DNA from: Chiloscyllium plagiosum
Taxonomy: Eukaryota
Direction of reading: 5' to 3'
Assembly (NCBI RefSeq): GCF_004010195.1
Contig: NC_057731.1
Span: 17,884,720-17,948,719 of the forward strand
Length of the DNA: 64,000 bases
This document shows positions 1-64,000 of this stretch, one piece after another. How positions within the stretch are numbered: the first letter of the stretch is position 1; every line of letters starts with the position of its first letter. A program made the position numbers and the translations under genes. Below the pieces are notes generated by a model. It made no database searches and was not told where the DNA came from. It was given only the letters and a program-made list of their open reading frames with translations.

Positions 1-903
1 ATGGTGTACTGCTATTTAGCATTTAAGATTTTTAAGAAGATGTTGACTCAGGAAATAGATATGTACACCAATGAAAATATGAAGGTCACTGATATAGAGG
101 GGAAAATAGTGAAAGGAAATATACGATACATGGTTGGGAGAGTGCGAAAAATACCAAAGTAAGTTTTGAGATGAGTTGAGAAGATGGGAGATGACAATAA
201 GACAAAGTATCTGGGAAATAATGAAGATTAGAAAGGAAGGCTGGAAGATAGACTTTTAATTCTTTCTGTGAGAAATGTGAAAAGAGTTAAGTTTGTTTAT
301 CATGTAAATGGAAAGTTAAGTACTGTCTGCACCGGTAATACAGTGCTAATTTAGTTCCCTGCATACCAATGAAAGCTGAAAATAAACACTGTATTCTGCT
401 TCCTGTCTGATAGAGTTTGAATGGCTAAAATTAAATTGTGGTGCTACAACGTTTAGCTTGAATCATAAGAAAGTAAATTCATTGAATTTTGCAATCCTTA
501 ATCTTGACTTTGCATTTTACTGCATTTCCTTCAGTAATTTGTTCTCTGACAAGTTGATTTATACATACATGTCCCTAATTTGAATAATTATTTTTAAAAA
601 GTCAGTTGCAGCTGTCTTGGATCATTGCTGACAATTAAATTGCAAAATTATCCCCATTTTGTTTTGCAGTTCTAGCAAAACACAGTAACACCTTAATAGA
701 AGCATGACCTGAGTAGGGAGTGTAGACTTCAGGGCAGCTATCCTTCGTGGTTATGATGCTTCAGCTACTTTCACTCCAGTAATAAACTGCACTTTTTCCT
801 CTGAAGGATTACCTTAGTAACTTGCATTGATGTTGTAATACCATTCACTACAAGTCACAAAATGACAGATAATATTCTAATTGTTATGCTTTCCTTTCAA
901 TAG

Positions 904-1078
904 TGATTCAGTCACGCATATTGTGACAGAGAATAATTCTTGGAATGAAATTTGGGACTGGATTCAAAACCTGAAGCTGTCAAATGCAGACAAGCTTAAG
1001 ATGCTCAATATCTCCTGGTTCACAGACAGCATGGCTGCTGGAAAGCCTGTGGAGATAGAGGAACGGCATAAGCTTCAG
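904..1078 (+). CDS. DNTT: TdT coding exon (human exon 2 equivalent), C-terminal half of BRCT domain
   Basis: AG at 902-903 and GT at 1079-1080; 175 nt. Translates (S)DSVTHIVTENNSWNEIWDWIQNLKLSNADKLKMLNISWFTDSMAAGKPVEIEERHKLQ, matching the TdT BRCT motif SDSVTHIVxENNS...SW...AGKPVE. Size matches human exon 2 as I recall it. Confidence 0.95.
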
Positions 1079-1810
1079 GTAAATGTTACCTTCCAGAACC
1101 ATCTGTGGTGTCTAGTATAATGCATGTTTACTGTAAGGCTTGTCAGCATTCTTGAGTGCGTTAGGTTATTTTGTTTCTACACCAGAGAGATTAAAGGCAG
1201 CTGATCATTCTGCACAAATCGAGCGTGTGCTGTAAAATAGTTTAAACTGAATAAAAGTGAGATCTTATTCTGACAAGTCAGTTGTTAATGGCTTCTGATC
1301 CAGATAGCAATAAGTTCCAAGCATATTGATAAGAAAGAACAACTGAAAGTATACGTGCAAACAATATTTATATGACAGACTTGAGATTATTAAATATTAC
1401 TCAGTGTCAGGCAACTGATGCACTTAAACAGTAAATGAAACTATTGACATCCTCCATCCTCCAACACCTGTCCTCCATTACCCAGTCTTGTCAGTCTGTC
1501 ATTCCTCCTCCCATTCCTACTCAATCATAATCAGAATATCATTTGTAATGGCTTCTCTTTGACTTCTATAAAGTTGCGTCGCAAGCTCCTAAGGATCTAT
1601 CCTTGGCTCTGTCTGGTTTTTAATCCATTAGCTGTTCCTTAGTGACACTGTCTGAAAACACAGTGCCAGTTTCCACAAGTATGCTGTTGATATTCTAATT
1701 CAAACTCACCGCCAACTGTCCTAAGCTCTCCACTGGCTTTAATTTGTCATGCTGCTTGTCAGACTTCCTCTGCTGGATGCAAAGAAATTTATTCTAATTA
1801 AATATTGGAA

Positions 1811-2150
1811 AGGCATGGTGGCTCAGTGTTAGCACTGCTGCCTCACAGCACCAGGGACCCAGGTTTGATTCCAGCCTCGGGTGACTATTTGTGTGGAGTT
1901 TGCACATTCTCCCCGTGTCTGTGTGGGTTTCCTCTGCTTGTTCCGGTTTCCTCCCACAGTCTAAAGATGTGCAGGTTAGGTGAATTGGCCAAGCTGAATT
2001 ACCCATAATGTTCATTGTAGGTTAGGTGCATTAGTCAGGGGAAATGTAGGGGAATGGGTCTGGGTGGGATACTTTTCAGAGGGTCAGTGTTGACTGGTTG
2101 GGCCAAATGGCCTGTTTCCACACTGTAGGGATTCTATAATTCTATGATTC
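1811..2150 (+). mobile_element. tRNA-derived V-SINE (HE1-like elasmobranch SINE)
   Basis: A box tggctcagtgttag, B-box-like ggtttgattcc, V-domain gtggagtttgcacattctccccgtgtctg, and a CR1-type tail ending in (attctat)-like repeats. Confidence 0.88.
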
Positions 2151-2283
2151 ACTCCTTGTCACAAACTCCACTCACTAGCCAATCATTCCATCCCTTTCCT
2201 TGGCTACTGTCTCATGCTCAACCAGAATTTTTGAAATTTGACACTAAGGTGAAAGTTCAACCCCCATTGCATTTCAATTATCA

Positions 2284-3091
2284 TGACGTGAAGGTGCTGG
2301 TGTTAGGCTGGGGTGGACAAAGATAAAAATGACACAACATCAGGTTATAGTCCAACAGGTTTATTTGTAAGTACTAGTTTTTAGAGCGCTGCTCCTTCAT
2401 CAGGTAGCTAGTAGAGCAGGATCATAGGACTTAGAATTTATAGTAAAAGATCAAAGTGTCATAGAACTGATGCAATGTATTGAACAAACGTAGTCTGCTG
2501 TTAAGTATTTAATCAATTAGAATGGGTTGCAGGTTTCCATTCATTTATATGTAAATCCCAGAACATCTTTCAAGTCACATTCCCGAGATAACTTAAGGTT
2601 TCAAAAAAAAGGTGACATCTCAGCTCAGATAATACATTAAAGGTGTGAGATTAGAGTCTGTCTGTATTCCAACCTTGAGTCAGACTGGTTCTATTTCTAA
2701 GGTAGGAGTTTATAAACTGCCACATGGAGTGACTGCCTTCACATTGTGTGCTTTGTGAACAAAATAGAAGTACCTGCAAGTACAAATCTGCAAATGCAAA
2801 TTCACCTCCTAGACTTATATGTGTGGGTGTGGGAGAGAGGGAGCATGTGTGTGTGTGTGTGTGTGTATGTGTGTGTATGCGCGCGCGTGTGTGAGAGAGA
2901 GTGTCTGAGCTGAGATGTCTTTTTTTTTAAAACCTTAAGTTATCTTGGGAATGTGACTTGAAAGAAGTTCTGGGATTTCTGTGTCCTATACTCCTGCACC
3001 ATTTGCTACCTGACAAAGCAGCAGCGCTCCGAAAGCTAGTGCTTCCAAATAAGCCTGTTGGACTATAAACTGGTGTTGTGTGATTTTTAAC
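2284..3091. mobile_element. Non-coding fold-back Penelope-derived element with HHR-like motifs in both arms and an internal (TG)n/(GA)n tract
   Basis: 12-bp TSD tttcaattatca at 2272-2283 and 3092-3103. Outer inverted arms at ~2320-2430 and ~2980-3091; inner inverted pair at ~2556-2630 and ~2904-2977. Confidence 0.8.
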
Positions 3092-3518
3092 TTTCAATTA
3101 TCAGGGTTGCCTAGTTTCACCTCCACTACACCATCCTCTCTGCCCTGTCTCAGTTCATCTGCTGCATCTAGCTTTGACTATTCCAGTGCTTTTGGCTCCT
3201 TCCCTCCTTAAACTTGATCTCCTCCAAAATGTTACTTCCTGTGTCCTAACTCACCCCAAATCCTGATCATCTACCATTTCAATTCTTGTTCACCAACATT
3301 CTTTACCCCCTAACAATGCCTAGATTTTAAAACCCCCATCTATGGCTTCAAACCTCTTGGTCACATCAATCCCTGTAACCTCCTCCAGCCTCATAACTTT
3401 CTGAGGCATCTGTCCACCTCAACTTATGGCCTTTTGCACATTCTCAAATTCTCTCCCTAAAATTCTCCTACTTTATTCTCTGTTCCCTTTTAAAATGTTA
3501 CTTAAAAATTATCCCTTT

Positions 3519-5958
3519 GAAGGTCCCAGAGGACTGTGCTTCATACAGGCCCATTTCACTCATATATGGACTTTAAAATCCTCTCTAAGATTCTTGCGTT
3601 AAGGCTGAAAACTGTGTTACCTTCTACTGTTAAAGAGGACCAGATGGGCTTCATAAAGGGCCACAGATCCTCCAATAACATTAGGAGATTGCTTAACATA
3701 ATTCAAGCATGTCAATAACAGTCAATACAGAGATTGGTGATTTCTCTATTTGATGCCACATCAAATTTGACCGAGTTGAGTGGCCGTACCTTTTCTATAC
3801 TCTGGAGCGGTTTGGCTTGGGCGAAGTCTTTGTAAGATGGGTAAAGGTTCTCTACAGTGACCCTCTCGCTGCGGTCATCACCAGTGGGGTACGATGAAGC
3901 AATTTTAACAGTTTTAGGAGCAGCCAGCAGGGCTGTCCCCCTTTGCCGTTGCTTTTTACATTGGTGATTGAACCATTGGCAGAGGCTAATTGTAGGATCC
4001 TAATATATCCGCTCCAGAATTGGGGTCAAAATTACATAAGATTTTGTTGTACGTGGACGATGTCCTAATTTTTTTGTCAAATCCAGCAGTTTCCATGCCC
4101 AGCCTGAAAATGCATTTGGCGCATTTTCGGGATACAAGATTAATCTTGCAAAGTCAGAAGCTATGCCTATGGATGGTCTTACGAAGGAGCTAGGTTTTGA
4201 GGGCGAGCATCGATTCCCATTTTGGTGGTCACGGGGGTTTTGTGTATTTGGGCATATTCATTACTCCATTTCTTGATCTGTTGTTCAAAGCTAATTTTGT
4301 TAAATTATTTGACAAAATCAAACAAGATCTTCAAAGATGGGAGGCACTTCCAGTCTCGTGATTGGGTCAGATAGTGCTTATTAAGATGAATATTCTCTCC
4401 CGTTTGTTCTACGCTAGGTAGATGCTCCCCCGATTTCAATAAGCAAATATTCAGGAGACTGAAAGGCTCTTATTTGGTATCGTAAGCAGCCCCTCATTAA
4501 ATTAGCTAAACCGCAATTGCCTCACAGATTGGGGGGGAGTGGATGTCCTGGACATTAAAAGCTACTAACTAAGCTCACTTTTATCCTACGTGAATGATTG
4601 GGCCTGTGGGGGGCGTCTTTCAATATGGTTAGGTATTGATACCTCTGAGGCGGGGTCGCCCCTTACTAGCTTGCTGTTTTTGGACAAAATGAGGACAGTC
4701 AGAGAATATTGCCATAACCCAATAGTTATCAATACTGTTAAGGCATTTACGGCAATTCGGCAGAGGGATCGCAATAGTGGTAAAACATATTCTCTTTCGC
4801 CTATAGTTGGTATGCCGGGTTTTCAACCGGGGATGATAGATTCAGGATTCGAACATTGGACAGCTAGGGGTGTGTCTTGCATGGGCGATTTATTTGAGGG
4901 AGACACAATGATGTCCTTTTGATCAGTTAGCGTGGAAATATGAGCTATCTAACAGGGGCCTCTTCTGTTTTTCTCAAGTTAGGGATTTTATTCAAAAACA
5001 AATTACACTTTTGACTGATCCCTACACATCTGACGTAGACAGGAGGGTGCTCAGTGCTAAGAGTACACTTTCTGTCAGCACGTTTTTCATCAATTGGGGG
5101 TGCCCCCTCAGATGAGTTCGATCGACTCCGCAGGGTGTGGGAGAGAGAGCTAGGTGTTGAAGTTTCCTCAGAGGCGTGGGAAGATATTTGGGAAAATGCC
5201 AGAAAGATATCAATTTGCCATAGGACCCATGCTTTACAGTTGAAGATTCTCCACAGTGTCCACATGGCTCTGGACCGTTTGTCAAAATTTAAACCAGGGG
5301 TATCTTCAGCATGTCCCAAGTGCAAGGCCTGTATGGGCACTCTTACCCATTGTCTCTGGTCCTATGATCCTTCTTACTTCACACTGTCCAGTGTGTTCCC
5401 TGCAGATGCATTTAAGAAAACACTTTTCAACATCCTCACTTTCTACACAAGAAAGAATATCTTGCTAGGTTGGTTATCCGACAAACCTCCCGGGCTTGGG
5501 TTGGCAGAAGATTGTTATGGAGCATATCCCCTTGGATTTTTCACAAGTATGGTACACCATAAAACTGACACTATTTCTAAGATATGGCAGCCCTTTTTGG
5601 AATACCTGCACACAGATTTATCTGCCACGCTAATAAGGGCTTTTAAATAACCGTAACAATTGTATTTTAGAGTCCAATATCCAGGGAGGAGGGACTGCAA
5701 ATGTATCAGTGTCTTATTTGGCTGAATTGAGTTATTACTATCTATCAGTTTTGTTGTTGGTTATTATTTAGTTAGTTAAATAGTTAGTTTTGTTTTCTTA
5801 TATATTTTTCTATATATATTTATACATTCGTACAAGAGGGTGGATTGGGTTTTTCCTTTTCTTGTGTTCTTTCTTTGTATTGTTTTGAATTGTATTGTTT
5901 TGTATTTGTTGTAATATTTAAAAAATATATTTTTTCAATAGAAATATATTTAAAAAAT
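3519..5958 (+). mobile_element. 5'-truncated L1/Tx1-clade LINE, frameshifted ORF2 (RT and C-terminal Cys-rich region)
   Basis: DFKILSKILALRLKTVLP...DQMGFIKG, QGCP, YVDD (~4049-4061), CPKC...HCLW; A-rich tail. 14-bp TSD aaaattatcccttt at 3505-3518 and 5959-5972, at a TT/AAAA site. Confidence 0.9.
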
Positions 5959-7029
5959 AAAATTATCCCTTTAATTATGCCTTTGCTCACATGGCCTAAT
6001 ATTTACTTGTGGAGTTTGGTGTTAATTTTTGACATCATGCTTCAGTATAATTGGAAGTAAGAAGAATCATAGGAGCAGTAGCCCATTCAGTTGCGCAAGC
6101 ATCCGCCACTGAATGGATGGATTGTATCATAACTCTACTGATCTGCCCCTCCATCCATAATCCTTAATGACCTTTATTCATTCATAGAACGTGGACATCA
6201 TTAACAAGAGAAGGATTTATTGCTCATCCCAAGTTGCCTTTGAATGTGTTTTGTTAATCTGTCTTCTTAGACTATAATAGTCAGTATGGTAAAGGTACTC
6301 CTCCGATGTCCTGTTAGCTTCTTCCATTGGGGATTTGCCCTGGGATTTTCACTCAGTGACAATGAAGGAATTATGAAATATTTCCAAATCAGGATGATTT
6401 GGTGCACTGTGGAGGAAAATTTGGGGATCATAACATTTCCCTATGCTTGTTGACTTTGTCCTTCTGGATGATAACTAATGTGGGCTTAGATGGTGGTATC
6501 AGAGGAGTCTTGGCAAGTTGCTCAAGTACCTTCTGAGGTGGCACACACAATATAGCAGCCAAGGAACACCATTGCTGCAAGGAGTGGTGGATTTAAGCTG
6601 GTGGATAGGGTGCTAATCAAGTGGATTGCTTTGTCTGGATAAGCACTCCTCTAGAAGGTGGAGGTCTGGGTGGAGGTCTCACCACAGAAAATGAATCATA
6701 ATGCTACCAAGCAAGTTGGTTATCAATCTGTAAATCTTTCCAATATGCCAATGCCAGGCAGTAAGAGTAAGATGGCTTCCTGGCCAGCCGGAAGCCAGCA
6801 GTAGCTGCAATACAACAGCTGTTCCCCTGTTAAGAGATTCTATATGCAGGTTTTTGCCTTGAGCAAACATCATTCTCACTCCTAAAATCTACAATACATT
6901 CAGTCAGTCAAGTTGAGAGTATTCTATTAGACTCCTGACCTGTACCTTTTAGATCATGGGAAGGCTTTTGAATGCCAGGTACTATAATGATCATGGAAAG
7001 AGCTCAATTAGAACTAAAGACTCACAATT

Positions 7030-7450
7030 TAAGACTTTGAAGACTTTGAATTTTAAGACTTTGTCTTAAATTGTCTTTGTTTTTTAAATTATTTTTCTTA
7101 ATTATATCATCATGGAAGGACTGTTATTCTGAATTTTTTATTTCTTTATTTTTCTAATTTATTACTATGACTTCTCACTATTGAAGGTCTGAAACGCTAG
7201 TCTGTTTTCTTTATTTTTTTTTCCTGAGAATTTTTATTTAAGAATCTGTATCTAGGTACCTTGGCACCTAAGATGGCGACATAAGGGTAACTTGTAAACT
7301 TTTCACTATGAGTACAAATGATAATAAACCTAATTCAATTCAATTCAATCAAAATGACAGGGGAAAGAGCTCACTTAGAACTAAAGATGCACAATTTAAA
7401 CTTTTCACTATGAGTACATAATGATTATAAAGCTAATTCACTTCAATTGA
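7030..7450 (+). mobile_element. Two Rex1-like LINE 3'-end fragments with (TTCAA)n tails
   Basis: ttttcact..gagtaca...aataaa..aattcaattcaattc resembles the 3' tail of the Rex1-like element at 59020-59075. Confidence 0.55.
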
Positions 7451-8899
7451 AATCCCCAGTACCTGCTCCGAGGGTATTAAAAAAAGTGCCGATTGATATG
7501 ATAAATGATTGTAATTTTCCAAAATTCTCTAGATTCTGGAAAGATCCAATCATATTTTTTTTCAAGAAAATATGGATACAGAATTTAAGGATTTTCAGGG
7601 ACATTATTAACGTGGATTTGGGACTTCCTTACCAGCAGAAATCAAGGAATGAAATGGAATAAGGAATCATCCTCTCCAAGAGATGTACTGATGGGTTGCC
7701 CCTGGGAATTGTGCTGTGAACTTCCCTTACCTTGGTTTACAATTAGTTAACAAGCAGGTTGTGACTATTCACAGAAGACTGAATGGTTTACATGTCAGAG
7801 AAAATTGAGATCATAAAAGATCACTGCGAAATGATCTTCTGGAATGGAAAAAATGAGGGGTGGTTCTCAACAAGAAAAAAATGTTATGTCATGCGCATCC
7901 CCAATTAAAAAAAAAACCGATATCTTTAGTTTCTGTAATAAAATTCTCCAACAGGTAGATACGCAACCATGACTGAGGGGTTTATGTTAAAAATAATCTT
8001 TAATGAGAATTCCACGTTCTGCAGATAAGTTCCACAGTAACCAGAGGTCAGACCTCTTCGGAGGAATCTTTGTTATTGCATCAAAAATATCAGAATTACA
8101 GCTAATGAAACACTGGTTTGTCCAATGGCAGAAGATGTAAGCGTTTGTGGGATCTGTGTACATTGCGAGATATAAATAAGATTGAAACAATTCAAAGCTG
8201 TGCTGCACAGTTCTGCATGAAGCAGTATGGGAGATACAACAGTGCTGCATCATTGATCAAAGATTTGGAGTGAGAATCACAACAGCAAAGGAAGAAGAAC
8301 GTCTGACTGACCATTTTCTATAAAATATGGAACAGACTGGTGGGAATTGATAGAATCATGTGCTTTCTAGCCTCTGATAGTGATAAAGAACAGGGCAGGT
8401 ATCTGCACAAATTTCAAAGACTGGTTGTTTCCAAGGTAGTGCATCAAAAATCTTTCTTCTCAGGGCTATTCCCAAAATGGAACAAGCTGTCAAAGGAAAT
8501 AGTCACAGCCTCACTCCTTCACATTATCAGAATCCACCTTCAACTTAATTCCATTTAAAAGTTTTCAATATCAGGACTATCCTTTCAACAGCTAATACTA
8601 AAGAGTCAAATATGGTATGAGAGAAAACATTTCAGACAACAAGTGGCTTCGTTTTGGAATGCACTGTCTGAAAGTGAAGTGGAGCCAAGTGCAATCAATG
8701 AAATGAACATGGCATTAACTGATTGTTTGAACAGAAACACTGCACAGGGTTACAGGGAAAGAACAGGGGATTCAGTTATGGTGCTGATTTGAAGAGCTGA
8801 TGCAGAAACTGGTGGGGTGGGGAGCTAATTGGCCTAGGGCACTGTGACAATTCTGTGATGTACAATTTTGCTCTCTTTACTTAACAAAGAAACAGTTTC

Positions 8900-9380
8900 A
8901 TTAGAAACAGTTCTGAGAATGTCCACTCATCTGATTCTTGAAATGAAGGAATTATTTTATGAGGGAAGTTTGGGTCTATACCAATTACAACTTGAAGAAT
9001 GAGAACTAATCTTATTGAAGCATATGAGAACATTTGAGGGCGTTTGATGTTGACAGGATGTTAACCTCTTGTGGGGCATCTAGAACTAGAGAACATATTT
9101 TAAAAATAAGGGGTCTTTCATTTAAGATCGAGTTGGGAAGAAATGTCTTCTCAAAGAGAGTTGTTAGCCTTTGCAGCTCTTATCCATTGCGATCAGCAGT
9201 GGCAAGATAATGAATATTTTTAAGGCTGTGATAGATAAGTTCTTCATGTGAAGCCAGCAAAAGGATATAGCGGAAAGGACAGGAAAGTGGAGTTGAGACC
9301 ACAATCAGCCACAATCTAATCAAATGATGGAGAAGCACAAAGGACTGAATGGCCTACTCCTTCTCCTAAGCATATGTTAT
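8900..9380 (+). mobile_element. CR1-like LINE 3' fragment
   Basis: Decayed CR1 ORF2 C-terminus and 3' UTR ending aaggactgaatggcctactccttctcct. Confidence 0.65.
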
Positions 9381-12300
9381 TCTCTACATAAGTGCATTGG
9401 AGAGTTATTCACCACAGGATACCCAATATTTGACCTGCTTTCATCACAGAATTCCTAGCCTGTAATGGATCTTGTCACCAAAGTGTTTATATGGTTGACC
9501 GTTGTCTACTTTTTTCGACGTGGACAGTGACATTGTTGAGCAACTGCGAATGGAATGGAATATTATACAATCATCAGTGAATATTCCCACTTCTTACCTT
9601 GTGGTGGAGAGAAGAGCATTGAGGAAGCAGTTGAAGATGGTGTTCCAACCCACTGGGATAGTGTGCCGTACATTGAGCTGGAGTTGTACTTAAAGTTTTT
9701 TTTAAGGTACACAATATTCTCATTTACAAACTTTCAGACCAAGGTTGATAGAAATTGCAGACCAGGTTTTGATACTAAATAAGAATTATTATTTATTATA
9801 AGAATTACACTACAGCTGCAAGTAAACAGATATAACCCACATTTTAAAAATCCCCTTATAAATGCATCCTAACATACAGCCAGACAAATAAATAGATTAT
9901 TGGTGGAGCTAGAAAAACTGGGCAATCAGTTCAGTTTTCTTTGCTTTCTGATTTTGATGTTGAAATGACCCATCGTTGGCTGCCAGACCCCGACATTCAG
10001 ATGCCTTTCTCTGGAAGCTTTCACTTGTGAAGTTTGCAGACAGACTAATTACTTGCGAAGATATCTGTAATTTGTCAGTTCAAAGTCACAGCTCACAGCA
10101 ATTACTCGAGGAAAGGTAACTGGTTTTCTTCTAGTTTGAGTTGAGTTTTTACTGCAGAGACCAGGCAGCTTCTACTGGGGAAACCAACAGAACATACTTC
10201 TGTGATGTTTTATCTCTATGTGTCTGTGTCTCTGTAATTTGTTCCCAGTTCCAAGCTGCTGAGTTAGCTGGAAACCAATCCATTTCTATTATAAAAACTT
10301 CTCAGATTCTAATCTTCTGCACTTTGTAGGAACCCAGAGCCACAACAAAAAGCAAAGATTACAATCGATATCGCATTCCTTGCTGTAAAGTTATGCTGGC
10401 AGTCTGGTAAATTCTTGTTTCTAAAAACAGTTCTCTCTCATGGTAGTCCACAGTTTTTAAAAACACAAAAATAATTTTAAAAAAACACATTCCTTACAAT
10501 AAAAGTAATAAAAGATTTTCCAGCATTTTCTGTTTTGGTTTCACATTCCTTACAATGCTGGTCTAGTACACTATTCTGCAAAATTCCTGCAGAGTTGTCC
10601 TGGGTTTGAGGTGATTGGCCACCAACACCAGAACAATTTTCATTTGCGCCAGATATGATTCTAGGCAGGGGAAATTTTTCCTCCAAAATCCCATTGACAT
10701 ATTTCTTTTAGGGCTGTGTTATTCTGCACTCAGACACATGTGGCCTTGATGCCAAGGGCAGTCTCTCTCACCTCACCTCTGAAATTCAGCTCCTTAGTCT
10801 ATGTTTGTATCTAGACTGTTATAAAGTCTGAAGCAGAATGATTTTGGTTGAACTATAGCTCTGTCAATGACACCTTTTATAATTTTGCTGCTAGGGTGAT
10901 GATTAGCTGGTGTGGATTTGCTGTACTTTTTGTGAATAAGACATTGTTGAGCAATTTTGCACTTTGTGTGGTACATGTTGCAAATGTTTGGCTTGAGATG
11001 TGGTTCTTTCTAGAGCACAAGTCTTCAACACAGCATTTGTCAATTGTCAGGGTCCATAGTTTTTGCTATATTCAGTCACTCCGCTCTATCTCGATATCCC
11101 ATCGAGTGAATAAGATAGTTGCAAAAGCCTCAGACCTGTCTTGCATTCATGCACTAGGTTCCAAATTAATTTAACCTTCTCCTCTCAGCTGTTTAATTTT
11201 CCATCTTTCCTGTCTGAATATTGCAGGACTACAGACCTTTGATTTGATTTTAGATTGAGCAACCAGTTAACTGTACCTAACGTTTGCTGCATTCACTGGT
11301 GAGTATGCACGTTAACTAGTGTTGTAGTTTCACTGGGTTGAGATCTTAGTTTCAAGTGCACCTGTAGCTGCGTCTTGCATGTTCTTTTACTCTCCTCACT
11401 GAGACATGATCATCTAGACTATAATGAAGGATTGACCAGGCCATGAGTTTACAGATAGTGGTGGATTGAAATTCTGCTGATCCTTAAAAACCATAGCATT
11501 TTCTGGAGGTACGGAAAGATTCATGATCCTTTGCAAGAGGAAAGCCCACATTACCTGTGTTTGAAATGGTGCTTGTTCTGAATGGTCCTTGTTCTGAAAC
11601 TATGCTACAAGCTCTCAATTCCCCAATGAGTCTACCCCGCTGAGCTATTTCAATAAGATCGTCTCTCATTCGTCTAAACTCCGGTGACAGAGACTTAACC
11701 TACTCAACCTTTTCTCAAAAGGCAACCCTTTAACTTCAGAAATCAACTAAGTGAACCTTCTTTGTACGGTCTCCAAAACAAATAAATCATCATATAATAA
11801 AACTGTACTCTAGGTGTAATTTCACTAATGTTTGGTGCAGTTACATCAAGAGTTCTTCCTTTTACATCCATCCTCCTTGCAATAAGACCAACATTTCATT
11901 TGCCCATTTACTTATTTGCTTTACTTGCATACTGTAGGAAGATTAAAGTTGCCAATTCACCAAGTCACAATGGCAATAATTCTGATGGGAGAGATGCTCA
12001 TAAGGGCTATGTGAAGCATTGCTGTTGGATATAATATCTTGGACAAATACAGAATGTAAAGTTGCAGCTGCAATTTGTCACTTTGTTCCTGGCACAGACG
12101 CAGAAGGTAGACTACATGCTGACAGTTGTTGTGGTTCTATTTTGATCACAGCCTTGCAAAAGTCTCAATAATCTGGCTCACCTTTCAAAGTTACAGAAAA
12201 TTATTTTTCTTCCTTGCTCAGTGCATCTGGATTTGGATTTCACTGAGTCTGGATGTAAGAAAGGATTGGCAAAGGTTTTTGCAGAATGACAAAATGGCTG

Positions 12301-15300
12301 CAAGTGATGGAATTGAGTGTCCATCTACCAACCAAGTATCTTGCTCTTTGTTTTCCTGGAAAGCTTGTACATTGCCACCAAGGCAAACAATTGAATAATT
12401 ATAAAATCATACAATGATTAAAGCAAAGGAGGAAGTGATTCAATCATGTTAGTCTATTGCAAAAGAAACTTTGTTAGTTCCAGACCTCTGCCTTTTCCCT
12501 TTCCCATTGCAATTTTTGTTTTCTCTTCTGCTCATAAAGCAGAGGAAAGTAATGTACTGCTGCTGTTTCTGTTTCAGAATTGTTGGAATTGATCTTTTTA
12601 TTTCCCACCTATTGCCGACAATAAATTGGTTACTATTATCTGGTGAGCTCAGGGTTTCAGCATTCTAGCTGTGGCTGGAATCACTGTTGTGCCTCTGTGA
12701 AGCAGAGAACATCATGGATAACACTTTTAGGGAGGTGGTCACACTGGAGGATAGTAGAATACAAGCAGAAATTTTCTAATTTTAAATCAGATATTGTGTC
12801 TTTTATATGTACGTCACGTGTTTCAAAATTCTTATCAAAGGTGGAAGTAAATTTGCTGAGGTGAGAGCAGAGACTGGTACGATTACATTTAAATGGCATC
12901 TACATTGGTACATGAATAGGAAAAGCTTAGAGGGATGTGGTCCAAGTGCTGGCAATTGGGATTAGATTAATTTAGGGTACCTGGTCACTATGGATGAGTT
13001 GGATCGAAGGGTCTGTTTCTGTGCTGTACAGCTCTATGAGTCTATGACAAATTATTAAACTACTCAATTTCACAGATGACAAGCGAACACAGACAGAACT
13101 AAACAAAGGGAAATCTGAATACTTACTTTAAACTAATTTGTCTCCTTGAAACATGGAAAAATAATAAATCCTGTGCTCTGTCAATTCCTTGGGCTGTCTG
13201 GCTTGTTTTTGACATTTTTTTTATTTTCAGATTACTTCTAACTGCAAAAAATGAGCTTTTGCTGGAGGTTAAGGACTCTGTGTCCTGGGTCTGTCAATTC
13301 CTTGGAATGCTATTGCTCCCTTGGTGTTGTTGAAAACACATTTCACTGTTTACATTTTCTGACGAAAAGTAATTGAACTGAAATTTTCAGCCTAGTTTCC
13401 TTGCTCCACAGATGTTGCTGTATACAGCTGAAGGTTGCTGACATTTTCAGATTTTACTTCGATTTCCATCATTCACGTTTTAACCATTAATTAAAAACGG
13501 TTACTCAAATGCCCTCTTTCTTAAGTTGTGAGATTCCAGAGGGTATATTATTCCTATTCTACAGATAACTGGCAACTAGCCAAATAGTCCTGGGATAAAC
13601 AAAATGCAACCTGGGAATTCCCCTTCAAGTCATTCATCATTCTGACCTGAAAGTATATTGTTGTTCCTTCACTGTCCCTGAGTTGAAATCCTATACCTTC
13701 TGGCCCTATCAGCACTGTGGCTACTCCTATACCAGATTGATGGCAGTGGTTCAAGAAGGTAGCTGAACAAGGAATTTAGGGATGGGCACAAAATGCAACA
13801 CCGTCATTCTATACATAAATTAATGAAAAGCCAAATGGTTGTCACTGTCTCTGTTGTGAATACCACAATGCTGTATCTTCTGGCTTCAGCACATATATAG
13901 AAAACTTTTGCTTTTGGACTTGTACAAATTAATTTTGTGTTCAACCCTTCAACTTAACTCACCCAGTCTTTGCCATTAGGAAAAGAATTGTTAACAAAGT
14001 AGTAAAGTGTGACAAACATATCAAGCCACATTGATGATGAGAGTCGCCCTCAAGGTTATGTTTCCATTCAGCTCAGGCAAATAGAAATTTTGTCTCTTGT
14101 TTAACTGTAAGAACAATCTTTGAAATGATCTTGGCTGGTTTTGACCCAGTTCCCAATAGGCATAGCCCGACAAAACAATGTGCTAGAATTTTACAGCAAG
14201 TTGCATTAAGTTGGGAATCTCATTCCAAGAGGCCATAAGGTCAGAGTTCTGTAGGAAGCCAGTAAATTTACAGTGATGCTTCATGGGATTTAAGGTATAT
14301 TTTTGGAACTGACTAGCTGAAGCAACATGAGGCATTTGGCTATGTGACACCCAGGACTCTCATTGTTTCTGTTGTTGAAGTATTCAAAAACGTGAAATGT
14401 AGAAGCTAAATATAACCACATGGATATCAGTATGCTTGACAGAAGTGAAAATTCTGTCTGAGCAATACTGTTAAAAATTAGCTCTAGTCGTCATCATACA
14501 AGGCAAAACAATGTTTCGATAATCACCAGTCCTTTGAATTAAAATATATTTAGCTGTCGAATGAAACGTCATTGACTAACTTGGTCAACTGAGACTGCTT
14601 GATGTAAAATGGGGAAAAGCTGATTGGTGAGCAATGGATAAGTCATTCTAAGTTATTCCACTTACTGAAATTGTAATAAATCATTGGTAAAGTTACTCAC
14701 CAGAAGGTCAGCTCAGCCAAGTGGAAAGTACATCTGGATAATATGGAATGTCATAGATGCACACCCTGTCCCAGATGATCAAACCTGCAGATGTTTGAGC
14801 TTAGGATTTTGAAATTTCAGCAGTGGCTGGAGTCACTGCTGTGTTTTTGTGAGGCAGAAAACTTCATGGATAGTAGGTTTAGGGAGGTAGCCACGCTGCA
14901 GGGTAGGAGCATGCTGGCATAGAGGGAATGGGTAACTGCCAAGCAGTCTAAGACACTGAACTGAATGAATCACCTGAGTCTACTTGCCTTGCTGATCTGA
15001 ATTTCCATTTTGGTTACTGGTGAGCGTGATGACTCATGATGGGAGTGCAGCTGGAGGCATGCCTGTGGCACTGTGAGCATCTCAGCAGTATGCAGGAGGG
15101 GAAGGAAGAAGAGTGGAAGAGCATGACTTTTGAGGGTTCCATCATCTCAGAGTCAGTTGTGGCAGCAAAAGTCCAGGGTGACTCTTTTGCCTCCATGGTA
15201 CAAGCATCGTGATGTCACCAAGTGGCGACAGTTAATCCTTGTGAGGAGTGAGTGAACTGCCAGAGGTTGTGGCGCGCACCGGTACCAATGGTATCGATAA

Positions 15301-15851
15301 GAAGGGGAAAGAGGGCCTGAGAGCAGATTTTAGGAAATTAAGAAAAACTAAAATGCAGGACCTAAAGAGTAGTAATCTCAGGACAATTCCCAGCGCTATG
15401 GTATTAGTGAATTTTGGGACAGGATGATTGATCAATTGATTTCATGTAGGAGCGTTCAAATAGGAGGAAAGGCAATGGATTTCTGTGGCAGTGGGACTGA
15501 TATTTGGACAGACGGGCTACACTTCAACAGGACTGGGACTAGAATCCTCTCAGGGAGATTTGCTACTGTTGTTTGAGAATGTCTGAACGAAGCTATCAGG
15601 ATAATGGGAACCTGAGGGGTAGCTCAAATTGGTAGTAAAACTGATAACAAGGAGTCGAAAAATGGCATTCAGGTGAAATGAAGACAAGTGTCAGTAATGC
15701 TTAGTATGTGGAATAATGGCTAAAGGAAAAATGGTTAAAGGCATGCTACCTGAATGCACAACAAGGTAAATGATTTAAAGGCACAAATAGATTTAAATAG
15801 GTCTCATCTAATTGCTATTATGGAAAAATGGCTGAGGTGTGACCAAAAGAT

Positions 15852-16187
15852 TATTGAGAATAGGAGTTGGGAGGTCATGTTGCAGCTGTGCAAGATGTTG
15901 GTTAGGCCACTTTTGGCATATTGCGTGCAATTCTGGTCTCCTTTCTATCGGAAGGATGTTGTAAAACTTGAAAGGGTTCAGAAAAGATTTACAAGGATGT
16001 TGCCAGGGTTGGAGTATTTGAGCTATAGGGAGAGACTAAATAGGCTGGGGCTGTTTTCCCTGGAGTGTCAGAGGCTGAGGGGTGGATGGGTATATGAATA
16101 GGAAGGGTTTAGAGGGATATGGTCTGCATAGACGAGTTAGACCGAAGAATCTGTTTCCGTGCTGTACATTTCTATGACTATGACTAT
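15852..16187 (+). mobile_element. Younger CR1 3' fragment (internally deleted) nested in the older CR1
   Basis: RSWEVMLQLCKMLVRPLLAYCVQFWSP...LGLFSLE; (ctatga)n tail. Confidence 0.8.
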
Positions 16188-16231
16188 AAGCCTAGGAATT
16201 GAATATTCAAGGATACTTGGCATTTTGGAAG

Positions 16232-16405
16232 AACCACAACAACGCGACGGTCGGAGGAGGAGCGTCTTATCTTCCGACTGGGAACCATATCCGCCACAGA
16301 TTCACCTGCACCTCCACCCACATCATCTACTGCATCCGCTGCAGCCGGTGTGGCCTCCTCTATATTGGGGAAACAGGCCGCCTACTTGCCAGCAATAAAG
16401 TTTCA
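16232..16405 (+). mobile_element. Rearranged PLE GIY-YIG fragment
   Basis: 10-bp TSD attttggaag at 16222-16231 and 16406-16415. Encodes RRSEEERLIFRLGT followed by HIRHRFTCTSTHIIYCIRCSRCGLLYIGETGRLLA. Confidence 0.8.
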
Positions 16406-16780
16406 ATTTTGGAAGGACAGAAAAATAGGAAAAGGAATTGGAATCACACTGATACTAAGGGATGGGATCAGTACATTAATAAAAGAGAATCTTGAATTGG
16501 AAGAACAAAATGTGGAATCTGTTTAAGGGCAGCTAAGAAACTGCAAGAGGCAGCAAGTATTAATACGAGTTGTTCATCAGCCACGAGACTGTAATGGTTA
16601 AGTAAGCATGGTATTAATCAGGAGTTTAGAAAAACATCTGGTATGGGTAATTCAGTAATTATGGGTAATGCCAATCAGCACATAGTCCGCATAACCTAAT
16701 GAACATTAATGCTGTAGTGGATAAGTATCTATGGATGTTAGTCTAGAGCAGTATGTTGAGAAATCAACTGAAGAACAGGT

Positions 16781-16884
16781 GAGGAATAGAGCAGCCTCAG
16801 ATGCTGCCTGAACTGCTGGGCTTTTCCAGCACCACTCTAATCTAGAATCTGGTTTCCAGCATCTGTAGTCATTGTTTTTACCTA
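16781..16884 (+). mobile_element. Short PLE 3'-end insertion
   Basis: TSD aagaacaggt at 16771-16780 and 16885-16894. Homologous to the post-HHR tail at 33235-33285. Confidence 0.75.
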
Positions 16885-18380
16885 AAGAACAGGTTATTTT
16901 GGTATTAGTATTATATAACAAAAATGATAATATTCTTCTTTTAAAATAATCTTTAGGGATGAGTGACTACAATATAACAGAACATTAAATTATATTTGAA
17001 AGTGATAGTTTAATCAGAAGCCTGAATGTTAAATTTGAACCAAGGTGTGAGGAACACACTGACTGATTTGGATTGGATCACTACACTAATAGCTACGATG
17101 GTACATTGCAATAGATAGTCTTTAAAAAATTATTCTACATTCCTTCAAGGTGCAAAGACTGTAAAAAAAAAAGTCCGTCAACTGTGACGAACAAAGAATG
17201 TTGAGGATTACATACGGCTAAAAGAAAAAGCTATAAAGTTTCCAGAAAGAGTAGTAAACATGAGGATTGGGTGGATTTCAGAACACAGCAAAAGTGGGCC
17301 AACTGATAAAGGCAGAATAGAAAATGAGTGCACACCATCAAAAAACATTTTAAAAGACTGTAAGCTTTTATAGATATGTAAAAAGAAAATGTTAGCTTAG
17401 ACAAATAGGTGTCCATTGCAGACAGAGTTGAGAGGAATGTGGAATAGAGAAATGACAGACAACCCAAGTTATTACTTTGTGTCTGTCTTCATAGAGGAAG
17501 AAACAAGAAATCTCACAGAATTAGACATCCAAGGGTCCAGATAGAATAAAGAAATAAAGAAAATTTTTAAGAAAGTTGTGTTGGAGAGATTAATGGGTCA
17601 GAATGTTACGAAGTCGCTGGGACTTGATATCTCCACCTCAGAGTGTTGAAGGAAGTACCTATGAAAACATTAGATGCATTAGACCTTCTAAAATTCTATA
17701 GATTCTGGAAAGGTCCCTGCAGATTGGAATGTAAGCAGGGAACTACTGCCCAGGTCAACTGACATCTGTAATAAGGAAAATGCTAAAATATATTCTAATG
17801 GACGTGATAAGTGGACACAAAATAATAATGATCTGTCTAGACATGATCAGTATGAATTTCTGACTGGGAAATAATGTTTGATGAATTGTTGGAAGATTTT
17901 GAAATGTAGCTAACATAATTGGCAAGGCATAAATTCAATGAATATATTACACTTGGATTCTCAGAAGCCTGAGATAAGGTCCCAAAGAAGATTGGTTAGC
18001 AATATTAAAGTGTATGGGATATGAGGTAATAGATAGCATAGAATAAGGATTGGCTAATAGAAAACACAGAGTAGCAATAAATGGGACATTCTCAAGTTGG
18101 CAGATTGTGAATAGTGGAGGAATGCAATGATCAATACATTGGCCTCAGGTGTTCACAAAAATATCAATGGGGACCAACTCTACTATTCTCAAATTGTACA
18201 ATAAGGCAAAGCTAGGTAAGAATGTGTGATATGAGACAAGTGCAGAATGGCTTCAAGGGGCTTTGGACAGGCTTAGTAAATGAGTACGTATGTGGCAAAA
18301 AGAATATAATGTAGAAAAATGTGAGATTATCCACTTTGGTAGGAAGAACGAATGCACAGAATGTTTATTAAATCCAAAAA

Positions 18381-18714
18381 AATCCCGACAGAATGGCAAA
18401 AGGCCATTTAGCCCAACAGGTCCACATCAACTCTCTGAAGAGCACTCCACCCTATCCTTATAACCCTGCATTTCCCGTGGCTAATCCACCTAACCTACAC
18501 TTCCCTGGACACTATGGATAATTTAGCATGGCCAGTCCACCTAACCTGCACATCTGTGGACTGTGGGAAGAAACTGGAGCCCCCAGAGAAAACCCATTTA
18601 GACACAGGGAGAATGTACAATCTCCACACAGACAGTCACCCAAGGCCAGAAATGAACCTCAGTCCCTGGCACTGTGAAGTAATAGTGCTAGCCTCTGAGC
18701 CACTGTGCCATCCC
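18381..18714 (-). mobile_element. HE1-like V-SINE
   Basis: Reverse-complement homolog of 1811-2150, inserted in the CR1. Confidence 0.85.
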
Positions 18715-21220
18715 AATGATGATAAGACATTAGAATGTGGAGATGTGCAACGGGCCATGGGACCTGGTCAAAATTCCCTGAATGCTGATTTGTAGCTGCA
18801 GGAAGCAATTTGGATTAGGAAGGTATGTTAGCCTTTGTTACAAGAAGATTTGAGTACAGGAATAATGGTGTGTTGTTTCACTTGTATAGGATATTAGTTA
18901 GACCTCAATTGGAATATTGTTTTGGACCCCCTACATTAGGACGGACATTATTGCTGTAGCCGGAATGCAAGAAAGATTCATCAGTCTTGTTCCTGTGATG
19001 GTGGGTGTGTCCTGTGTAGAGATTGGACAAGCTAGGCTATATTCTTTTGAGTTTCAAAGAATGGAAGACAATATCTTGAAACTGACAGAATATTTACAGG
19101 ATTAGGCTGAATTGATGCAGCTAAAATGTTTCCCTTGGGTGCTGAGTTTAGAACCATGAGACACAATTTCAAACTAAAAGGGAAACAATTTAAGATCAAA
19201 ATAATGAGAATTCCTGTCACTCAGAGAGTTGTGAATCTTGGAATTTTCCACTCCTCGGGGTTGTGGAAACTTGGCCATTGAGTTTATTTAAAGGATAGAT
19301 TTGTATTTAGAAATCTGTCAATGATAAAATTGGATATGAAGATAATGTAGGAAAATGTTGATGATCACTGATGATTGTATTGATGGGCTGAATGGCCCAT
19401 TCCTGTTCCTAATTTTGCAGAATAACCTTGGCATAATTTTGTAACTCCTCAAATTGAAGATAATTGTCGATTGTTGTACTGTTGCTTCAATATCATGTTA
19501 AAGGCCCAATTTTTCCAATCTGTATCAGAATCCCTTTTTCTGACCCAGATCAGGCTATAAGTTGTCCACTTGGCTTTGGGTGAGTTTTCCAGACAAACCA
19601 ATGGACCTGGAGTCTTCACAACAAAAGCAATGTAGTCCAGTCCAGGAATCTATGCAGGCAGATTGGTGCTAAAACCATTATTGCAGTAGCTGTCATATTC
19701 CATAGTTTAAAGGGCCGAGCATCACTTTGACATCTACTAAGAGAAGTTAAGTATGTAAGGTAGACTGATAGGTGGGTGAAGTTGTGTGATGTCAGCTGGT
19801 TGGAATGCTAGCATACCCGGTGATTGAGGGGACAGTAGAAGTTTGGATGGGCATGGGGTTGGGAGTTGGTTGATTCCATGTGAGGTGGGGTTGGGTGCTG
19901 GATGTTATGTTCTGTGGGGCTCAGAGAAGAATCACAGGTTGTCAGGTTCAGGAAGTCTGTTGTTTGGATGGGGAGAGGTTGAGCAGGGAGTTGGGAATGG
20001 GATCAAGGGGAGGTGGTATCAATGATGTGTTTGGGCAGGGTATTGTTACATAGACATTGGAGCGGGTTTTAATTTCTCTAACCTGTTCTGGCTACATACT
20101 CAGATAAGTGACTCAGAACCATGTGACGTCTCCAACTCTGACTCAGATTTGGGACCTTTTTGGAGAATTCCAAAATAATTGCCCACTGGACGTTACAATT
20201 TTCCAGGCAATTCTTTCTGAGTTAGCTGCCTCAGGACATGCATATGGCCCCAATGCACAACTCCTGTCTACAAAACATCAATAAGTATCTTCCTAAATAT
20301 TAAGCTGTAATTTCAATTTATACTGCTCAATGTTGCACCATACCATTCTCCCAAAACGTCTCCACTGTCATCCAGCTGTTTAGGACTGTGTTTGCTTAGT
20401 TCCATTCTTATCCCTTCAGTTGTAGCCATAAAATCACTTGTAATGTATTCTTTTTCTGCCTCTAAAAACTGGCACCTCTGATATCCTTCAAGGATTTATC
20501 CTCATCCCGCTCCAATTTCTCACTTACATCATCATCATCATCTGATAATATTCACCTTTATTGTGTGGTGTCTCACAATCAGTATACCATTTTACCTTTA
20601 CAAAGATACAGAAATCTACCTTTAGAGACATGTTCATGATATCATTTCTGTATTGTAGCACATGACTTCAGGGTATAAAGATTACAGACTCCATGTTCTC
20701 TGGAATTACTAGCAACGTGATTGAATGCATCATCTTTATTATGACCAAATATCCTAATACTAGCCCAGAAACTTACATGCCGATCAATGCAATTATTAAA
20801 GTCAAATGTAATATACATCTATTGGATATTTCATACGTGTCTGTTTTCTTACGTTATGAGGGATAACATAATCATTGCTGCATCAGGTTATGTACTCTGT
20901 TGGTGACAAAGAAATGTATGAATCTCCAGCTCTCTTGACCTTTATACCATCTCCATTTTGCCCAACATAAAATGCTAGGTGAACAATATTATCCTGCAGT
21001 TAAATATATGGAAGACTGAGGCAATTGTTTGTTCCATCATTGCCACAAATATGTTCCATTGTCACTTATTCCATCCTTCTCTCTGGTAGTTGTCTGAGGT
21101 TAAACTGGACATTCAAAATCTAGGTGTCATATTTGCCCTGGAGATGAGTTTCCTATCTCATATCCATGTCATCTCTTAGACTGCCAATTTCCAACAATGT
21201 GACATTGCTCAACTCTGCTC

Positions 21221-21698
21221 ACTTCACCTGACGAAGGAGCAGCACTCTGAAAGTTTGTGATTTTTAATAAACCGGATGTGAAGATGCCAGTGTTGGACTG
21301 AGGTGGACAAATTTAAAAATCACCCAACACCAGGTTATATCCAACAAGTTTATTTGGAAATACTAGCTTTTGAAGCATTGCTCCTTCATTAGGTAGTTGT
21401 GGAGGAGGATCATAAGACACAGAATTTGTAGCAAAAGATCATAGTGTCATGTATGCAATATATGATACAATCATTAATGAACCGAAACCCACAACCCATT
21501 CTAAAAGATGAAAGACTTAACAGCAACCAGGTTTGTTTAATATATCATTTCAGTTGCATGACACTGAAATCTTTTGCTGTAAATTCTGTCTCCTATGATC
21601 TTGCTCCACAGCTACCTGATGAAGGAGCAGCGTTCTGAAAGCTGGTACTTTCAACTGAACCTGTTGCACTCTTACCTGGTGTTGTGTGACTTCTGACT
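21221..21698. mobile_element. Fold-back Penelope-derived element (same family as 2284-3091) plus an adjacent HHR fragment
   Basis: Inverted arms at ~21315-21450 and ~21557-21698. HHR-like cores at 21224-21260 (+), 21361-21396 (-) and 21613-21647 (+). Confidence 0.75.
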
Positions 21699-21706
21699 CT
21701 GTTGCT

Positions 21707-21801
21707 GACTCTTTCCTGCTCCTCAGATGCTGCCTAACCTGCTGTGCTTTTCCAGCACCACACTCTAATATCCAGCATTTGCAGTCCTCACTTTAGCTCA
21801 A
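21707..21801 (+). mobile_element. Short PLE 3'-end insertion
   Basis: gactctttcctgctcctcagatgctgcc...; candidate TSD ctgttgctg/ctgctgctg. Confidence 0.7.
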
Positions 21802-22025
21802 CTGCTGCTGCAGCTAGCATCTGTTTCAATACTAGTTTTAGATTTGACAATATCGACACATTTTTCCCACAGCCTAACCTCCTTAATATTGAGGTCGCCT
21901 AAAACCCTGTCACCTAAGTCCTGATTTCAATTGCTCCACCATTGCCTAAGCTTTGGCATCCTTCCCAAAGCTTCTCTACTTCTTTTATTATTTGTCTTAA
22001 GAGTGTGGTCATGATATCCCCTTAT

Positions 22026-22131
22026 TTATAGATTTTCCTGCTCCTTGGATGCTACCTGACCTGCTGTGCTTTTCCAGCACCACTCTAATCTCGACTCTGG
22101 TTTCCAGCATCTGCATTCCTTGTTTTTACCT
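22026..22131 (+). mobile_element. Short PLE 3'-end insertion
   Basis: TSD atatc(c/t)ccttat at 22014-22025 and 22132-22143; body begins gattttcctgctcc at 22031. Confidence 0.78.
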
Positions 22132-25100
22132 ATATCTCCTTATATGGCATGTGTTGAATTTGTTTGATGATGCTCCTGTCACGCCTTGTGATAATTTACA
22201 AAGTTAACAGTGGAAAATAAATACAAGCTGTTGCTGTCAAGTCTAATTCCTTTACATTTTAATTGTTGTTTGACAGTTATGGGAAACTGTACCTTTTGTT
22301 TAGCTTTTCTGTCTTTTTTTAGTTTCTCTCTTTTCCAGTTCTTTCTGTCCCTTTATTTCGTTTGCTGTACCTGCTCTGACATTGAATTAAATGTTCCAGC
22401 TGGTACTTTTTGACTCAGACTAGATTCTGTGCATTACTGGTTTTGGGATTTCAGTGGTTAAGAAGGGCCTCAATTACTGTTTACAGATGTCCTGTAGAGG
22501 GCAGTGCAATATTTTGATGGTTAGTGAGAGACAAATTCAATGAAAAAGGCCCCAAAATAGCTGTGGAAAAGTGCATATGTAACAATTTGAAATGAGATGT
22601 ACCATTCATTCACTGTTGACTGAAAAATCTGGTCCATATTTTTCTTGAAATCGAATGTGATTATATATTACTTTGCAGCACCCTCACTTAGTCTACGTAA
22701 ATTATAGCTTATACATAAGACTCTGTGATGTATTATCTATTCTGAAGTAATTAATCTGCACTAATAAGTGAGTCCAATGAGAGACATTTTTCATAATGCA
22801 AATTTTGTGTATTTCCAGAGATAAAGGGATAAACAATATTTCAAAATAGCAGCACCTCTATTTATTTTGGGTCTTGATAATGATTTGAATAAACATATAA
22901 CATTTTGCAAAAAATCATGAAACTAATGCCATCATAATAGTTCTGGTGCTGTGAAATAAATGAGAAGCTGTTTACAAATACAACTATGTGATGGTACAGT
23001 AGAATGCAAAGTAAAGCTGACCGAGAGAGAGAGAGAGAGGCTATTTGAATGAACATCACTATTTATTTCATTGGTCCCAATAGGATTTGAAATTCACTAA
23101 TACTTCCATCAATCTTCTGGTATTGCATGACTTAGAATCATAGAATGGTGCAGCGCTTAAGCAGGTAATTTGGCCCATCACGTCTGTGCTGGTTCTTTTG
23201 ACAAGAAAACCAGTTGCTCCCATTTCTTTACCTCCTGAAATTTGTTGTTCTTCCAGTATTCATCCAATTCCTTCCTGAATCTGTATTCATCACCCTATTA
23301 CTTCCAAATTCTAAGTATTCATTGTGCAAATAATGTTTTTTTCTCAGATCACCTCTAAATCTTTCCGTATCATGTTTAAGTCAGTGTTTTCTGGCTATTA
23401 AGCCTTCAATATTTGGAAACATTGGGAGGAGTCTTATAGGGAGCCTGACACAAGCTATGACAAGATGTGTGACAGAATTGGGAGACAAGGACCATCTCAT
23501 TCATGGAGATGATCTCGCTCCATCTTTTATGCTTCTTACAAACATCATGGCGAGACTCTGGCTAGGCTGCAGCGAGATGCCACTTTACAGTCATTATTGC
23601 TTGTGAAACACTTTGTTAATGCCACATCCGACCTCAATAATAAAACATGTCAAATAAGTTTGATGTTCGGGAATTGTGACTAGAGCGTGTACCTAGTAGA
23701 TTCCGCTTCCTGTTTGCTACAAACTACCTTCATGTTGGTCACTGGGCAACAACATCTCGAGGTATGATCCTCATGCACCATCTAATGTATTACTGCTCTT
23801 CCATAGACGTTTGTATCCCTTGTCTGCCAACACAACATGACCATCCTGGCACCTCTACTCTGCAATGGCAGTGCACTCTGGAAGCACAGACTTGCATTGT
23901 AACACTCACTGGCTACTAGCTGGTCACGTTGCACACAGACTGAGGCACCAGCTCACTGACTGGACTCGGCTGTATCTCAGGGCTTTTCACTTGCTCTCTT
24001 AGAGCTTGCTAACTTAATACCTACCTGCATTCTCATGGCATCCCTGCCTTGCCATGCCAGTTACAACCAGGCAGCTTGCCTTGCTGGTCAGCAGTGCTCA
24101 GATAAGGAGGTGTACATCTTACTGTATGACAGGGTGCTACATCAATCTCACACCTTCCTCATGTGCCAACACTTTACACAGAAACCACACTACATGTGCA
24201 GCAAGCAGGGATCCAACTCTTAGGGGAGTAGTCCTCAATGAAGTCCATGGAGCTACTTGTCTATCAGGGGCTCCCAGTGCAGTGACTCAAGGGCAGGTCC
24301 CATTCTAGTCCAGGGAATGGGTCATGGTTATGCCTCCGGTCGGGATGTTCTCAGCCAGAGAACCCGTGACTTTGTGTCTAAGTCCAAGGGGATGGGTCAT
24401 CAATCCATTGGCTCTGTAATAGCAAGTTCAAGTGAATACGGATTAATGTAGGAGGGAGCTGTGTAGGCCCCAGTCAAGGGTCTGGGCACATCTTGTCTGG
24501 TCATGTTAGTCAAGGGATGGGCCACAGTTAGTCCATTGGTTTTTTCCTCAGTAACTAAGCAGGAAAGGTATGGTGGGCAAGTTCAGCTGGAGCCAAGGCA
24601 CTGAGCCTTGACAGTTTAGTCCTTGGGAGTGGTGGCTGCAGGTAGTGGGCAATCGTGAAGTGGGCTAAGTGGATTACAAAGGGTTTAGTGCTGTAAAACA
24701 TGGGGTGGCTGACAGGGGCAGTGTATGACCGCACCTGGCATGGTCACCTCAAATACCAGGGACAGCTTGGGAAAGATGAACAGGTGTAGCTGGTTTGGGT
24801 GGAGACATTGGTGAGTCTGATGTGTATGGGGTGAATGGGATGGGCTATTCGGAAGGAGGAATGGACATTTTGGGGGCTTACTGAGGTAAGTGACTCAACC
24901 TGTGAGTGAGGGCCTACTATAATCACCCCATGTTGGACTTAAAATGGCAACAACATTGGTCATAAACTGATGTAGGGTATACAGGCTGCCTACTGCTTGC
25001 CCATCCAACAGAATTCACCCTCTCTGTACATGGCGTCTCCCTGACAGTGCCATTGCTGGACTAATCTTTGACAATGACACATTTTAACACAGAAGGGGAT

Positions 25101-25243
25101 GTAGAACCAGGAGAGCCTAAGGGGTGAGAGGGACCTAATGCCTGGCATTCACATTGTACACCCTGCAGTGGGTTGTCAGCACAAACCTTCATCCATTAAA
25201 CATTGTGTGGTTGTAAACTGCTATTGGCTGGTGTGGAAGTGTA

Positions 25244-25317
25244 AAAACAATAACTGCAGATGCTGGAAACCAGATTCTGGATCAGTGGTGCTGGAAGAGC
25301 ACAGCAATTCAGGCAGC
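25244..25317 (-). mobile_element. Short PLE 3'-end insertion
   Basis: Direct repeat tgtggaagtgta at 25232-25243 and 25318-25329; body matches the 33240-33285 tail. Confidence 0.78.
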
Positions 25318-25574
25318 TGTGGAAGTGTATTGAGTGCCTACCCAGAGAAAAACGCAAGCAGATGTATGATTGTTAATGTTATCAACATTGTGTACAGTTA
25401 TATTTACATAAAAGGTTCCTTCACTCATGCTCCCAAAGTGGCCCCAATATGGTTTCCTCTTTCTCCCCTTCCCACTCAGTGCAGTCCCTGGTGCAGCAGC
25501 TAGGGTGCAGGGAACCTGCTGTGAAGTGGAGGCCTTTAATCCTGGAGGTTTAATAGGGTTGTCTTGGAGCTAGA

Positions 25575-25835
25575 CAGGTCAGACATGCTGAGGCTGGAAG
25601 GACACAGCAAGCCAGGCAGCATCAGGAGGTAGAGAAGTCCACATTTCAGGTGTACCCCTTCTTCAGGACTGGGGGTGGGTGTGGGGGTAACTGTAGATAA
25701 ATGGGTGGTAGAGGCAGGGTGGTGAAGTGGAGATAGGTGAAGCCAGGTAGAGGGTACGATCTGGTTGGTCAATAGGAGGAATGAATCTGATCAGTGGCAG
25801 GGAGAAGTGGAAGTGATGGGGAGGGGCTGGGAATG
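25575..25835 (-). mobile_element. PLE 3' fragment with degenerate HHR (25636-25670)
   Basis: Minus strand reads agtc-CTGAAGA-aggggtacacct-GAAA-tgtg-gact, with the pyrimidine-rich 3' UTR seen in the other PLE copies. Confidence 0.7.
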
Positions 25836-26042
25836 GAGTTGGGCTGCCTTATCTTCTGCCTGGGCAGTAGGCACTGGAACCCACTCTTCAATGAGAATTG
25901 TTTGTTTGCGATGTTTGCAAAAACTTGTTCATGAGTCATAAGCTGCTCCCAAACTGGTGTGTGCCAGTGGGCCTCGGAAAAGGCCTCATGAGACAGGGTG
26001 CCTGGAACTGCTTGGATATAGTGCCTGTGAATGATGAAGTTT

Positions 26043-26290
26043 AAAAAAAAATCACACAACATCAGCTTATAGTCCAACAGGTTTATTTGGAAGTACTAGC
26101 TTTTGGAGCGTTGCTCCTTCATCAGATGATTGATGATTAGGTGATGATGATGATCAGGTTGACAACCACCTGATGAAGGAGCAGCTCTCCGAAAGCTAGT
26201 GCTTCCAAATAAACCTGTTGGACTATAACGTGGTGTTGTGTGATTTTTACCTTTGTCCACCCCAGTCCAACACCAGCTCCTCCAAATCAT
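26043..26290. mobile_element. Minimal fold-back HHR element (~80-nt arms, ~45-nt (gat)-rich spacer)
   Basis: 26045-26124 is the inverted repeat of 26169-26248. Confidence 0.8.
26167..26201 (+). ncRNA. Minimal type-I hammerhead ribozyme motif, core intact
   Basis: cac-CUGAUGA-a-ggag(cagct)ctcc-GAAA-GCUA^-gtg. Helix I is cac/gtg and a palindromic AGCU replaces helix III. Confidence 0.72.
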
Positions 26291-26657
26291 GAATACAGAA
26301 GTCAGTGCACATTTGACTGTGATCATCAGCAAACCCTGTACTGCTACTAGGATGAAGCAGCAATTACTATCCCTGAAGTGCTACACACCTACTTTGTGTT
26401 AATAGGTTTCTGAAGCATTGTTTCTGATTTTGGGGAGATGTTTGTTGGAAGGACAAAGTTAATTCTGGTGAGTTGTGCTTTTAATGAGATGTGAATGATT
26501 ACAGCTAGACCTCTCCTCACCTACTAGTGACATACTTGACCCAGTACCTGAAGGGGGAGAAGAAAATACTCTCTTAAATTAGCGAGTTTTGAGAAGATTT
26601 GTAGCTCAGGTTGAGGTTTTGGATGTAGGCTTGCTCGCTGAGCTGAAAATTTCATTT

Positions 26658-26697
26658 CCAGACGTTTCGTTACCTTATTAGGTAACATCTTCAGTGG
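26658..26697 (-). ncRNA. Minimal hammerhead ribozyme in PLE pLTR, core intact
   Basis: cca-CUGAAGA-u-gttacct(aata)aggtaac-GAAAC-GUC^-tgg, with a 7-bp helix II. Confidence 0.8.
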
Positions 26698-27298
26698 GCC
26701 TCACACGAAGCAATGCTGAAAATTCCTGCTGTCTATTTATATGTTTGGGTTTCTTTGGGTTGGTGATGTCATTTCCTGTGTTGATGTTATTTCCTGTGGT
26801 GAAGTCACTTCCTGTTCCTTTTCTCAGTGAGTGGTAGATGGCGTCTAACTCGATGTGTTTGTTGATAGAGTTCCGGTTGGAATGCCATGCTTCTATGTCT
26901 TTGTTTGGCTTGTCCTAGGATGGATGTGTTGTCCCTGTCAAAGTGGTGTCCTTCCTCATGTGTATGTGAGGATACTAGTGAGAGAGGGTCATGTCTTTTT
27001 GTGGCTAGTTGATGTTCATGTATCCTGGTGGCTAGTTTTCTGCCTGTTTGTCCAATGTAATGTTTGTTACAGTCCTTGCAGAGTATTTTGTAAATGACGT
27101 TAGTTTTGCTCATTGTCTGTATAGGGTCTTTCAAGTTCATTAGCTGCTGTTTTAGTGTGTTGGTGGGTTTGTGGGCTACCATGATGCCAAGGGGTCTGAC
27201 TAGTCTGGCAGACATTTCCGAGATGTCTTTGATGTAGGGGAGAGTCGCTAGGGTTTCTGGATGTGTTTTGTCTGCTTGTTTGGGTTTGTTGCTGAGGC

Positions 27299-27338
27299 CC
27301 ACTGAAGATGTTACCTAGCAAGGTAACGAAACATCTGG
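27299..27338 (+). ncRNA. Minimal hammerhead ribozyme in second pLTR (GUC changed to AUC)
   Basis: cca-CUGAAGA-u-gttacct(agca)aggtaac-GAAAC-AUC-tgg. Confidence 0.7.
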
Positions 27339-30300
27339 AAATGAACCTTTCAGCTCAGCGAGCAAACCTACATCCAAAACCTCAACCTGAGCCACAAATC
27401 TTCTCAAAACTCACTAAGATCTATGGGCGCAATACACTAAAACTGGCCTGAAAATGGGAAATGAATGCCATCCGACAGAGTGCCACCTGCAAACAGCTGT
27501 ACCTCCTGCACGAATGCCTAAGGAAACAGGTACAACCTAAATGTCTTCAATACAAACCTCCCCTTCATACCCCACTAGCCATAAGAATAGCAGAGCAAAA
27601 CGGCCACAGAATGCTTAGAGAAATGATTAATGATGCCCACAACAGACTCCATAAATACAACCGGGAAATTTTGCATCAAAAATCTTTACTCAGTCATGCA
27701 ACAGACCATGAATGGACAGACACAGTACAACAAGCCGTAGATATTAGATAGCGACAAATACAGAAAATGAAATTAGACCTGCAGAAAAAACTAGACAAAC
27801 TTACACAAAGTAACAACATTGACAACACAGACGCATGGATAAAAAACGTATCTGATCGACCCCTAACAGACACTGAAAAAGCCGTCTTACTGAGAGGATT
27901 AAATTACAACTGACAGGATGTGGACAAGAAAGATTTCTTAGCAGCAATAGAAACAACATTAAAAGACAACCAACTCGCAGAAGAAACCCAACAATCCATC
28001 AAACAGGTAGTTGCACCAACATTAAGCAGAAACAAGGAAGGAAACACACTCAATGCACAAGAAAGGAAAGCACTGGAAAGACTAAAAAGAGATAAAAACA
28101 CTGTTATCCTACCTGTAGACAAAGGACGCTTGACAGTCATTCTAAACCAACGAGACTACATTGAAAAAGGAAACGCACTACTTACAGATATCAACACTTA
28201 CCAACAAGTGGCGATAGACCCGACCCCACAACTAGACAACCGAATCACAGCCCGACTCAAAAAACTTCAGAAATCTGGACAAATAAATAAGACCATACAG
28301 ATCTAACACACCACACTTCTACGGATTACCCAAAATTCACAAACCAGGAGCCCCCCCTCAGGCCCATCAGTCTTGCTACCTGGAACACCAACTTACAGAG
28401 TGGCCAAGGAGCTACACCAAAGACTAAAACACTTAGTAGAAGGCTCACGCCACTCCATCCACTCCATCCAAGAATTCCTGAAGACCAAAGACACTAAGAT
28501 AGAAGAGGATGAAATAATGGTCTCCTTTGATGTAACAGCCCTGTATACTTAAATCAACAGTAACATGGCCAGGGAAACACTGACTACACTATTAGAAGAC
28601 CCAAAGACACATATACAAAACACCACTAACTTCACCAGCAAGGAAAATATCATCAAGCTAGTTGACCTATGCCTTACCACCCACTTCACCTACAACAAAA
28701 ATAACCTACAGACAAACCAATTGGACACCCATGGGATCTCTGATATCAGGATTCTTAGCAGAGGCAATAATGCAGAGACTTGAGCAAACAGCTCTGCTAA
28801 CCATCCAACCCAAACCCTGGGTCCGCTATGTGGATGACACCTTTGTCATCACTAAATGAAACAAGTTAGAGGAAATCTTCAAGACCATCAATAACATGCT
28901 TACTGGCATAAAATTCACTAAAGAGGAGGAAAACAACAACAAACTGCCATTCCTAGCACAATAGAGCGAACAGCCAATGGGGAACTTCAAACCAGCGTCT
29001 ACAGAAAAACAACACATACGGACCAAATATTGAACTCCAGAAACAATCATCCCAACACCCACAAATGAAGCTGCATCAGAACATTATTTCAACAAGCCAA
29101 CACATACTGCAGCACAGAGGAACTACACAGAGCAGAGGAAAATCATCTGATACCATGTATGCAAAAGGAATGGGTACCCAATGAACACATTCCGCTGATT
29201 TCTCAGCAACAAGCCCAACCAAGCAGAGTCAGATGTTTTACTACTTGCCTGATTAAGCTCACCTGCCTGCCATTATTGTCACCTTCTACGAGACTGGAAA
29301 ATCCCTCCTGTACTTCCTGGGGTCAGCCCTGAGGTGTTGGAGCTAAAGACACAGAGGAAGAACAATTTGAGGAGGCGGGAACGCCAGCACTTGATTAGTA
29401 TTCACAGCCACCAGCTTAGATACTGGCACTACACATACCTTGGTGGATAACAATGAGGCACAATTAACATAAAATACTGGGCAGTGCAGTGTTAGATGGA
29501 AAGGCTATGTGCGTGCCAGCCTTGCCAGAGTGTGGGTTTGCAGATTGATTAAGCTGTAGAGGAATTGGGTGAATAGTATTCTTAGTGAGTCAGTCATCTT
29601 GTTGGCAGTCCTTGTCCTCCTCTTCCATATTGACTGTTTTTGCTCTCTGTGCTCCATCTCATTCCAAGGTTACAGTCCAGGAGGGCACAGCAACTAATGT
29701 CGCTATGACCAAGAGCAAGTGGAATGCTCAAGGTTATTTCTCAGGCACCCAACACCTTCCCAATGTCCAGAGTTAATTTACACAGAATTTATTGATTTTT
29801 CCAAATTCCTCTGAAAGCCTAGTATATACACAAATACAGCAAGAGCCAGTAGTCAATAACAGTGACTTTCTGCATCAAATGATTAAGGTCTGGAATGCAC
29901 TGCCTGAAACCGATGGAGGCAGATTCAGCTGAAGCATTCAAATAGGAATGAGACCATCATCTGAAAAGGAAAAATGAGCAGGAGGGAAAGGGGAGGGAAT
30001 GGGAAAGGGGAGGGAGTGGGAATGTGCTTAGAGAGCTGTTCAGACCTGATGGGTTGAATGGCTGCTATCTATGCAGGGCTGATACCGGGACTTTGTGATT
30101 CTACAACTTGCAAGTTGGATGATACTCCCTTTGTATAGCACTCCTGGAGTATGTTCATGCATCTGGTCACATGTTCAGCTGTGTCTCTACGGAGTGTGTT
30201 AACCAGAGTAGCAAGCTGGAAAATAGTAGATTGGGTGCCAAGTTGCCACTAGTCTCTGACTGGCTCCGCAGTCTGCCTACTCTGTCTGTGTTAGTGTTGT

Positions 30301-30509
30301 CAACAACATGACAGTTTCTGCAGACTAGGCCACAAGTGGCTAGGAGCAGTTTTGAATGTATTTTTCACCTGATCTGGCATCCCTATACCAAAACTACAGC
30401 ACCATTGAGCTGGAAGTCTGTGACCAACAAATGATCCAGTGACTTCAAGTATATATTGAATGTGCATTTAATATGGCAGCAAGCTCTTGAGATGAAACAT
30501 GTATTCCAA

Positions 30510-31846
30510 GAAACAAAAACAGAAATTGCTGGAAAAACTCAGCAGGTCTGGCAGCACCTGTGCAAAGAAAGCACAGTTAATGTTTTGAGTCCAGTGACTC
30601 TTCTTCAGAACTGATTAGAGCTAGGAGAAAGAAGGTTGGTATGAATGCTGAAGGTGAGGCGGTGGGGAGAGGCAAGAACTAAACATTAAGTGGAGATGGG
30701 GCCCAGACAGAGAGAAAAAGTTGGACAGACAAATGAATGGATAAAGGTCAGCCTGAGGAAATCAATAGCTGACAATGGGTTGTTTCTGGTAGCAGTCCAT
30801 ATGATGACAAGGCCTGGTTTGTGAGGGTTGAGGTAAAGGAATAGGAGAAGGTGCTCAGGCTCTAACAAACATATTATACAAACTTAATAAACTGATTATT
30901 GAGTCCAGAAGGCTGCAGGATTCCCAAATGGAAAATGAGATGCTGTTCTTGCAGCTTGTACTGAGCCTCGCTGGAGCATTGCAGCAAAACGTAAAACAGA
31001 GACATTGGCCAGAGAACACGGTGATGTGTTAAAAAGGCAGGCCACTGGAGGCAGAGGGTCATTTTTGTGGAAAGAACATGGGTTTTCTGCAAAGTGGCCA
31101 CTCAGTCTGTGCTTCATCTCCCCAGTGTAGTGGAGACCACATTGTGAGCAGTGAATACAGTAGACTAGATTGAGTGAAATGCAGATAAAATGCTTTCACC
31201 TGGAAATTGTGTTTGGGACCTTGGATACTGAGGAGGGAGGAAGTCAATGGGCAGGTGTTACACCTTCTGCGATTGGGTAGGTGCCGTGGAACTGTGTGGA
31301 GGTGTTGAGAGTGAAGGAGGAGTGGACCAAGGTGTTTTAGAGGGAAACAGTACTTGCAGAAGGGGGAGGGGAACATGTCTGTGTGGCATCCTGCTGGAGG
31401 TGGCGGAAGTGGCGGCTTATGATCCTCTGGATGTTGATGCTGATGGGATGGTAGGTGAGGATGAGGGAGACCTTATTGCAGGGAAGTAGAGAGGGGGCGA
31501 GGGCCAAAATGCGAGACATGGGTCAGACTCGGCCCTATCAACCATGGTGTTCGGGAAGAAGAAGAAGGTGGACATTTTGGATGCTCCTTTGTTGAAGTTG
31601 ACATCATTGGTACAGATGTAATGAAGATGGAGGAACTGGGAGAATGGAATAGAGTCTTCGCAGGAAGGAGGGTGTGAGGATGTATAGTCCAGATAACTGT
31701 GGGAGTCAATCGGTTTGTAGTGGGTATTGGTGGCCAGCCTATCCCCAGAAATGGAAACAGAGATGTCGAGGAAGGGAAGGGAGAAGTCAGAGATGGACCA
31801 GGTGAAGGTGAGAGCGGGTTGGAAATTGGAAGCTAAATTGATAAAC
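30510..31846 (-). mobile_element. 5'-truncated Neptune-like PLE (RT C-terminus/thumb, Cys linker, GIY-YIG, 3' end with degenerate HHR at 30575-30612)
   Basis: FLDISVSISGDRLATNTHYKPIDSHSYLDYTSSHP; frameshifted EN; agtt-CTGAAGA-a-gagtc(actg)gactc-aAAA-catt-aact. Confidence 0.85.
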
Positions 31847-31910
31847 AATTATTATAAGATACAGTTAAAGCTTCATCTTTAAGGCTATTGTAATTTCTTA
31901 TCCATAGTTT

Positions 31911-32200
31911 AGATTCCCTATAGTGCGGAAACAGGCCCTTCGGCCCAACAAGTCCACACCGACCCTCTGAAGAGTAACCTGCCCTGACCCATTCCCCTAC
32001 TCCCCACTAATGCACCTATCACAATGGGCAATTTAGGATGGCCAATTCACCTGGCCTGCGCATCTTTGGATTGTGGGAGAAAACCCACGCAGACACGGGG
32101 AGAATGTGCAAACTCCACACAGACAGTCACCTGAGGCTGGAATTGAACCTGGGTCCCTGGTACTGCGAGGCAGCAGTGCTAACCACTGAGCCACCATGCC
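31911..32200 (-). mobile_element. HE1-like V-SINE
   Basis: Reverse-complement homolog of 1811-2150; B box ggttcaattcc. Confidence 0.88.
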
Positions 32201-32424
32201 ATTCTTTTGAGTTGGTTCTTTTGTGTTATTAAATATATCTTACTTGCACGGTAGTTGAAGACTATTTATCTCTCTAATAGAAAGCAGAGCAGAAATGGGG
32301 TGGACATTCAGGAATTGCCAGGGTTTTCTCAGAGAAGGGCCTGGAACCAGTTCTAGCACGCAAATTGTTAACATTAAAATAATGGCACATCTTGTTTCTG
32401 TTTGCTCTTGTTTGCTTGCTCATT

Positions 32425-33285
32425 ATTTCCCTCCCCAGGGATATATTTCCCTCCCCACCCCTCTCCGCCTTCCGCAAAGATTGTTCCCTCCGTGACTACC
32501 TGGTCAGGTCCACGCCCCCCTACGACCCACCCTCCCATCCTGGCACTTTCCCCTGCCACCGCAGGAACTGTAAAACCTGTGCCCACACCTCCTCACTCAC
32601 CTCTATCCAAGGCCCCAAAGGAGCCTTCCACATCCATCAAACTTTTACCTGCACATCCACTAATATCATCTATTGTATCCGTTGCTCCCGATGCGGTCTC
32701 CTCTACATTGGGGAGACTGGACGCCTCCTAGCAGAGCGCTTTAGGGAACATCTCAGAGACACCCGCACCAATCAACCAAATCGCCCAGTGGCCCAACATT
32801 TCAACTCCCCCTCCCACTCTGCCGAGGATATGGAGGTGCTGGGCCTCCTCCACCGCCGCTCCCTCACCACCAGACGCCTAGAGGAAGAACGCCTCATCTT
32901 CCGCCTCGGAACACTTCAACCCCAGGGCATCAATGTGGATTTCAACAGTTTCCTCATTTCCCCTTCCCCCACCTCATCCTGGTTTCTAACCTCCAGCAAC
33001 TCGACTTGTCCGGACTTGTCCGACTTGCCGAGGTCCTTTTCCACCTATCCACTCCACCCTCTCTTCCCTGACCTATCACCTTCATCTCCTTCCCCACTGA
33101 CCTATTGTACTCTATGCTACTTTCTCCCCACCCCCACCCTCCTCTAGCTTATCTCTCCATGCTTCAGGCTCTCTGCCTTTAAGAGCTTTTATTCCTGATG
33201 AAGGGCTTTTGCCCGAAACGTCGATTTTGCCTGTCCTCGGATGCTGCCTGAATTGCTGTGCTCTTCCAGCACCACTAATCCAGAA
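32425..33285 (+). mobile_element. Young 5'-truncated Neptune-like PLE with uninterrupted Cys-linker and GIY-YIG frame
   Basis: Perfect 14-bp TSD tttgcttgctcatt at 32411-32424 and 33286-33299. TFPCHRRNCKTC...NIIYCIRCSRCGLLYIGETGRLLAERFREH...EEERLIFRLGTLQPQGIN. CpG-rich. Confidence 0.93.
33191..33226 (+). ncRNA. Minimal hammerhead ribozyme at PLE 3' end, core intact
   Basis: attc-CUGAUGA-a-gggc(tttt)gccc-GAAAC-GUC^-gatt; predicted cleavage after 33222. Confidence 0.78.
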
Positions 33286-34805
33286 TTTGCTTGCTCATTG
33301 CCAGTAATGCTCGGGAGACTGAGCTGTAAGCCTAGCACCATTGAGCCATCAAAGGTAAGGCAGACAGAAAGAAGAAGAATACAGGGAAATAGAACTTACC
33401 TTTCTTTGATGGCACCTGTTAACATCTGTGAAGCTGAAGGGCTCTGACTACTGTTTTCTCAAAGAAGCTTCTAGTTCTGGTTTCAGTCTAATCCAAGGGC
33501 TAGGCCCTGCCTGCAATGGCAATATATTAAACTAAAGTTAATGGTTTATACTCATAGGCAGTTATAATCTAGGGCAGGAAAAGCACGCTTTTCATGTACT
33601 GGGCTGGATTGGTCCCCAGATAAGAGCAAGAGAATCTGCTGGAGTGTGTCCTAACTCTCTTGTGTAAGTCACTGAAATCTTCAGCTCAAGGTCCAAGCAC
33701 TAAAGCACACAACACTAATTTTCATACAGGGTACAGCACACTCAAAGAGACAGTGGAAGATCTGGACAGTGTGTTAGTGTTAATGCTTCCAAGTAACTTG
33801 ACTGCACCAAATTAGGCAAATATCATAATGTCTCAGGCCGAAATGAGAATAACAAAATGTTAAGCCAACATAAAAATCATTCTCTTGCTGCATTTTAAGG
33901 CTGCTCAATAATAAAGGAACAGTAGGAGGTTTCAAAGCCATAGCATTGAGTTTATCACTTCCAATTACAGGCTTAGCTGACATAATTGCATAATACAGTG
34001 GAACTGTACACACCACATTATAGTCTGGCATTTGTCCAACTTCCCTTTTTTGTTGTTGCAGCTGACTAGGTGGGAGAACTAGGAGACAGGCAGCCTGATC
34101 CATAACGTCTTACTTCCATGTTGCTTCTGCATTTCTACCCAAGTAGAAGGTGTGCTTTTGTTTTTACTTGATGCAAGAATGGTTGAAGGACATCACATAT
34201 GCAAAAGCCTGAAGTTACTGATTATCAATTGTTCAATGTATTACTGTCTTGTTTTTAATTAATCTTATTATAAAACTGGAGATGAATGCTGGCTAAATTG
34301 GCACTGCCATTTAAGAAGCCTTCTGTCATGTGGAAAATCGTTTACACAATCTGAAATATGTTCAGCAATTTTTTGTTTGGAGAGTTGCTGGTAACATTTT
34401 CTGAAATCAACACACTTGAAAAACGAGTGAACTGACATCTTCATACAAGTGGCAGCCTGTCGCCGTGCTAAAAATATATAACAAGCAATTGCTATCAGCT
34501 TTATTCTACCTCACAGCATAAACCATCTGGTGCCATGCATCAGAAGGCAGCTACACCGTACTTTAAATGTAATGGAAGAATTGAAGGATGAGCCTGAAAA
34601 ACAAATTGGAGGATGCACCTCTAAAAAAAGAGTAGTTCCCATCAAAATCATCCCAAAAATTAACAAAATATTGTCTTTAGGCTGAATATGGGACCCAATT
34701 CATAAACATGTTACCAGCTGGTAAAATCATACATACATTTAATGGAAATATTTAAATTCCAAATTCAAACCATGTTTACAATAATCTTGCCACTACTAAC
34801 CTAAT

Positions 34806-35020
34806 GTTGACAAAGTCAGAAGTCACTTGACACCAGGTTATAGTCCAATAGGTTTATTTGAAATCACAAACTTTTGGAGGGCTGCTCCAATCAGGTGAAA
34901 GTACCTCCACATTTCATTTCAGCTCTGATGAAGAGTCACTTGGATCAAAATGTTAGTTTGATTTCTCTCCATGGATTCTGCCTGACCCGTTATGATCGCC
35001 AGCATTTTCTGTTTTCAGGA
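34806..35020. mobile_element. Back-to-back PLE 3' ends of two families, each with a decayed HHR
   Basis: Fold-back-family arm on - (34806-34900); agct-CTGATGA-a-gagtc...aAAA-tgtt-agtt on + (34921-34958). Confidence 0.6.
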
Positions 35021-36029
35021 TTTACTAAATCACATTTCAAACTTGATTGGTGCCACTTTGCCAATTCTGACAATCCAATTGAGAATGATTGAGTTCATTT
35101 AGATTCTTGTGATGGAATTAAGGATCTATTCTATTTCTGATTCTAATTTCTATATTTTTCTTTCTATTTTAGTTAGCAATACAACAAATTCCATTATGCT
35201 CAATGAGAAGGGATTTCAGTGTCTTATTTTTATGTGTATAATTGCATGTGTCTGAGTGAAATGTTGTCCAAATCAAGTCTTTAGTATTGTTTAAATCCAG
35301 TTTATATAACTGAGTGCTCTGTTTTTCCAGTTTTCTCTCCTTTCTTGAATGATAATGTCACATTTGCTACTTTCCAAACCAACAGGATTGTTCCAGAATC
35401 TAGGGAAATGTGAAATATCATAAGCAATGCATTCTTTATTGCTGTGATCACCTCTTTTAGAATACTACAATGGAAGTGGCAAAAATGGGTTCAGTGGCTC
35501 CCATTTCTTGGGCAAACCCGTCCCTCTAACTTTCCAGCACTACAATTTTGGAGCTCCCTACTCTGTATCACTGCCCTCTCTTAATCCTGCATATGACATT
35601 AAGCAGAATTAATAAGCACCAACCAATATTATTTGTGGGGATCATGGACCACTTGAAGGTCAGTTGTTGATTTAGTTCTTCCAGTTGTTGTTACAAATCT
35701 ACTTTATTTTGTTGCTATCAAGCTTTAGAAGTTTACAGAAATGTGGCAGGTGCTAAAGTACTTTTTGCCGACTTCGGTACAAACCAATCATGTCCAAACA
35801 TGAGAGTACAGGGAGGCCTGTATCGTGAAACTGAGCATGACTGAGAGATTGACCAAGGGCACACAGAGTGGTCCAAACTGCTATAAGAAGGAGGAGACCT
35901 GAAGGACTCACTGGAGGAGACCATATATTCTGAGGTTATTTAGGAATCAATTCCTGCAATTGAGCCTCAGTTTGTATAACGTTTGTATAATTGACGTCTA
36001 CATCTCAGTAAATAGATTATTAGAATTCT

Positions 36030-36725
36030 TGTGATACATTGGGTAATGTAGCTTTGGGCCAGGAGGACTGTGTTCAAGTTCCATTTTATCCAGTGTATGC
36101 AATAGCAGGTTAGTTAGAAAATATCTATACCCACCTTTGTTCCAGATACTTCAACACCTTTGAGGGAAAAGGAAATGCTACAGTGGTAATGGAACTGAGC
36201 TAATTATCCGCAAATCCATTCTAACTTTCTGGGGATATGGGATCAAATCCCACCAGGGCAGATGGAGAAATTTGAAAGGGGTTTTGAGGTGCAGTGGTAG
36301 TATTTATACCTTTTGACCTAGAGCCCTGGGTTCTAGTCCCACCAGCTCTGTATAATAACATCTCTGAACAAGTTGCTCAGTAAATATCTAACCAGGTTAT
36401 TTCTGAAAAATGCCTCCTGCTGCAGTCACAACTCTAACCTCAGAACAGAGCAAGGCCTGTGTTATTGGGTGAAGGTGACATGCCTTAATGTTTTGTACAT
36501 GTTAAAAATTTGTTAATTGGATGTTAACATTGCTGGCTTAGCCAGCATTTATGGCCCAATCCTCATTGCCTTAACTGAATGATTTGCTAATCTTTTCTGA
36601 GTCAGTTAAGAGTCAACCATATTGTTGTCGGTCTGGTGTTATGTTTAGGCTTGACTGAGTAAAGATGGCAGATTTCCTTCCCTGAAGGATATTAGTGAAC
36701 TAGATGGTTTTTATGACAAACTGTA
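36030..36725. mobile_element. Cluster of old tRNA-derived SINE heads and fragments
   Basis: Three A/B-box-like heads (~36030, ~36178, ~36287; B-like gttcaagttcc, ggatcaaatccc, ggttctagtccc), plus a minus-strand SINE body at 36510-36725 homologous to 53380-53550. Confidence 0.5.
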
Positions 36726-36729
36726 TTGG

Positions 36730-37560
36730 TAATTGGTTCCTTCCAAGCTGGTGCAAGAACTATTAGCGACACTGAGCAGTTTGCAGTCCACTATTATATA
36801 GGTGAGGCCACTAAGGCTCTCTGTTCAAAGGAAGATAATTTCATTTTAAGGGTACGAAAGGGTTGCAGGCTTTCTTGTAGTATAATGCTCATTCGATGCT
36901 TTGTCTGTGGCTCTTGGCACCTCTGGTTTGTATTTGAAGTGGGGCGGGGGTGGGGGGGGCGGTTCCACTCCCTCAATGTCAACTGATATGTGACTATTGA
37001 CAGCATAAAGGTAAAGTTATCATGGTCCTACTGGACCATTGGGCAGCTCTCTCAGTAGAGACAGAGACAATTGTTGGTGGTTTGACTGGAGGCCATTGAC
37101 AGGAGAGGCTGAGAAGGAAGGTCTTTCATGGTAATCTCAGCCGGTGTGGGAATTGAACCCATGCTTTTGGCCTCACTCAGCATTGATAACTAACCTTTCA
37201 AGCTAAATGACTCCTCACAAACAGTGTATCATGTAGGTCAATGCCCAGTATCTTGACAGCAGTCATGACATATTCATTCTGTGGCAGTTTACTACTCTAG
37301 CTGTATTTCAGTCCCAGTGACATGCCAAAGGATGGATACTTGGCTACAAGAGCTATCTGCTGATGCATGTCTCATGAGCTGGTTAACAACACCAGTATTT
37401 GTATAATCAGAACTATGCTGTTGCACAAAATATAAAACAGCAGCAGATCACTGTCTTGCTGAAGGAGCCATTTTGCTCCTTAGACTGCTCCAGTATCGGT
37501 CTGGAAAACATGACTGTGGGTCTCAGTATTGATGGCCACCTGCACCATGTTGCACCATAT
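36730..37560 (+). pseudogene. Decayed PIF/Harbinger DDE transposase
   Basis: Motifs in the expected order: GSFQAGA...QFAVH, VAGF, FHSLNV(Q)LICD, AQYLDSSHDIFIL (cf. ARYPGSSHDAFIL), GWILGYKSY (cf. GWLLGDKGY), YNQNYA...LKEPFCSLD (cf. YN..H...LK.RFRCLD). Interrupted by a SINE. Confidence 0.75.
37007..37215 (-). mobile_element. tRNA-derived SINE inserted in the Harbinger transposase
   Basis: B box gggttcaattcc on - strand at ~37150-37161; it separates contiguous transposase motifs. Confidence 0.6.
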
Positions 37561-39099
37561 TACCACCATGAGGCAGCAGTCCTTCCCACACCCTATCAAA
37601 CAAGAAACTGAGGAACAGTAACACAAAGAGAAGGAGGGGAGGACAGAGGCAAGGTGCAGGCATAAAGACAGGAAGTCAAAGGGAAGGCTGCACCTCAGCA
37701 GCCCCTTCTGCCTGAACTGAACATGAACACCCTCTTCAAGTGTAACATCAGTCATTTTATCCCAATTCCCCATTCACCAACAATCCGACGATATTTATTT
37801 TCTATCTGTGAAAATCCATTTCATCATTCTGTTGGTAACAATACAAAAATAAAAGCCTGCCTGCAATATAGATTCAAAGTGAGATTTATACATTCACTCA
37901 TGCTATATTGCACACAAAATTAAACACTTCATCCTGTGCATTTCCTAAGTGCTTGTTTTATCAGTGCCTTTGGCCCACGCTGTGTTCTTATGAAATGTAT
38001 AAGAGCATAAGAACATAAGAGAAATAAGAGCAGGAATAGGTCACATGGCCCCTTAAACCTGCTCTGCCATTAATAAAATCATGGCTGATCTTTTTTTTGT
38101 GGATTCAGCACCACTTACCTGTCTGCTCACTGTAATTCTTAATTCCTTTACTTTTAAAAAATCTACCTACGTTTGCCTTAAGAACATTCAACGAGTTAGC
38201 CTCAAATGTTTCACTGGGCAGGGAATTCCACAGATTCACAACCCTTTGGGCAAAGAAGTTCCTCCTCAACTCAGTCCTAAAGCTACTCCCCTTATTTTGA
38301 GGCTATGCCCCCCTAGTTGTAATTGGAAGCTACTGAGTTTGGAGTTGGAGCATTTTCCCATGATCTTGTAGATGACATACAGCAGCAAAATATCTGGTTT
38401 CAGGCTGGACCCCATCTTGGCATGGATGGCAATAGTCTGGTCTGGGGTTGGCTGACAGGCAACAAGTGCATTGGAGGGCCTGTGCAGTTGGGATCACATC
38501 CAACCAGAGAGAGGGCAGTAGGTTCATGCTCCAAGAATTGACAGTCATTCCCTCTGGTTAGTACTTCGGTAGTCCTAATATGTTCCTAGAGAACAGATTG
38601 ATTTACTCTAGGATTCACATCCATGCCAGTAGCAGTCTGAAATTCAACTGCAGAACTCAGATCACCTGGCAGCTGCTGCTACAATTTTGGAAGCTGCGAC
38701 GTCAGATGCAGTGGCAAGGATAGGGTCTGATAAGTGCTGCAAATGTTGGACTTCAAGCTCCACACAAAGTTCTGTGCCCACTTCCTGCCAGACAACTCCG
38801 TGCTCTTTGATATTGAACACAGACCTTGTGGCAGGCTAACCACATATAATTTGTGCAGAATTGTGAAATCAGGTGATGGTGTCTTTTCATTATCACTATG
38901 GTCTTGGCCCTCTTTCAATGAGGATTGCTGCCTGTATTAGCAAAATGCTTAGGTATCTGAAAGGCATAAGATATAAGTAGGAAAATGAAAATAGGTGTAT
39001 GTGTACACCTGTATGTTCCAGTATGAGGAGGGATGTGGGATGAGAGAAAAAGGATCATGTGTGAGAATACTGTCATCTTCGTAAGATTCAATCCAAGTA

Positions 39100-39600
39100 A
39101 CAGAGCTTCCCATAATGGATAGCATTAATTCTTACTTAGCGTCAGAACATTAGTCATGTGACCTCCCACACTTTGATTAGCTCCAGTCAGCTGTTAGCAT
39201 GCAGCATTTTCTGTTGCAAGAAAGTGAAGTGTAATAATGAGAGTGATGTTTGGACAATATGATTGTCATGGTTGAATAGTGGGGTGTGTGAGGTGTGAAA
39301 TGTAGGCTTCAGACTTGCAATTAAGTCTGTGAAGGTGAGGGAAAGCATGTATATGTTGTGCATAAGTTGGTAGGATAAAGGCACAGGTATATTTACTGAC
39401 CTTAATTAGCCATGTAACTTTAAACCTTTCACAATATCATACCCTTGAGACAAATCTAGTGGCATTGATCTCAGCAAATAGTTTTTCCCGCTGTCTTTTC
39501 TTCACATGTTTGGAGGTTCCACCGTGGACAAAGACATGTCTTCTCCTTTGCTCCTCCTCCAACAAGGACTCCAATGTAGTTGCAATACCATTGTACATGT
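39100..39600 (-). pseudogene. Decayed Myb/SANT-like Harbinger accessory gene
   Basis: Minus strand gives TLESLLEEEQRRRHVF...EINATRFVSRV..CERF, then a donor-like aaggtcagt, then a probable next exon remnant (~39230-39110). Convergent with the transposase. Confidence 0.5.
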
Positions 39601-41265
39601 TTCCTTTCATCGCCTACCATTTGTTCCACAACATCTCTAAAGTTCTTGGGGTCATGGTGAACCTTTCCTTTAAGTAGGGTAAGCAAGCTCTAAGTGGAGC
39701 TAGGAAGTAACAAAGTGGGCCCTCTGCTGAAGCATGCAGGTTATGAACAGTACAATGTAAGCTTTACACAGAAAGCATTATAATCAGCAAGCAGCTAAAA
39801 GGATGTTGTCTGCATTACACTGAATTGGGGTGGGACAATTGAACATCACAATCCCCAGGCTAGGAAACAGCTGTTTCAGGGGCTGTCCAATTTAAATCCT
39901 TTCTCTTTTGTCAACTAGAATTACACTGGGGAAATTACTATGACTTTAAACTGTAATAAATGCAAGTTTAGTTGTTTGGAAGATGATGGCAAAGTCATAT
40001 CCTATTTGTAGGCTGCAGGCCAAATGCTTTGTTTGGCAAGCCAACCAGCTATCTGTTTATACGTTGTCAAGCATTAATTGGATATGTAAAATCTGACTGA
40101 GGTGTTGATTGGTATTTAATTCATCTAGCACTATGGCATTTCAACAGCTTAAGCATGATTCTGAAATCATTGAAATCCATTTTGATACTGTTGCTTCATT
40201 ACAACGGTTATATTTTCTTTTATACCATTTGGATTATAGAAAAAGAGACTTAACAGCCAAGCCTGTTTCTATTTAACTATCTGATTATGTGAGGGAGAGC
40301 CCCATAATAGATCCCATGATGCTCGTTTCTCATGCGATCCTTTGAAAGACAAACTAATAACCAAAGAGAACTGATTAAGAATATTATTGCTTTGAAACGG
40401 ATAATATGAAAGTAAATACAATGCTTGTTGTGTCCATATTTCTCCAGGGCAATCAGGGATGGGCAATAATGGCTGACCTCGTCAGTGACACCCACATTCC
40501 AAGAATAGCTTCCTTTCTCTGGACTGTTACCACATCCACAGATCCAAACATTCTCTGTGGTCACAAACGTTTAGACAGATTTCTCACTCCCATGACCCAA
40601 TGCTTGGGAGTGCAGCTCCACTGTTGCTCAGTCTGCATTATGCTTTGGCTACAGTACTCCGGGCATCCTAGAATCTACATCACACTTCTGCTAAAGCTTG
40701 AGCTCTCAATCCAGTGAACTGTCAGAATCTGGATTACAAATTATAAATTTCAGTTTCACACCCAATGGGATGTTAAATCAATATCTCCAAATAATATTAC
40801 TTGCCAATAACACTCTTAAAATGCTGACTTGCTTTGCCATCTGACATTTAAGTCCAATATTACTGCTTCGCCACCTAATATTGCCATCTATTATTTCTGT
40901 TTTACACGTTGTGCAAGGTAAGATCCAGTCGTTAGTCTTTTTTGCCTGTTTATATACTCGCTTTAAAGGGGAGAGGATATTATGGCCGTAACATTGGAGA
41001 AAAGATTTGTTCGAATCCATCCTTATGAGATTATTTGTTTTTCCATTACAAGGAAGCTGCTTAAACTGCTGAACTAAGCAGTAAACAGCAAATAGATTCT
41101 CGGTTATCATTTGTTGTGTTAACAAATCTTTGATCTGTAATTACATACTGCAAACCATATCATATGTGTTCATTTGGCAGACTTGATAACTCAAGGTGGC
41201 CCAACAAGAAGCTACAAACTTTAACCTGAACCAGCAATGAATTTGATTTTGTTTTATTTCTTTAG

Positions 41266-41376
41266 GTGCAGAAGATGATTCAATCAAATTTGCCATTACC
41301 TGCACCGGTGGTAACTATTTCCCAGTATGCATGTCAGAGGAGATCAACCCTCAATAATAGAAACAAAATATTTACG
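41266..41376 (+). CDS. DNTT: TdT coding exon (exon 3 equivalent), BRCT-catalytic linker
   Basis: Polypyrimidine tract plus tttag|GTG; donor ACG|gtaatg; 111 nt, phase 0/0. VQKMIQSNLPLPAPVVTISQYACQRRSTLNNRNKIFT contains the TdT/Pol mu motif ISQYACQRR.TLNN.N..FT. Too short to be in the ORF track. Confidence 0.95.
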
Positions 41377-41879
41377 GTAATGCTTTAAGTAGAATTTTTG
41401 AAATAAATCTTATTTTTGGCTTTGGCGTGTAGTTCAAACCTGTGGAAGAATTTACAAACTTTGATATTTTGTTAAAGCACTGGTGCTCAGTATGATACAT
41501 AGGGAACCTCTGACTGTCAGGTGCACTTCGTTCACGGACAATTTACTCATCTCAAAATTCATCCAAACTCATCCTTGCTCAACCTATGGAAGATATTGGT
41601 CTCTGTAGCCAATTGTTTTCTGGGTATCATAAGGCTTCAGAAATGACTAAATGGGGTCCAAGATGAGTATATGCACTGCAGTGAAGAGTGCAGCATAAGC
41701 CATGCTTGTAAAGGGATTTGCATGCGTGTACCCAATGCCTGTTGGCAGTGCACAGAACAGTCAGATCGTGTCTTTGGTGTGGAGCACTGACTTAACACCA
41801 CTTCCCATGAAGGAGCTCCAAGCTCTAGACTGTGCTCCCTGAGTATAATCTTAAATAGCATGAAGGACTTCTCACCATT

Positions 41880-42288
41880 GAGTCATAGCTGAGTACAGTA
41901 CGGAAACAAACCCTTCAGTCCAACTCGTCCAGGCTGACCAGATATCCTAAATTATTCTCGTTCCATTTGCTAGTACTTGGTCCACATTCCTCTAAACCCC
42001 TCCTATTCATATATTCATCCAGATGCCTTTTAAATGTCGTAATTTTACCAGCCTCCTCCAATTCCTCTGGCAGCTCATTCTATACATACACCACCCTCTG
42101 CGTGAAAGAAATTGCCCCTTAGGTCCCTTTTAAATCTTTCCCCTCTGACCTTAAACCTCTGACCTTAAACCTCTGGACTCCCCCCACCCCAGGGAAAAGA
42201 TCTTGTCTATTTACCCTATCCATGCCCCTCATGATTTTACAAACCTCTATAAGGTCAGCCCTGACCCACTGACGCTCCTGGGAAAACA
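41880..42288 (-). mobile_element. CR1 3' fragment
   Basis: Homologous to the first part of 56268-57140. Confidence 0.8.
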
Positions 42289-42320
42289 ACACTATTTAAA
42301 CCGACCATAACCTACTTGCA

Positions 42321-42544
42321 CTGAAAACAACAAATGCTGGAGATCACAGCAGATCAGGCAGCATCCATGGACAGACAGTAAATTAATATTTTGAGTCTGC
42401 TAATGTTTCGCTTTGAGATGACTCTTAGCAGACTCAAAATGTTAGCTTGCTCTCTCTCCATGGATGCTATCTGACCCACTGTGATCTCTGGCATCTGTTG
42501 CTTTCAGTACAGATTCGAGCATCTTCAGTAATTTGCTCCTAAAC
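42321..42544. mobile_element. Hairpin insertion of a PLE 3' end
   Basis: 12-bp TSD aacctacttgca at 42309-42320 and 42545-42556; arms at ~42321-42403 and ~42426-42508. Confidence 0.8.
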
Positions 42545-45500
42545 AACCTACTTGCAATTCAGTTACTACTTGTTTTTCTGGTACATGCTGCATTTCTACA
42601 TATTTTGGATGTTTCTCAAAATCGTTAATATTTTCAATAGTTTACAATGAATGATCTGACTGGTGTGGAGGTACTTTGTTGTTCTCTTAACAGTTTATAT
42701 GTAAGCTATTTGTTTCTAGATATGGGTGGAACTCATTTTTTGGTATTGAGCATGATAGGGAGAATGAGCAAAGGTCACACAGAGCTGGACATGTCGCTGG
42801 AGGAGGAAGGAGGTAATCCTGTGTGACTGCCATGAGTTGACACCTTTAATATTCCTTGTCCCAGGCCTGACTCTAGCATTCTTGAGCATGCAGCCCCATG
42901 TGTAGGTCCCATCTCTAATGCTGTTAAATATCTTACATGCAGAGTCAGTATTGGAGCTGATGTATACAACTGTGAAAATGTCTTACTTTCATTATTACTT
43001 TCCTCTTGTTCTTCCCTGACCAATTGCACAGATTCTAGCTTTAAGTACCTAAAATGAAGAAGGGGAAAGGATTGAGGTGTGATAAGAGGAGAAGAGAAAG
43101 TCAGTAGTGGATCCTTACATATCTGCACTTTATAGACCAGAATAGATTGAGGTATGAAGAAAAGTTTTAGATATGCAAAGGAGGGTAAAAATTGCAGATA
43201 TTCTCCTGTTCAGTTGTTTTATCCCTGCTAGTGGTCACTGCATTCTCATAATGGCCAATACTGTCTCCTTCATGGCACTCAAAACATATAGTCATGTCTC
43301 TTGACATTTGGTTAATTCCTGTTTTGCCAACACCTTCTGCAAGGAAGTAGTAAGTGTGCTAGTGAGTGTCATAAGAATGGTGAATGTGGCTGTCATGATT
43401 GAATTGCTGGTGGTGTATACAAGCAATGTAGATTTGGGGTTTCGAGCAATGTTATATTCATGTGGATGGGATGAAGCAAATGAATGGTGCATATGAGTCC
43501 TGTTTGACAGAGATCATTCAACTGCTGACAATATATTGACTTGAGCAATTAATGAGGCCCTAGTGGTGAAGATGGTAGAATGTGGTATGGGAACATACAC
43601 TCACTGACAATGAAAGTCATTAACTTCTTCCTCTACTGTAATCAGGCACTTTGAACTGCTCTTAGCATTGATGTCCTTCTCTACATCTTGCTAAAGCCTT
43701 TTTATTTCTAACATTCGAGGATTCAGGGCATCTCTGCTTTCTGTCTCTTCCACCAAGTTCTCCAATCTGATAATCTAATGCTTATTTCATGGTGCAGCAC
43801 CACCAGCAGTCACAAGGCATCTCTTCTGTGAGAGGTGTAGTGCCCAGGGTTTGACCTCTTTCAAGAATAGTGGTCTACACTGAACGCAATCTACTTTCTC
43901 AATGCAAGAATATCATACCTGCTCCAGAAATAGAATTTCAAAGATAGCCCAGCTTACAGTATGGTTACCCTGATAGACTGCTCACCAAATTGAGACTAAA
44001 AATGTCTATCAACATTTGCTACAGGATTCAAAACAACCCACAAACAATACACAATGCTATGACTTGTAAAGTTGCCAGATACCAGAAGTTAAAAGGCAAA
44101 GCACTGCATGTGTATACAACAAAAGAACAACAAGAAATAAAGTAAGAATAAAAAAATGCTGGAACACCCTAAGCAGATTAGGTGGTATCTATGGAGAGAA
44201 ACATTTCAGGTCAATTACCTTTTCTGAGAACTGAAGAGAAACAGAAATGGAAAGGTTTTTAAGCCAATGGAGTGGCCTAAGGGGCAGGAAGAACTTTACT
44301 GTCTTCAGGTCATATGCCAATTATTCTGCACGAGTGAGGAAAGACTGTCCATCGGTATATTGCATCGTGTTTGTGATCCTCTTATTGTAGCTGAATGGTT
44401 AGAAACAAACTGAAGCTGCTAAATGTGACTTTGAAACTGTGTTTGGTACGTGAGGCTGAGGTGCAGTCTCTGAATGTTAGACTTGCCTGCTGAAGAGTGA
44501 GTGGTGATTTGGTGAATTGAGCTATGGGAGTTTATTGATGCAAAGTGAAGGAGATGACTTTCGAACGTGCATTCACTGCTCTTAACCGGTCACGTGAGCA
44601 TACCCTTGTTACAGCACATCAGCCATATCCTTGGGGCCTGACTCCTTGGAGCTGACCTCCTTGGTCAGCTGCTCCCATTCTCTTCAGTGCACTTGCACGG
44701 GGACAATCCCAGCCTTCTGCAGCCAGATGATCTCTCACCTTACTTTCACATCTTGGACTTATACCTCCAGCATTGCATTAGAGAAGCAGGGAGCCCACCT
44801 TTTGGCCTGTTGCTCCGCTGGCAATCTTCTTCCATCTCAGAAACATTTTTGGATGTGGTTCTACCCTTTGCAGAAGTAGAGATACCTTTAAGAATTGTAG
44901 GCTAGTATGTTAGGCATGCATACATCTGAGTTTGTCGCCAGCCAGTACACACCATTTCACTGAGTAGAACATCATTTGCATGCCGCATATGTCACCCTGC
45001 TTGGGTATGGGGTAATCAAGCATGGCAATCTATATGCCTGCTAATGGACCTCATTGGCATTTTTTCCCCATGGGTTTTATTTTATGTTGAACGCAATACC
45101 TTTTGCAGTTCATTTTATGGAATGTTTGCTCAAAGGTGAAGTTGAAGAAGCCAGACACCAAGTGAGAATGCTAACTGCAATTAATATGATGAATGTACTA
45201 CGTTTTTCATCAAATGCGGAGTGTGAGACAACTTTTTGCACTCCCAGTGCGCGACACGCTTCAGCATGTTAGAAAAACTCATCAACACTGTTATTTATTT
45301 CCTCTTTTCTTTTGTGCAATCTGCATGCTGGGTTACATTTCAGAATACATTTAGTACCGCTTATACATGCCAAGAAAAGGTGCTGTAAGATCCTGCAGTC
45401 ATAAAATATGGCAAGTAATTACCGGATCAAATATCAGCTGTCATTGTTTGCACATCTAGTGAAGACTGTAGTTGGCATGTAAATGCAAATGCAGAACTTA

Positions 45501-46489
45501 AATCGGAAGCCTAAAATTCCAATTACATTCAAGTAAAGGAGGAACAATACCTCGGTTTAATTTAAGATTGAGTGCACTTCTTACAAAATGTTCCTCAAAC
45601 TTCTCATATGTTTGAGCTCCAGTTAAATATTAAGGATGATCAATGATGTGTAACAATGTCGCTGATCATCTTGCCATGGCCTGAGGCAAAGGATGTCATG
45701 TTAATCTTCAAGGAAACAGTAAGGTTGGGTCAGCTGAGATCTTAAAATGTAAAAAATGTCAAACACGCACCAATCACCAAATCTCCCAGTGATCACAAAA
45801 TCCCCACCCCAGCCTTAACTGAACTCTGTCCCACTCCATCCCTCCACCAGTATGGTCACTGGGCACCCCAACGGTTAACCTCTATGGCTATCACACAAGC
45901 CAGCTGCCATCATCATCATGACTGGCCATCCCCTCCAAGCATTCATCCCTGTAACCACATTACCCTAAATGCCCCCGATCCTTGCTGCCCCCCTTAACAC
46001 TAATGACTCCTTCACCATCACTATGCCCTCCAAAATGTGTCGAAATAGGGTATTAGGCAGTGAACAGAGGTTGCAGATACACAAACCTCTAAATGTAGTA
46101 GCAACAAATTAAATTTATGTGATGCCTTTAATACAATAAAATGGTCCAAGACATTTTAGAAGAACATTATAAAAGAAATATTGAGTCACATTAGGGAATG
46201 TTAAGTCAGATTACCAAACATTTGGCCAAAGAGGTAACTTATAAGGAGTATCTTAAAGGAGGTAAGTTAGGGAAAGAGCTGGAGACATGTATTGCAGAAC
46301 GTTCATCCTGGGCAAATCAAGATATAACCTTCAGTGGTGAAGTAATTCAAATCAGGGATATATAACAAGCAAGACCTGGAGCAGTTCGGATTGGAGCATT
46401 CTTGGGCTGAAGGAAATGTCTTTTAATTCTGCACTGACCCATAAGAGGAAACATAATTGCCGTGTCCACTTATTTAAAACTGCTCGTAA

Positions 46490-47830
46490 GCCCATAAGAA
46501 ATAGGAACAGGGTCGGCTGTTTAGCTCTTGGACCCTGCTCTGCCATTCCAGAGGATCATTGCTGATCTAACATTCCTTATGTCCACTTACCCACTAACCC
46601 TTGATCCTCCTACTGATCAAGAATCTATACATCTCGTCCTTAAATAAAGACAAGGTCTCTGTTCCCACAGCCTTCTATGGCAACGAGTTCCAAAGCCTCT
46701 AAACCCACTGAGAGAAGAAACTCTTTCTCATATCAACCTTAAATTAGCACCTCTTTATTCTGAGACTTTGTCCTCTTTCCTGGACTCCCCCATAAATGGA
46801 AACAATCTGTCAGCATTTCAAGTCCTTAAAGAATCTGATACGTTTCAATGAGATCACCTATCATTCTTCTAAACTCCAGCGAGTGGAATCCCAACCTCTT
46901 TAACCTTATAAGACAATATCTCCATTCCAGGCATCATCCTAGTTAACTTTCTCTGAACTGCCTCCAATTAAACAATATCTTAAACAAGGGGACCAAAGCT
47001 GCTTTTAGAGTCGAGATGTGATCCCCCAAGCACCTTGTACAGTTATAGTAAAGCTTTCCTACTCTGATGTTCCTTTCCCCAGGAAATAAGGGCAGACATT
47101 CTATTAATCTGATTACCTGTTGTACCTGTGTCCTAGCTTTCATGCATGAGTACCCTCAGCTCCCTTAGCATTGGAGCTTTCTGCAATTTTTCTCCATTTA
47201 ACTAGTAATGTTCTTTTGTTCTCTCCTCCAAAATGAACAAGTTCACATTTTCCTATATTATACTCCATTTGCCAACTTGTTACCCTCTCACTTAACCTAT
47301 CAAGATCTCTCTGTAGCTCCCTTTTGCAATTTGCCTTTCCACTTATTTTTGATCATCTGCAAATTTGGCCAGAAGACATTTGCTTTCTTCCTCGAGGACA
47401 TTAACATATATTGCATACAGTTTCAATCAGAATCTTTTTTTTACATTGAGACACCCCACACTCTTCTGAACTCCATTGTAAACAAACCCAATCTGTCCAA
47501 CCTTTCCTCATAAGACAACCCACTCTTTCCATGTTTCAATCTAGTAAACCTCCTCTGAACTGCCTCCACTGTGTTTACATCTTTCCTTAAGTAAGGAGAA
47601 CAAAACTGTACACTGTATTCAAATGTGATCTGAATAACAGAAGCATAAAATCCTTACATTTATGTTCAATTCCTCTTGTGATAAATGATAGCATTCTGTT
47701 AGCCTTTTAAATTATTGCTGTACCTGCAAACTAATGTTTTGTGAGCCATGCAGAGCAACTAGATCCCTCAGCACCTCAAATTCTGCAGTCATTCTGCTGG
47801 TAATGCTCTGCCCTTTTATTCTTTCTAATT
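46490..47830 (-). mobile_element. Older CR1 3' fragments (two pieces)
   Basis: (cataagaa)-type tail at 46492-46510 and decayed RT C-terminus. Confidence 0.7.
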
Positions 47831-48485
47831 TAAGGGGATAGCCAACGTTTCTCCTGCATGAGAAGAGAGTGTTAGTTGTTTAGCAAGTGGATTGTGAGGT
47901 GTTGGCATGGACTATGCACCAATTAATGAAGATTGATAATTAACAGCTAAACTTTGAATAAATTTTAAACCAGGTAAGTTGACTGATTGGTCAGGACATA
48001 GCCCTGAAAAATAAACCTGTGAAAAACTGTCATCTATCTTGTTGCATTGAAATAAACTAAGTGTGTGTCAATATCCTTTTTGTCACTAAGCGTATTAATT
48101 TATGTAGCTTCCAGTTCATGCATCATGCTGCAAACCAAACTGACAATCTTAAATTGTTTGTCATTTTAGTTGTTAACATTCAGGATTATCTACTAAATGT
48201 TGTCCAGTTGCAGAATCACATCAAATACTGTGTTGTGGGTTGATTTGGTCTAGTCCTTACCTTGCTTGTTGTGAACAACCAAAGAGATATGTTGTCAGAT
48301 GTGATTTGCTATATTTTGGGGATATGTAGTCTACATAACTGGCACCACGCTGGCACTGATATTTACAATACACATTAATGATTGTGTGATTGGTAGAAAA
48401 TACATTTCTCTTGATGGCAGCATCCTCTGATTGGGAAGAACTACTTGTGTTTTTGCCACATAGAATCACTAGTTTCATCTTTTAT

Positions 48486-50840
48486 AGAGTCATAGAGTAA
48501 TACAGCATGGAAACAGTCTCTTCATTCCAACCAGTTCATGCCAAACATAATACCAAACTAAACTAGTCCCACCTGTCTGCTCATGCCCCTTATCCCTCCA
48601 AACCTTTCCTCTTCGTGTATCTATCCAAATGTCTTTTAAATGTTGTAATTGTGCCAACATACACCACTTCCTCTGAAAGTTCATTCCACAAGGGAACCAC
48701 CCTGTGTACAACATTTGCTTCTCATGATTTTTTAAAATCTCTCTCTTCTCATCTTAAAAATGTGCCCCCTAGTCTTGAGATTCCCCCTCCTAGGGAAAAG
48801 ACAAATGCCATTCACTCTATCTATATCTTTCCTTATTTTATAACCTTCTATCAGGCCGCTTCTCAACCACTTATGCTGCAGTGAAAAACCCCAGCCTATC
48901 TAGTCTTTCTTTATAACGCAAACCTTCCATACCTGGCAACATCCTGTTAAATTTCTTCAGAACCCTCTCCAACTTAATAATATCCTTCCTATAACTGGGC
49001 AACCAGAACTTGTCACAGTACTCTATAAGAGGCCTCACCAATGTGTTGTACAGCCTCAACATGTCTTTCCAACTCCTATACTCAAAGAACTGAGCAATGA
49101 AGGCAAGCATGCCATATGCCTTTTTAACCACCCTTTCTACATGTGATGCAAATTTCAAAGAATTATGTACTTGTACTTCTACAGCACTACCCAAGGAGAA
49201 AGTGGGGGCTGCAGATGCTGGAGATCACATTGAAAAAGTGTGGCGCTAGAAAAGCACAGTGGGACAGGCAGTATCTGAGGAGGAGGAGAGTCGACGTTTT
49301 GGGGGTATGGGGGGGGGCTTGAAGTTATAATCAAGGACAGAATGACTAAGCAGTTTGGGCATGGGAATTGAACAACATGAAATTATAAATTGCTGGCCAT
49401 ATTTGATGAATACTAGTTTTCTTTGTTAGGTTAGTAACAATGTTTGGCAGGGGACTTCCAATGGAGATCAGGAGTGTGATGCTGGAAAGCACAGTCAGGC
49501 AGGCAGCATCCGAGGAGCAGAAGAGTCGATGTTTTGAGCATAAACTCTTCATCAGGAATGGGGGAAGGGGCAAGAGAGCTGAGAGATAAATCAGAAGTGG
49601 GGGTGAGGGTGGGAGTGGGGTTGAGCTGGGGGGAAGGTAACTAGGAAGGTGATAGGTAGATGATGGTGGGGGTTGATGGTGATAGGTTGGAGCAGAGGGT
49701 GGAGTGAATAGGGGGGAAATAGGATGGACAGGTAGGACAGTTCAAGAGACTGATGCCGTGTTAGAAGGTTGGCACTGGTATTAGATGGAGGGAGGGGAGA
49801 TTAAATTGGTGAAATTGACATTGATTCTGTGTGGTTGGAGGGACGTCCTGAACAAACCCACTGTCCTGTGGCCGAACACATCACTCTCCCCACCCCCACA
49901 ATGCCAAGGACATGCAATTCCTAAGCGTCCTCCACCACCAAATCCCCGTCACCCGGTCCCTAGAGGAGTAACACCTCATCTTCCACCTTGGGACCCTCCA
50001 ACCACACAGAATCAATGTCAAATTCACCAGTTTCCTCTTGAACTGTCCTACCTGTCCAGCTTCCTTCCCACCTATCCACTCCACCCTCTCCTCTGACATA
50101 TCACCCCCCCCACCTTCATCTACCTATCGCCTTCCTAGCTACCTTCCCCCCAGCCCCACCACTCTCCCATTTATCTCTCAGCCACCTTGCCTTCCCCCTC
50201 CAACAATCCCCACATTCCTGATGAAGGGCTTATGTCCAAAACATCGACACTTCTGCTCCTCGGATGCTGCCTGACCTGCTCTACTTTTCCAGTACCACAC
50301 TTCTGAATACTGCCCAAGGCCCTACCATTAATTGTATAAGCTCTACCCTTGTTTGTTGCAATGTTTTGCATTTATCCAGATTGAACTCCATCTGCTATTT
50401 TTCAGTCCATTGACCCATTTGATCAAGATCCCTTTGTAATCTTAGACAATAAATTTTGGTGTCATCCACAACCTTACTAACCATGCCATCTATATTCTCA
50501 TTAAAATCATGTATATAAATGACAAACAAAAGAGGACCCAGAACTGATCCCTGTGGTACATCACTGGCTACAGGCCTCCAGTCCCAAAAGTAATACTCCA
50601 CCATCACTCTCTGTCTTCCGCTGTTAAGCCAAGTATCCAATTGGCATGTTCACCCTGAATCCCAAAGGCTTTACAAAGATCCAAATAAACAATGTCTACT
50701 GCTCTGCCAACATTAATCTTTTGATAACTTCCTCATAAGACTCAATCAAGCCTGTGAAACATGCTATTCCTCGCACAAAACTCTAAACGTCCATAAATCT
50801 TATCTTTTCTAATCACCTCAAATAATTTACCTACAACCTT
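48486..50840 (-). mobile_element. CR1 fragment interrupted by a PLE composite
   Basis: VPQGSVLGPLLFVIYI (50395-50640) and LVRPLIEYCDKFW (48871-49194); (ctatga) tail at ~48486. Confidence 0.85.
49197..50308. mobile_element. Composite fold-back PLE insertion with HHR-like motifs (49523-49559 -, 50214-50250 +)
   Basis: TSD act(a/g)cccaagg at 49186-49196 and 50309-50319. Minus-strand 3' ends at 49197-49300 and 49462-49842; plus-strand EN-3' end at ~49845-50302. Confidence 0.8.
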
Positions 50841-51519
50841 GTTCAAACTTTAGCGATACCTTTCTGGAGTAACCTTAGGTAGACTGGGCACTTTTCCGAG
50901 CCAAGAGTGACTAACTTAGGGCCCTTCATGAGTTTGCACAATGTACAGCAAGAAATGATCTGATCACAGTAGTCAACATTCTGTTGGATGGTTTGGAAGG
51001 CAACAGCATCTAGTCAGACATAAATTGTGGGCAACCATAAGCTTGTAAGTCTTCATCCAGCATAAGATCCTACTGTGACCTGCAAAAAATCCTAATTAAA
51101 TAATTGAGCAAGGTTCCTGCTTCTTATGATCGGGAATGCTCGCTGCCTATTGCAAAGTGAGCTAGAAAATTGAGTTGTTGGACGAATTTTTTCTTTGTCT
51201 GTTTATATTACTTCATTCTCCAAGTAAACAGGGCAGTACATATGAGAAAGTCACACCCCACTATGGTTGAGATGGTTCCAGTATTATAGTTAATCAAACA
51301 TTCACAAGCTTTAGCCGTTACATTAAGTGGCCATCCCCATTTCCTTTGAGAAGTGGAATCTTCAGATATCCTAAGTGATATGTCGTTCTCCAGACGTGGA
51401 AGCAAAGGAACAGTTGCTTTGTCTGAAAACGTAGCTGAGACAGGATTTAAAAAGTAATTCCTCATACAAGCTAATGGTAACGAAAGCATCATAAATTTCT
51501 CTTGAGGAAAATAGTGTTA

Positions 51520-51950
51520 AGTGCTCAGTGCAAAATTGCTCACACCTCTGATTTGAAAGGCTTTGGGCTCAATTCCCATAACAGAGACTTGAGCTCATAA
51601 TCTCAACTGTTACTTCCCTGAATTATCGAAGGAGGACTGCACAGATTATGATACTGTCTTTTGGATCAAACTTGAAACAGAAGCTAGGATATACCTACTC
51701 TCTTAGGTGAACAGATCCTAAGACTGTTTCAAAAAAAAGAGATCGGGGGTGCTTTGAACTTTATCCTTGGCAATATTTATCTCACAATCAACATCACTGA
51801 AACAAAATTATGTGACCATTATCTCTTTGTTGTTTATGGGACCATGTGTATGAGTTATCTGTCTTGTTCCTACATTATAGCACATTTCTTAAATACTTAA
51901 TTTGCCATGAAGAGCTTTGGGATTGAGTTCATGAAAGGTTCTTTATAGTT
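51520..51950 (+). mobile_element. Ancient Deu-domain SINE (SacSINE1/AmnSINE1-like)
   Basis: tRNA-like head, then gatcc..gactgtttcaaaaaaagag...tccttggcaatatttat...aacatcact...cattatc...tgtttatggga...tcctacatta...gctttggga...tgaaagg, as recalled for Deu-SINE consensus sequences. Not verified by alignment. Confidence 0.6.
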
Positions 51951-54103
51951 TAATTATAGCCATTCAAAATGTTTGAGACAATGAGAAAAGTCGTAACAAA
52001 TTTGGTATGAATCAGACAGTAGAATTAGCTCCTGCCTAATGAAGACACCGAAGACATAAGGTCACTAAGAAATGGTTAAGGCTCAAAAAAACGTTTCCTC
52101 ATGATGGCCAATGTTTGATTTGGGAAATAACACGGTCAGAATATCTAAAGTGAAAACATACATAAATAGGCTAACACATAAAGTTGTTGTCTTGGCAATT
52201 GGTTAAGCCCAGGTGCTATTGTTGTAACTAACAGCTCTTTATGAAAAAGGATGAAAGTGCAAGACTACATTTTGGTTGTTGAGAATTAAATCACAGACCT
52301 CTCCTTGATATGCAGTTTCTGCCGTAGGTATAGTCATGATTATGACCTGCAATGTTACTTGTGGTTGTCTATTTTAAAAACCAGTTAATGTGTCCCAAGA
52401 GAGTTGTGTTGGACCGAGCACAATGATTGTTTTATGAAGATTGCATAAATACAGCAAAAACTATTTATGAAAATTAAACACATATGCTCAATAATTTATC
52501 TTACAATTTTGCAAATATTTTTAAACAAATGCTTTCATTCTGGACACTGTTGGAGTTGTGACTCCAATAACCATGCACTCCAGCTCTTATGACAACATGA
52601 CTGAATTGAAAGATAAATGTTTGTTTTATAGTTGCCTGCTGTTAGATCAAAAGGTTCTCTAGCATTGTTCACCATGTCAGGTTTTGATATTGTGTGGAAA
52701 AAATGATTATTAAAATAACTTGCTTATCATTAGAATGACAAAGTGTTGTTTTGAGAACTAATGGTAGTCATTATGCTGAAAAGAGCCATACACTTCTGAC
52801 AGGGCAACTTAATTTTGTAATTTATCTGTAACCCATTGTACCATTATCAACCAAAGAAAAGTGAGAAAAGCTTTTGATACTTCAAAATGAAAATATTTCA
52901 TTTTGATGGATGACAAGCTTGCAGTTATTTATTTCCACCCAATCCGACTGAATTTCTAATTTCTCAATTTCTAAGGACGGAGTAACATCACTTTTGAAGA
53001 TTTTCTGAGACTGTGATGAAAAGTGGGTTCTGACTTTACTGATGATTCGCGGCCATTCACTTATGCAATCTTACTTGGGGCACCAATTAGAGGGTAAACT
53101 CTGGAAGCAGTGTGCATTTAAGACAGTGAGGTGAATAGGCATTTAGCTGGATCATGATCTTAAAGCCTAGAATATTGATGACGCTTATTTCCAGCTACAA
53201 ATGACCACACTCCTATCACGCATTTCCCCATCATCTCTGTCAATCATTATTCCTCACTCAGATTCAGATAGGATCACTGCTTCCTGAACACTGTGAATAG
53301 CTCCCTCTCTTTCTCATTCCCCTCTAGCAGAATTTTCTGCTTTTTGTGCTCTTTGCAAGTTATGGCATTTTGCAAGATATGGGTGACACTGGCTAGGTCA
53401 GCTTTTATGCCCAACCCTAATTGCCAGAGGGCAGCTAAGAGTCAATCACATTGCTGGGGTCTGGAGTGACATGTAGGCCAGACCAGGAAAGTATGGCTGA
53501 TTTTCTTCCATAAAGGACATAGTGAACCAGATGGGTTTTCCCAACAATTGATCCAATGGGATGCTTGCTGGTGCATATTTGTGTAGGGGAATCTGATTGG
53601 TGCATAAGCCTTGAAATCAGAGCAAAAACACTTTCAACATCCATCATATTACTCCCTTGTGACCTGTGCAACTTAAAACACAGAAAGCACCTAACACTTG
53701 TGGAATCAAAGTAACTAACAGAGAATATCAACCACCTTGCAATCTAAAATACTTTAACAATTCCTTTCAATAGAATTATTATAGGAATCCTTTCTACTGT
53801 TTAATTGCATTTTAGCATGTTTGGGGCTAAGAGAGGGGGTGAGCTGGAGTACTGACCTCTAAAATGGTCATGTTGACATCAAAGTAGCATTCATGTCCTT
53901 TAATGTCATGATCTTCCTGCTCCAGATACACCCAATCTATGTCCAACACATGAGGACAAACACCATAAGCAATATTGATTCTAATAACATTTGCCTGAAA
54001 ACAGTGCATCTACAGGCCCTATTTTGTAGCTGTATGGAACTTGTAGCGCACAAAGAACTGGATGCTACTGGGCCCAGTTTCTCCTTTGAAATTTCAAATT
54101 TGA

Positions 54104-54430
<327 letters not shown>

Positions 54431-55477
54431 TAATTACAATAATTTCTGTAAGAGTAATAAATACATATTTGATTTCTTAATGTCAAGCACATGAAATGGA
54501 GATGATTGACTTTATAACTTTACAATGTCTTTGTTAATATTAATTTTCCCTCCTAAACTAGATAGGGCAAGCTCTGCATGAAAAGCATGTCAAAATTTCC
54601 TCAAGGCCTCAATGGTGCAACTTGCACAGATGGAAAAATATGCATGAATATGATTTTCAGTGAAGTTACAATGGCTGAGAATAGTTACAGAGTTAGACCA
54701 TTTAAGCTCTACCATTAGCTATTAGCTCTCCCTTCACCTAACTCCATCGATATGCCTTGCTTTTGTATACTTAAAACATTTTTTTAAATCTTTCAGTTTA
54801 GAAGTTTGACATTTATCCAGGCTCAACAGTTTATTTCAGTGAAAAAACAATCTAGATTTACAAAATTATTTGAGTGATGAAGTGCTTGCTCTCAACATCC
54901 ACATGGCGTAGCTCCAGTTTTAAGGCGCCACCCCGTCTTTTAGACTTAGTTTGCTTTTAGTATTTTACTACAACTTGCCTCTGAAGTTAAGTTTCTTTCA
55001 GTCTTAGTAAGGGATGTACAAATTCCCTACCGTAGAGACAATTACAGTTAATTCATTAATTAAGTAGCTTGTTTGAACAAATTTTTCTACTCAGTGATAC
55101 TGATTCATCTTTGTAGAATTTCAGCTCGTATAAATGTGGTGGTCTTGCTATGTGTACAAAGTAAGATTTTAGACCAGACAGGCTTGTGCCTTTCAGACAT
55201 GAAAAGTGACTCCAATACAACAGTATCTTCTTCAGTCACTCTCTCTATATAATGTAATGAATGGAGTGTGTTCTGCCAGTTAGCTGTATGTGTGTGTATA
55301 ATGTGCAGTAATAATAGAAAGTACAGCCCAGATTGTTTATGTATATCTGTACCATAGCAGTGTAAATAGTTAGCATTGTTAATAAACTTCAAGACAACTG
55401 TCTCAACGAAACCCCAACTCTCTGTGAGATATGTTATCTGGGCTAAGTTATGGAAATCTGCAAAGTGTATCACAATG

Positions 55478-55593
55478 TGAAGGAGCATCGCTCCGAAAGC
55501 TAGTGTGCTTCCAATTAAACCTGTTGGACTATAACCTGGTGTTGTGTGATTTTTAACTTTGTACACCCCAGTCCAAAACCGGCATCTCCAAAT
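55478..55593 (+). mobile_element. Single arm of the fold-back HHR family, truncated within the HHR core
   Basis: tgaaggagcatcgctccgaaagctagtg...ctataacctggtgttgtgtgattttt...catctccaaat; homologous to 26173-26288. Confidence 0.85.
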
Positions 55594-55617
55594 AATGTAA
55601 TTCATGCTTTCATGCAG

Positions 55618-55689
55618 GAAATACTGGAAGATGGAGTTAGCTCGAAGGTTGAGAATTTGCAATGTGATGAGAAGTACAAAGCAAGAAAG
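55618..55689 (+). CDS. DNTT: TdT coding exon (exon 5 equivalent)
   Basis: catgcag|GAA ... AAG|gtaagc; 72 nt. EILEDGVSSKVENLQCDEKYKARK resembles TdT EIIEDGESSEV..VLNDERY.SFK. Confidence 0.93.
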
Positions 55690-55844
55690 GTAAGCAGATG
55701 TAAGAGGTGACAGCACATCAAGCCCAAAGCATTCAAAGTTAGTGCAGATACATTGTGGAGACATTTTAAACTTTGACAAGTTAGATTCTCTGGCCTATTT
55801 TGATTTTAAGGAAAAGTAATAGGGGTCTATTGAACGGGCTGCAA

Positions 55845-56160
55845 AATGTTGTGTAGAGGTCAGGGTGTGTCAAAGTCAGGATGTGTAATGGTCAGTGTGT
55901 TTAACAATCAGGGTGAATGAGTGTGTAATTGCCACGTTTGTGATGGCTAGTGTATGTAATGGGGGGGGGGGGGAGGTGTAACTGTCAGAATATGTAACAG
56001 TTGTGTGTATTGGCAGAGTCTAGAGCGAGTATGTGAAGTCAGAGCATAGTAGAGCTGGACTGTATAGATATCATGCTGTGTTATTGTCAGGGTGTGAATA
56101 TAGAGGACAAAGTGTGGAATAGGAAAACTGTTAAATGGGCAAATTTTGTAATAGTGAGAG
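55845..56160. repeat. Degenerate minisatellite (gtgtgtaatggtcag-like, ~18 bp); resumes at 58195-58457
   Basis: Recurrent (g/t)gtgtaat.gtcag.g units in both blocks. Confidence 0.55.
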
Positions 56161-56267
56161 GGATGGAATCGTCTAAGGGTCTGAGCATTGTAGTCTATGG
56201 CAAGGTGTGCTGCAGAATACGATCAGAATTCTGGTAAGGATCATCTCGACATTAGGAGCATCTCACT

Positions 56268-57140
56268 CATAGAGGTGTATAGCATGGAAACAGACTCTTT
56301 GGCCCAACTCATCCGTGCCGACCTAAATTAATCTAGTCCAATTTGCCAGGTCTTGGCCCATATTCCTCTAAACCCTTCCTTCTCACTTCCGCATCCAAAT
56401 GCCTTTTAAATGTTGTAATTGTGCCAGCCTCCACCACTTCCTCTGGCAGCTCATTTTATACGCACACCACCTTTTACATGAAAGTTTTGCCCCCTTGGTC
56501 CCTTTTAAATATTTCCCCTCTCACCTTAAATCTATGCCCTCTAGTTCTGGACTCCTCCACCCCAGAGAAAAGATCTTGTCTATTCACCCTATCTGTGCCC
56601 CTCATGATTTTATAAACCTCTATAAGGTGATCTCTCAGCCTCCCACGCTTAGGACAAAATAACCCCAGCCCATTCAGCCTCTCCCTGTAGCTAAAAACCT
56701 CCAACCGCGGAAATATCCTTGTAAATGTTTTCTGAACCCTTTCAAGCTTCACAAAATCCTTCCGATAGGAGGGAGACCAGAATTGCAAGCAATATTCAAA
56801 AAGTGACCTAACTAACGTCCTGTACAGCTGCAACATAACCTCCCAACTCATATACTTAATACTCTGACCAATAGAGGAAACATTACCAAATGCCTTTTTT
56901 ACTTCCTATCTACCTGTGACTCCACTTTCAAGGAAATATCAGCCTGTACTCCAAGGTCTGTTTGTTCAGCAACACTCCCCAGGACCTTACCATTAAGTGT
57001 ACAAGTCCTGCGCTGATTTGCCTTTGTAAAATGCAGCACCTTACATTTATCTAAATTAAACTTCATCCAACATTCCTCAGTCCATTGGCCCATCTAATCA
57101 AGGTCCCATTATACTCTGAGGTAACCTTTCTCGCTGTCCT
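56268..57140 (-). mobile_element. CR1 3' fragment
   Basis: SWEVMLQLYRTLVRSLFEYCLQFWSP...SRTRGHRFKVRG; MKFNLDKCKVLHF. Confidence 0.9.
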
Positions 57141-59019
57141 GCATTGACATTGTGAACTTGGCCCTATCAGTCAGAGATACTAGGCTGATATTACTGCTGT
57201 CTTAAGATGTTGTTTAGCTCAGAACCAAAACCTGCCTCAAAGCCATGAAAGTTGTCATAATTGTCAGGAGGCTTCAGTCAAGCCAAGGCAGGAAAGCCTT
57301 CTCTCAGGGAGTCTTGGCACAGTGAGTCAAGGGAAGCCTCCAGTAACAGACAAGGCACTATTTGGTCAGAGTCAGAATTCTATCCTCATAAGGGGTGAGA
57401 TGATCGATGGTTAACATACTCCGTCATGGAGTGAGAGAGAGGCAGCTATTCCAAAGATGAAAGTAGATGACACAGTTTTTACTGTTTGTGCAGGCGTGGA
57501 GGTGTCCCAAGCGAGTGAGTAGGCAGCCCAGAGAGCATACAGGGTTTGTGGTGTCTGGGGTTTGGGGTGGTTCAGGGTGAGTGGGGAGATGTTGCAGGCA
57601 ATAGAGAGAGGAGTAGAGCATGGGTCTTGGTGGGAGGTGAGTATAGTAACAGAGATAGAGTGACTGTAAGGTATTGGAGAGAAGATGGTGGCACTTTGAT
57701 GGAGTGGAGAAGGACATTAACCTTTTTTCTAAAATTATGGGCATATAGCCTTAAACTGGGTGGATGCCCCACACCAGGCTGCCACAGGGTGGTGTCATGG
57801 CCTCCACTGCTGGGTCTGGGGCTGCAAAGGAAATCCAGTATCTGTATTACCCTGTCCAGAAGGACCTCCATAACCCTGCCCATAAAGCAGGTTGCCAATT
57901 ACCCCTTGATTGCCTTGTCCAGGGCAGGGTAACTCCAAACTAACAGCACTTATTGGGATATATTATGGTCTTTTGAAGATGATGCAGGTCAAGCAAATGC
58001 TGGGATATCTGCCGAGTGACCGGTTGTTCTGCGAATGATGCAAGGTAAAGTGGGGTAGGAATCGGAGGTAGGGAGATGTCATAGGGGTGAGGTAGGTAAG
58101 TATGAGGTGATTTTGGTAAGATACAATGAGGCCTATAAAGAGAATCTCTCCAAAAAGATTGACACAATTTGAACTTAGTCAAAAAAAACAGTAAGTTTCA
58201 GTCTAGAGTGTAACATTCAGAGTGATTATTGGTCAGAATGTACAAATGTCCACTGTGTATATTGAACAGCATGTGTAATAGGCAATGCATGTAATAGTCA
58301 GAGTATGTATTGATTAGAGCACTTAAAGGATAAGGGGTGTAACAGTCAGGCTATGTAAAGATCATTGTGCATGATGGTCAAAGCATTTAATAGATGAGAT
58401 TTATAGTGAATGGGGTATTTAATGGATAAACTGTGTAATGACCACATGTGTTATGGTTATAGGATAAGGACATGAATGATAGTAAGATTGGGGGTGTGCA
58501 TCAATACTCTGGGCAACATCAATATGACAAAGAAGGTGGTGTTGGGTGTCTTGAAAAACATTAAAGTCGATAAGTCCTCAGGGTCTGATGGGATCTGTCC
58601 TAGGATACTAAGGAGGCAAGGGAGGAGATTCCATAAGCCTCGACAGAGATCTTTGTATCCTCTGTAGCCACAGGCAATGTTCCAGACTATTGGAGAATAG
58701 CAGATCTTATTCCTTTGTTTAAGAAGGGCAACAGAGGTAGTCAAGGAAATTATTGGCCAGTGACCCTTATGTTAGTGGTTAGGAAATTATTGGAGAAAAT
58801 TCTTAGGATCACAATTTAGTTGCATTTGGAGAAGAGTAGACTTATTAAGGATAGTCAGCATGGCTTTATGCAGGGGACATCTTGTCTCACAAATTTGATT
58901 TGAGTTTTTTGAGGAAGTAACAAAGATGATTGACGAGGGTAGGGCAGTGCATGTTGGATAAACGGGCTTTACTAGTAAAGCATTTGACCAGGTCTCTTAT
59001 GGTAGGCTGGTCCAGAAGA

Positions 59020-61328
59020 ATTGAATTGAATTGAATTTATTGTCACGTGTACTGAGGCTCAGTGAAAAGCTTTATCTTACGAGCAATATAGGCAGATCAC
59101 ATAGTTAAATAGCATAGATAAATAAATAATAGGTAAACAGCGGCAAAAACAAAAACACAAGTACAGGCAAATGCTAAGAGTTTGTGAGTCCATTCAGTAT
59201 TTTAACAACAGTAGGGTAGAAACTATTTTGAAATTGGCTGGTGCATGTGTTCAAGCTTCTGTACCTTCTCCCCAATGATGGAGGTTGTCGGAAAACATTA
59301 CCAGGATGGGATGGATCTTTGAGAATACTGGCGGCCTTTCCTTGACAGCGGGCGTGGTAGATGGATTCTATAGATGGGAGGTTGGCCTTTGTGATTGCCC
59401 GGGTTGAGTTCACCACTCTCTGTAACCATCTCCGATCTTGAATGGTACAGTTGCCATACCAGGTAATGATACATCCAGACAGAATGCTCTCAATGGCACA
59501 CCTATAAAAGTTAGCCAGGGTATTCACCATCATGCCAAATTTTCTCAGCTGTCTAATGAAGAAGAGATGTTGGGCCTTTGTAACCAGTGCATCTACATGA
59601 AGAGTCCAAGAAAGCTTGTATTGATGTCCACTCCCAGGAGCTTGACACTCTCCACTTGTTCCACCTCTGTGCTGTTAATGTGTAGGGGGGCATAAGTAAC
59701 ATCCCACCGAAAGTCAATAATGAGTTCCTTGGTTTTGCCGGCATTGAGAGCTAGGTTATTCTCAGTGCACCATTTTTTCAGGTCTTCTACCACGTGTCTG
59801 TAGTCTGTTCCATCGCCATCTGAGATTCGACCGACTATGGTGATGTCATCAGTGAACTTGTAAATGGCATTAGTCTGGTATTTGGCGACACAGTCATGGG
59901 TGTGCAGTGAGTACAGTAGGGGACTGAGTATGCACCACTGGTGGGCTCCAGTGTTGAGCGTTAGTGAGGATGAAATATAGCTGCAAGATGATTACATTTA
60001 CAAGATGATTAGGGGTTTAGATAAGGTCGACAGTGAGAATCTTTTTCCACGTATGGAGTCAGCTATTACAAGGGGGCATAGCTTTAAATTAAGGGGTGGT
60101 AGGTATAGGACAGATGTTAGGGGTAGATTCTTTACTCAGCGAGTCGTGAGTTCATGGAATGCCCTGCCAGTAGCAGTGGTGGACTCTCCCTCATTATGGG
60201 CATTTAAGCGGGCATTGGATAGGCATATGGAGGATAGTGGCGTCGTATAGGTTAGGTGGGCTTGGATCGGCGCAACATCTGGCGGCCTTTCCTTGACAGC
60301 GGGCGTGGTAGATGGATTCTATAGATGGGAGGTTGGCCTTTGTGATTGCCCGGATTGAGTTCACCACTCTCTGTAACCATCTCCGATCTTGAATGGTACA
60401 GTTGCCATACCCAGGTAATGATACGTCCAGACAGAATGCTCTCAATGGCACACCTATAAAGGTTAGCCAGGGTATTCACCATCATGCCAAATTTTCTCAG
60501 CTGTCTGATGAAGAAGAGATGTTGGTCCTTTGTAACCAGTGCATCTACATGAAGAGTCCAAGAAAGCTTGTAATGATGTCCACTCCCAGGAGCTTGACAC
60601 TCTCCACTTGTTCCACCTCTGTGCTGTTAATGTGTAGGGGGGCATAAGTAACATCCCACCGAAAGTCAATAAAGAGTTCCTTGGTTTTGCCGGCATTGAG
60701 AGCTAGGTTATTCTCAGTGCACCATTTTTTCAGGTCTTCTACCACCCGTCTGTAGTCTGTTCCAAGGCCATCTGAGATTCGACCGACTATGGTGATGTCA
60801 TCAGTGAACTTGTAAATGGCATTAGTCTGGTATTTGGCGACACAGTCATGGGTGTGCAGTGAGTACAGTAGGGGACTGAGTATGCACCACTGGTGGGCTC
60901 CAGTATTGAGCATTAGTGAGGATGAAATATTGTCCCCAGTCTTCACTGATTGTGGTCTGTGGGTCAGGAAACTGAGGATCCAGTTGCAGAGAGTGTGACT
61001 TAGTCCGGGATCACTAAGTTTAGTTATCAGTCTCGAGGGGATAATAGTGTTGAAGGCTGAACTATAGTCAATGAGTAGGATTCTTACGTAGCTGTTCTTG
61101 GTGTCAAGATGTTCTAGGGAGGAGTTAAGGGCAAGTGATATGGCATCTGACATGGACCTGTTGGTCCGATAGGCAAATTGGAGTGGGTCAAGAGTAGTGG
61201 AGAGACTGGAGTTGATTAATGCCACGACCGGCCTTTCAAAGCACTTCATGACCCCTGAAGTTCGGGCCGTTGGGCAGTAGTCATTGAGACATGCTGCATG
61301 AGCCTTCTTAGGCAAAGGGATGGTGTTG
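59020..61328 (-). mobile_element. 5'-truncated Rex1/Babar-clade LINE with internal 651-bp duplication
   Basis: PKK...CLNDY.P.A.TS.VMKCFER, LDPLQFAYR.NRS..DAI, YVRILLIDYSSAFNTIIP, KFTDDITIVG; (TTCAA)n tail at 59020-59038. Confidence 0.9.
59979..60278 (+). mobile_element. CR1 3' fragment between the duplicated Rex1 segments
   Basis: MIRGLDKVDSENLFP...TRGHSFKLRGGRYRTDVRGRFFTQRVVSSWNALP; lacks the terminal tail. Confidence 0.85.
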
Positions 61329-62369
61329 GAAGATTAAGTTACATGGAATCCATAGTGAGTTGGCAAATTGTATACAAAATTAGCTTGATCATAGAAGACA
61401 GAGGGTAGTTGTGGAGAGGTGTTTTTCTGACTGGAGGTGTGTGACCAGTGGTGTTTCACAAGGAGCAGTGCTGGAATATCTGTAATATTCACCTCTGTAC
61501 AACTATCCATCTTAGCCATGCCTCTCATAACTTTATACATTTCTATCAGGTCGTCCCTCAGCCTCCAATGCTGTTTCGTAAACAATCCAGTTTTGTCCAA
61601 CCTCTCCTGATAGCTAATGCATTCCAACCCAGGCAACATCCTAGTTTTGCACCCGTTCCTAAGCCTCAGGATTCAGTTGAACAGAAAAATTGTAATATTT
61701 ACAAATGATTCGGATAAAAATATAGGTGGCCTGATTAGTAAGTTTACAGATGGTACAAAAATTGGTGGAGTTATGGATAGTGAGGAAGGTTATCAACAGG
61801 TACATCAGAATATAGATTAGTTGGAAAGTTGGGTGGAGATGAAGTTTAATCTGGGCAAGTGTGAAATGATGCATTTTGGGAGGTCAAATGCAAGAGAAAA
61901 ATGTACAGTAAATAGTAGGACCCTTGGGCACATTGATATACAGAAGGATCTTGGGGTGCAAGTCCAAAGCTCCCTGAAAGTAGCAACACCATTGGATAAG
62001 GTGGTGAAGAAAGTGTCCGGCATGTTTGCCTTCATTGGTCAGGACTTTGAATAGAGAAGTTGGCAAGTCACACTGCAGCTATATAAAATTTACTTTAGGC
62101 CACATTTGGAATATTGTGTACAGTTCTGATCACCACACTGTTGGAGGATGTGGAGGCTTTGTAAAGGGTGCAAAACCAGGAGGTTGCCTGGGATGGAATG
62201 CATTAGCTATCAGAAGAGGTTGGACAAAACTGGATTGTTTACAGTACAGCATCGGAGGCTGAGGGACGACCTGATAGAAATGTATAAAATTATGAGAGGC
62301 ATGGCTAAGGTGGATAGTTGAAGATTTTTTTCCCAGGGTGAAAATTTAAAATGCTAGGGGGCAGAGGAG

Positions 62370-62478
62370 CCCCATTTATTTCTCCACCCCCGAGGCTCTC
62401 AGCCTCATTCCTGATGAAGGGCTTTTTCCTGCACCTCAGATGCTGTCTGACCTGCTGTGCTTTTCTAGCACCCCACTG
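62370..62478 (+). mobile_element. PLE 3' fragment with internally deleted HHR
   Basis: cattcctgatgaagggcttt joined directly to tcctgcacctcagatgctg; the GAAACGUC half is missing. Confidence 0.65.
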
Positions 62479-63330
62479 CAGAAAAAAATTAACCTGCTGC
62501 TTTTTTTTGGTGAGAGTGTGTGGGGTCCAGTTATTGGGAGGAAACAGGAAGACTGAAGTACTTTTATTCTCAAATCCAGAGGAGAGGATATGGTCAGATC
62601 CCAGAAGTGAGGAATCTTTGACTGTGGTCTGGGCGAGGTGTTATCTCAATGGTGGGGTTGGGGGTTCAGTGTTTGGCAAGTGGATAACTTGGTGAACTAT
62701 GAGGATGCATCCCTACTCTTTCTGACCCAGAACATCACCCTGCCTCTCAAGCTGTAAGGAACTGAGATTTGGTAACCTCAAACTTATTGAGGTTGAATAC
62801 ATAAGACAAGTTAAGTGTGAAACGTCTGAGCTCAATAAACTATTCAAGTGGGAATCTGCTTCCTGTAGCAGGCCTGCCACCTGTCCACAGATAGAAAGTT
62901 TGGGATCTAGTTTGAAATTTTAAAAATGTATGTATTGTGTTCAGTCTAATCCACTTGTATATGCTTTTCAGCATTAGCCACGTTATGTAGCTATTAAGAC
63001 CAATACAGCATAAAGATGGATACATGCAAGCAAATCAGGAGGAGTTTAGCAATTAATATTTCGTATCACTGTGGTTAATTTATATGCAAAACAAAACTTT
63101 GGAATTTAGTTTAGAAAGTAGCGTGAACAGGGTTATAAGAGTTATTTATTTTAATTTAGTAAAACCTTATCAGATAAAAGTTGCATTTCTGTTTAAAGCT
63201 TTTTGTCTCCCTATAATGTTTTGATGTAATTGTTTAAAAATCACTGTCAAAGTGAAAGCAATGAATGTGTAGTACAATGATGATGCATGGCAGAGTATAT
63301 ATATCCAGCTAACCATTTATTTAATCGTAG

Positions 63331-63498
<168 letters not shown>

Positions 63499-64000
63499 TA
63501 ACTTCATGGTAAAAAAGTTATGCATAACTGTACTTCTAATTGCCTTTTATTTCTCAGGTATTTCCATGCTGTACATATGTGAAACTAAGAAGCAAAGGTA
63601 AAACTTGTGTCCAAACTGTATAGGACTGAATTCATATCATGATTTTCATTGGTTTTACTCACCGGTTGTGCTAGGCTTCCATGATCCTGCTCAAAATTAC
63701 CATCACCTGACTTCAATTTCCCTCCCCAAATTGGCAGGACCACTCCTGAACAATCCCCCATTCTTGCCCAGTAGATATACAGATTGGCTGAGCCTCAGTT
63801 CCAGGACTGTTTCTGTGCCAATGACTGTGGTTACTGTAGCTCTCCATGAATTCCTAGGTGCAAATGGCTCTGGGCTGGGCTGCTGGCTGGATAGCTCCAT
63901 GATTCTTCTGAAGAGAAGTGAGGGCCTTGTCCAGGCTTCCAGTAATTCTGTTTCTGTCCCAAACCTTTACCTGAGTTAAATCTTAGGATCAGCAGAGGCC

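What the first reader, a model, noticed from the sequence alone, without database searches (positions are those of the whole stretch)
2284..62478. DNTT introns carry about 15 minimal hammerhead ribozyme motifs from several Penelope-related families, with covarying stems
Seen: one architecture recurs, [helix I]-CUGA(U/A/C)GA-N-[helix II]-GAAA-NNUH-[helix I'], in unrelated sequence contexts. Helix I covaries (cac/gtg 26167; tac/gta 21613; tcac/gtga 21224; cca/tgg 26658 and 27299; agtc/gact 25636; agtt/aact 30575; attc/gatt 33191). Helix II also covaries (ggag/ctcc, gggc/gccc, gagtc/gactc, gttacct/aggtaac). Helix III is replaced by a palindrome (ACGU or AGCU). Known: PLE pseudo-LTRs encode such minimal HHRs, proposed to cleave as dimers. 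Inference: these families and this density in a shark locus may be uncatalogued.
Basis: partly seen in the sequence, partly recalled or inferred. Interest (0 to 1): 0.7.

Follow-up and report, generated by a model that had tools for sequence, protein, structure and literature searches.

The report
Penelope retroelement ends carrying minimal hammerheads
The motifs in the DNTT introns are real but mostly decayed hammerhead (self-cutting RNA) motifs at the ends of Penelope-like jumping genes, a known pairing that is just as dense elsewhere in this genome, and the way many copies begin suggests they were likely copied from capped, uncut RNA that starts just before the ribozyme.

Summary
Confirmed: 15 minimal type-I hammerhead motifs lie in DNTT introns 2 and 3 (8 sense, 7 antisense). 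Only 5 keep the whole catalytic core, and 3 also keep the palindrome. They are pseudo-LTR pieces of Penelope-like elements (PLEs). Decayed GIY-YIG or RT frames adjoin three families in the window; the fourth is linked elsewhere in G000. The density is not special: 13 here against 10.6 expected per 64 kb from 774 kb of sampled genome (P=0.27), or about 590,000 genome-wide by extrapolation. Helices covary between families, but single copies decay at CpG roughly neutrally. The pairing was described in 2014, and this scan has found it before in this genome and others.

Extras tested here: short copies start 4-8 nt before the core, with an excess of G not present in the element (2255 G against 1038 A/T), likely a copied cap. 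One insertion in the window holds both end ribozymes uncut, in a twin-priming layout. Family A has a poly(A) signal 10 nt after the cut site that is used in RNA reads. Cleavage itself was not tested.

The parts
904..1078 (+). DNTT exon (BRCT part; exon 2 by recalled numbering)
2284..3091 (.). Family A inverted double insertion: motif 2372-2406 (-, G12 lost) and 3007-3041 (+, G8 lost), flanked by a 12-bp direct repeat (2272-2283 and 3092-3103), likely a target-site duplication
21224..21260 (+). Family A-type motif, core intact, palindrome decayed (AGUU), tail cut short
21290..21702 (.). Family A inverted pair: 21361-21395 (-, two core changes) and 21613-21647 (+, NUG cut site)
25593..25670 (-). 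Family E motif (25636-25670; NUG, palindrome decayed) with the shared Neptune-type tail
26047..26132 (-). Family A stub, motif 26094-26128, G12 lost
26162..26293 (+). Family A stub starting at the predicted RNA start with a G before it (26161); intact motif 26167-26201, predicted cut after 26198; AATAAA and a GU-rich tract follow
26579..27296 (-). Family C (Penelope/Poseidon-type) 3' part: RT end and GIY-YIG frame (26805-27314), then the pseudo-LTR with intact motif 26658-26697
   Evidence: (PF01541 E 2.5e-4, just under the curated cut-off)
27293..29226 (+). Family C 5' part, inverted against the 3' part: starts 5-9 nt before the core; motif 27299-27338 (core intact, palindrome ACAU); ATG at 27308 inside the core, in frame with the DKG motif; decayed RT (YVDD) follows
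30516..31848 (-). Family D decayed element: RT-end and linker frames (31059-31848), then motif 30575-30612 (G12 lost)
   Evidence: frames read by eye as PLE-like, no Pfam hit
32383..33292 (+). Family B (Neptune-type) 3' part: CX4CX2C linker and GIY-YIG frame, then intact motif 33191-33226, predicted cut after 33222
   Evidence: (PF01541 E 6.5e-5)
34806..34897 (-). Family A remnant with a 2-nt deletion in the core
34921..35015 (+). Family F motif 34921-34958 (G12 lost) with tail
41266..41376 (+). DNTT exon (ISQYACQRR; motif recalled)
42317..42511 (.). Family F inverted pair, 3' halves only
49476..50301 (.). Family B inverted pair: 49524-49559 (-) and 50214-50249 (+), both with G12 lost
54230..54400 (+). 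DNTT exon candidate (171 nt, open, AG/GT ends)
   Evidence: assigned by recalled likeness to TdT
55478..55599 (+). Family A stub cut inside the core, ending 18 nt before the next exon
55618..55689 (+). DNTT exon candidate (72 nt)
   Evidence: assigned by recalled likeness to TdT
62407..62477 (+). Family B remnant with the GAAA and cut site deleted
63331..63453 (+). DNTT exon (polymerase part)

Best explanation
The motifs are minimal hammerheads in the pseudo-LTRs of several Penelope-like retrotransposon families, left in DNTT introns as decaying insertions that are likely without function for DNTT, and they were likely copied from capped, uncut element RNA that begins a few bases before the ribozyme. 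Shown: the link to PLE frames, a density equal to the genome background, covariation between families, CpG decay in copies, and 5' ends piling up just before helix I with a G excess. Inferred: a promoter in the pseudo-LTR (TATA-like box about 30 nt upstream) starts a capped RNA at helix I; reverse transcription starts about 55-95 nt after the cut site, runs to the cap and copies it as an extra G; a second priming event from the other target end gives the head-to-head pairs. From papers: such motifs cut poorly, as dimers or with help from the element's protein, so cleavage would matter only in active source elements.
For: PLE link. GIY-YIG frames lie directly upstream of 33195 and 26694. RT and GIY-YIG share one frame in family B locus L135 (RVT_1 E 0.02, GIY-YIG E 1e-4). 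Family A has a linker/GIY-YIG frame within 1.5 kb in 4 of 30 loci, 2 on the same strand upstream.

Background. 128 motifs in 774,098 sampled bases; window 13 against 10.6 expected, P=0.27.

Covariation with no pairing filter. 7 of 8 pair columns beat at least 999 of 1000 shuffles.

Decay. At the CG that joins helix II to G12 the sample has CG 54, harmless TG 17 and core-killing CA 16 of 97.

5' ends. 39 of 123 B-type copies start at -10..-1 and 6 of 123 at +26..+30, around the cut site. For family A, 20 of 53 start at -12..-1.

Extra G. Before ACAAYCAC the genome has G 2255, A/T 1038 and C (the element's own base) 14012. One base further up, G is 17 of the first 100 non-C hits. 20 of 20 G copies checked lack upstream element sequence. 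Family B: G 58, A 30, T 12 of the first 100 of 8721.

Window element 26579-29226 keeps both end ribozymes whole, with a 25-bp duplicated break point.

Papers. Frangieh 2024 (PMC11167929): internal RT start, uncut RNA as the main substrate, protein-assisted cleavage, ORF start at stem II.
Against: No cleavage, cap or transcription start was measured. Many G copies (about 14 of 20) adjoin an inverted copy, so the G could come partly from junction microhomology. In family A the exact-pattern counts favour harmless TG over CA (1103 against 780), a departure from strict neutrality. 5' ends are spread, with 23 of 123 at 0..+9, 23 running far upstream and 20 at +31..+50, the last partly from D/F families that lacked a reference. 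Shuffle controls ignore relatedness, slid controls for helix II stay high (91-111 of 128 in some columns), and helix I pair 3 is paired in only 59 of 128. Drosophila Penelope has an internal, TATA-less promoter (PMC2377424 passages). Clade names rest on motifs, not on a tree.
Confidence: 0.85

Rival explanations
1. The intronic ribozymes have been co-opted to cut or regulate DNTT pre-mRNA.
For: Four sense copies keep an intact core (21228, 26170, 27302, 33195). Domesticated intronic hammerheads are described in amniotes (PMC6155905 passages).
Against: Density equals background, orientation is 8 sense to 7 antisense, and 10 of 15 have core damage. No two sense copies share an intact core and the same palindrome, so no dimer partner is in the pre-mRNA. 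26170 and 27302 each adjoin an inverted copy that would pair with them.
Confidence: 0.04
2. The elements are copied from ribozyme-cut, re-ligated RNA circles, so copies span the cut site because the junction was re-formed.
For: Proposed by Cervera and De la Pena 2014. Cores, helices and palindromes are kept across families. A few copies start at the cut site (3 at +28 and 2 at +29 of 123; window copy 22031 too).
Against: A circle has no 5' end, so it does not explain the pile-up before helix I with an extra G. In vitro PAc uses uncut RNA. It may still hold for some long copies.
Confidence: 0.12
3. The short copies are a separate non-autonomous element class (SINE-, MITE- or retrozyme-like) with terminal inverted repeats.
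For: Many 90-130 nt stubs, inverted pairs and one 12-bp duplication. Retrozymes are reported in a chondrichthyan.
Against: Stub sequence matches pseudo-LTRs attached to PLE frames. Spacers between arms vary and are PLE sequence. There are no tandem hammerhead arrays in the window. Inverted copies and 30-40 nt tails are standard for PLEs.
Confidence: 0.07
4. The motifs are chance matches.
For: The descriptor is short, and only 2 of 5 folded motifs reach z below -2.
Against: 0 perfect hits in 12 shuffles; 0 perfect hits in reversed 774 kb against 24 real; thousands of exact genome copies with control 0.
Confidence: 0.01

Closest known systems
Minimal hammerheads (min-HHR) of metazoan PLE pseudo-LTRs (Cervera and De la Pena 2014, PMC4209133; parts 1-2 of 4 read, supplements not seen)
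   Same: Type-I core without helix III, extra base between positions 9 and 10.1, G10.1-C11.1 pair, palindromic 15.2-16.2, several families per genome, mostly single truncated copies, and opposite-strand pairs 100-700 bp apart.
   Different: Helix II is 4-5 bp in five families here (7 bp in C). The extrapolated number (about 110,000 strict, about 590,000 with one core change) exceeds their 4,000 (coelacanth) and 9,000 (Xenopus), though the descriptors differ. Sharks are not named in the parts read.
Poseidon of Anolis carolinensis, PAc (Frangieh et al. 2024, PMC11167929; parts 1-2 of 4 read)
   Same: Family C has its ATG at the start of stem II, with the cut about 25 nt after it. Copies have two 3' end points about 35-40 nt apart (tail) and span the uncut ribozyme.
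   Different: A pile-up of 5' ends with an extra G is not described in the parts read. The other families here carry a Neptune-type linker, and their ORF starts were not located.
Complex PLE insertions (Craig et al. 2021, PMC8557442; passages read)
   Same: 5' truncation, adjacent inverted copy, 30-40 bp tail, CX2-5CxxC linker in Neptune-type elements.
   Different: That paper centres on Naiad/Chlamys elements, which lack canonical hammerheads and have an N-terminal endonuclease; here the endonuclease is C-terminal.
Non-LTR retrozymes (Li et al. 2026 bioRxiv 10.64898/2026.07.22.740005; part 1 of 5 and passages read)
   Same: PLE-derived type-I hammerheads; present in one chondrichthyan.
   Different: Retrozymes are tandem arrays depleted from introns; these are single or inverted copies inside introns.
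Untemplated 5' G of L1/SVA insertions (PMC3287187; passages read)
   Same: [quoted passage not shown]
   Different: Described for L1 machinery; no PLE report turned up or 74 (listings only).

Membership tests
Minimal type-I hammerhead (min-HHR) | Core CUGANGA ... GAAA ... NUH | tested here: met
   Intact in 5 of 15 window copies and in young family copies; others differ mostly by CpG-type changes
Minimal type-I hammerhead (min-HHR) | Helices I and II with compensatory changes between families | tested here: met
   I1 CG/UA/AU, I2 UA/AU/CG, II3 GC/AU/UA, II4 CG/GC/UA/AU; helix I pair 3 is weak (59 of 128); relatedness not controlled
Minimal type-I hammerhead (min-HHR) | Extra base before 10.1, G10.1-C11.1 pair, palindrome in place of helix III | tested here: met
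   II1 GC 82 and GU 29 of 128; ACGU or AGCU in 68 of 128, with most others CpG-decayed (ACAU, AUGU)
Minimal type-I hammerhead (min-HHR) | Self-cleavage as a dimer or with protein help | not testable with these tools
   Needs a bench assay; no pile of read ends was listed (poly(A) library, weak test)
Endonuclease-positive Penelope-like element | One frame with RT followed by GIY-YIG | tested here: met
   L135 (family B): RVT_1 E 0.02 and GIY-YIG E 1e-4 in one frame; family C decayed DKG-RT-GIY-YIG in the window
Endonuclease-positive Penelope-like element | Pseudo-LTR with a hammerhead at both ends; inverted truncated copies; tail | tested here: met
   Family C 26579-29226 (94% alike over 125 nt); family B L147, L148 across assembly gaps; family A 3' ends near +85 and +122
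Neptune versus Penelope/Poseidon clade | CX2-5CxxC linker present (Neptune/Nematis) or absent; RT phylogeny | tested here: inconclusive
   Linker present in B and near A, absent in C; no tree built
Non-LTR retrozyme | Tandem units, each with a hammerhead | tested here: not met
   No such array in the window; one 118-nt tandem pair seen in L143
Rfam hammerhead families | Match to an Rfam covariance model | tested here: not met
   No hammerhead family at E<=10
Domesticated intronic hammerhead | Conservation at the orthologous site across species | not tested
   No relative genomes are held; decay and background density argue against

The most novel reading that the evidence does not exclude
In these PLEs the hammerhead is the first ~35 nt of a capped transcript and works as an off switch, not as a release step. 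Copies are made from uncut RNA right up to the cap. Protein-assisted cutting would remove the cap (and in family C the start codon at 27308) and, at the 3' repeat of family A, the poly(A) tail that starts about 30 nt after the cut. Hundreds of thousands of genomic stubs would then be a map of PLE transcription starts, and family A stubs a genome-wide source of intronic poly(A) sites.
Probability: 0.35. Interest if true: 0.6.

Novelty: new member of a known kind. Interest (0 to 1): 0.3.

Why it matters
As stated, the finding is ordinary: PLE minimal hammerheads are known, and DNTT is not special. What remains useful: (1) the copy number here may be one to two orders above published vertebrate counts (extrapolated, with a different descriptor); (2) the 5' ends give genomic evidence on an open question, whether PLEs need the cut to transpose, and they agree with the in vitro PAc result that uncut RNA is copied; (3) family A brings a working poly(A) signal into introns, a more likely route to an effect on host genes than self-cleavage.

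Tried and rejected
Rfam scan: no hammerhead. The best hit, MIR9471 (46.5 bits against a cut-off of 150), is the inverted family A pair at 26094-26201 folding as a long hairpin.

Tandem arrays: none with the motif.

Full-length family B copies: the 8 longest 'open frames' fetched were assembly gaps of N.

Run search: no RNA holder of the window stretch was listed, which is no evidence either way. Run X20 laid nothing. Locus-specific RNA reads for the DNTT copies were not obtained, so intronic polyadenylation or cleavage in DNTT is open.

Folding: the predicted minimum-energy fold shows helices I and II for 26658, 21224 and 30575, but not for 26167 or 33191. Cofolded homodimers did not give the dimeric hammerhead fold; an open core is not expected to win on energy, so I gave this no weight.

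A peak of copies at the cut site was sought and is small at best. The two family A copies scored at +29 (L047) belong to a variant and start slightly earlier.

The slid control of -1 for helix I pair 1 had no letters. No target duplication was found for four other pairs in a narrow search. Lunse et al. (PMC5785218) is not held; it was seen only as a reference in PMC6765202. No supplements of any paper were read; those of Cervera 2014 and Li 2026 may list shark families.
Full report
Observation. A descriptor [helix I]-CUGANGA-N-[helix II]-GAAA-NN-UH-[helix I'] finds 4 perfect and 11 near-perfect hits in the window. Twelve Markov shuffles gave 0 perfect and 3 near-perfect hits in total. Five have an intact core and three also the palindrome (26170+, 26694-, 33195+). 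The host gene is DNTT on the + strand (exon candidates). Thirteen of the 15 lie in the 40-kb intron 1079-41265 and two in the next. Eight are sense and seven antisense. Rfam has no matching model.

What they belong to. The motifs fall into families by helix II and tail. Family B (33195) follows a frame with a CX4CX2C linker and GIY-YIG. That protein has 139,547 first-look candidates in G000 and 150 scored matches at 89-100% identity, and in L135 an RT part and GIY-YIG share one frame. Family D (30608-) follows PLE-like frames at 31059-31848, read by eye with no Pfam hit. Families E and F share the B/D tail. Family A has a linker/GIY-YIG frame within 1.5 kb in 4 of 30 loci, 2 of them upstream on the same strand. 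Family C is a nearly whole decayed element in the window: ATG at 27308 inside the core, DKG, RT with YVDD, and a GIY-YIG frame without the linker. By the motifs in PMC8557442 (passages), B and A are Neptune-type and C is Penelope/Poseidon-type; I built no tree.

Is DNTT special? No. Eighty 10-kb stretches from 38 large contigs (774,098 bases without N) hold 24 perfect and 47 near-perfect descriptor hits, against 0 and 2 in the reversed sequence. The pairing-free catalogue gives 128, or 10.6 per 64 kb against 13 in the window (P=0.27). By the pairing descriptor the window is somewhat higher (4 and 11 against 2.0 and 3.9 per 64 kb), which I read as local variation. Extrapolated, G000 holds about 110,000 strict and about 590,000 near-perfect motifs; the small contigs were not sampled. 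Cervera and De la Pena report about 4,000 in coelacanth and 9,000 in Xenopus with their descriptor.

Covariation. In the 128 copies chosen without pairing, Watson-Crick counts beat at least 999 of 1000 shuffles in 7 of 8 columns; the near-invariant G10.1-C11.1 column did not (24 of 1000). The shuffles ignore relatedness, so the real evidence is the set of pair types across about six families. Against: helix I pair 3 is paired in only 59 of 128 (U.U in young family B), and slid controls stay high for parts of helix II. Within families the change is decay: at the CG across C11.1-G12, harmless TG (17) and core-killing CA (16) are equal in the sample. Exact family A counts are CG 1936, TG 1103 and CA 780, a 1.4-fold tilt that could reflect source elements tolerating G.U, or strand-biased decay. 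Structure was thus likely kept in source elements, not in copies.

How the copies were made. 5' ends pile up just before helix I: 39 of 123 B-type copies at -10..-1 against 6 at +26..+30, and 20 of 53 family A copies at -12..-1. A TATAAA lies about 30 nt before the family A start, and TTTAT-like words lie at the same distance in B and E (by eye). The base before the family A start is G in 2255 copies and A/T in 1038, where the element has C (14,012). One base further up, G is 17 of the first 100 non-C hits (odds ratio 10.6). All 20 G copies fetched lack upstream element sequence, though about 14 adjoin an inverted copy. Family B shows G 58, A 30, T 12 in the first 100 of 8721. For L1 and SVA such a G is attributed to copying the cap. 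I saw the pile-up, but the cap reading came from earlier scan notes and was then tested here. The window's family C insertion has a twin-priming layout (term recalled from L1 work): the 3' part on the minus strand (27296-26579) joins head-to-head to the 5' part (27293-29226), with a 25-bp duplicated break point and a 4-nt junction overlap. Both end ribozymes are whole, so the template was likely uncut at both. This fits Frangieh 2024: RT starts inside the RNA, core mutants still insert, cleavage needs the protein, and the ORF starts at stem II.

RNA. On L133:700-1750, which holds one family A and one family B end, poly(A) run X19 (about 2% read) laid 4255 reads, mostly from other copies (90-95% alike). 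Poly(A) tails start 27 and 30 nt after the family A cut site (313 and 398 reads), behind an AATAAA/ATTAAA that begins 10 nt after the cut. Depth on the sense strand is about 4-5 times the antisense on both sides of the cut, and no pile of ends was listed. So family A carries a used poly(A) signal, and polyadenylated RNA likely holds the uncut ribozyme. Copy 26170 keeps AATAAA and the GU tract in sense within DNTT; whether it is used there is open.

Comparison and verdict. All sequence features that define min-HHRs are met, and cleavage is untested. Opposite-strand pairs, tails and inverted copies are described. Searches for a shark report and for a PLE cap-G or twin-priming report found none in the listings; Dfam, Repbase and supplements were not seen. 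This scan holds 702 notes with the same key words in at least 36 genomes, including this one, and two with the poly(A) signal. Verdict: a real feature, a new member of a known kind, not DNTT-specific; interest 0.3.

Noticed in passing
window 55478-55599: A family A stub ends 18 nt before the acceptor of the DNTT exon at 55618, which has a weak pyrimidine tract; the stub may now supply the branch point.
   Followed up: no
window 26094-26201: The inverted family A pair scores as Rfam MIR9471 (E 2.8e-7, far below the cut-off); such head-to-head pairs form long hairpins that could feed small-RNA or editing pathways.
   Followed up: no
window 59174-61333 (-): Decayed LINE RT frames (RVT_1 E 5e-22) with a 951-952 nt tandem duplication, 92-98% alike.
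   Followed up: no
window 61500-62320: Inverted repeat with 168-nt arms, 92% complementary, 485 nt apart; not a hammerhead family.
   Followed up: no
window 15848-16079, 41883-42290, 48490-49085, 56267-56865: Several copies of a CR1-like LINE 3' end (recalled likeness; no family call made).
   Followed up: no
window 33191-33226; L131-L150: The young, very abundant family B subfamily has a fixed U.U mismatch in helix I, leaving 2+1 pairs, while sister subfamilies have U-A or U.G there.
   Followed up: partly
L143:2620-2860: Two family B stubs in direct tandem, 118 nt apart, both with the same core change (G5 to A).
   Followed up: no
window 1079-41265: One DNTT intron is about 40 kb long and filled with repeats.
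   Followed up: no

What the first reader, a model, noticed from the sequence alone, without database searches (positions are those of the whole stretch)
21707..22131. Two ~100-nt retroposed inserts start at the predicted HHR cleavage site
Seen: in longer copies the cleavage site is followed by GATTTTGCCTGTCCTCGGATGCTGCC (33223) or GACTCTTCTGCTCCTCGGATGCTGCC (revcomp ~49525). The insert at 22031 begins GATTTTCCTGCTCCTTGGATGCT, after 5 extra nt inside a 12-bp TSD. The insert at 21707 begins GACTCTTTCCTGCTCCTCAGATGCTGCC. Neither retains any upstream ribozyme core. Inference: the 3' self-cleavage product was the RT template, giving a ribozyme-defined mini-retroposon. This would also be genomic evidence that these minimal HHRs cleave in vivo. 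Caveat: n=2, and other short copies (16781, 25244, 49197) break elsewhere.
Basis: partly seen in the sequence, partly recalled or inferred. Interest (0 to 1): 0.72.

Follow-up and report, generated by a model that had tools for sequence, protein, structure and literature searches.

The report
Penelope stubs rarely start at cut
The two 100-base inserts are real scraps of a Penelope-type jumping gene, but such scraps in this genome pile up about 32 bases in front of the predicted ribozyme cut, not at it, so these two are likely ordinary truncations; better evidence for cutting comes from copies elsewhere that are joined to U6 RNA exactly at the predicted cut.

Summary
The sequences are as described. 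22031 starts at the predicted cut (+1) after 5 extra bases inside an 11/12-bp duplication. 21707 reaches +1 only with a 2-base insertion; otherwise it starts at +4. Both are tails of a GIY-YIG Penelope-like element (PLE) with a minimal hammerhead, about 130 arms per Mb.

Of 190 arms from 1.6 Mb, 3 start at +1, with no excess at -2..+3 (p=0.54), while 51 start at -36..-31, the ribozyme's front edge (p=2e-18; repeated in a second set and a second family). Most short copies thus keep the whole ribozyme, likely by run-off on uncut RNA. A weak, post-hoc excess at +1..+10 (15 vs 4) is mostly inversion and deletion junctions and leaves room for a small cleaved class.

The scan reported both the front-edge peak and the U6 chimeras before on other DNA. 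Verdict: known element; ribozyme-defined mini-retroposon not supported as a class.

The parts
22031..22131 (+). Short PLE family-A tail (+1 to about +101), no ribozyme core
   Evidence: 95-98% identical to its 29 fetched relatives
22014..22025 (+). Left copy of 12-bp target duplication (11/12), followed by 5 unexplained bases 22026-22030
22132..22143 (+). Right copy of the 12-bp target duplication
21707..21801 (+). Older family-A tail; start at +4 (21712) by profile, or +1/+2 if a 2-nt insertion is allowed
21699..21707 (+). Possible left copy of a weak 9-bp duplication (8/9; partner 21802-21810)
21557..21702 (+). Family-B PLE arm with its own minimal hammerhead (CTGATGA at 21616), directly upstream of the 21707 insert; inverted partner at 21342-21451
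32383..33147 (+). 3' end of the parent PLE ORF: CX4CX2C linker and GIY-YIG endonuclease
   Evidence: PF01541, 23.6 bits, cut-off 22.6
33191..33226 (+). Minimal type I hammerhead of family A; predicted cut between 33222 and 33223; -32 = 33191
   Evidence: activity not tested
33223..33283 (+). Tail of the long copy, ending near the short terminus (about +60)
49462..49559 (-). Ribozyme and tail of the minus arm of a head-to-head pair (plus arm ribozyme at 50214)
50214..50301 (+). Ribozyme and tail of the plus arm of the same pair
16795..16884 (+). Short family-A tail starting at +13
25241..25317 (-). Short family-A tail starting at +21
49199..49303 (-). Short family-A tail starting at about -11
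62407..62477 (+). Family-A copy with an internal deletion between the two TTTT runs of the ribozyme, which mimics a start near +3

Best explanation
The two inserts are short 5'-truncated copies of a Penelope-like element's ribozyme-and-tail region, and their start near the predicted cut is likely a chance point in a spread of truncations whose peak lies about 32 bases upstream. Shown: the parent is pLTR-ORF-pLTR with a GIY-YIG endonuclease; sense arms end at +89..+103 and most inverted arms begin at +55..+69, inside 9-20 bp duplications; 5' ends peak at -36..-31. Inferred: the element's protein nicks the target and starts reverse transcription at two fixed internal sites of its RNA, as shown for the anole PLE. 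When it uses the tail copy near the RNA's 5' end, it runs off an uncut transcript that starts at about -32, probably the transcription start. Earlier stops, inversions and microhomology deletions fill the range from -30 to +30. The ribozyme does seem to cut some RNAs, but those pieces are seen fixed mainly after ligation to U6.
For: Breakpoints: 51 of 190 arms at -36..-31 (51 of 133 within -60..+17, simulated share 0.098, p=2e-18); tail-selected set 29 of 105 (p=2e-7); +1 3 of 190; -2..+3 6 of 28 within -15..+17, p=0.54. Controls: 0 of 62 long copies mis-called at -40..-26; DNA upstream of these breaks is 49% pyrimidine against 75% for the element's UTR. Duplication-defined simple short inserts start at -34, -34, -33, -32, -31, -27, -23 and -6..-1. 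Family B: 22 of 51 arms at -40..-26. In three contig runs and one raw RNA run, the largest listed 5' loose-end cluster is at -32 and none is listed at +1 (partly subfamily divergence, only top rows shown). PMC11167929 (parts 1-2 of 4): RT starts internally at two sites, both strands are extended, uncut RNA is the dominant substrate, and no RNA-seq reads began or ended at the cut. PMC2377424 (passages): Penelope has an internal promoter.
Against: +1..+10 holds 15 starts against 4 at -10..-1 in the blind sample (post-hoc p=0.013). The best-supported inverted joints in public contigs pair -32 with +2..+6. U6 chimeras show that 5' ends at +1 exist. 22031 is a young, clean insert whose match starts exactly at +1. 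A transcription start at -32 is not shown: the cap-derived G reported by earlier notes was not enriched in my non-inverted junctions (15 G of 50, about 14 expected by hand calculation), although 4 of 12 listed joint rows carry a single G before -32, -36 or -38.
Confidence: 0.62

Rival explanations
1. A minority of templates (a few percent) are 3' self-cleavage products. RT starts at the +100 site and runs off the 5'-OH end at +1, and 22031 is such a copy, its 5 extra bases being untemplated.
For: U6-end junctions at +1 in 7 of 7 arms, 6 loci, reversed-pattern control 0; full-length U6 by Rfam abuts the junction at 3 of those loci. Step from 4 to 15 across the cut. 22031 matches from +1 exactly.
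Against: No one-base edge: 3 at +1, 1 at +2, 2 at +3, 2 at +5, 3 at +6, 2 at +7; p=0.11 for +1 alone. Of the 15 starts at +1..+10, the script classed 10 as inverted; by eye two more are inverted and two are internal deletions, leaving 1 simple start. In vitro the anole element uses uncut RNA (PMC11167929).
Confidence: 0.25
2. Starts at +1..+8 come from the ribozyme's shape, not its cut. RT stalls at the 3' edge of the fold, or helix I complementarity (-32..-29 with +1..+4) and the repeated TTTT and GAT words steer inversion and deletion junctions there.
For: In several +1..+6 inverted junctions the partner arm ends at -26..-35, some with 2-nt overlaps. Joints pairing -32 with +2..+6 in contigs. 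Deletions that end at +3..+7 in window 62407 and L088.
Against: 22031 is neither inverted nor a deletion. The monomer fold is weak (z -0.6). This reading does not explain the U6 junctions.
Confidence: 0.13

Closest known systems
EN+ Penelope-like elements with pLTR, inverted 5'-truncated arm and 30-40 bp tail (PMC3846280 and PMC8557442, passages read); Neptune-type by the CX2-5CxxC linker
   Same: GIY-YIG endonuclease, pLTR-ORF-pLTR layout (L253), head-to-head arms, a tail of about 40 nt between two termini, target duplications, heavy 5' truncation
   Different: Very high number of 90-135 nt stubs (about 4.7e5 arms extrapolated) and a sharp 5' pile-up at the ribozyme's front edge, which I did not see in the passages read
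[quoted passage not shown]
   Same: CUGANGA, one extra base, G10.1-C11.1, no helix III, palindromic 15.2/16.2; mostly dispersed single motifs
   Different: [quoted passage not shown]
Anole Poseidon element PAc in vitro (Frangieh et al. 2024, PMC11167929, parts 1-2 of 4 read)
   Same: Two internal RT start sites define the tail; both strands extended; uncut RNA used
   Different: Here the ribozyme and tail lie upstream of the likely start codon (first long-frame ATG beyond the tail at +137); different clade
R2 elements whose 5' end is set by an HDV-like ribozyme (PMC3774820, search listing only)
   Different: Bare copies here do not start at the cut as a class
U6/LINE-1 chimeras made by RtcB ligation (Moldovan et al. 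2019, PMC6789731, abstract and Discussion part 1 of 2 read)
   Same: U6 ending in a T tract joined to a retroelement; ligation needs a 5'-OH end
   Different: Junctions sit at one base, the predicted ribozyme cut, whereas L1 partners are variably truncated and need an unknown nuclease
Non-LTR retrozymes (bioRxiv 10.64898/2026.07.22.740005, part 1 of 5 and passages read)
   Same: Non-autonomous, pLTR-derived, hammerhead-linked
   Different: Those are tandem units that each carry a ribozyme; the two inserts are single and carry none

Membership tests
EN+ Penelope-like element | C-terminal GIY-YIG endonuclease upstream of the pLTR | tested here: met
   PF01541 over its cut-off in window 32383-33144
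EN+ Penelope-like element | pLTR at both ends of one ORF | tested here: met
   L253 carries ribozyme and tail at both ends, with ORF pieces between them
EN+ Penelope-like element | Inverted 5' arm, 30-40 bp tail and target duplication | tested here: met
   56 of 95 long-terminus arms have a duplication (control 2 of 95); 40 of 56 begin with an inverted arm, 36 of them at +55..+69
EN+ Penelope-like element | Telomerase-like RT in the same ORF, placed by phylogeny | not tested
   No uninterrupted RT was read and no tree was built
Neptune clade | CX2-5CxxC linker before GIY-YIG | tested here: met
   CHRRNCKTC in the ORF; the motif is shared with Nematis and Naiad (PMC8557442), so the clade is not fixed by it
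Minimal PLE hammerhead | CUGANGA, extra base, helix II, GAAA, NUH with no helix III | tested here: met
   72 of 135 arms that reach the core have it intact with a 4-bp helix II; Rfam gave no hammerhead match in the window
Minimal PLE hammerhead | Self-cleavage | not testable with these tools
   Indirect only: U6 junctions at +1
   3 of 190 at +1; peak at -36..-31
Non-LTR retrozyme | Tandem units, each with a hammerhead | tested here: not met
   Both inserts are single and lack the core
U6/retroelement ligation chimera (other loci) | Full-length U6 with T tract abutting the element | tested here: met
   Rfam RF00026 hits of 89-103 bits end one base before +1 at C7, C10 and both C31 arms; the other 3 loci were not among the 48 candidates scored
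U6/retroelement ligation chimera (other loci) | One target duplication around the whole chimera | not tested
   The flanks of these loci were not read

The most novel reading that the evidence does not exclude
Shark-type Penelope hammerheads cut in the germ line, and the 5'-OH piece is a real though minor template. It is fixed either bare (22031 being one such copy) or after ligation to U6, so the genome records two RNA 5' ends of one element: the transcription start at -32 and the ribozyme cut at +1.
Probability: 0.3. Interest if true: 0.62.

Novelty: new member of a known kind. Interest (0 to 1): 0.33.

Why it matters
Whether the weak minimal hammerheads of animal Penelope elements ever cut in vivo, and whether cut RNA is copied, is open (PMC4209133, PMC11167929). 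This test shows that bare stubs are the wrong place to look: most keep the ribozyme whole, which fits the in vitro finding that uncut RNA is the template, and it predicts a transcription start at -32. The U6 junctions at +1 are the better record of cutting. Both points were noted before by this scan on other DNA; the two inserts themselves add little.

Tried and rejected
Rfam scan of the window: no hammerhead match; one MIR9471 hit far below its cut-off on a family-B hairpin, rejected. RNA evidence: no RNA holder listed; in the single-cell poly(A) run laid twice there was no place where many molecules begin or end, and a second run laid nothing, which is no test of starts. Cap-derived G: not enriched in my junctions (5 of 22 and 6 of 24 at -33; 15 of 50 at the first unmatched base). 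Folding: ribozyme monomer and tails do not beat shuffles clearly (z -0.6 to -1.5). 5' ends of full-length elements: 39 further copies that run into the ORF start were located, but their upstream DNA was not read, so this test stays open; the one read (L253) keeps the ribozyme and matches the UTR to about -45. Subfamily divergence as the cause of the -32 peak: rejected by leave-one-out, base composition and duplications. First family sorting by regex was too loose and was replaced. The family-B count needs the GAAA box and so cannot see +1 starts; of the 6 rows it dropped among 58, up to 4 begin between about -4 and +8 by eye. U6 joined upstream of the cut: patterns gave 5, 1 and 1 matches, none with a five-T end joined to the element; three that read directly into the core vanish when one more U6 base is required. 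Literature searches listed no title on 5' breakpoints of PLE stubs or on U6-PLE chimeras; the library lacks most subscription papers, I read only the parts named, and no supplements were opened.

Full report
Numbering: +1 is the G after GAAACGTC, the predicted hammerhead cut; CTGATGA starts at -28 and the 5' strand of helix I at -32.

1. Observation. The insert at 22031 runs to about 22131 and matches from +1 with normal spacing. Its duplication is 12 bp with one mismatch, and 5 unexplained bases precede +1. The insert at 21707 is weaker. It has 9 bases between the supposed +1 and CTGCTCC, against 7 in 202 of 205 ribozyme-bearing arms; the profile break is +4; its best duplication is 9 bp with one mismatch and takes in the G called +1. 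It follows the tail of a second hammerhead family by 5 nt. So one insert starts within -5..+1 and the other within +1..+4.

2. What the family is. The long copy at 32383-33283 ends an ORF with a CX4CX2C linker and a GIY-YIG domain, followed by a pyrimidine-rich UTR, the ribozyme and the tail. L253 shows ribozyme and tail at both ends of an ORF, and the tail runs on into the ORF start, with a likely ATG at +137. This is an endonuclease-bearing Penelope-like element, Neptune-type by the linker (PMC8557442, passages). The host looks like a shark (recalled from its repeats and taken from earlier notes; no call names it). The motif fits the minimal hammerhead of PMC4209133; 72 of 135 arms that reach the core have it intact. 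Density is 132 arms per Mb, about 4.7e5 by extrapolation.

3. I fetched 160 stretches of 10 kb chosen blind to content: 20 beside the window and 140 at round coordinates on 35 contigs, with 58,710 N. Arms were found by a profile of +18..+57 only. Of 290 hits (window included), 288 passed the edge filter, 220 were family A, 203 lay outside the window at 20 bits or more, and 196 had a readable junction. By profile, 5 of 196 start at -2..+3 (1 not inverted), with 3, 6, 3 and 3 in neighbouring 5-nt bins, and 132 of 196 reach -28 or further. Against a library of 62 long copies, 190 arms could be placed: 51 start at -36..-31, 3 at +1. In 1500 simulated uniform truncations 72% were placed within 2 nt. 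Against that null, -2..+3 shows no excess (6 of 28, p=0.54; +1 alone p=0.11), and -36..-31 is strongly enriched (51 of 133, p=2e-18). A second set of 126 arms from loci picked by tail similarity repeats both results (3 of 17, p=0.72; 29 of 105, p=2e-7); this set disfavours starts downstream of +1 and holds one duplicated locus. Of the 28 readable nearest relatives of 22031, 26 keep ribozyme sequence back to the GAAA box or beyond, and 2 break within 5 nt of the cut, both at inversions. Of the 28 readable relatives of 21707, none starts cleanly at +1 and one simple insert starts at +4.

4. The -32 peak is not an artefact. No long copy (0 of 62) was mis-called at -40..-26, and DNA upstream of such breaks is 49% pyrimidine against 75% in the UTR (2 of 63 reach 68%). 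Duplications give a homology-free check: 56 of 95 long-terminus arms have one (control 2 of 95); of the eight simple short inserts I picked out by eye, five start at -34..-31 and one at -6..-1. Family B has 22 of 51 arms at -40..-26 (its filter hides +1 starts, up to 4 of 58 rows by eye). In public contigs and reads the largest listed 5' loose-end cluster is at -32, though other subfamilies add to it.

5. Architecture. 40 of the 56 duplication-flanked copies begin with an inverted arm, 36 of them at +55..+69, and sense arms end at +89..+103. This is the inverted-arm-plus-tail pattern of PMC3846280 and PMC8557442 (passages), explained by two internal RT start sites in PMC11167929 (parts 1-2 of 4), which also found uncut RNA to be the main substrate.

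6. Results against my reading. +1..+10 holds 15 starts against 4 at -10..-1 (post-hoc p=0.013). Ten were classed as inverted by script; by eye two more are inverted, two are deletions and one (L070) is a simple start at +1. The best-supported inverted joints in contigs pair -32 with +2..+6. Helix I complementarity can explain these, but so can a small cleaved class. I could not reproduce the cap-derived G of earlier notes in my junctions, though 4 of 12 listed joint rows have a single G before -32, -36 or -38. The transcription start at -32 is therefore an inference, supported by the internal promoter of Drosophila Penelope (PMC2377424, passages).

7. Cleavage in vivo, from other loci. Earlier notes of this scan reported U6 fused at the cut, and I tested this. 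A pattern of the U6 3' end (motif recalled), a 0-25 nt gap and the tail core gave 7 matches at 6 loci, all with five T joined to +1; the reversed control gave 0 (a stricter pattern gave 3 of 3). Rfam U6 hits end one base before +1 at C7, C10 and both C31 arms; only 48 of 453,147 candidates were scored, and the other three loci were not among them. Patterns for junctions upstream of the cut gave 5, 1 and 1 matches, none a five-T end joined to the element. U6 thus joins at the rare end (+1) and not at the common one (-32). That is what ligation to a 5'-OH end predicts (PMC6789731, abstract and Discussion part 1) and template switching does not. Flanks of these loci were not read.

8. Mechanism. 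Shown: parent structure, two 3' termini, duplications, the 5' peak at -36..-31, no peak at +1, U6 junctions at +1. Inferred: internal RT initiation on the 5'-proximal tail, run-off at the start of an uncut transcript, occasional cleavage with ligation to U6. The two inserts are most likely early stops in this process (0.62); a cleaved template (0.25) or structure- and microhomology-guided junctions (0.13) remain possible, mainly for 22031.

9. Verdict. The more interesting results lie outside the finding's coordinates, and the scan noted them before on other DNA. Interest 0.33.

Noticed in passing
G000 C1:38728267 (-), C3:3076534 (-), C7:109202594 (+), C10:45249824 (-), C11:5559511 (+), C31:9507363 (-) and 9507616 (+): U6 3' end joined exactly to +1 of family A in several subfamilies. 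The C31 pair is one head-to-head insertion. The C1 copy runs on into the ORF start (its +94..+344 match is), so a long element begins at the cut.
   Followed up: partly
G000 C4:20771294, C28:20340378, C80679:2706, C17:14163238: Further U6-end-like motifs followed directly by the first six bases of the tail; not verified as U6 or as element.
   Followed up: no
window 21225-21702, 26047-26300, 2281-2436, 2977-3131, 34806-34897, 55478-55597: Second PLE family (B) with its own minimal hammerhead, often as head-to-head pairs; its 5' ends also cluster just in front of the core.
   Followed up: partly
window 26579-28552: Another PLE with a GIY-YIG domain and RT-like fragments, inverted arms 26579-26703 / 27293-27417, and a hammerhead with a longer helix II.
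   Followed up: partly
window 25593-25668 (-), 30527-30610 (-), 42317-42511: Sister families (C, D) that share the tail core but have different ribozyme stems; excluded from the counts.
   Followed up: partly
L253:3918-4439 to 3819-3825, L109, L247: Partial-tandem joints in which the ORF-start region jumps back to -32..-38, four listed with one extra G.
   Followed up: no
family A, -35..-29: The sequence around -32 resembles an initiator (YYANWYY, consensus recalled) in most long copies; family B fits less well.
   Followed up: partly
family A, +80..+100: The long terminus looks like a branch point, pyrimidine tract and, in some subfamilies, AG; a splice acceptor before the ATG at +137 is possible but untested.
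   Followed up: no
window 59303-59758 / 60254-60710: Near-identical tandem duplication with about 950-bp spacing.
   Followed up: no
L155:2571-7515: Open frames that look like an LTR element or endogenous retrovirus.
   Followed up: no
L095 and L104: Two loci share identical 415-nt stretches (tandem duplication); they count twice in the tail-selected set.
   Followed up: partly
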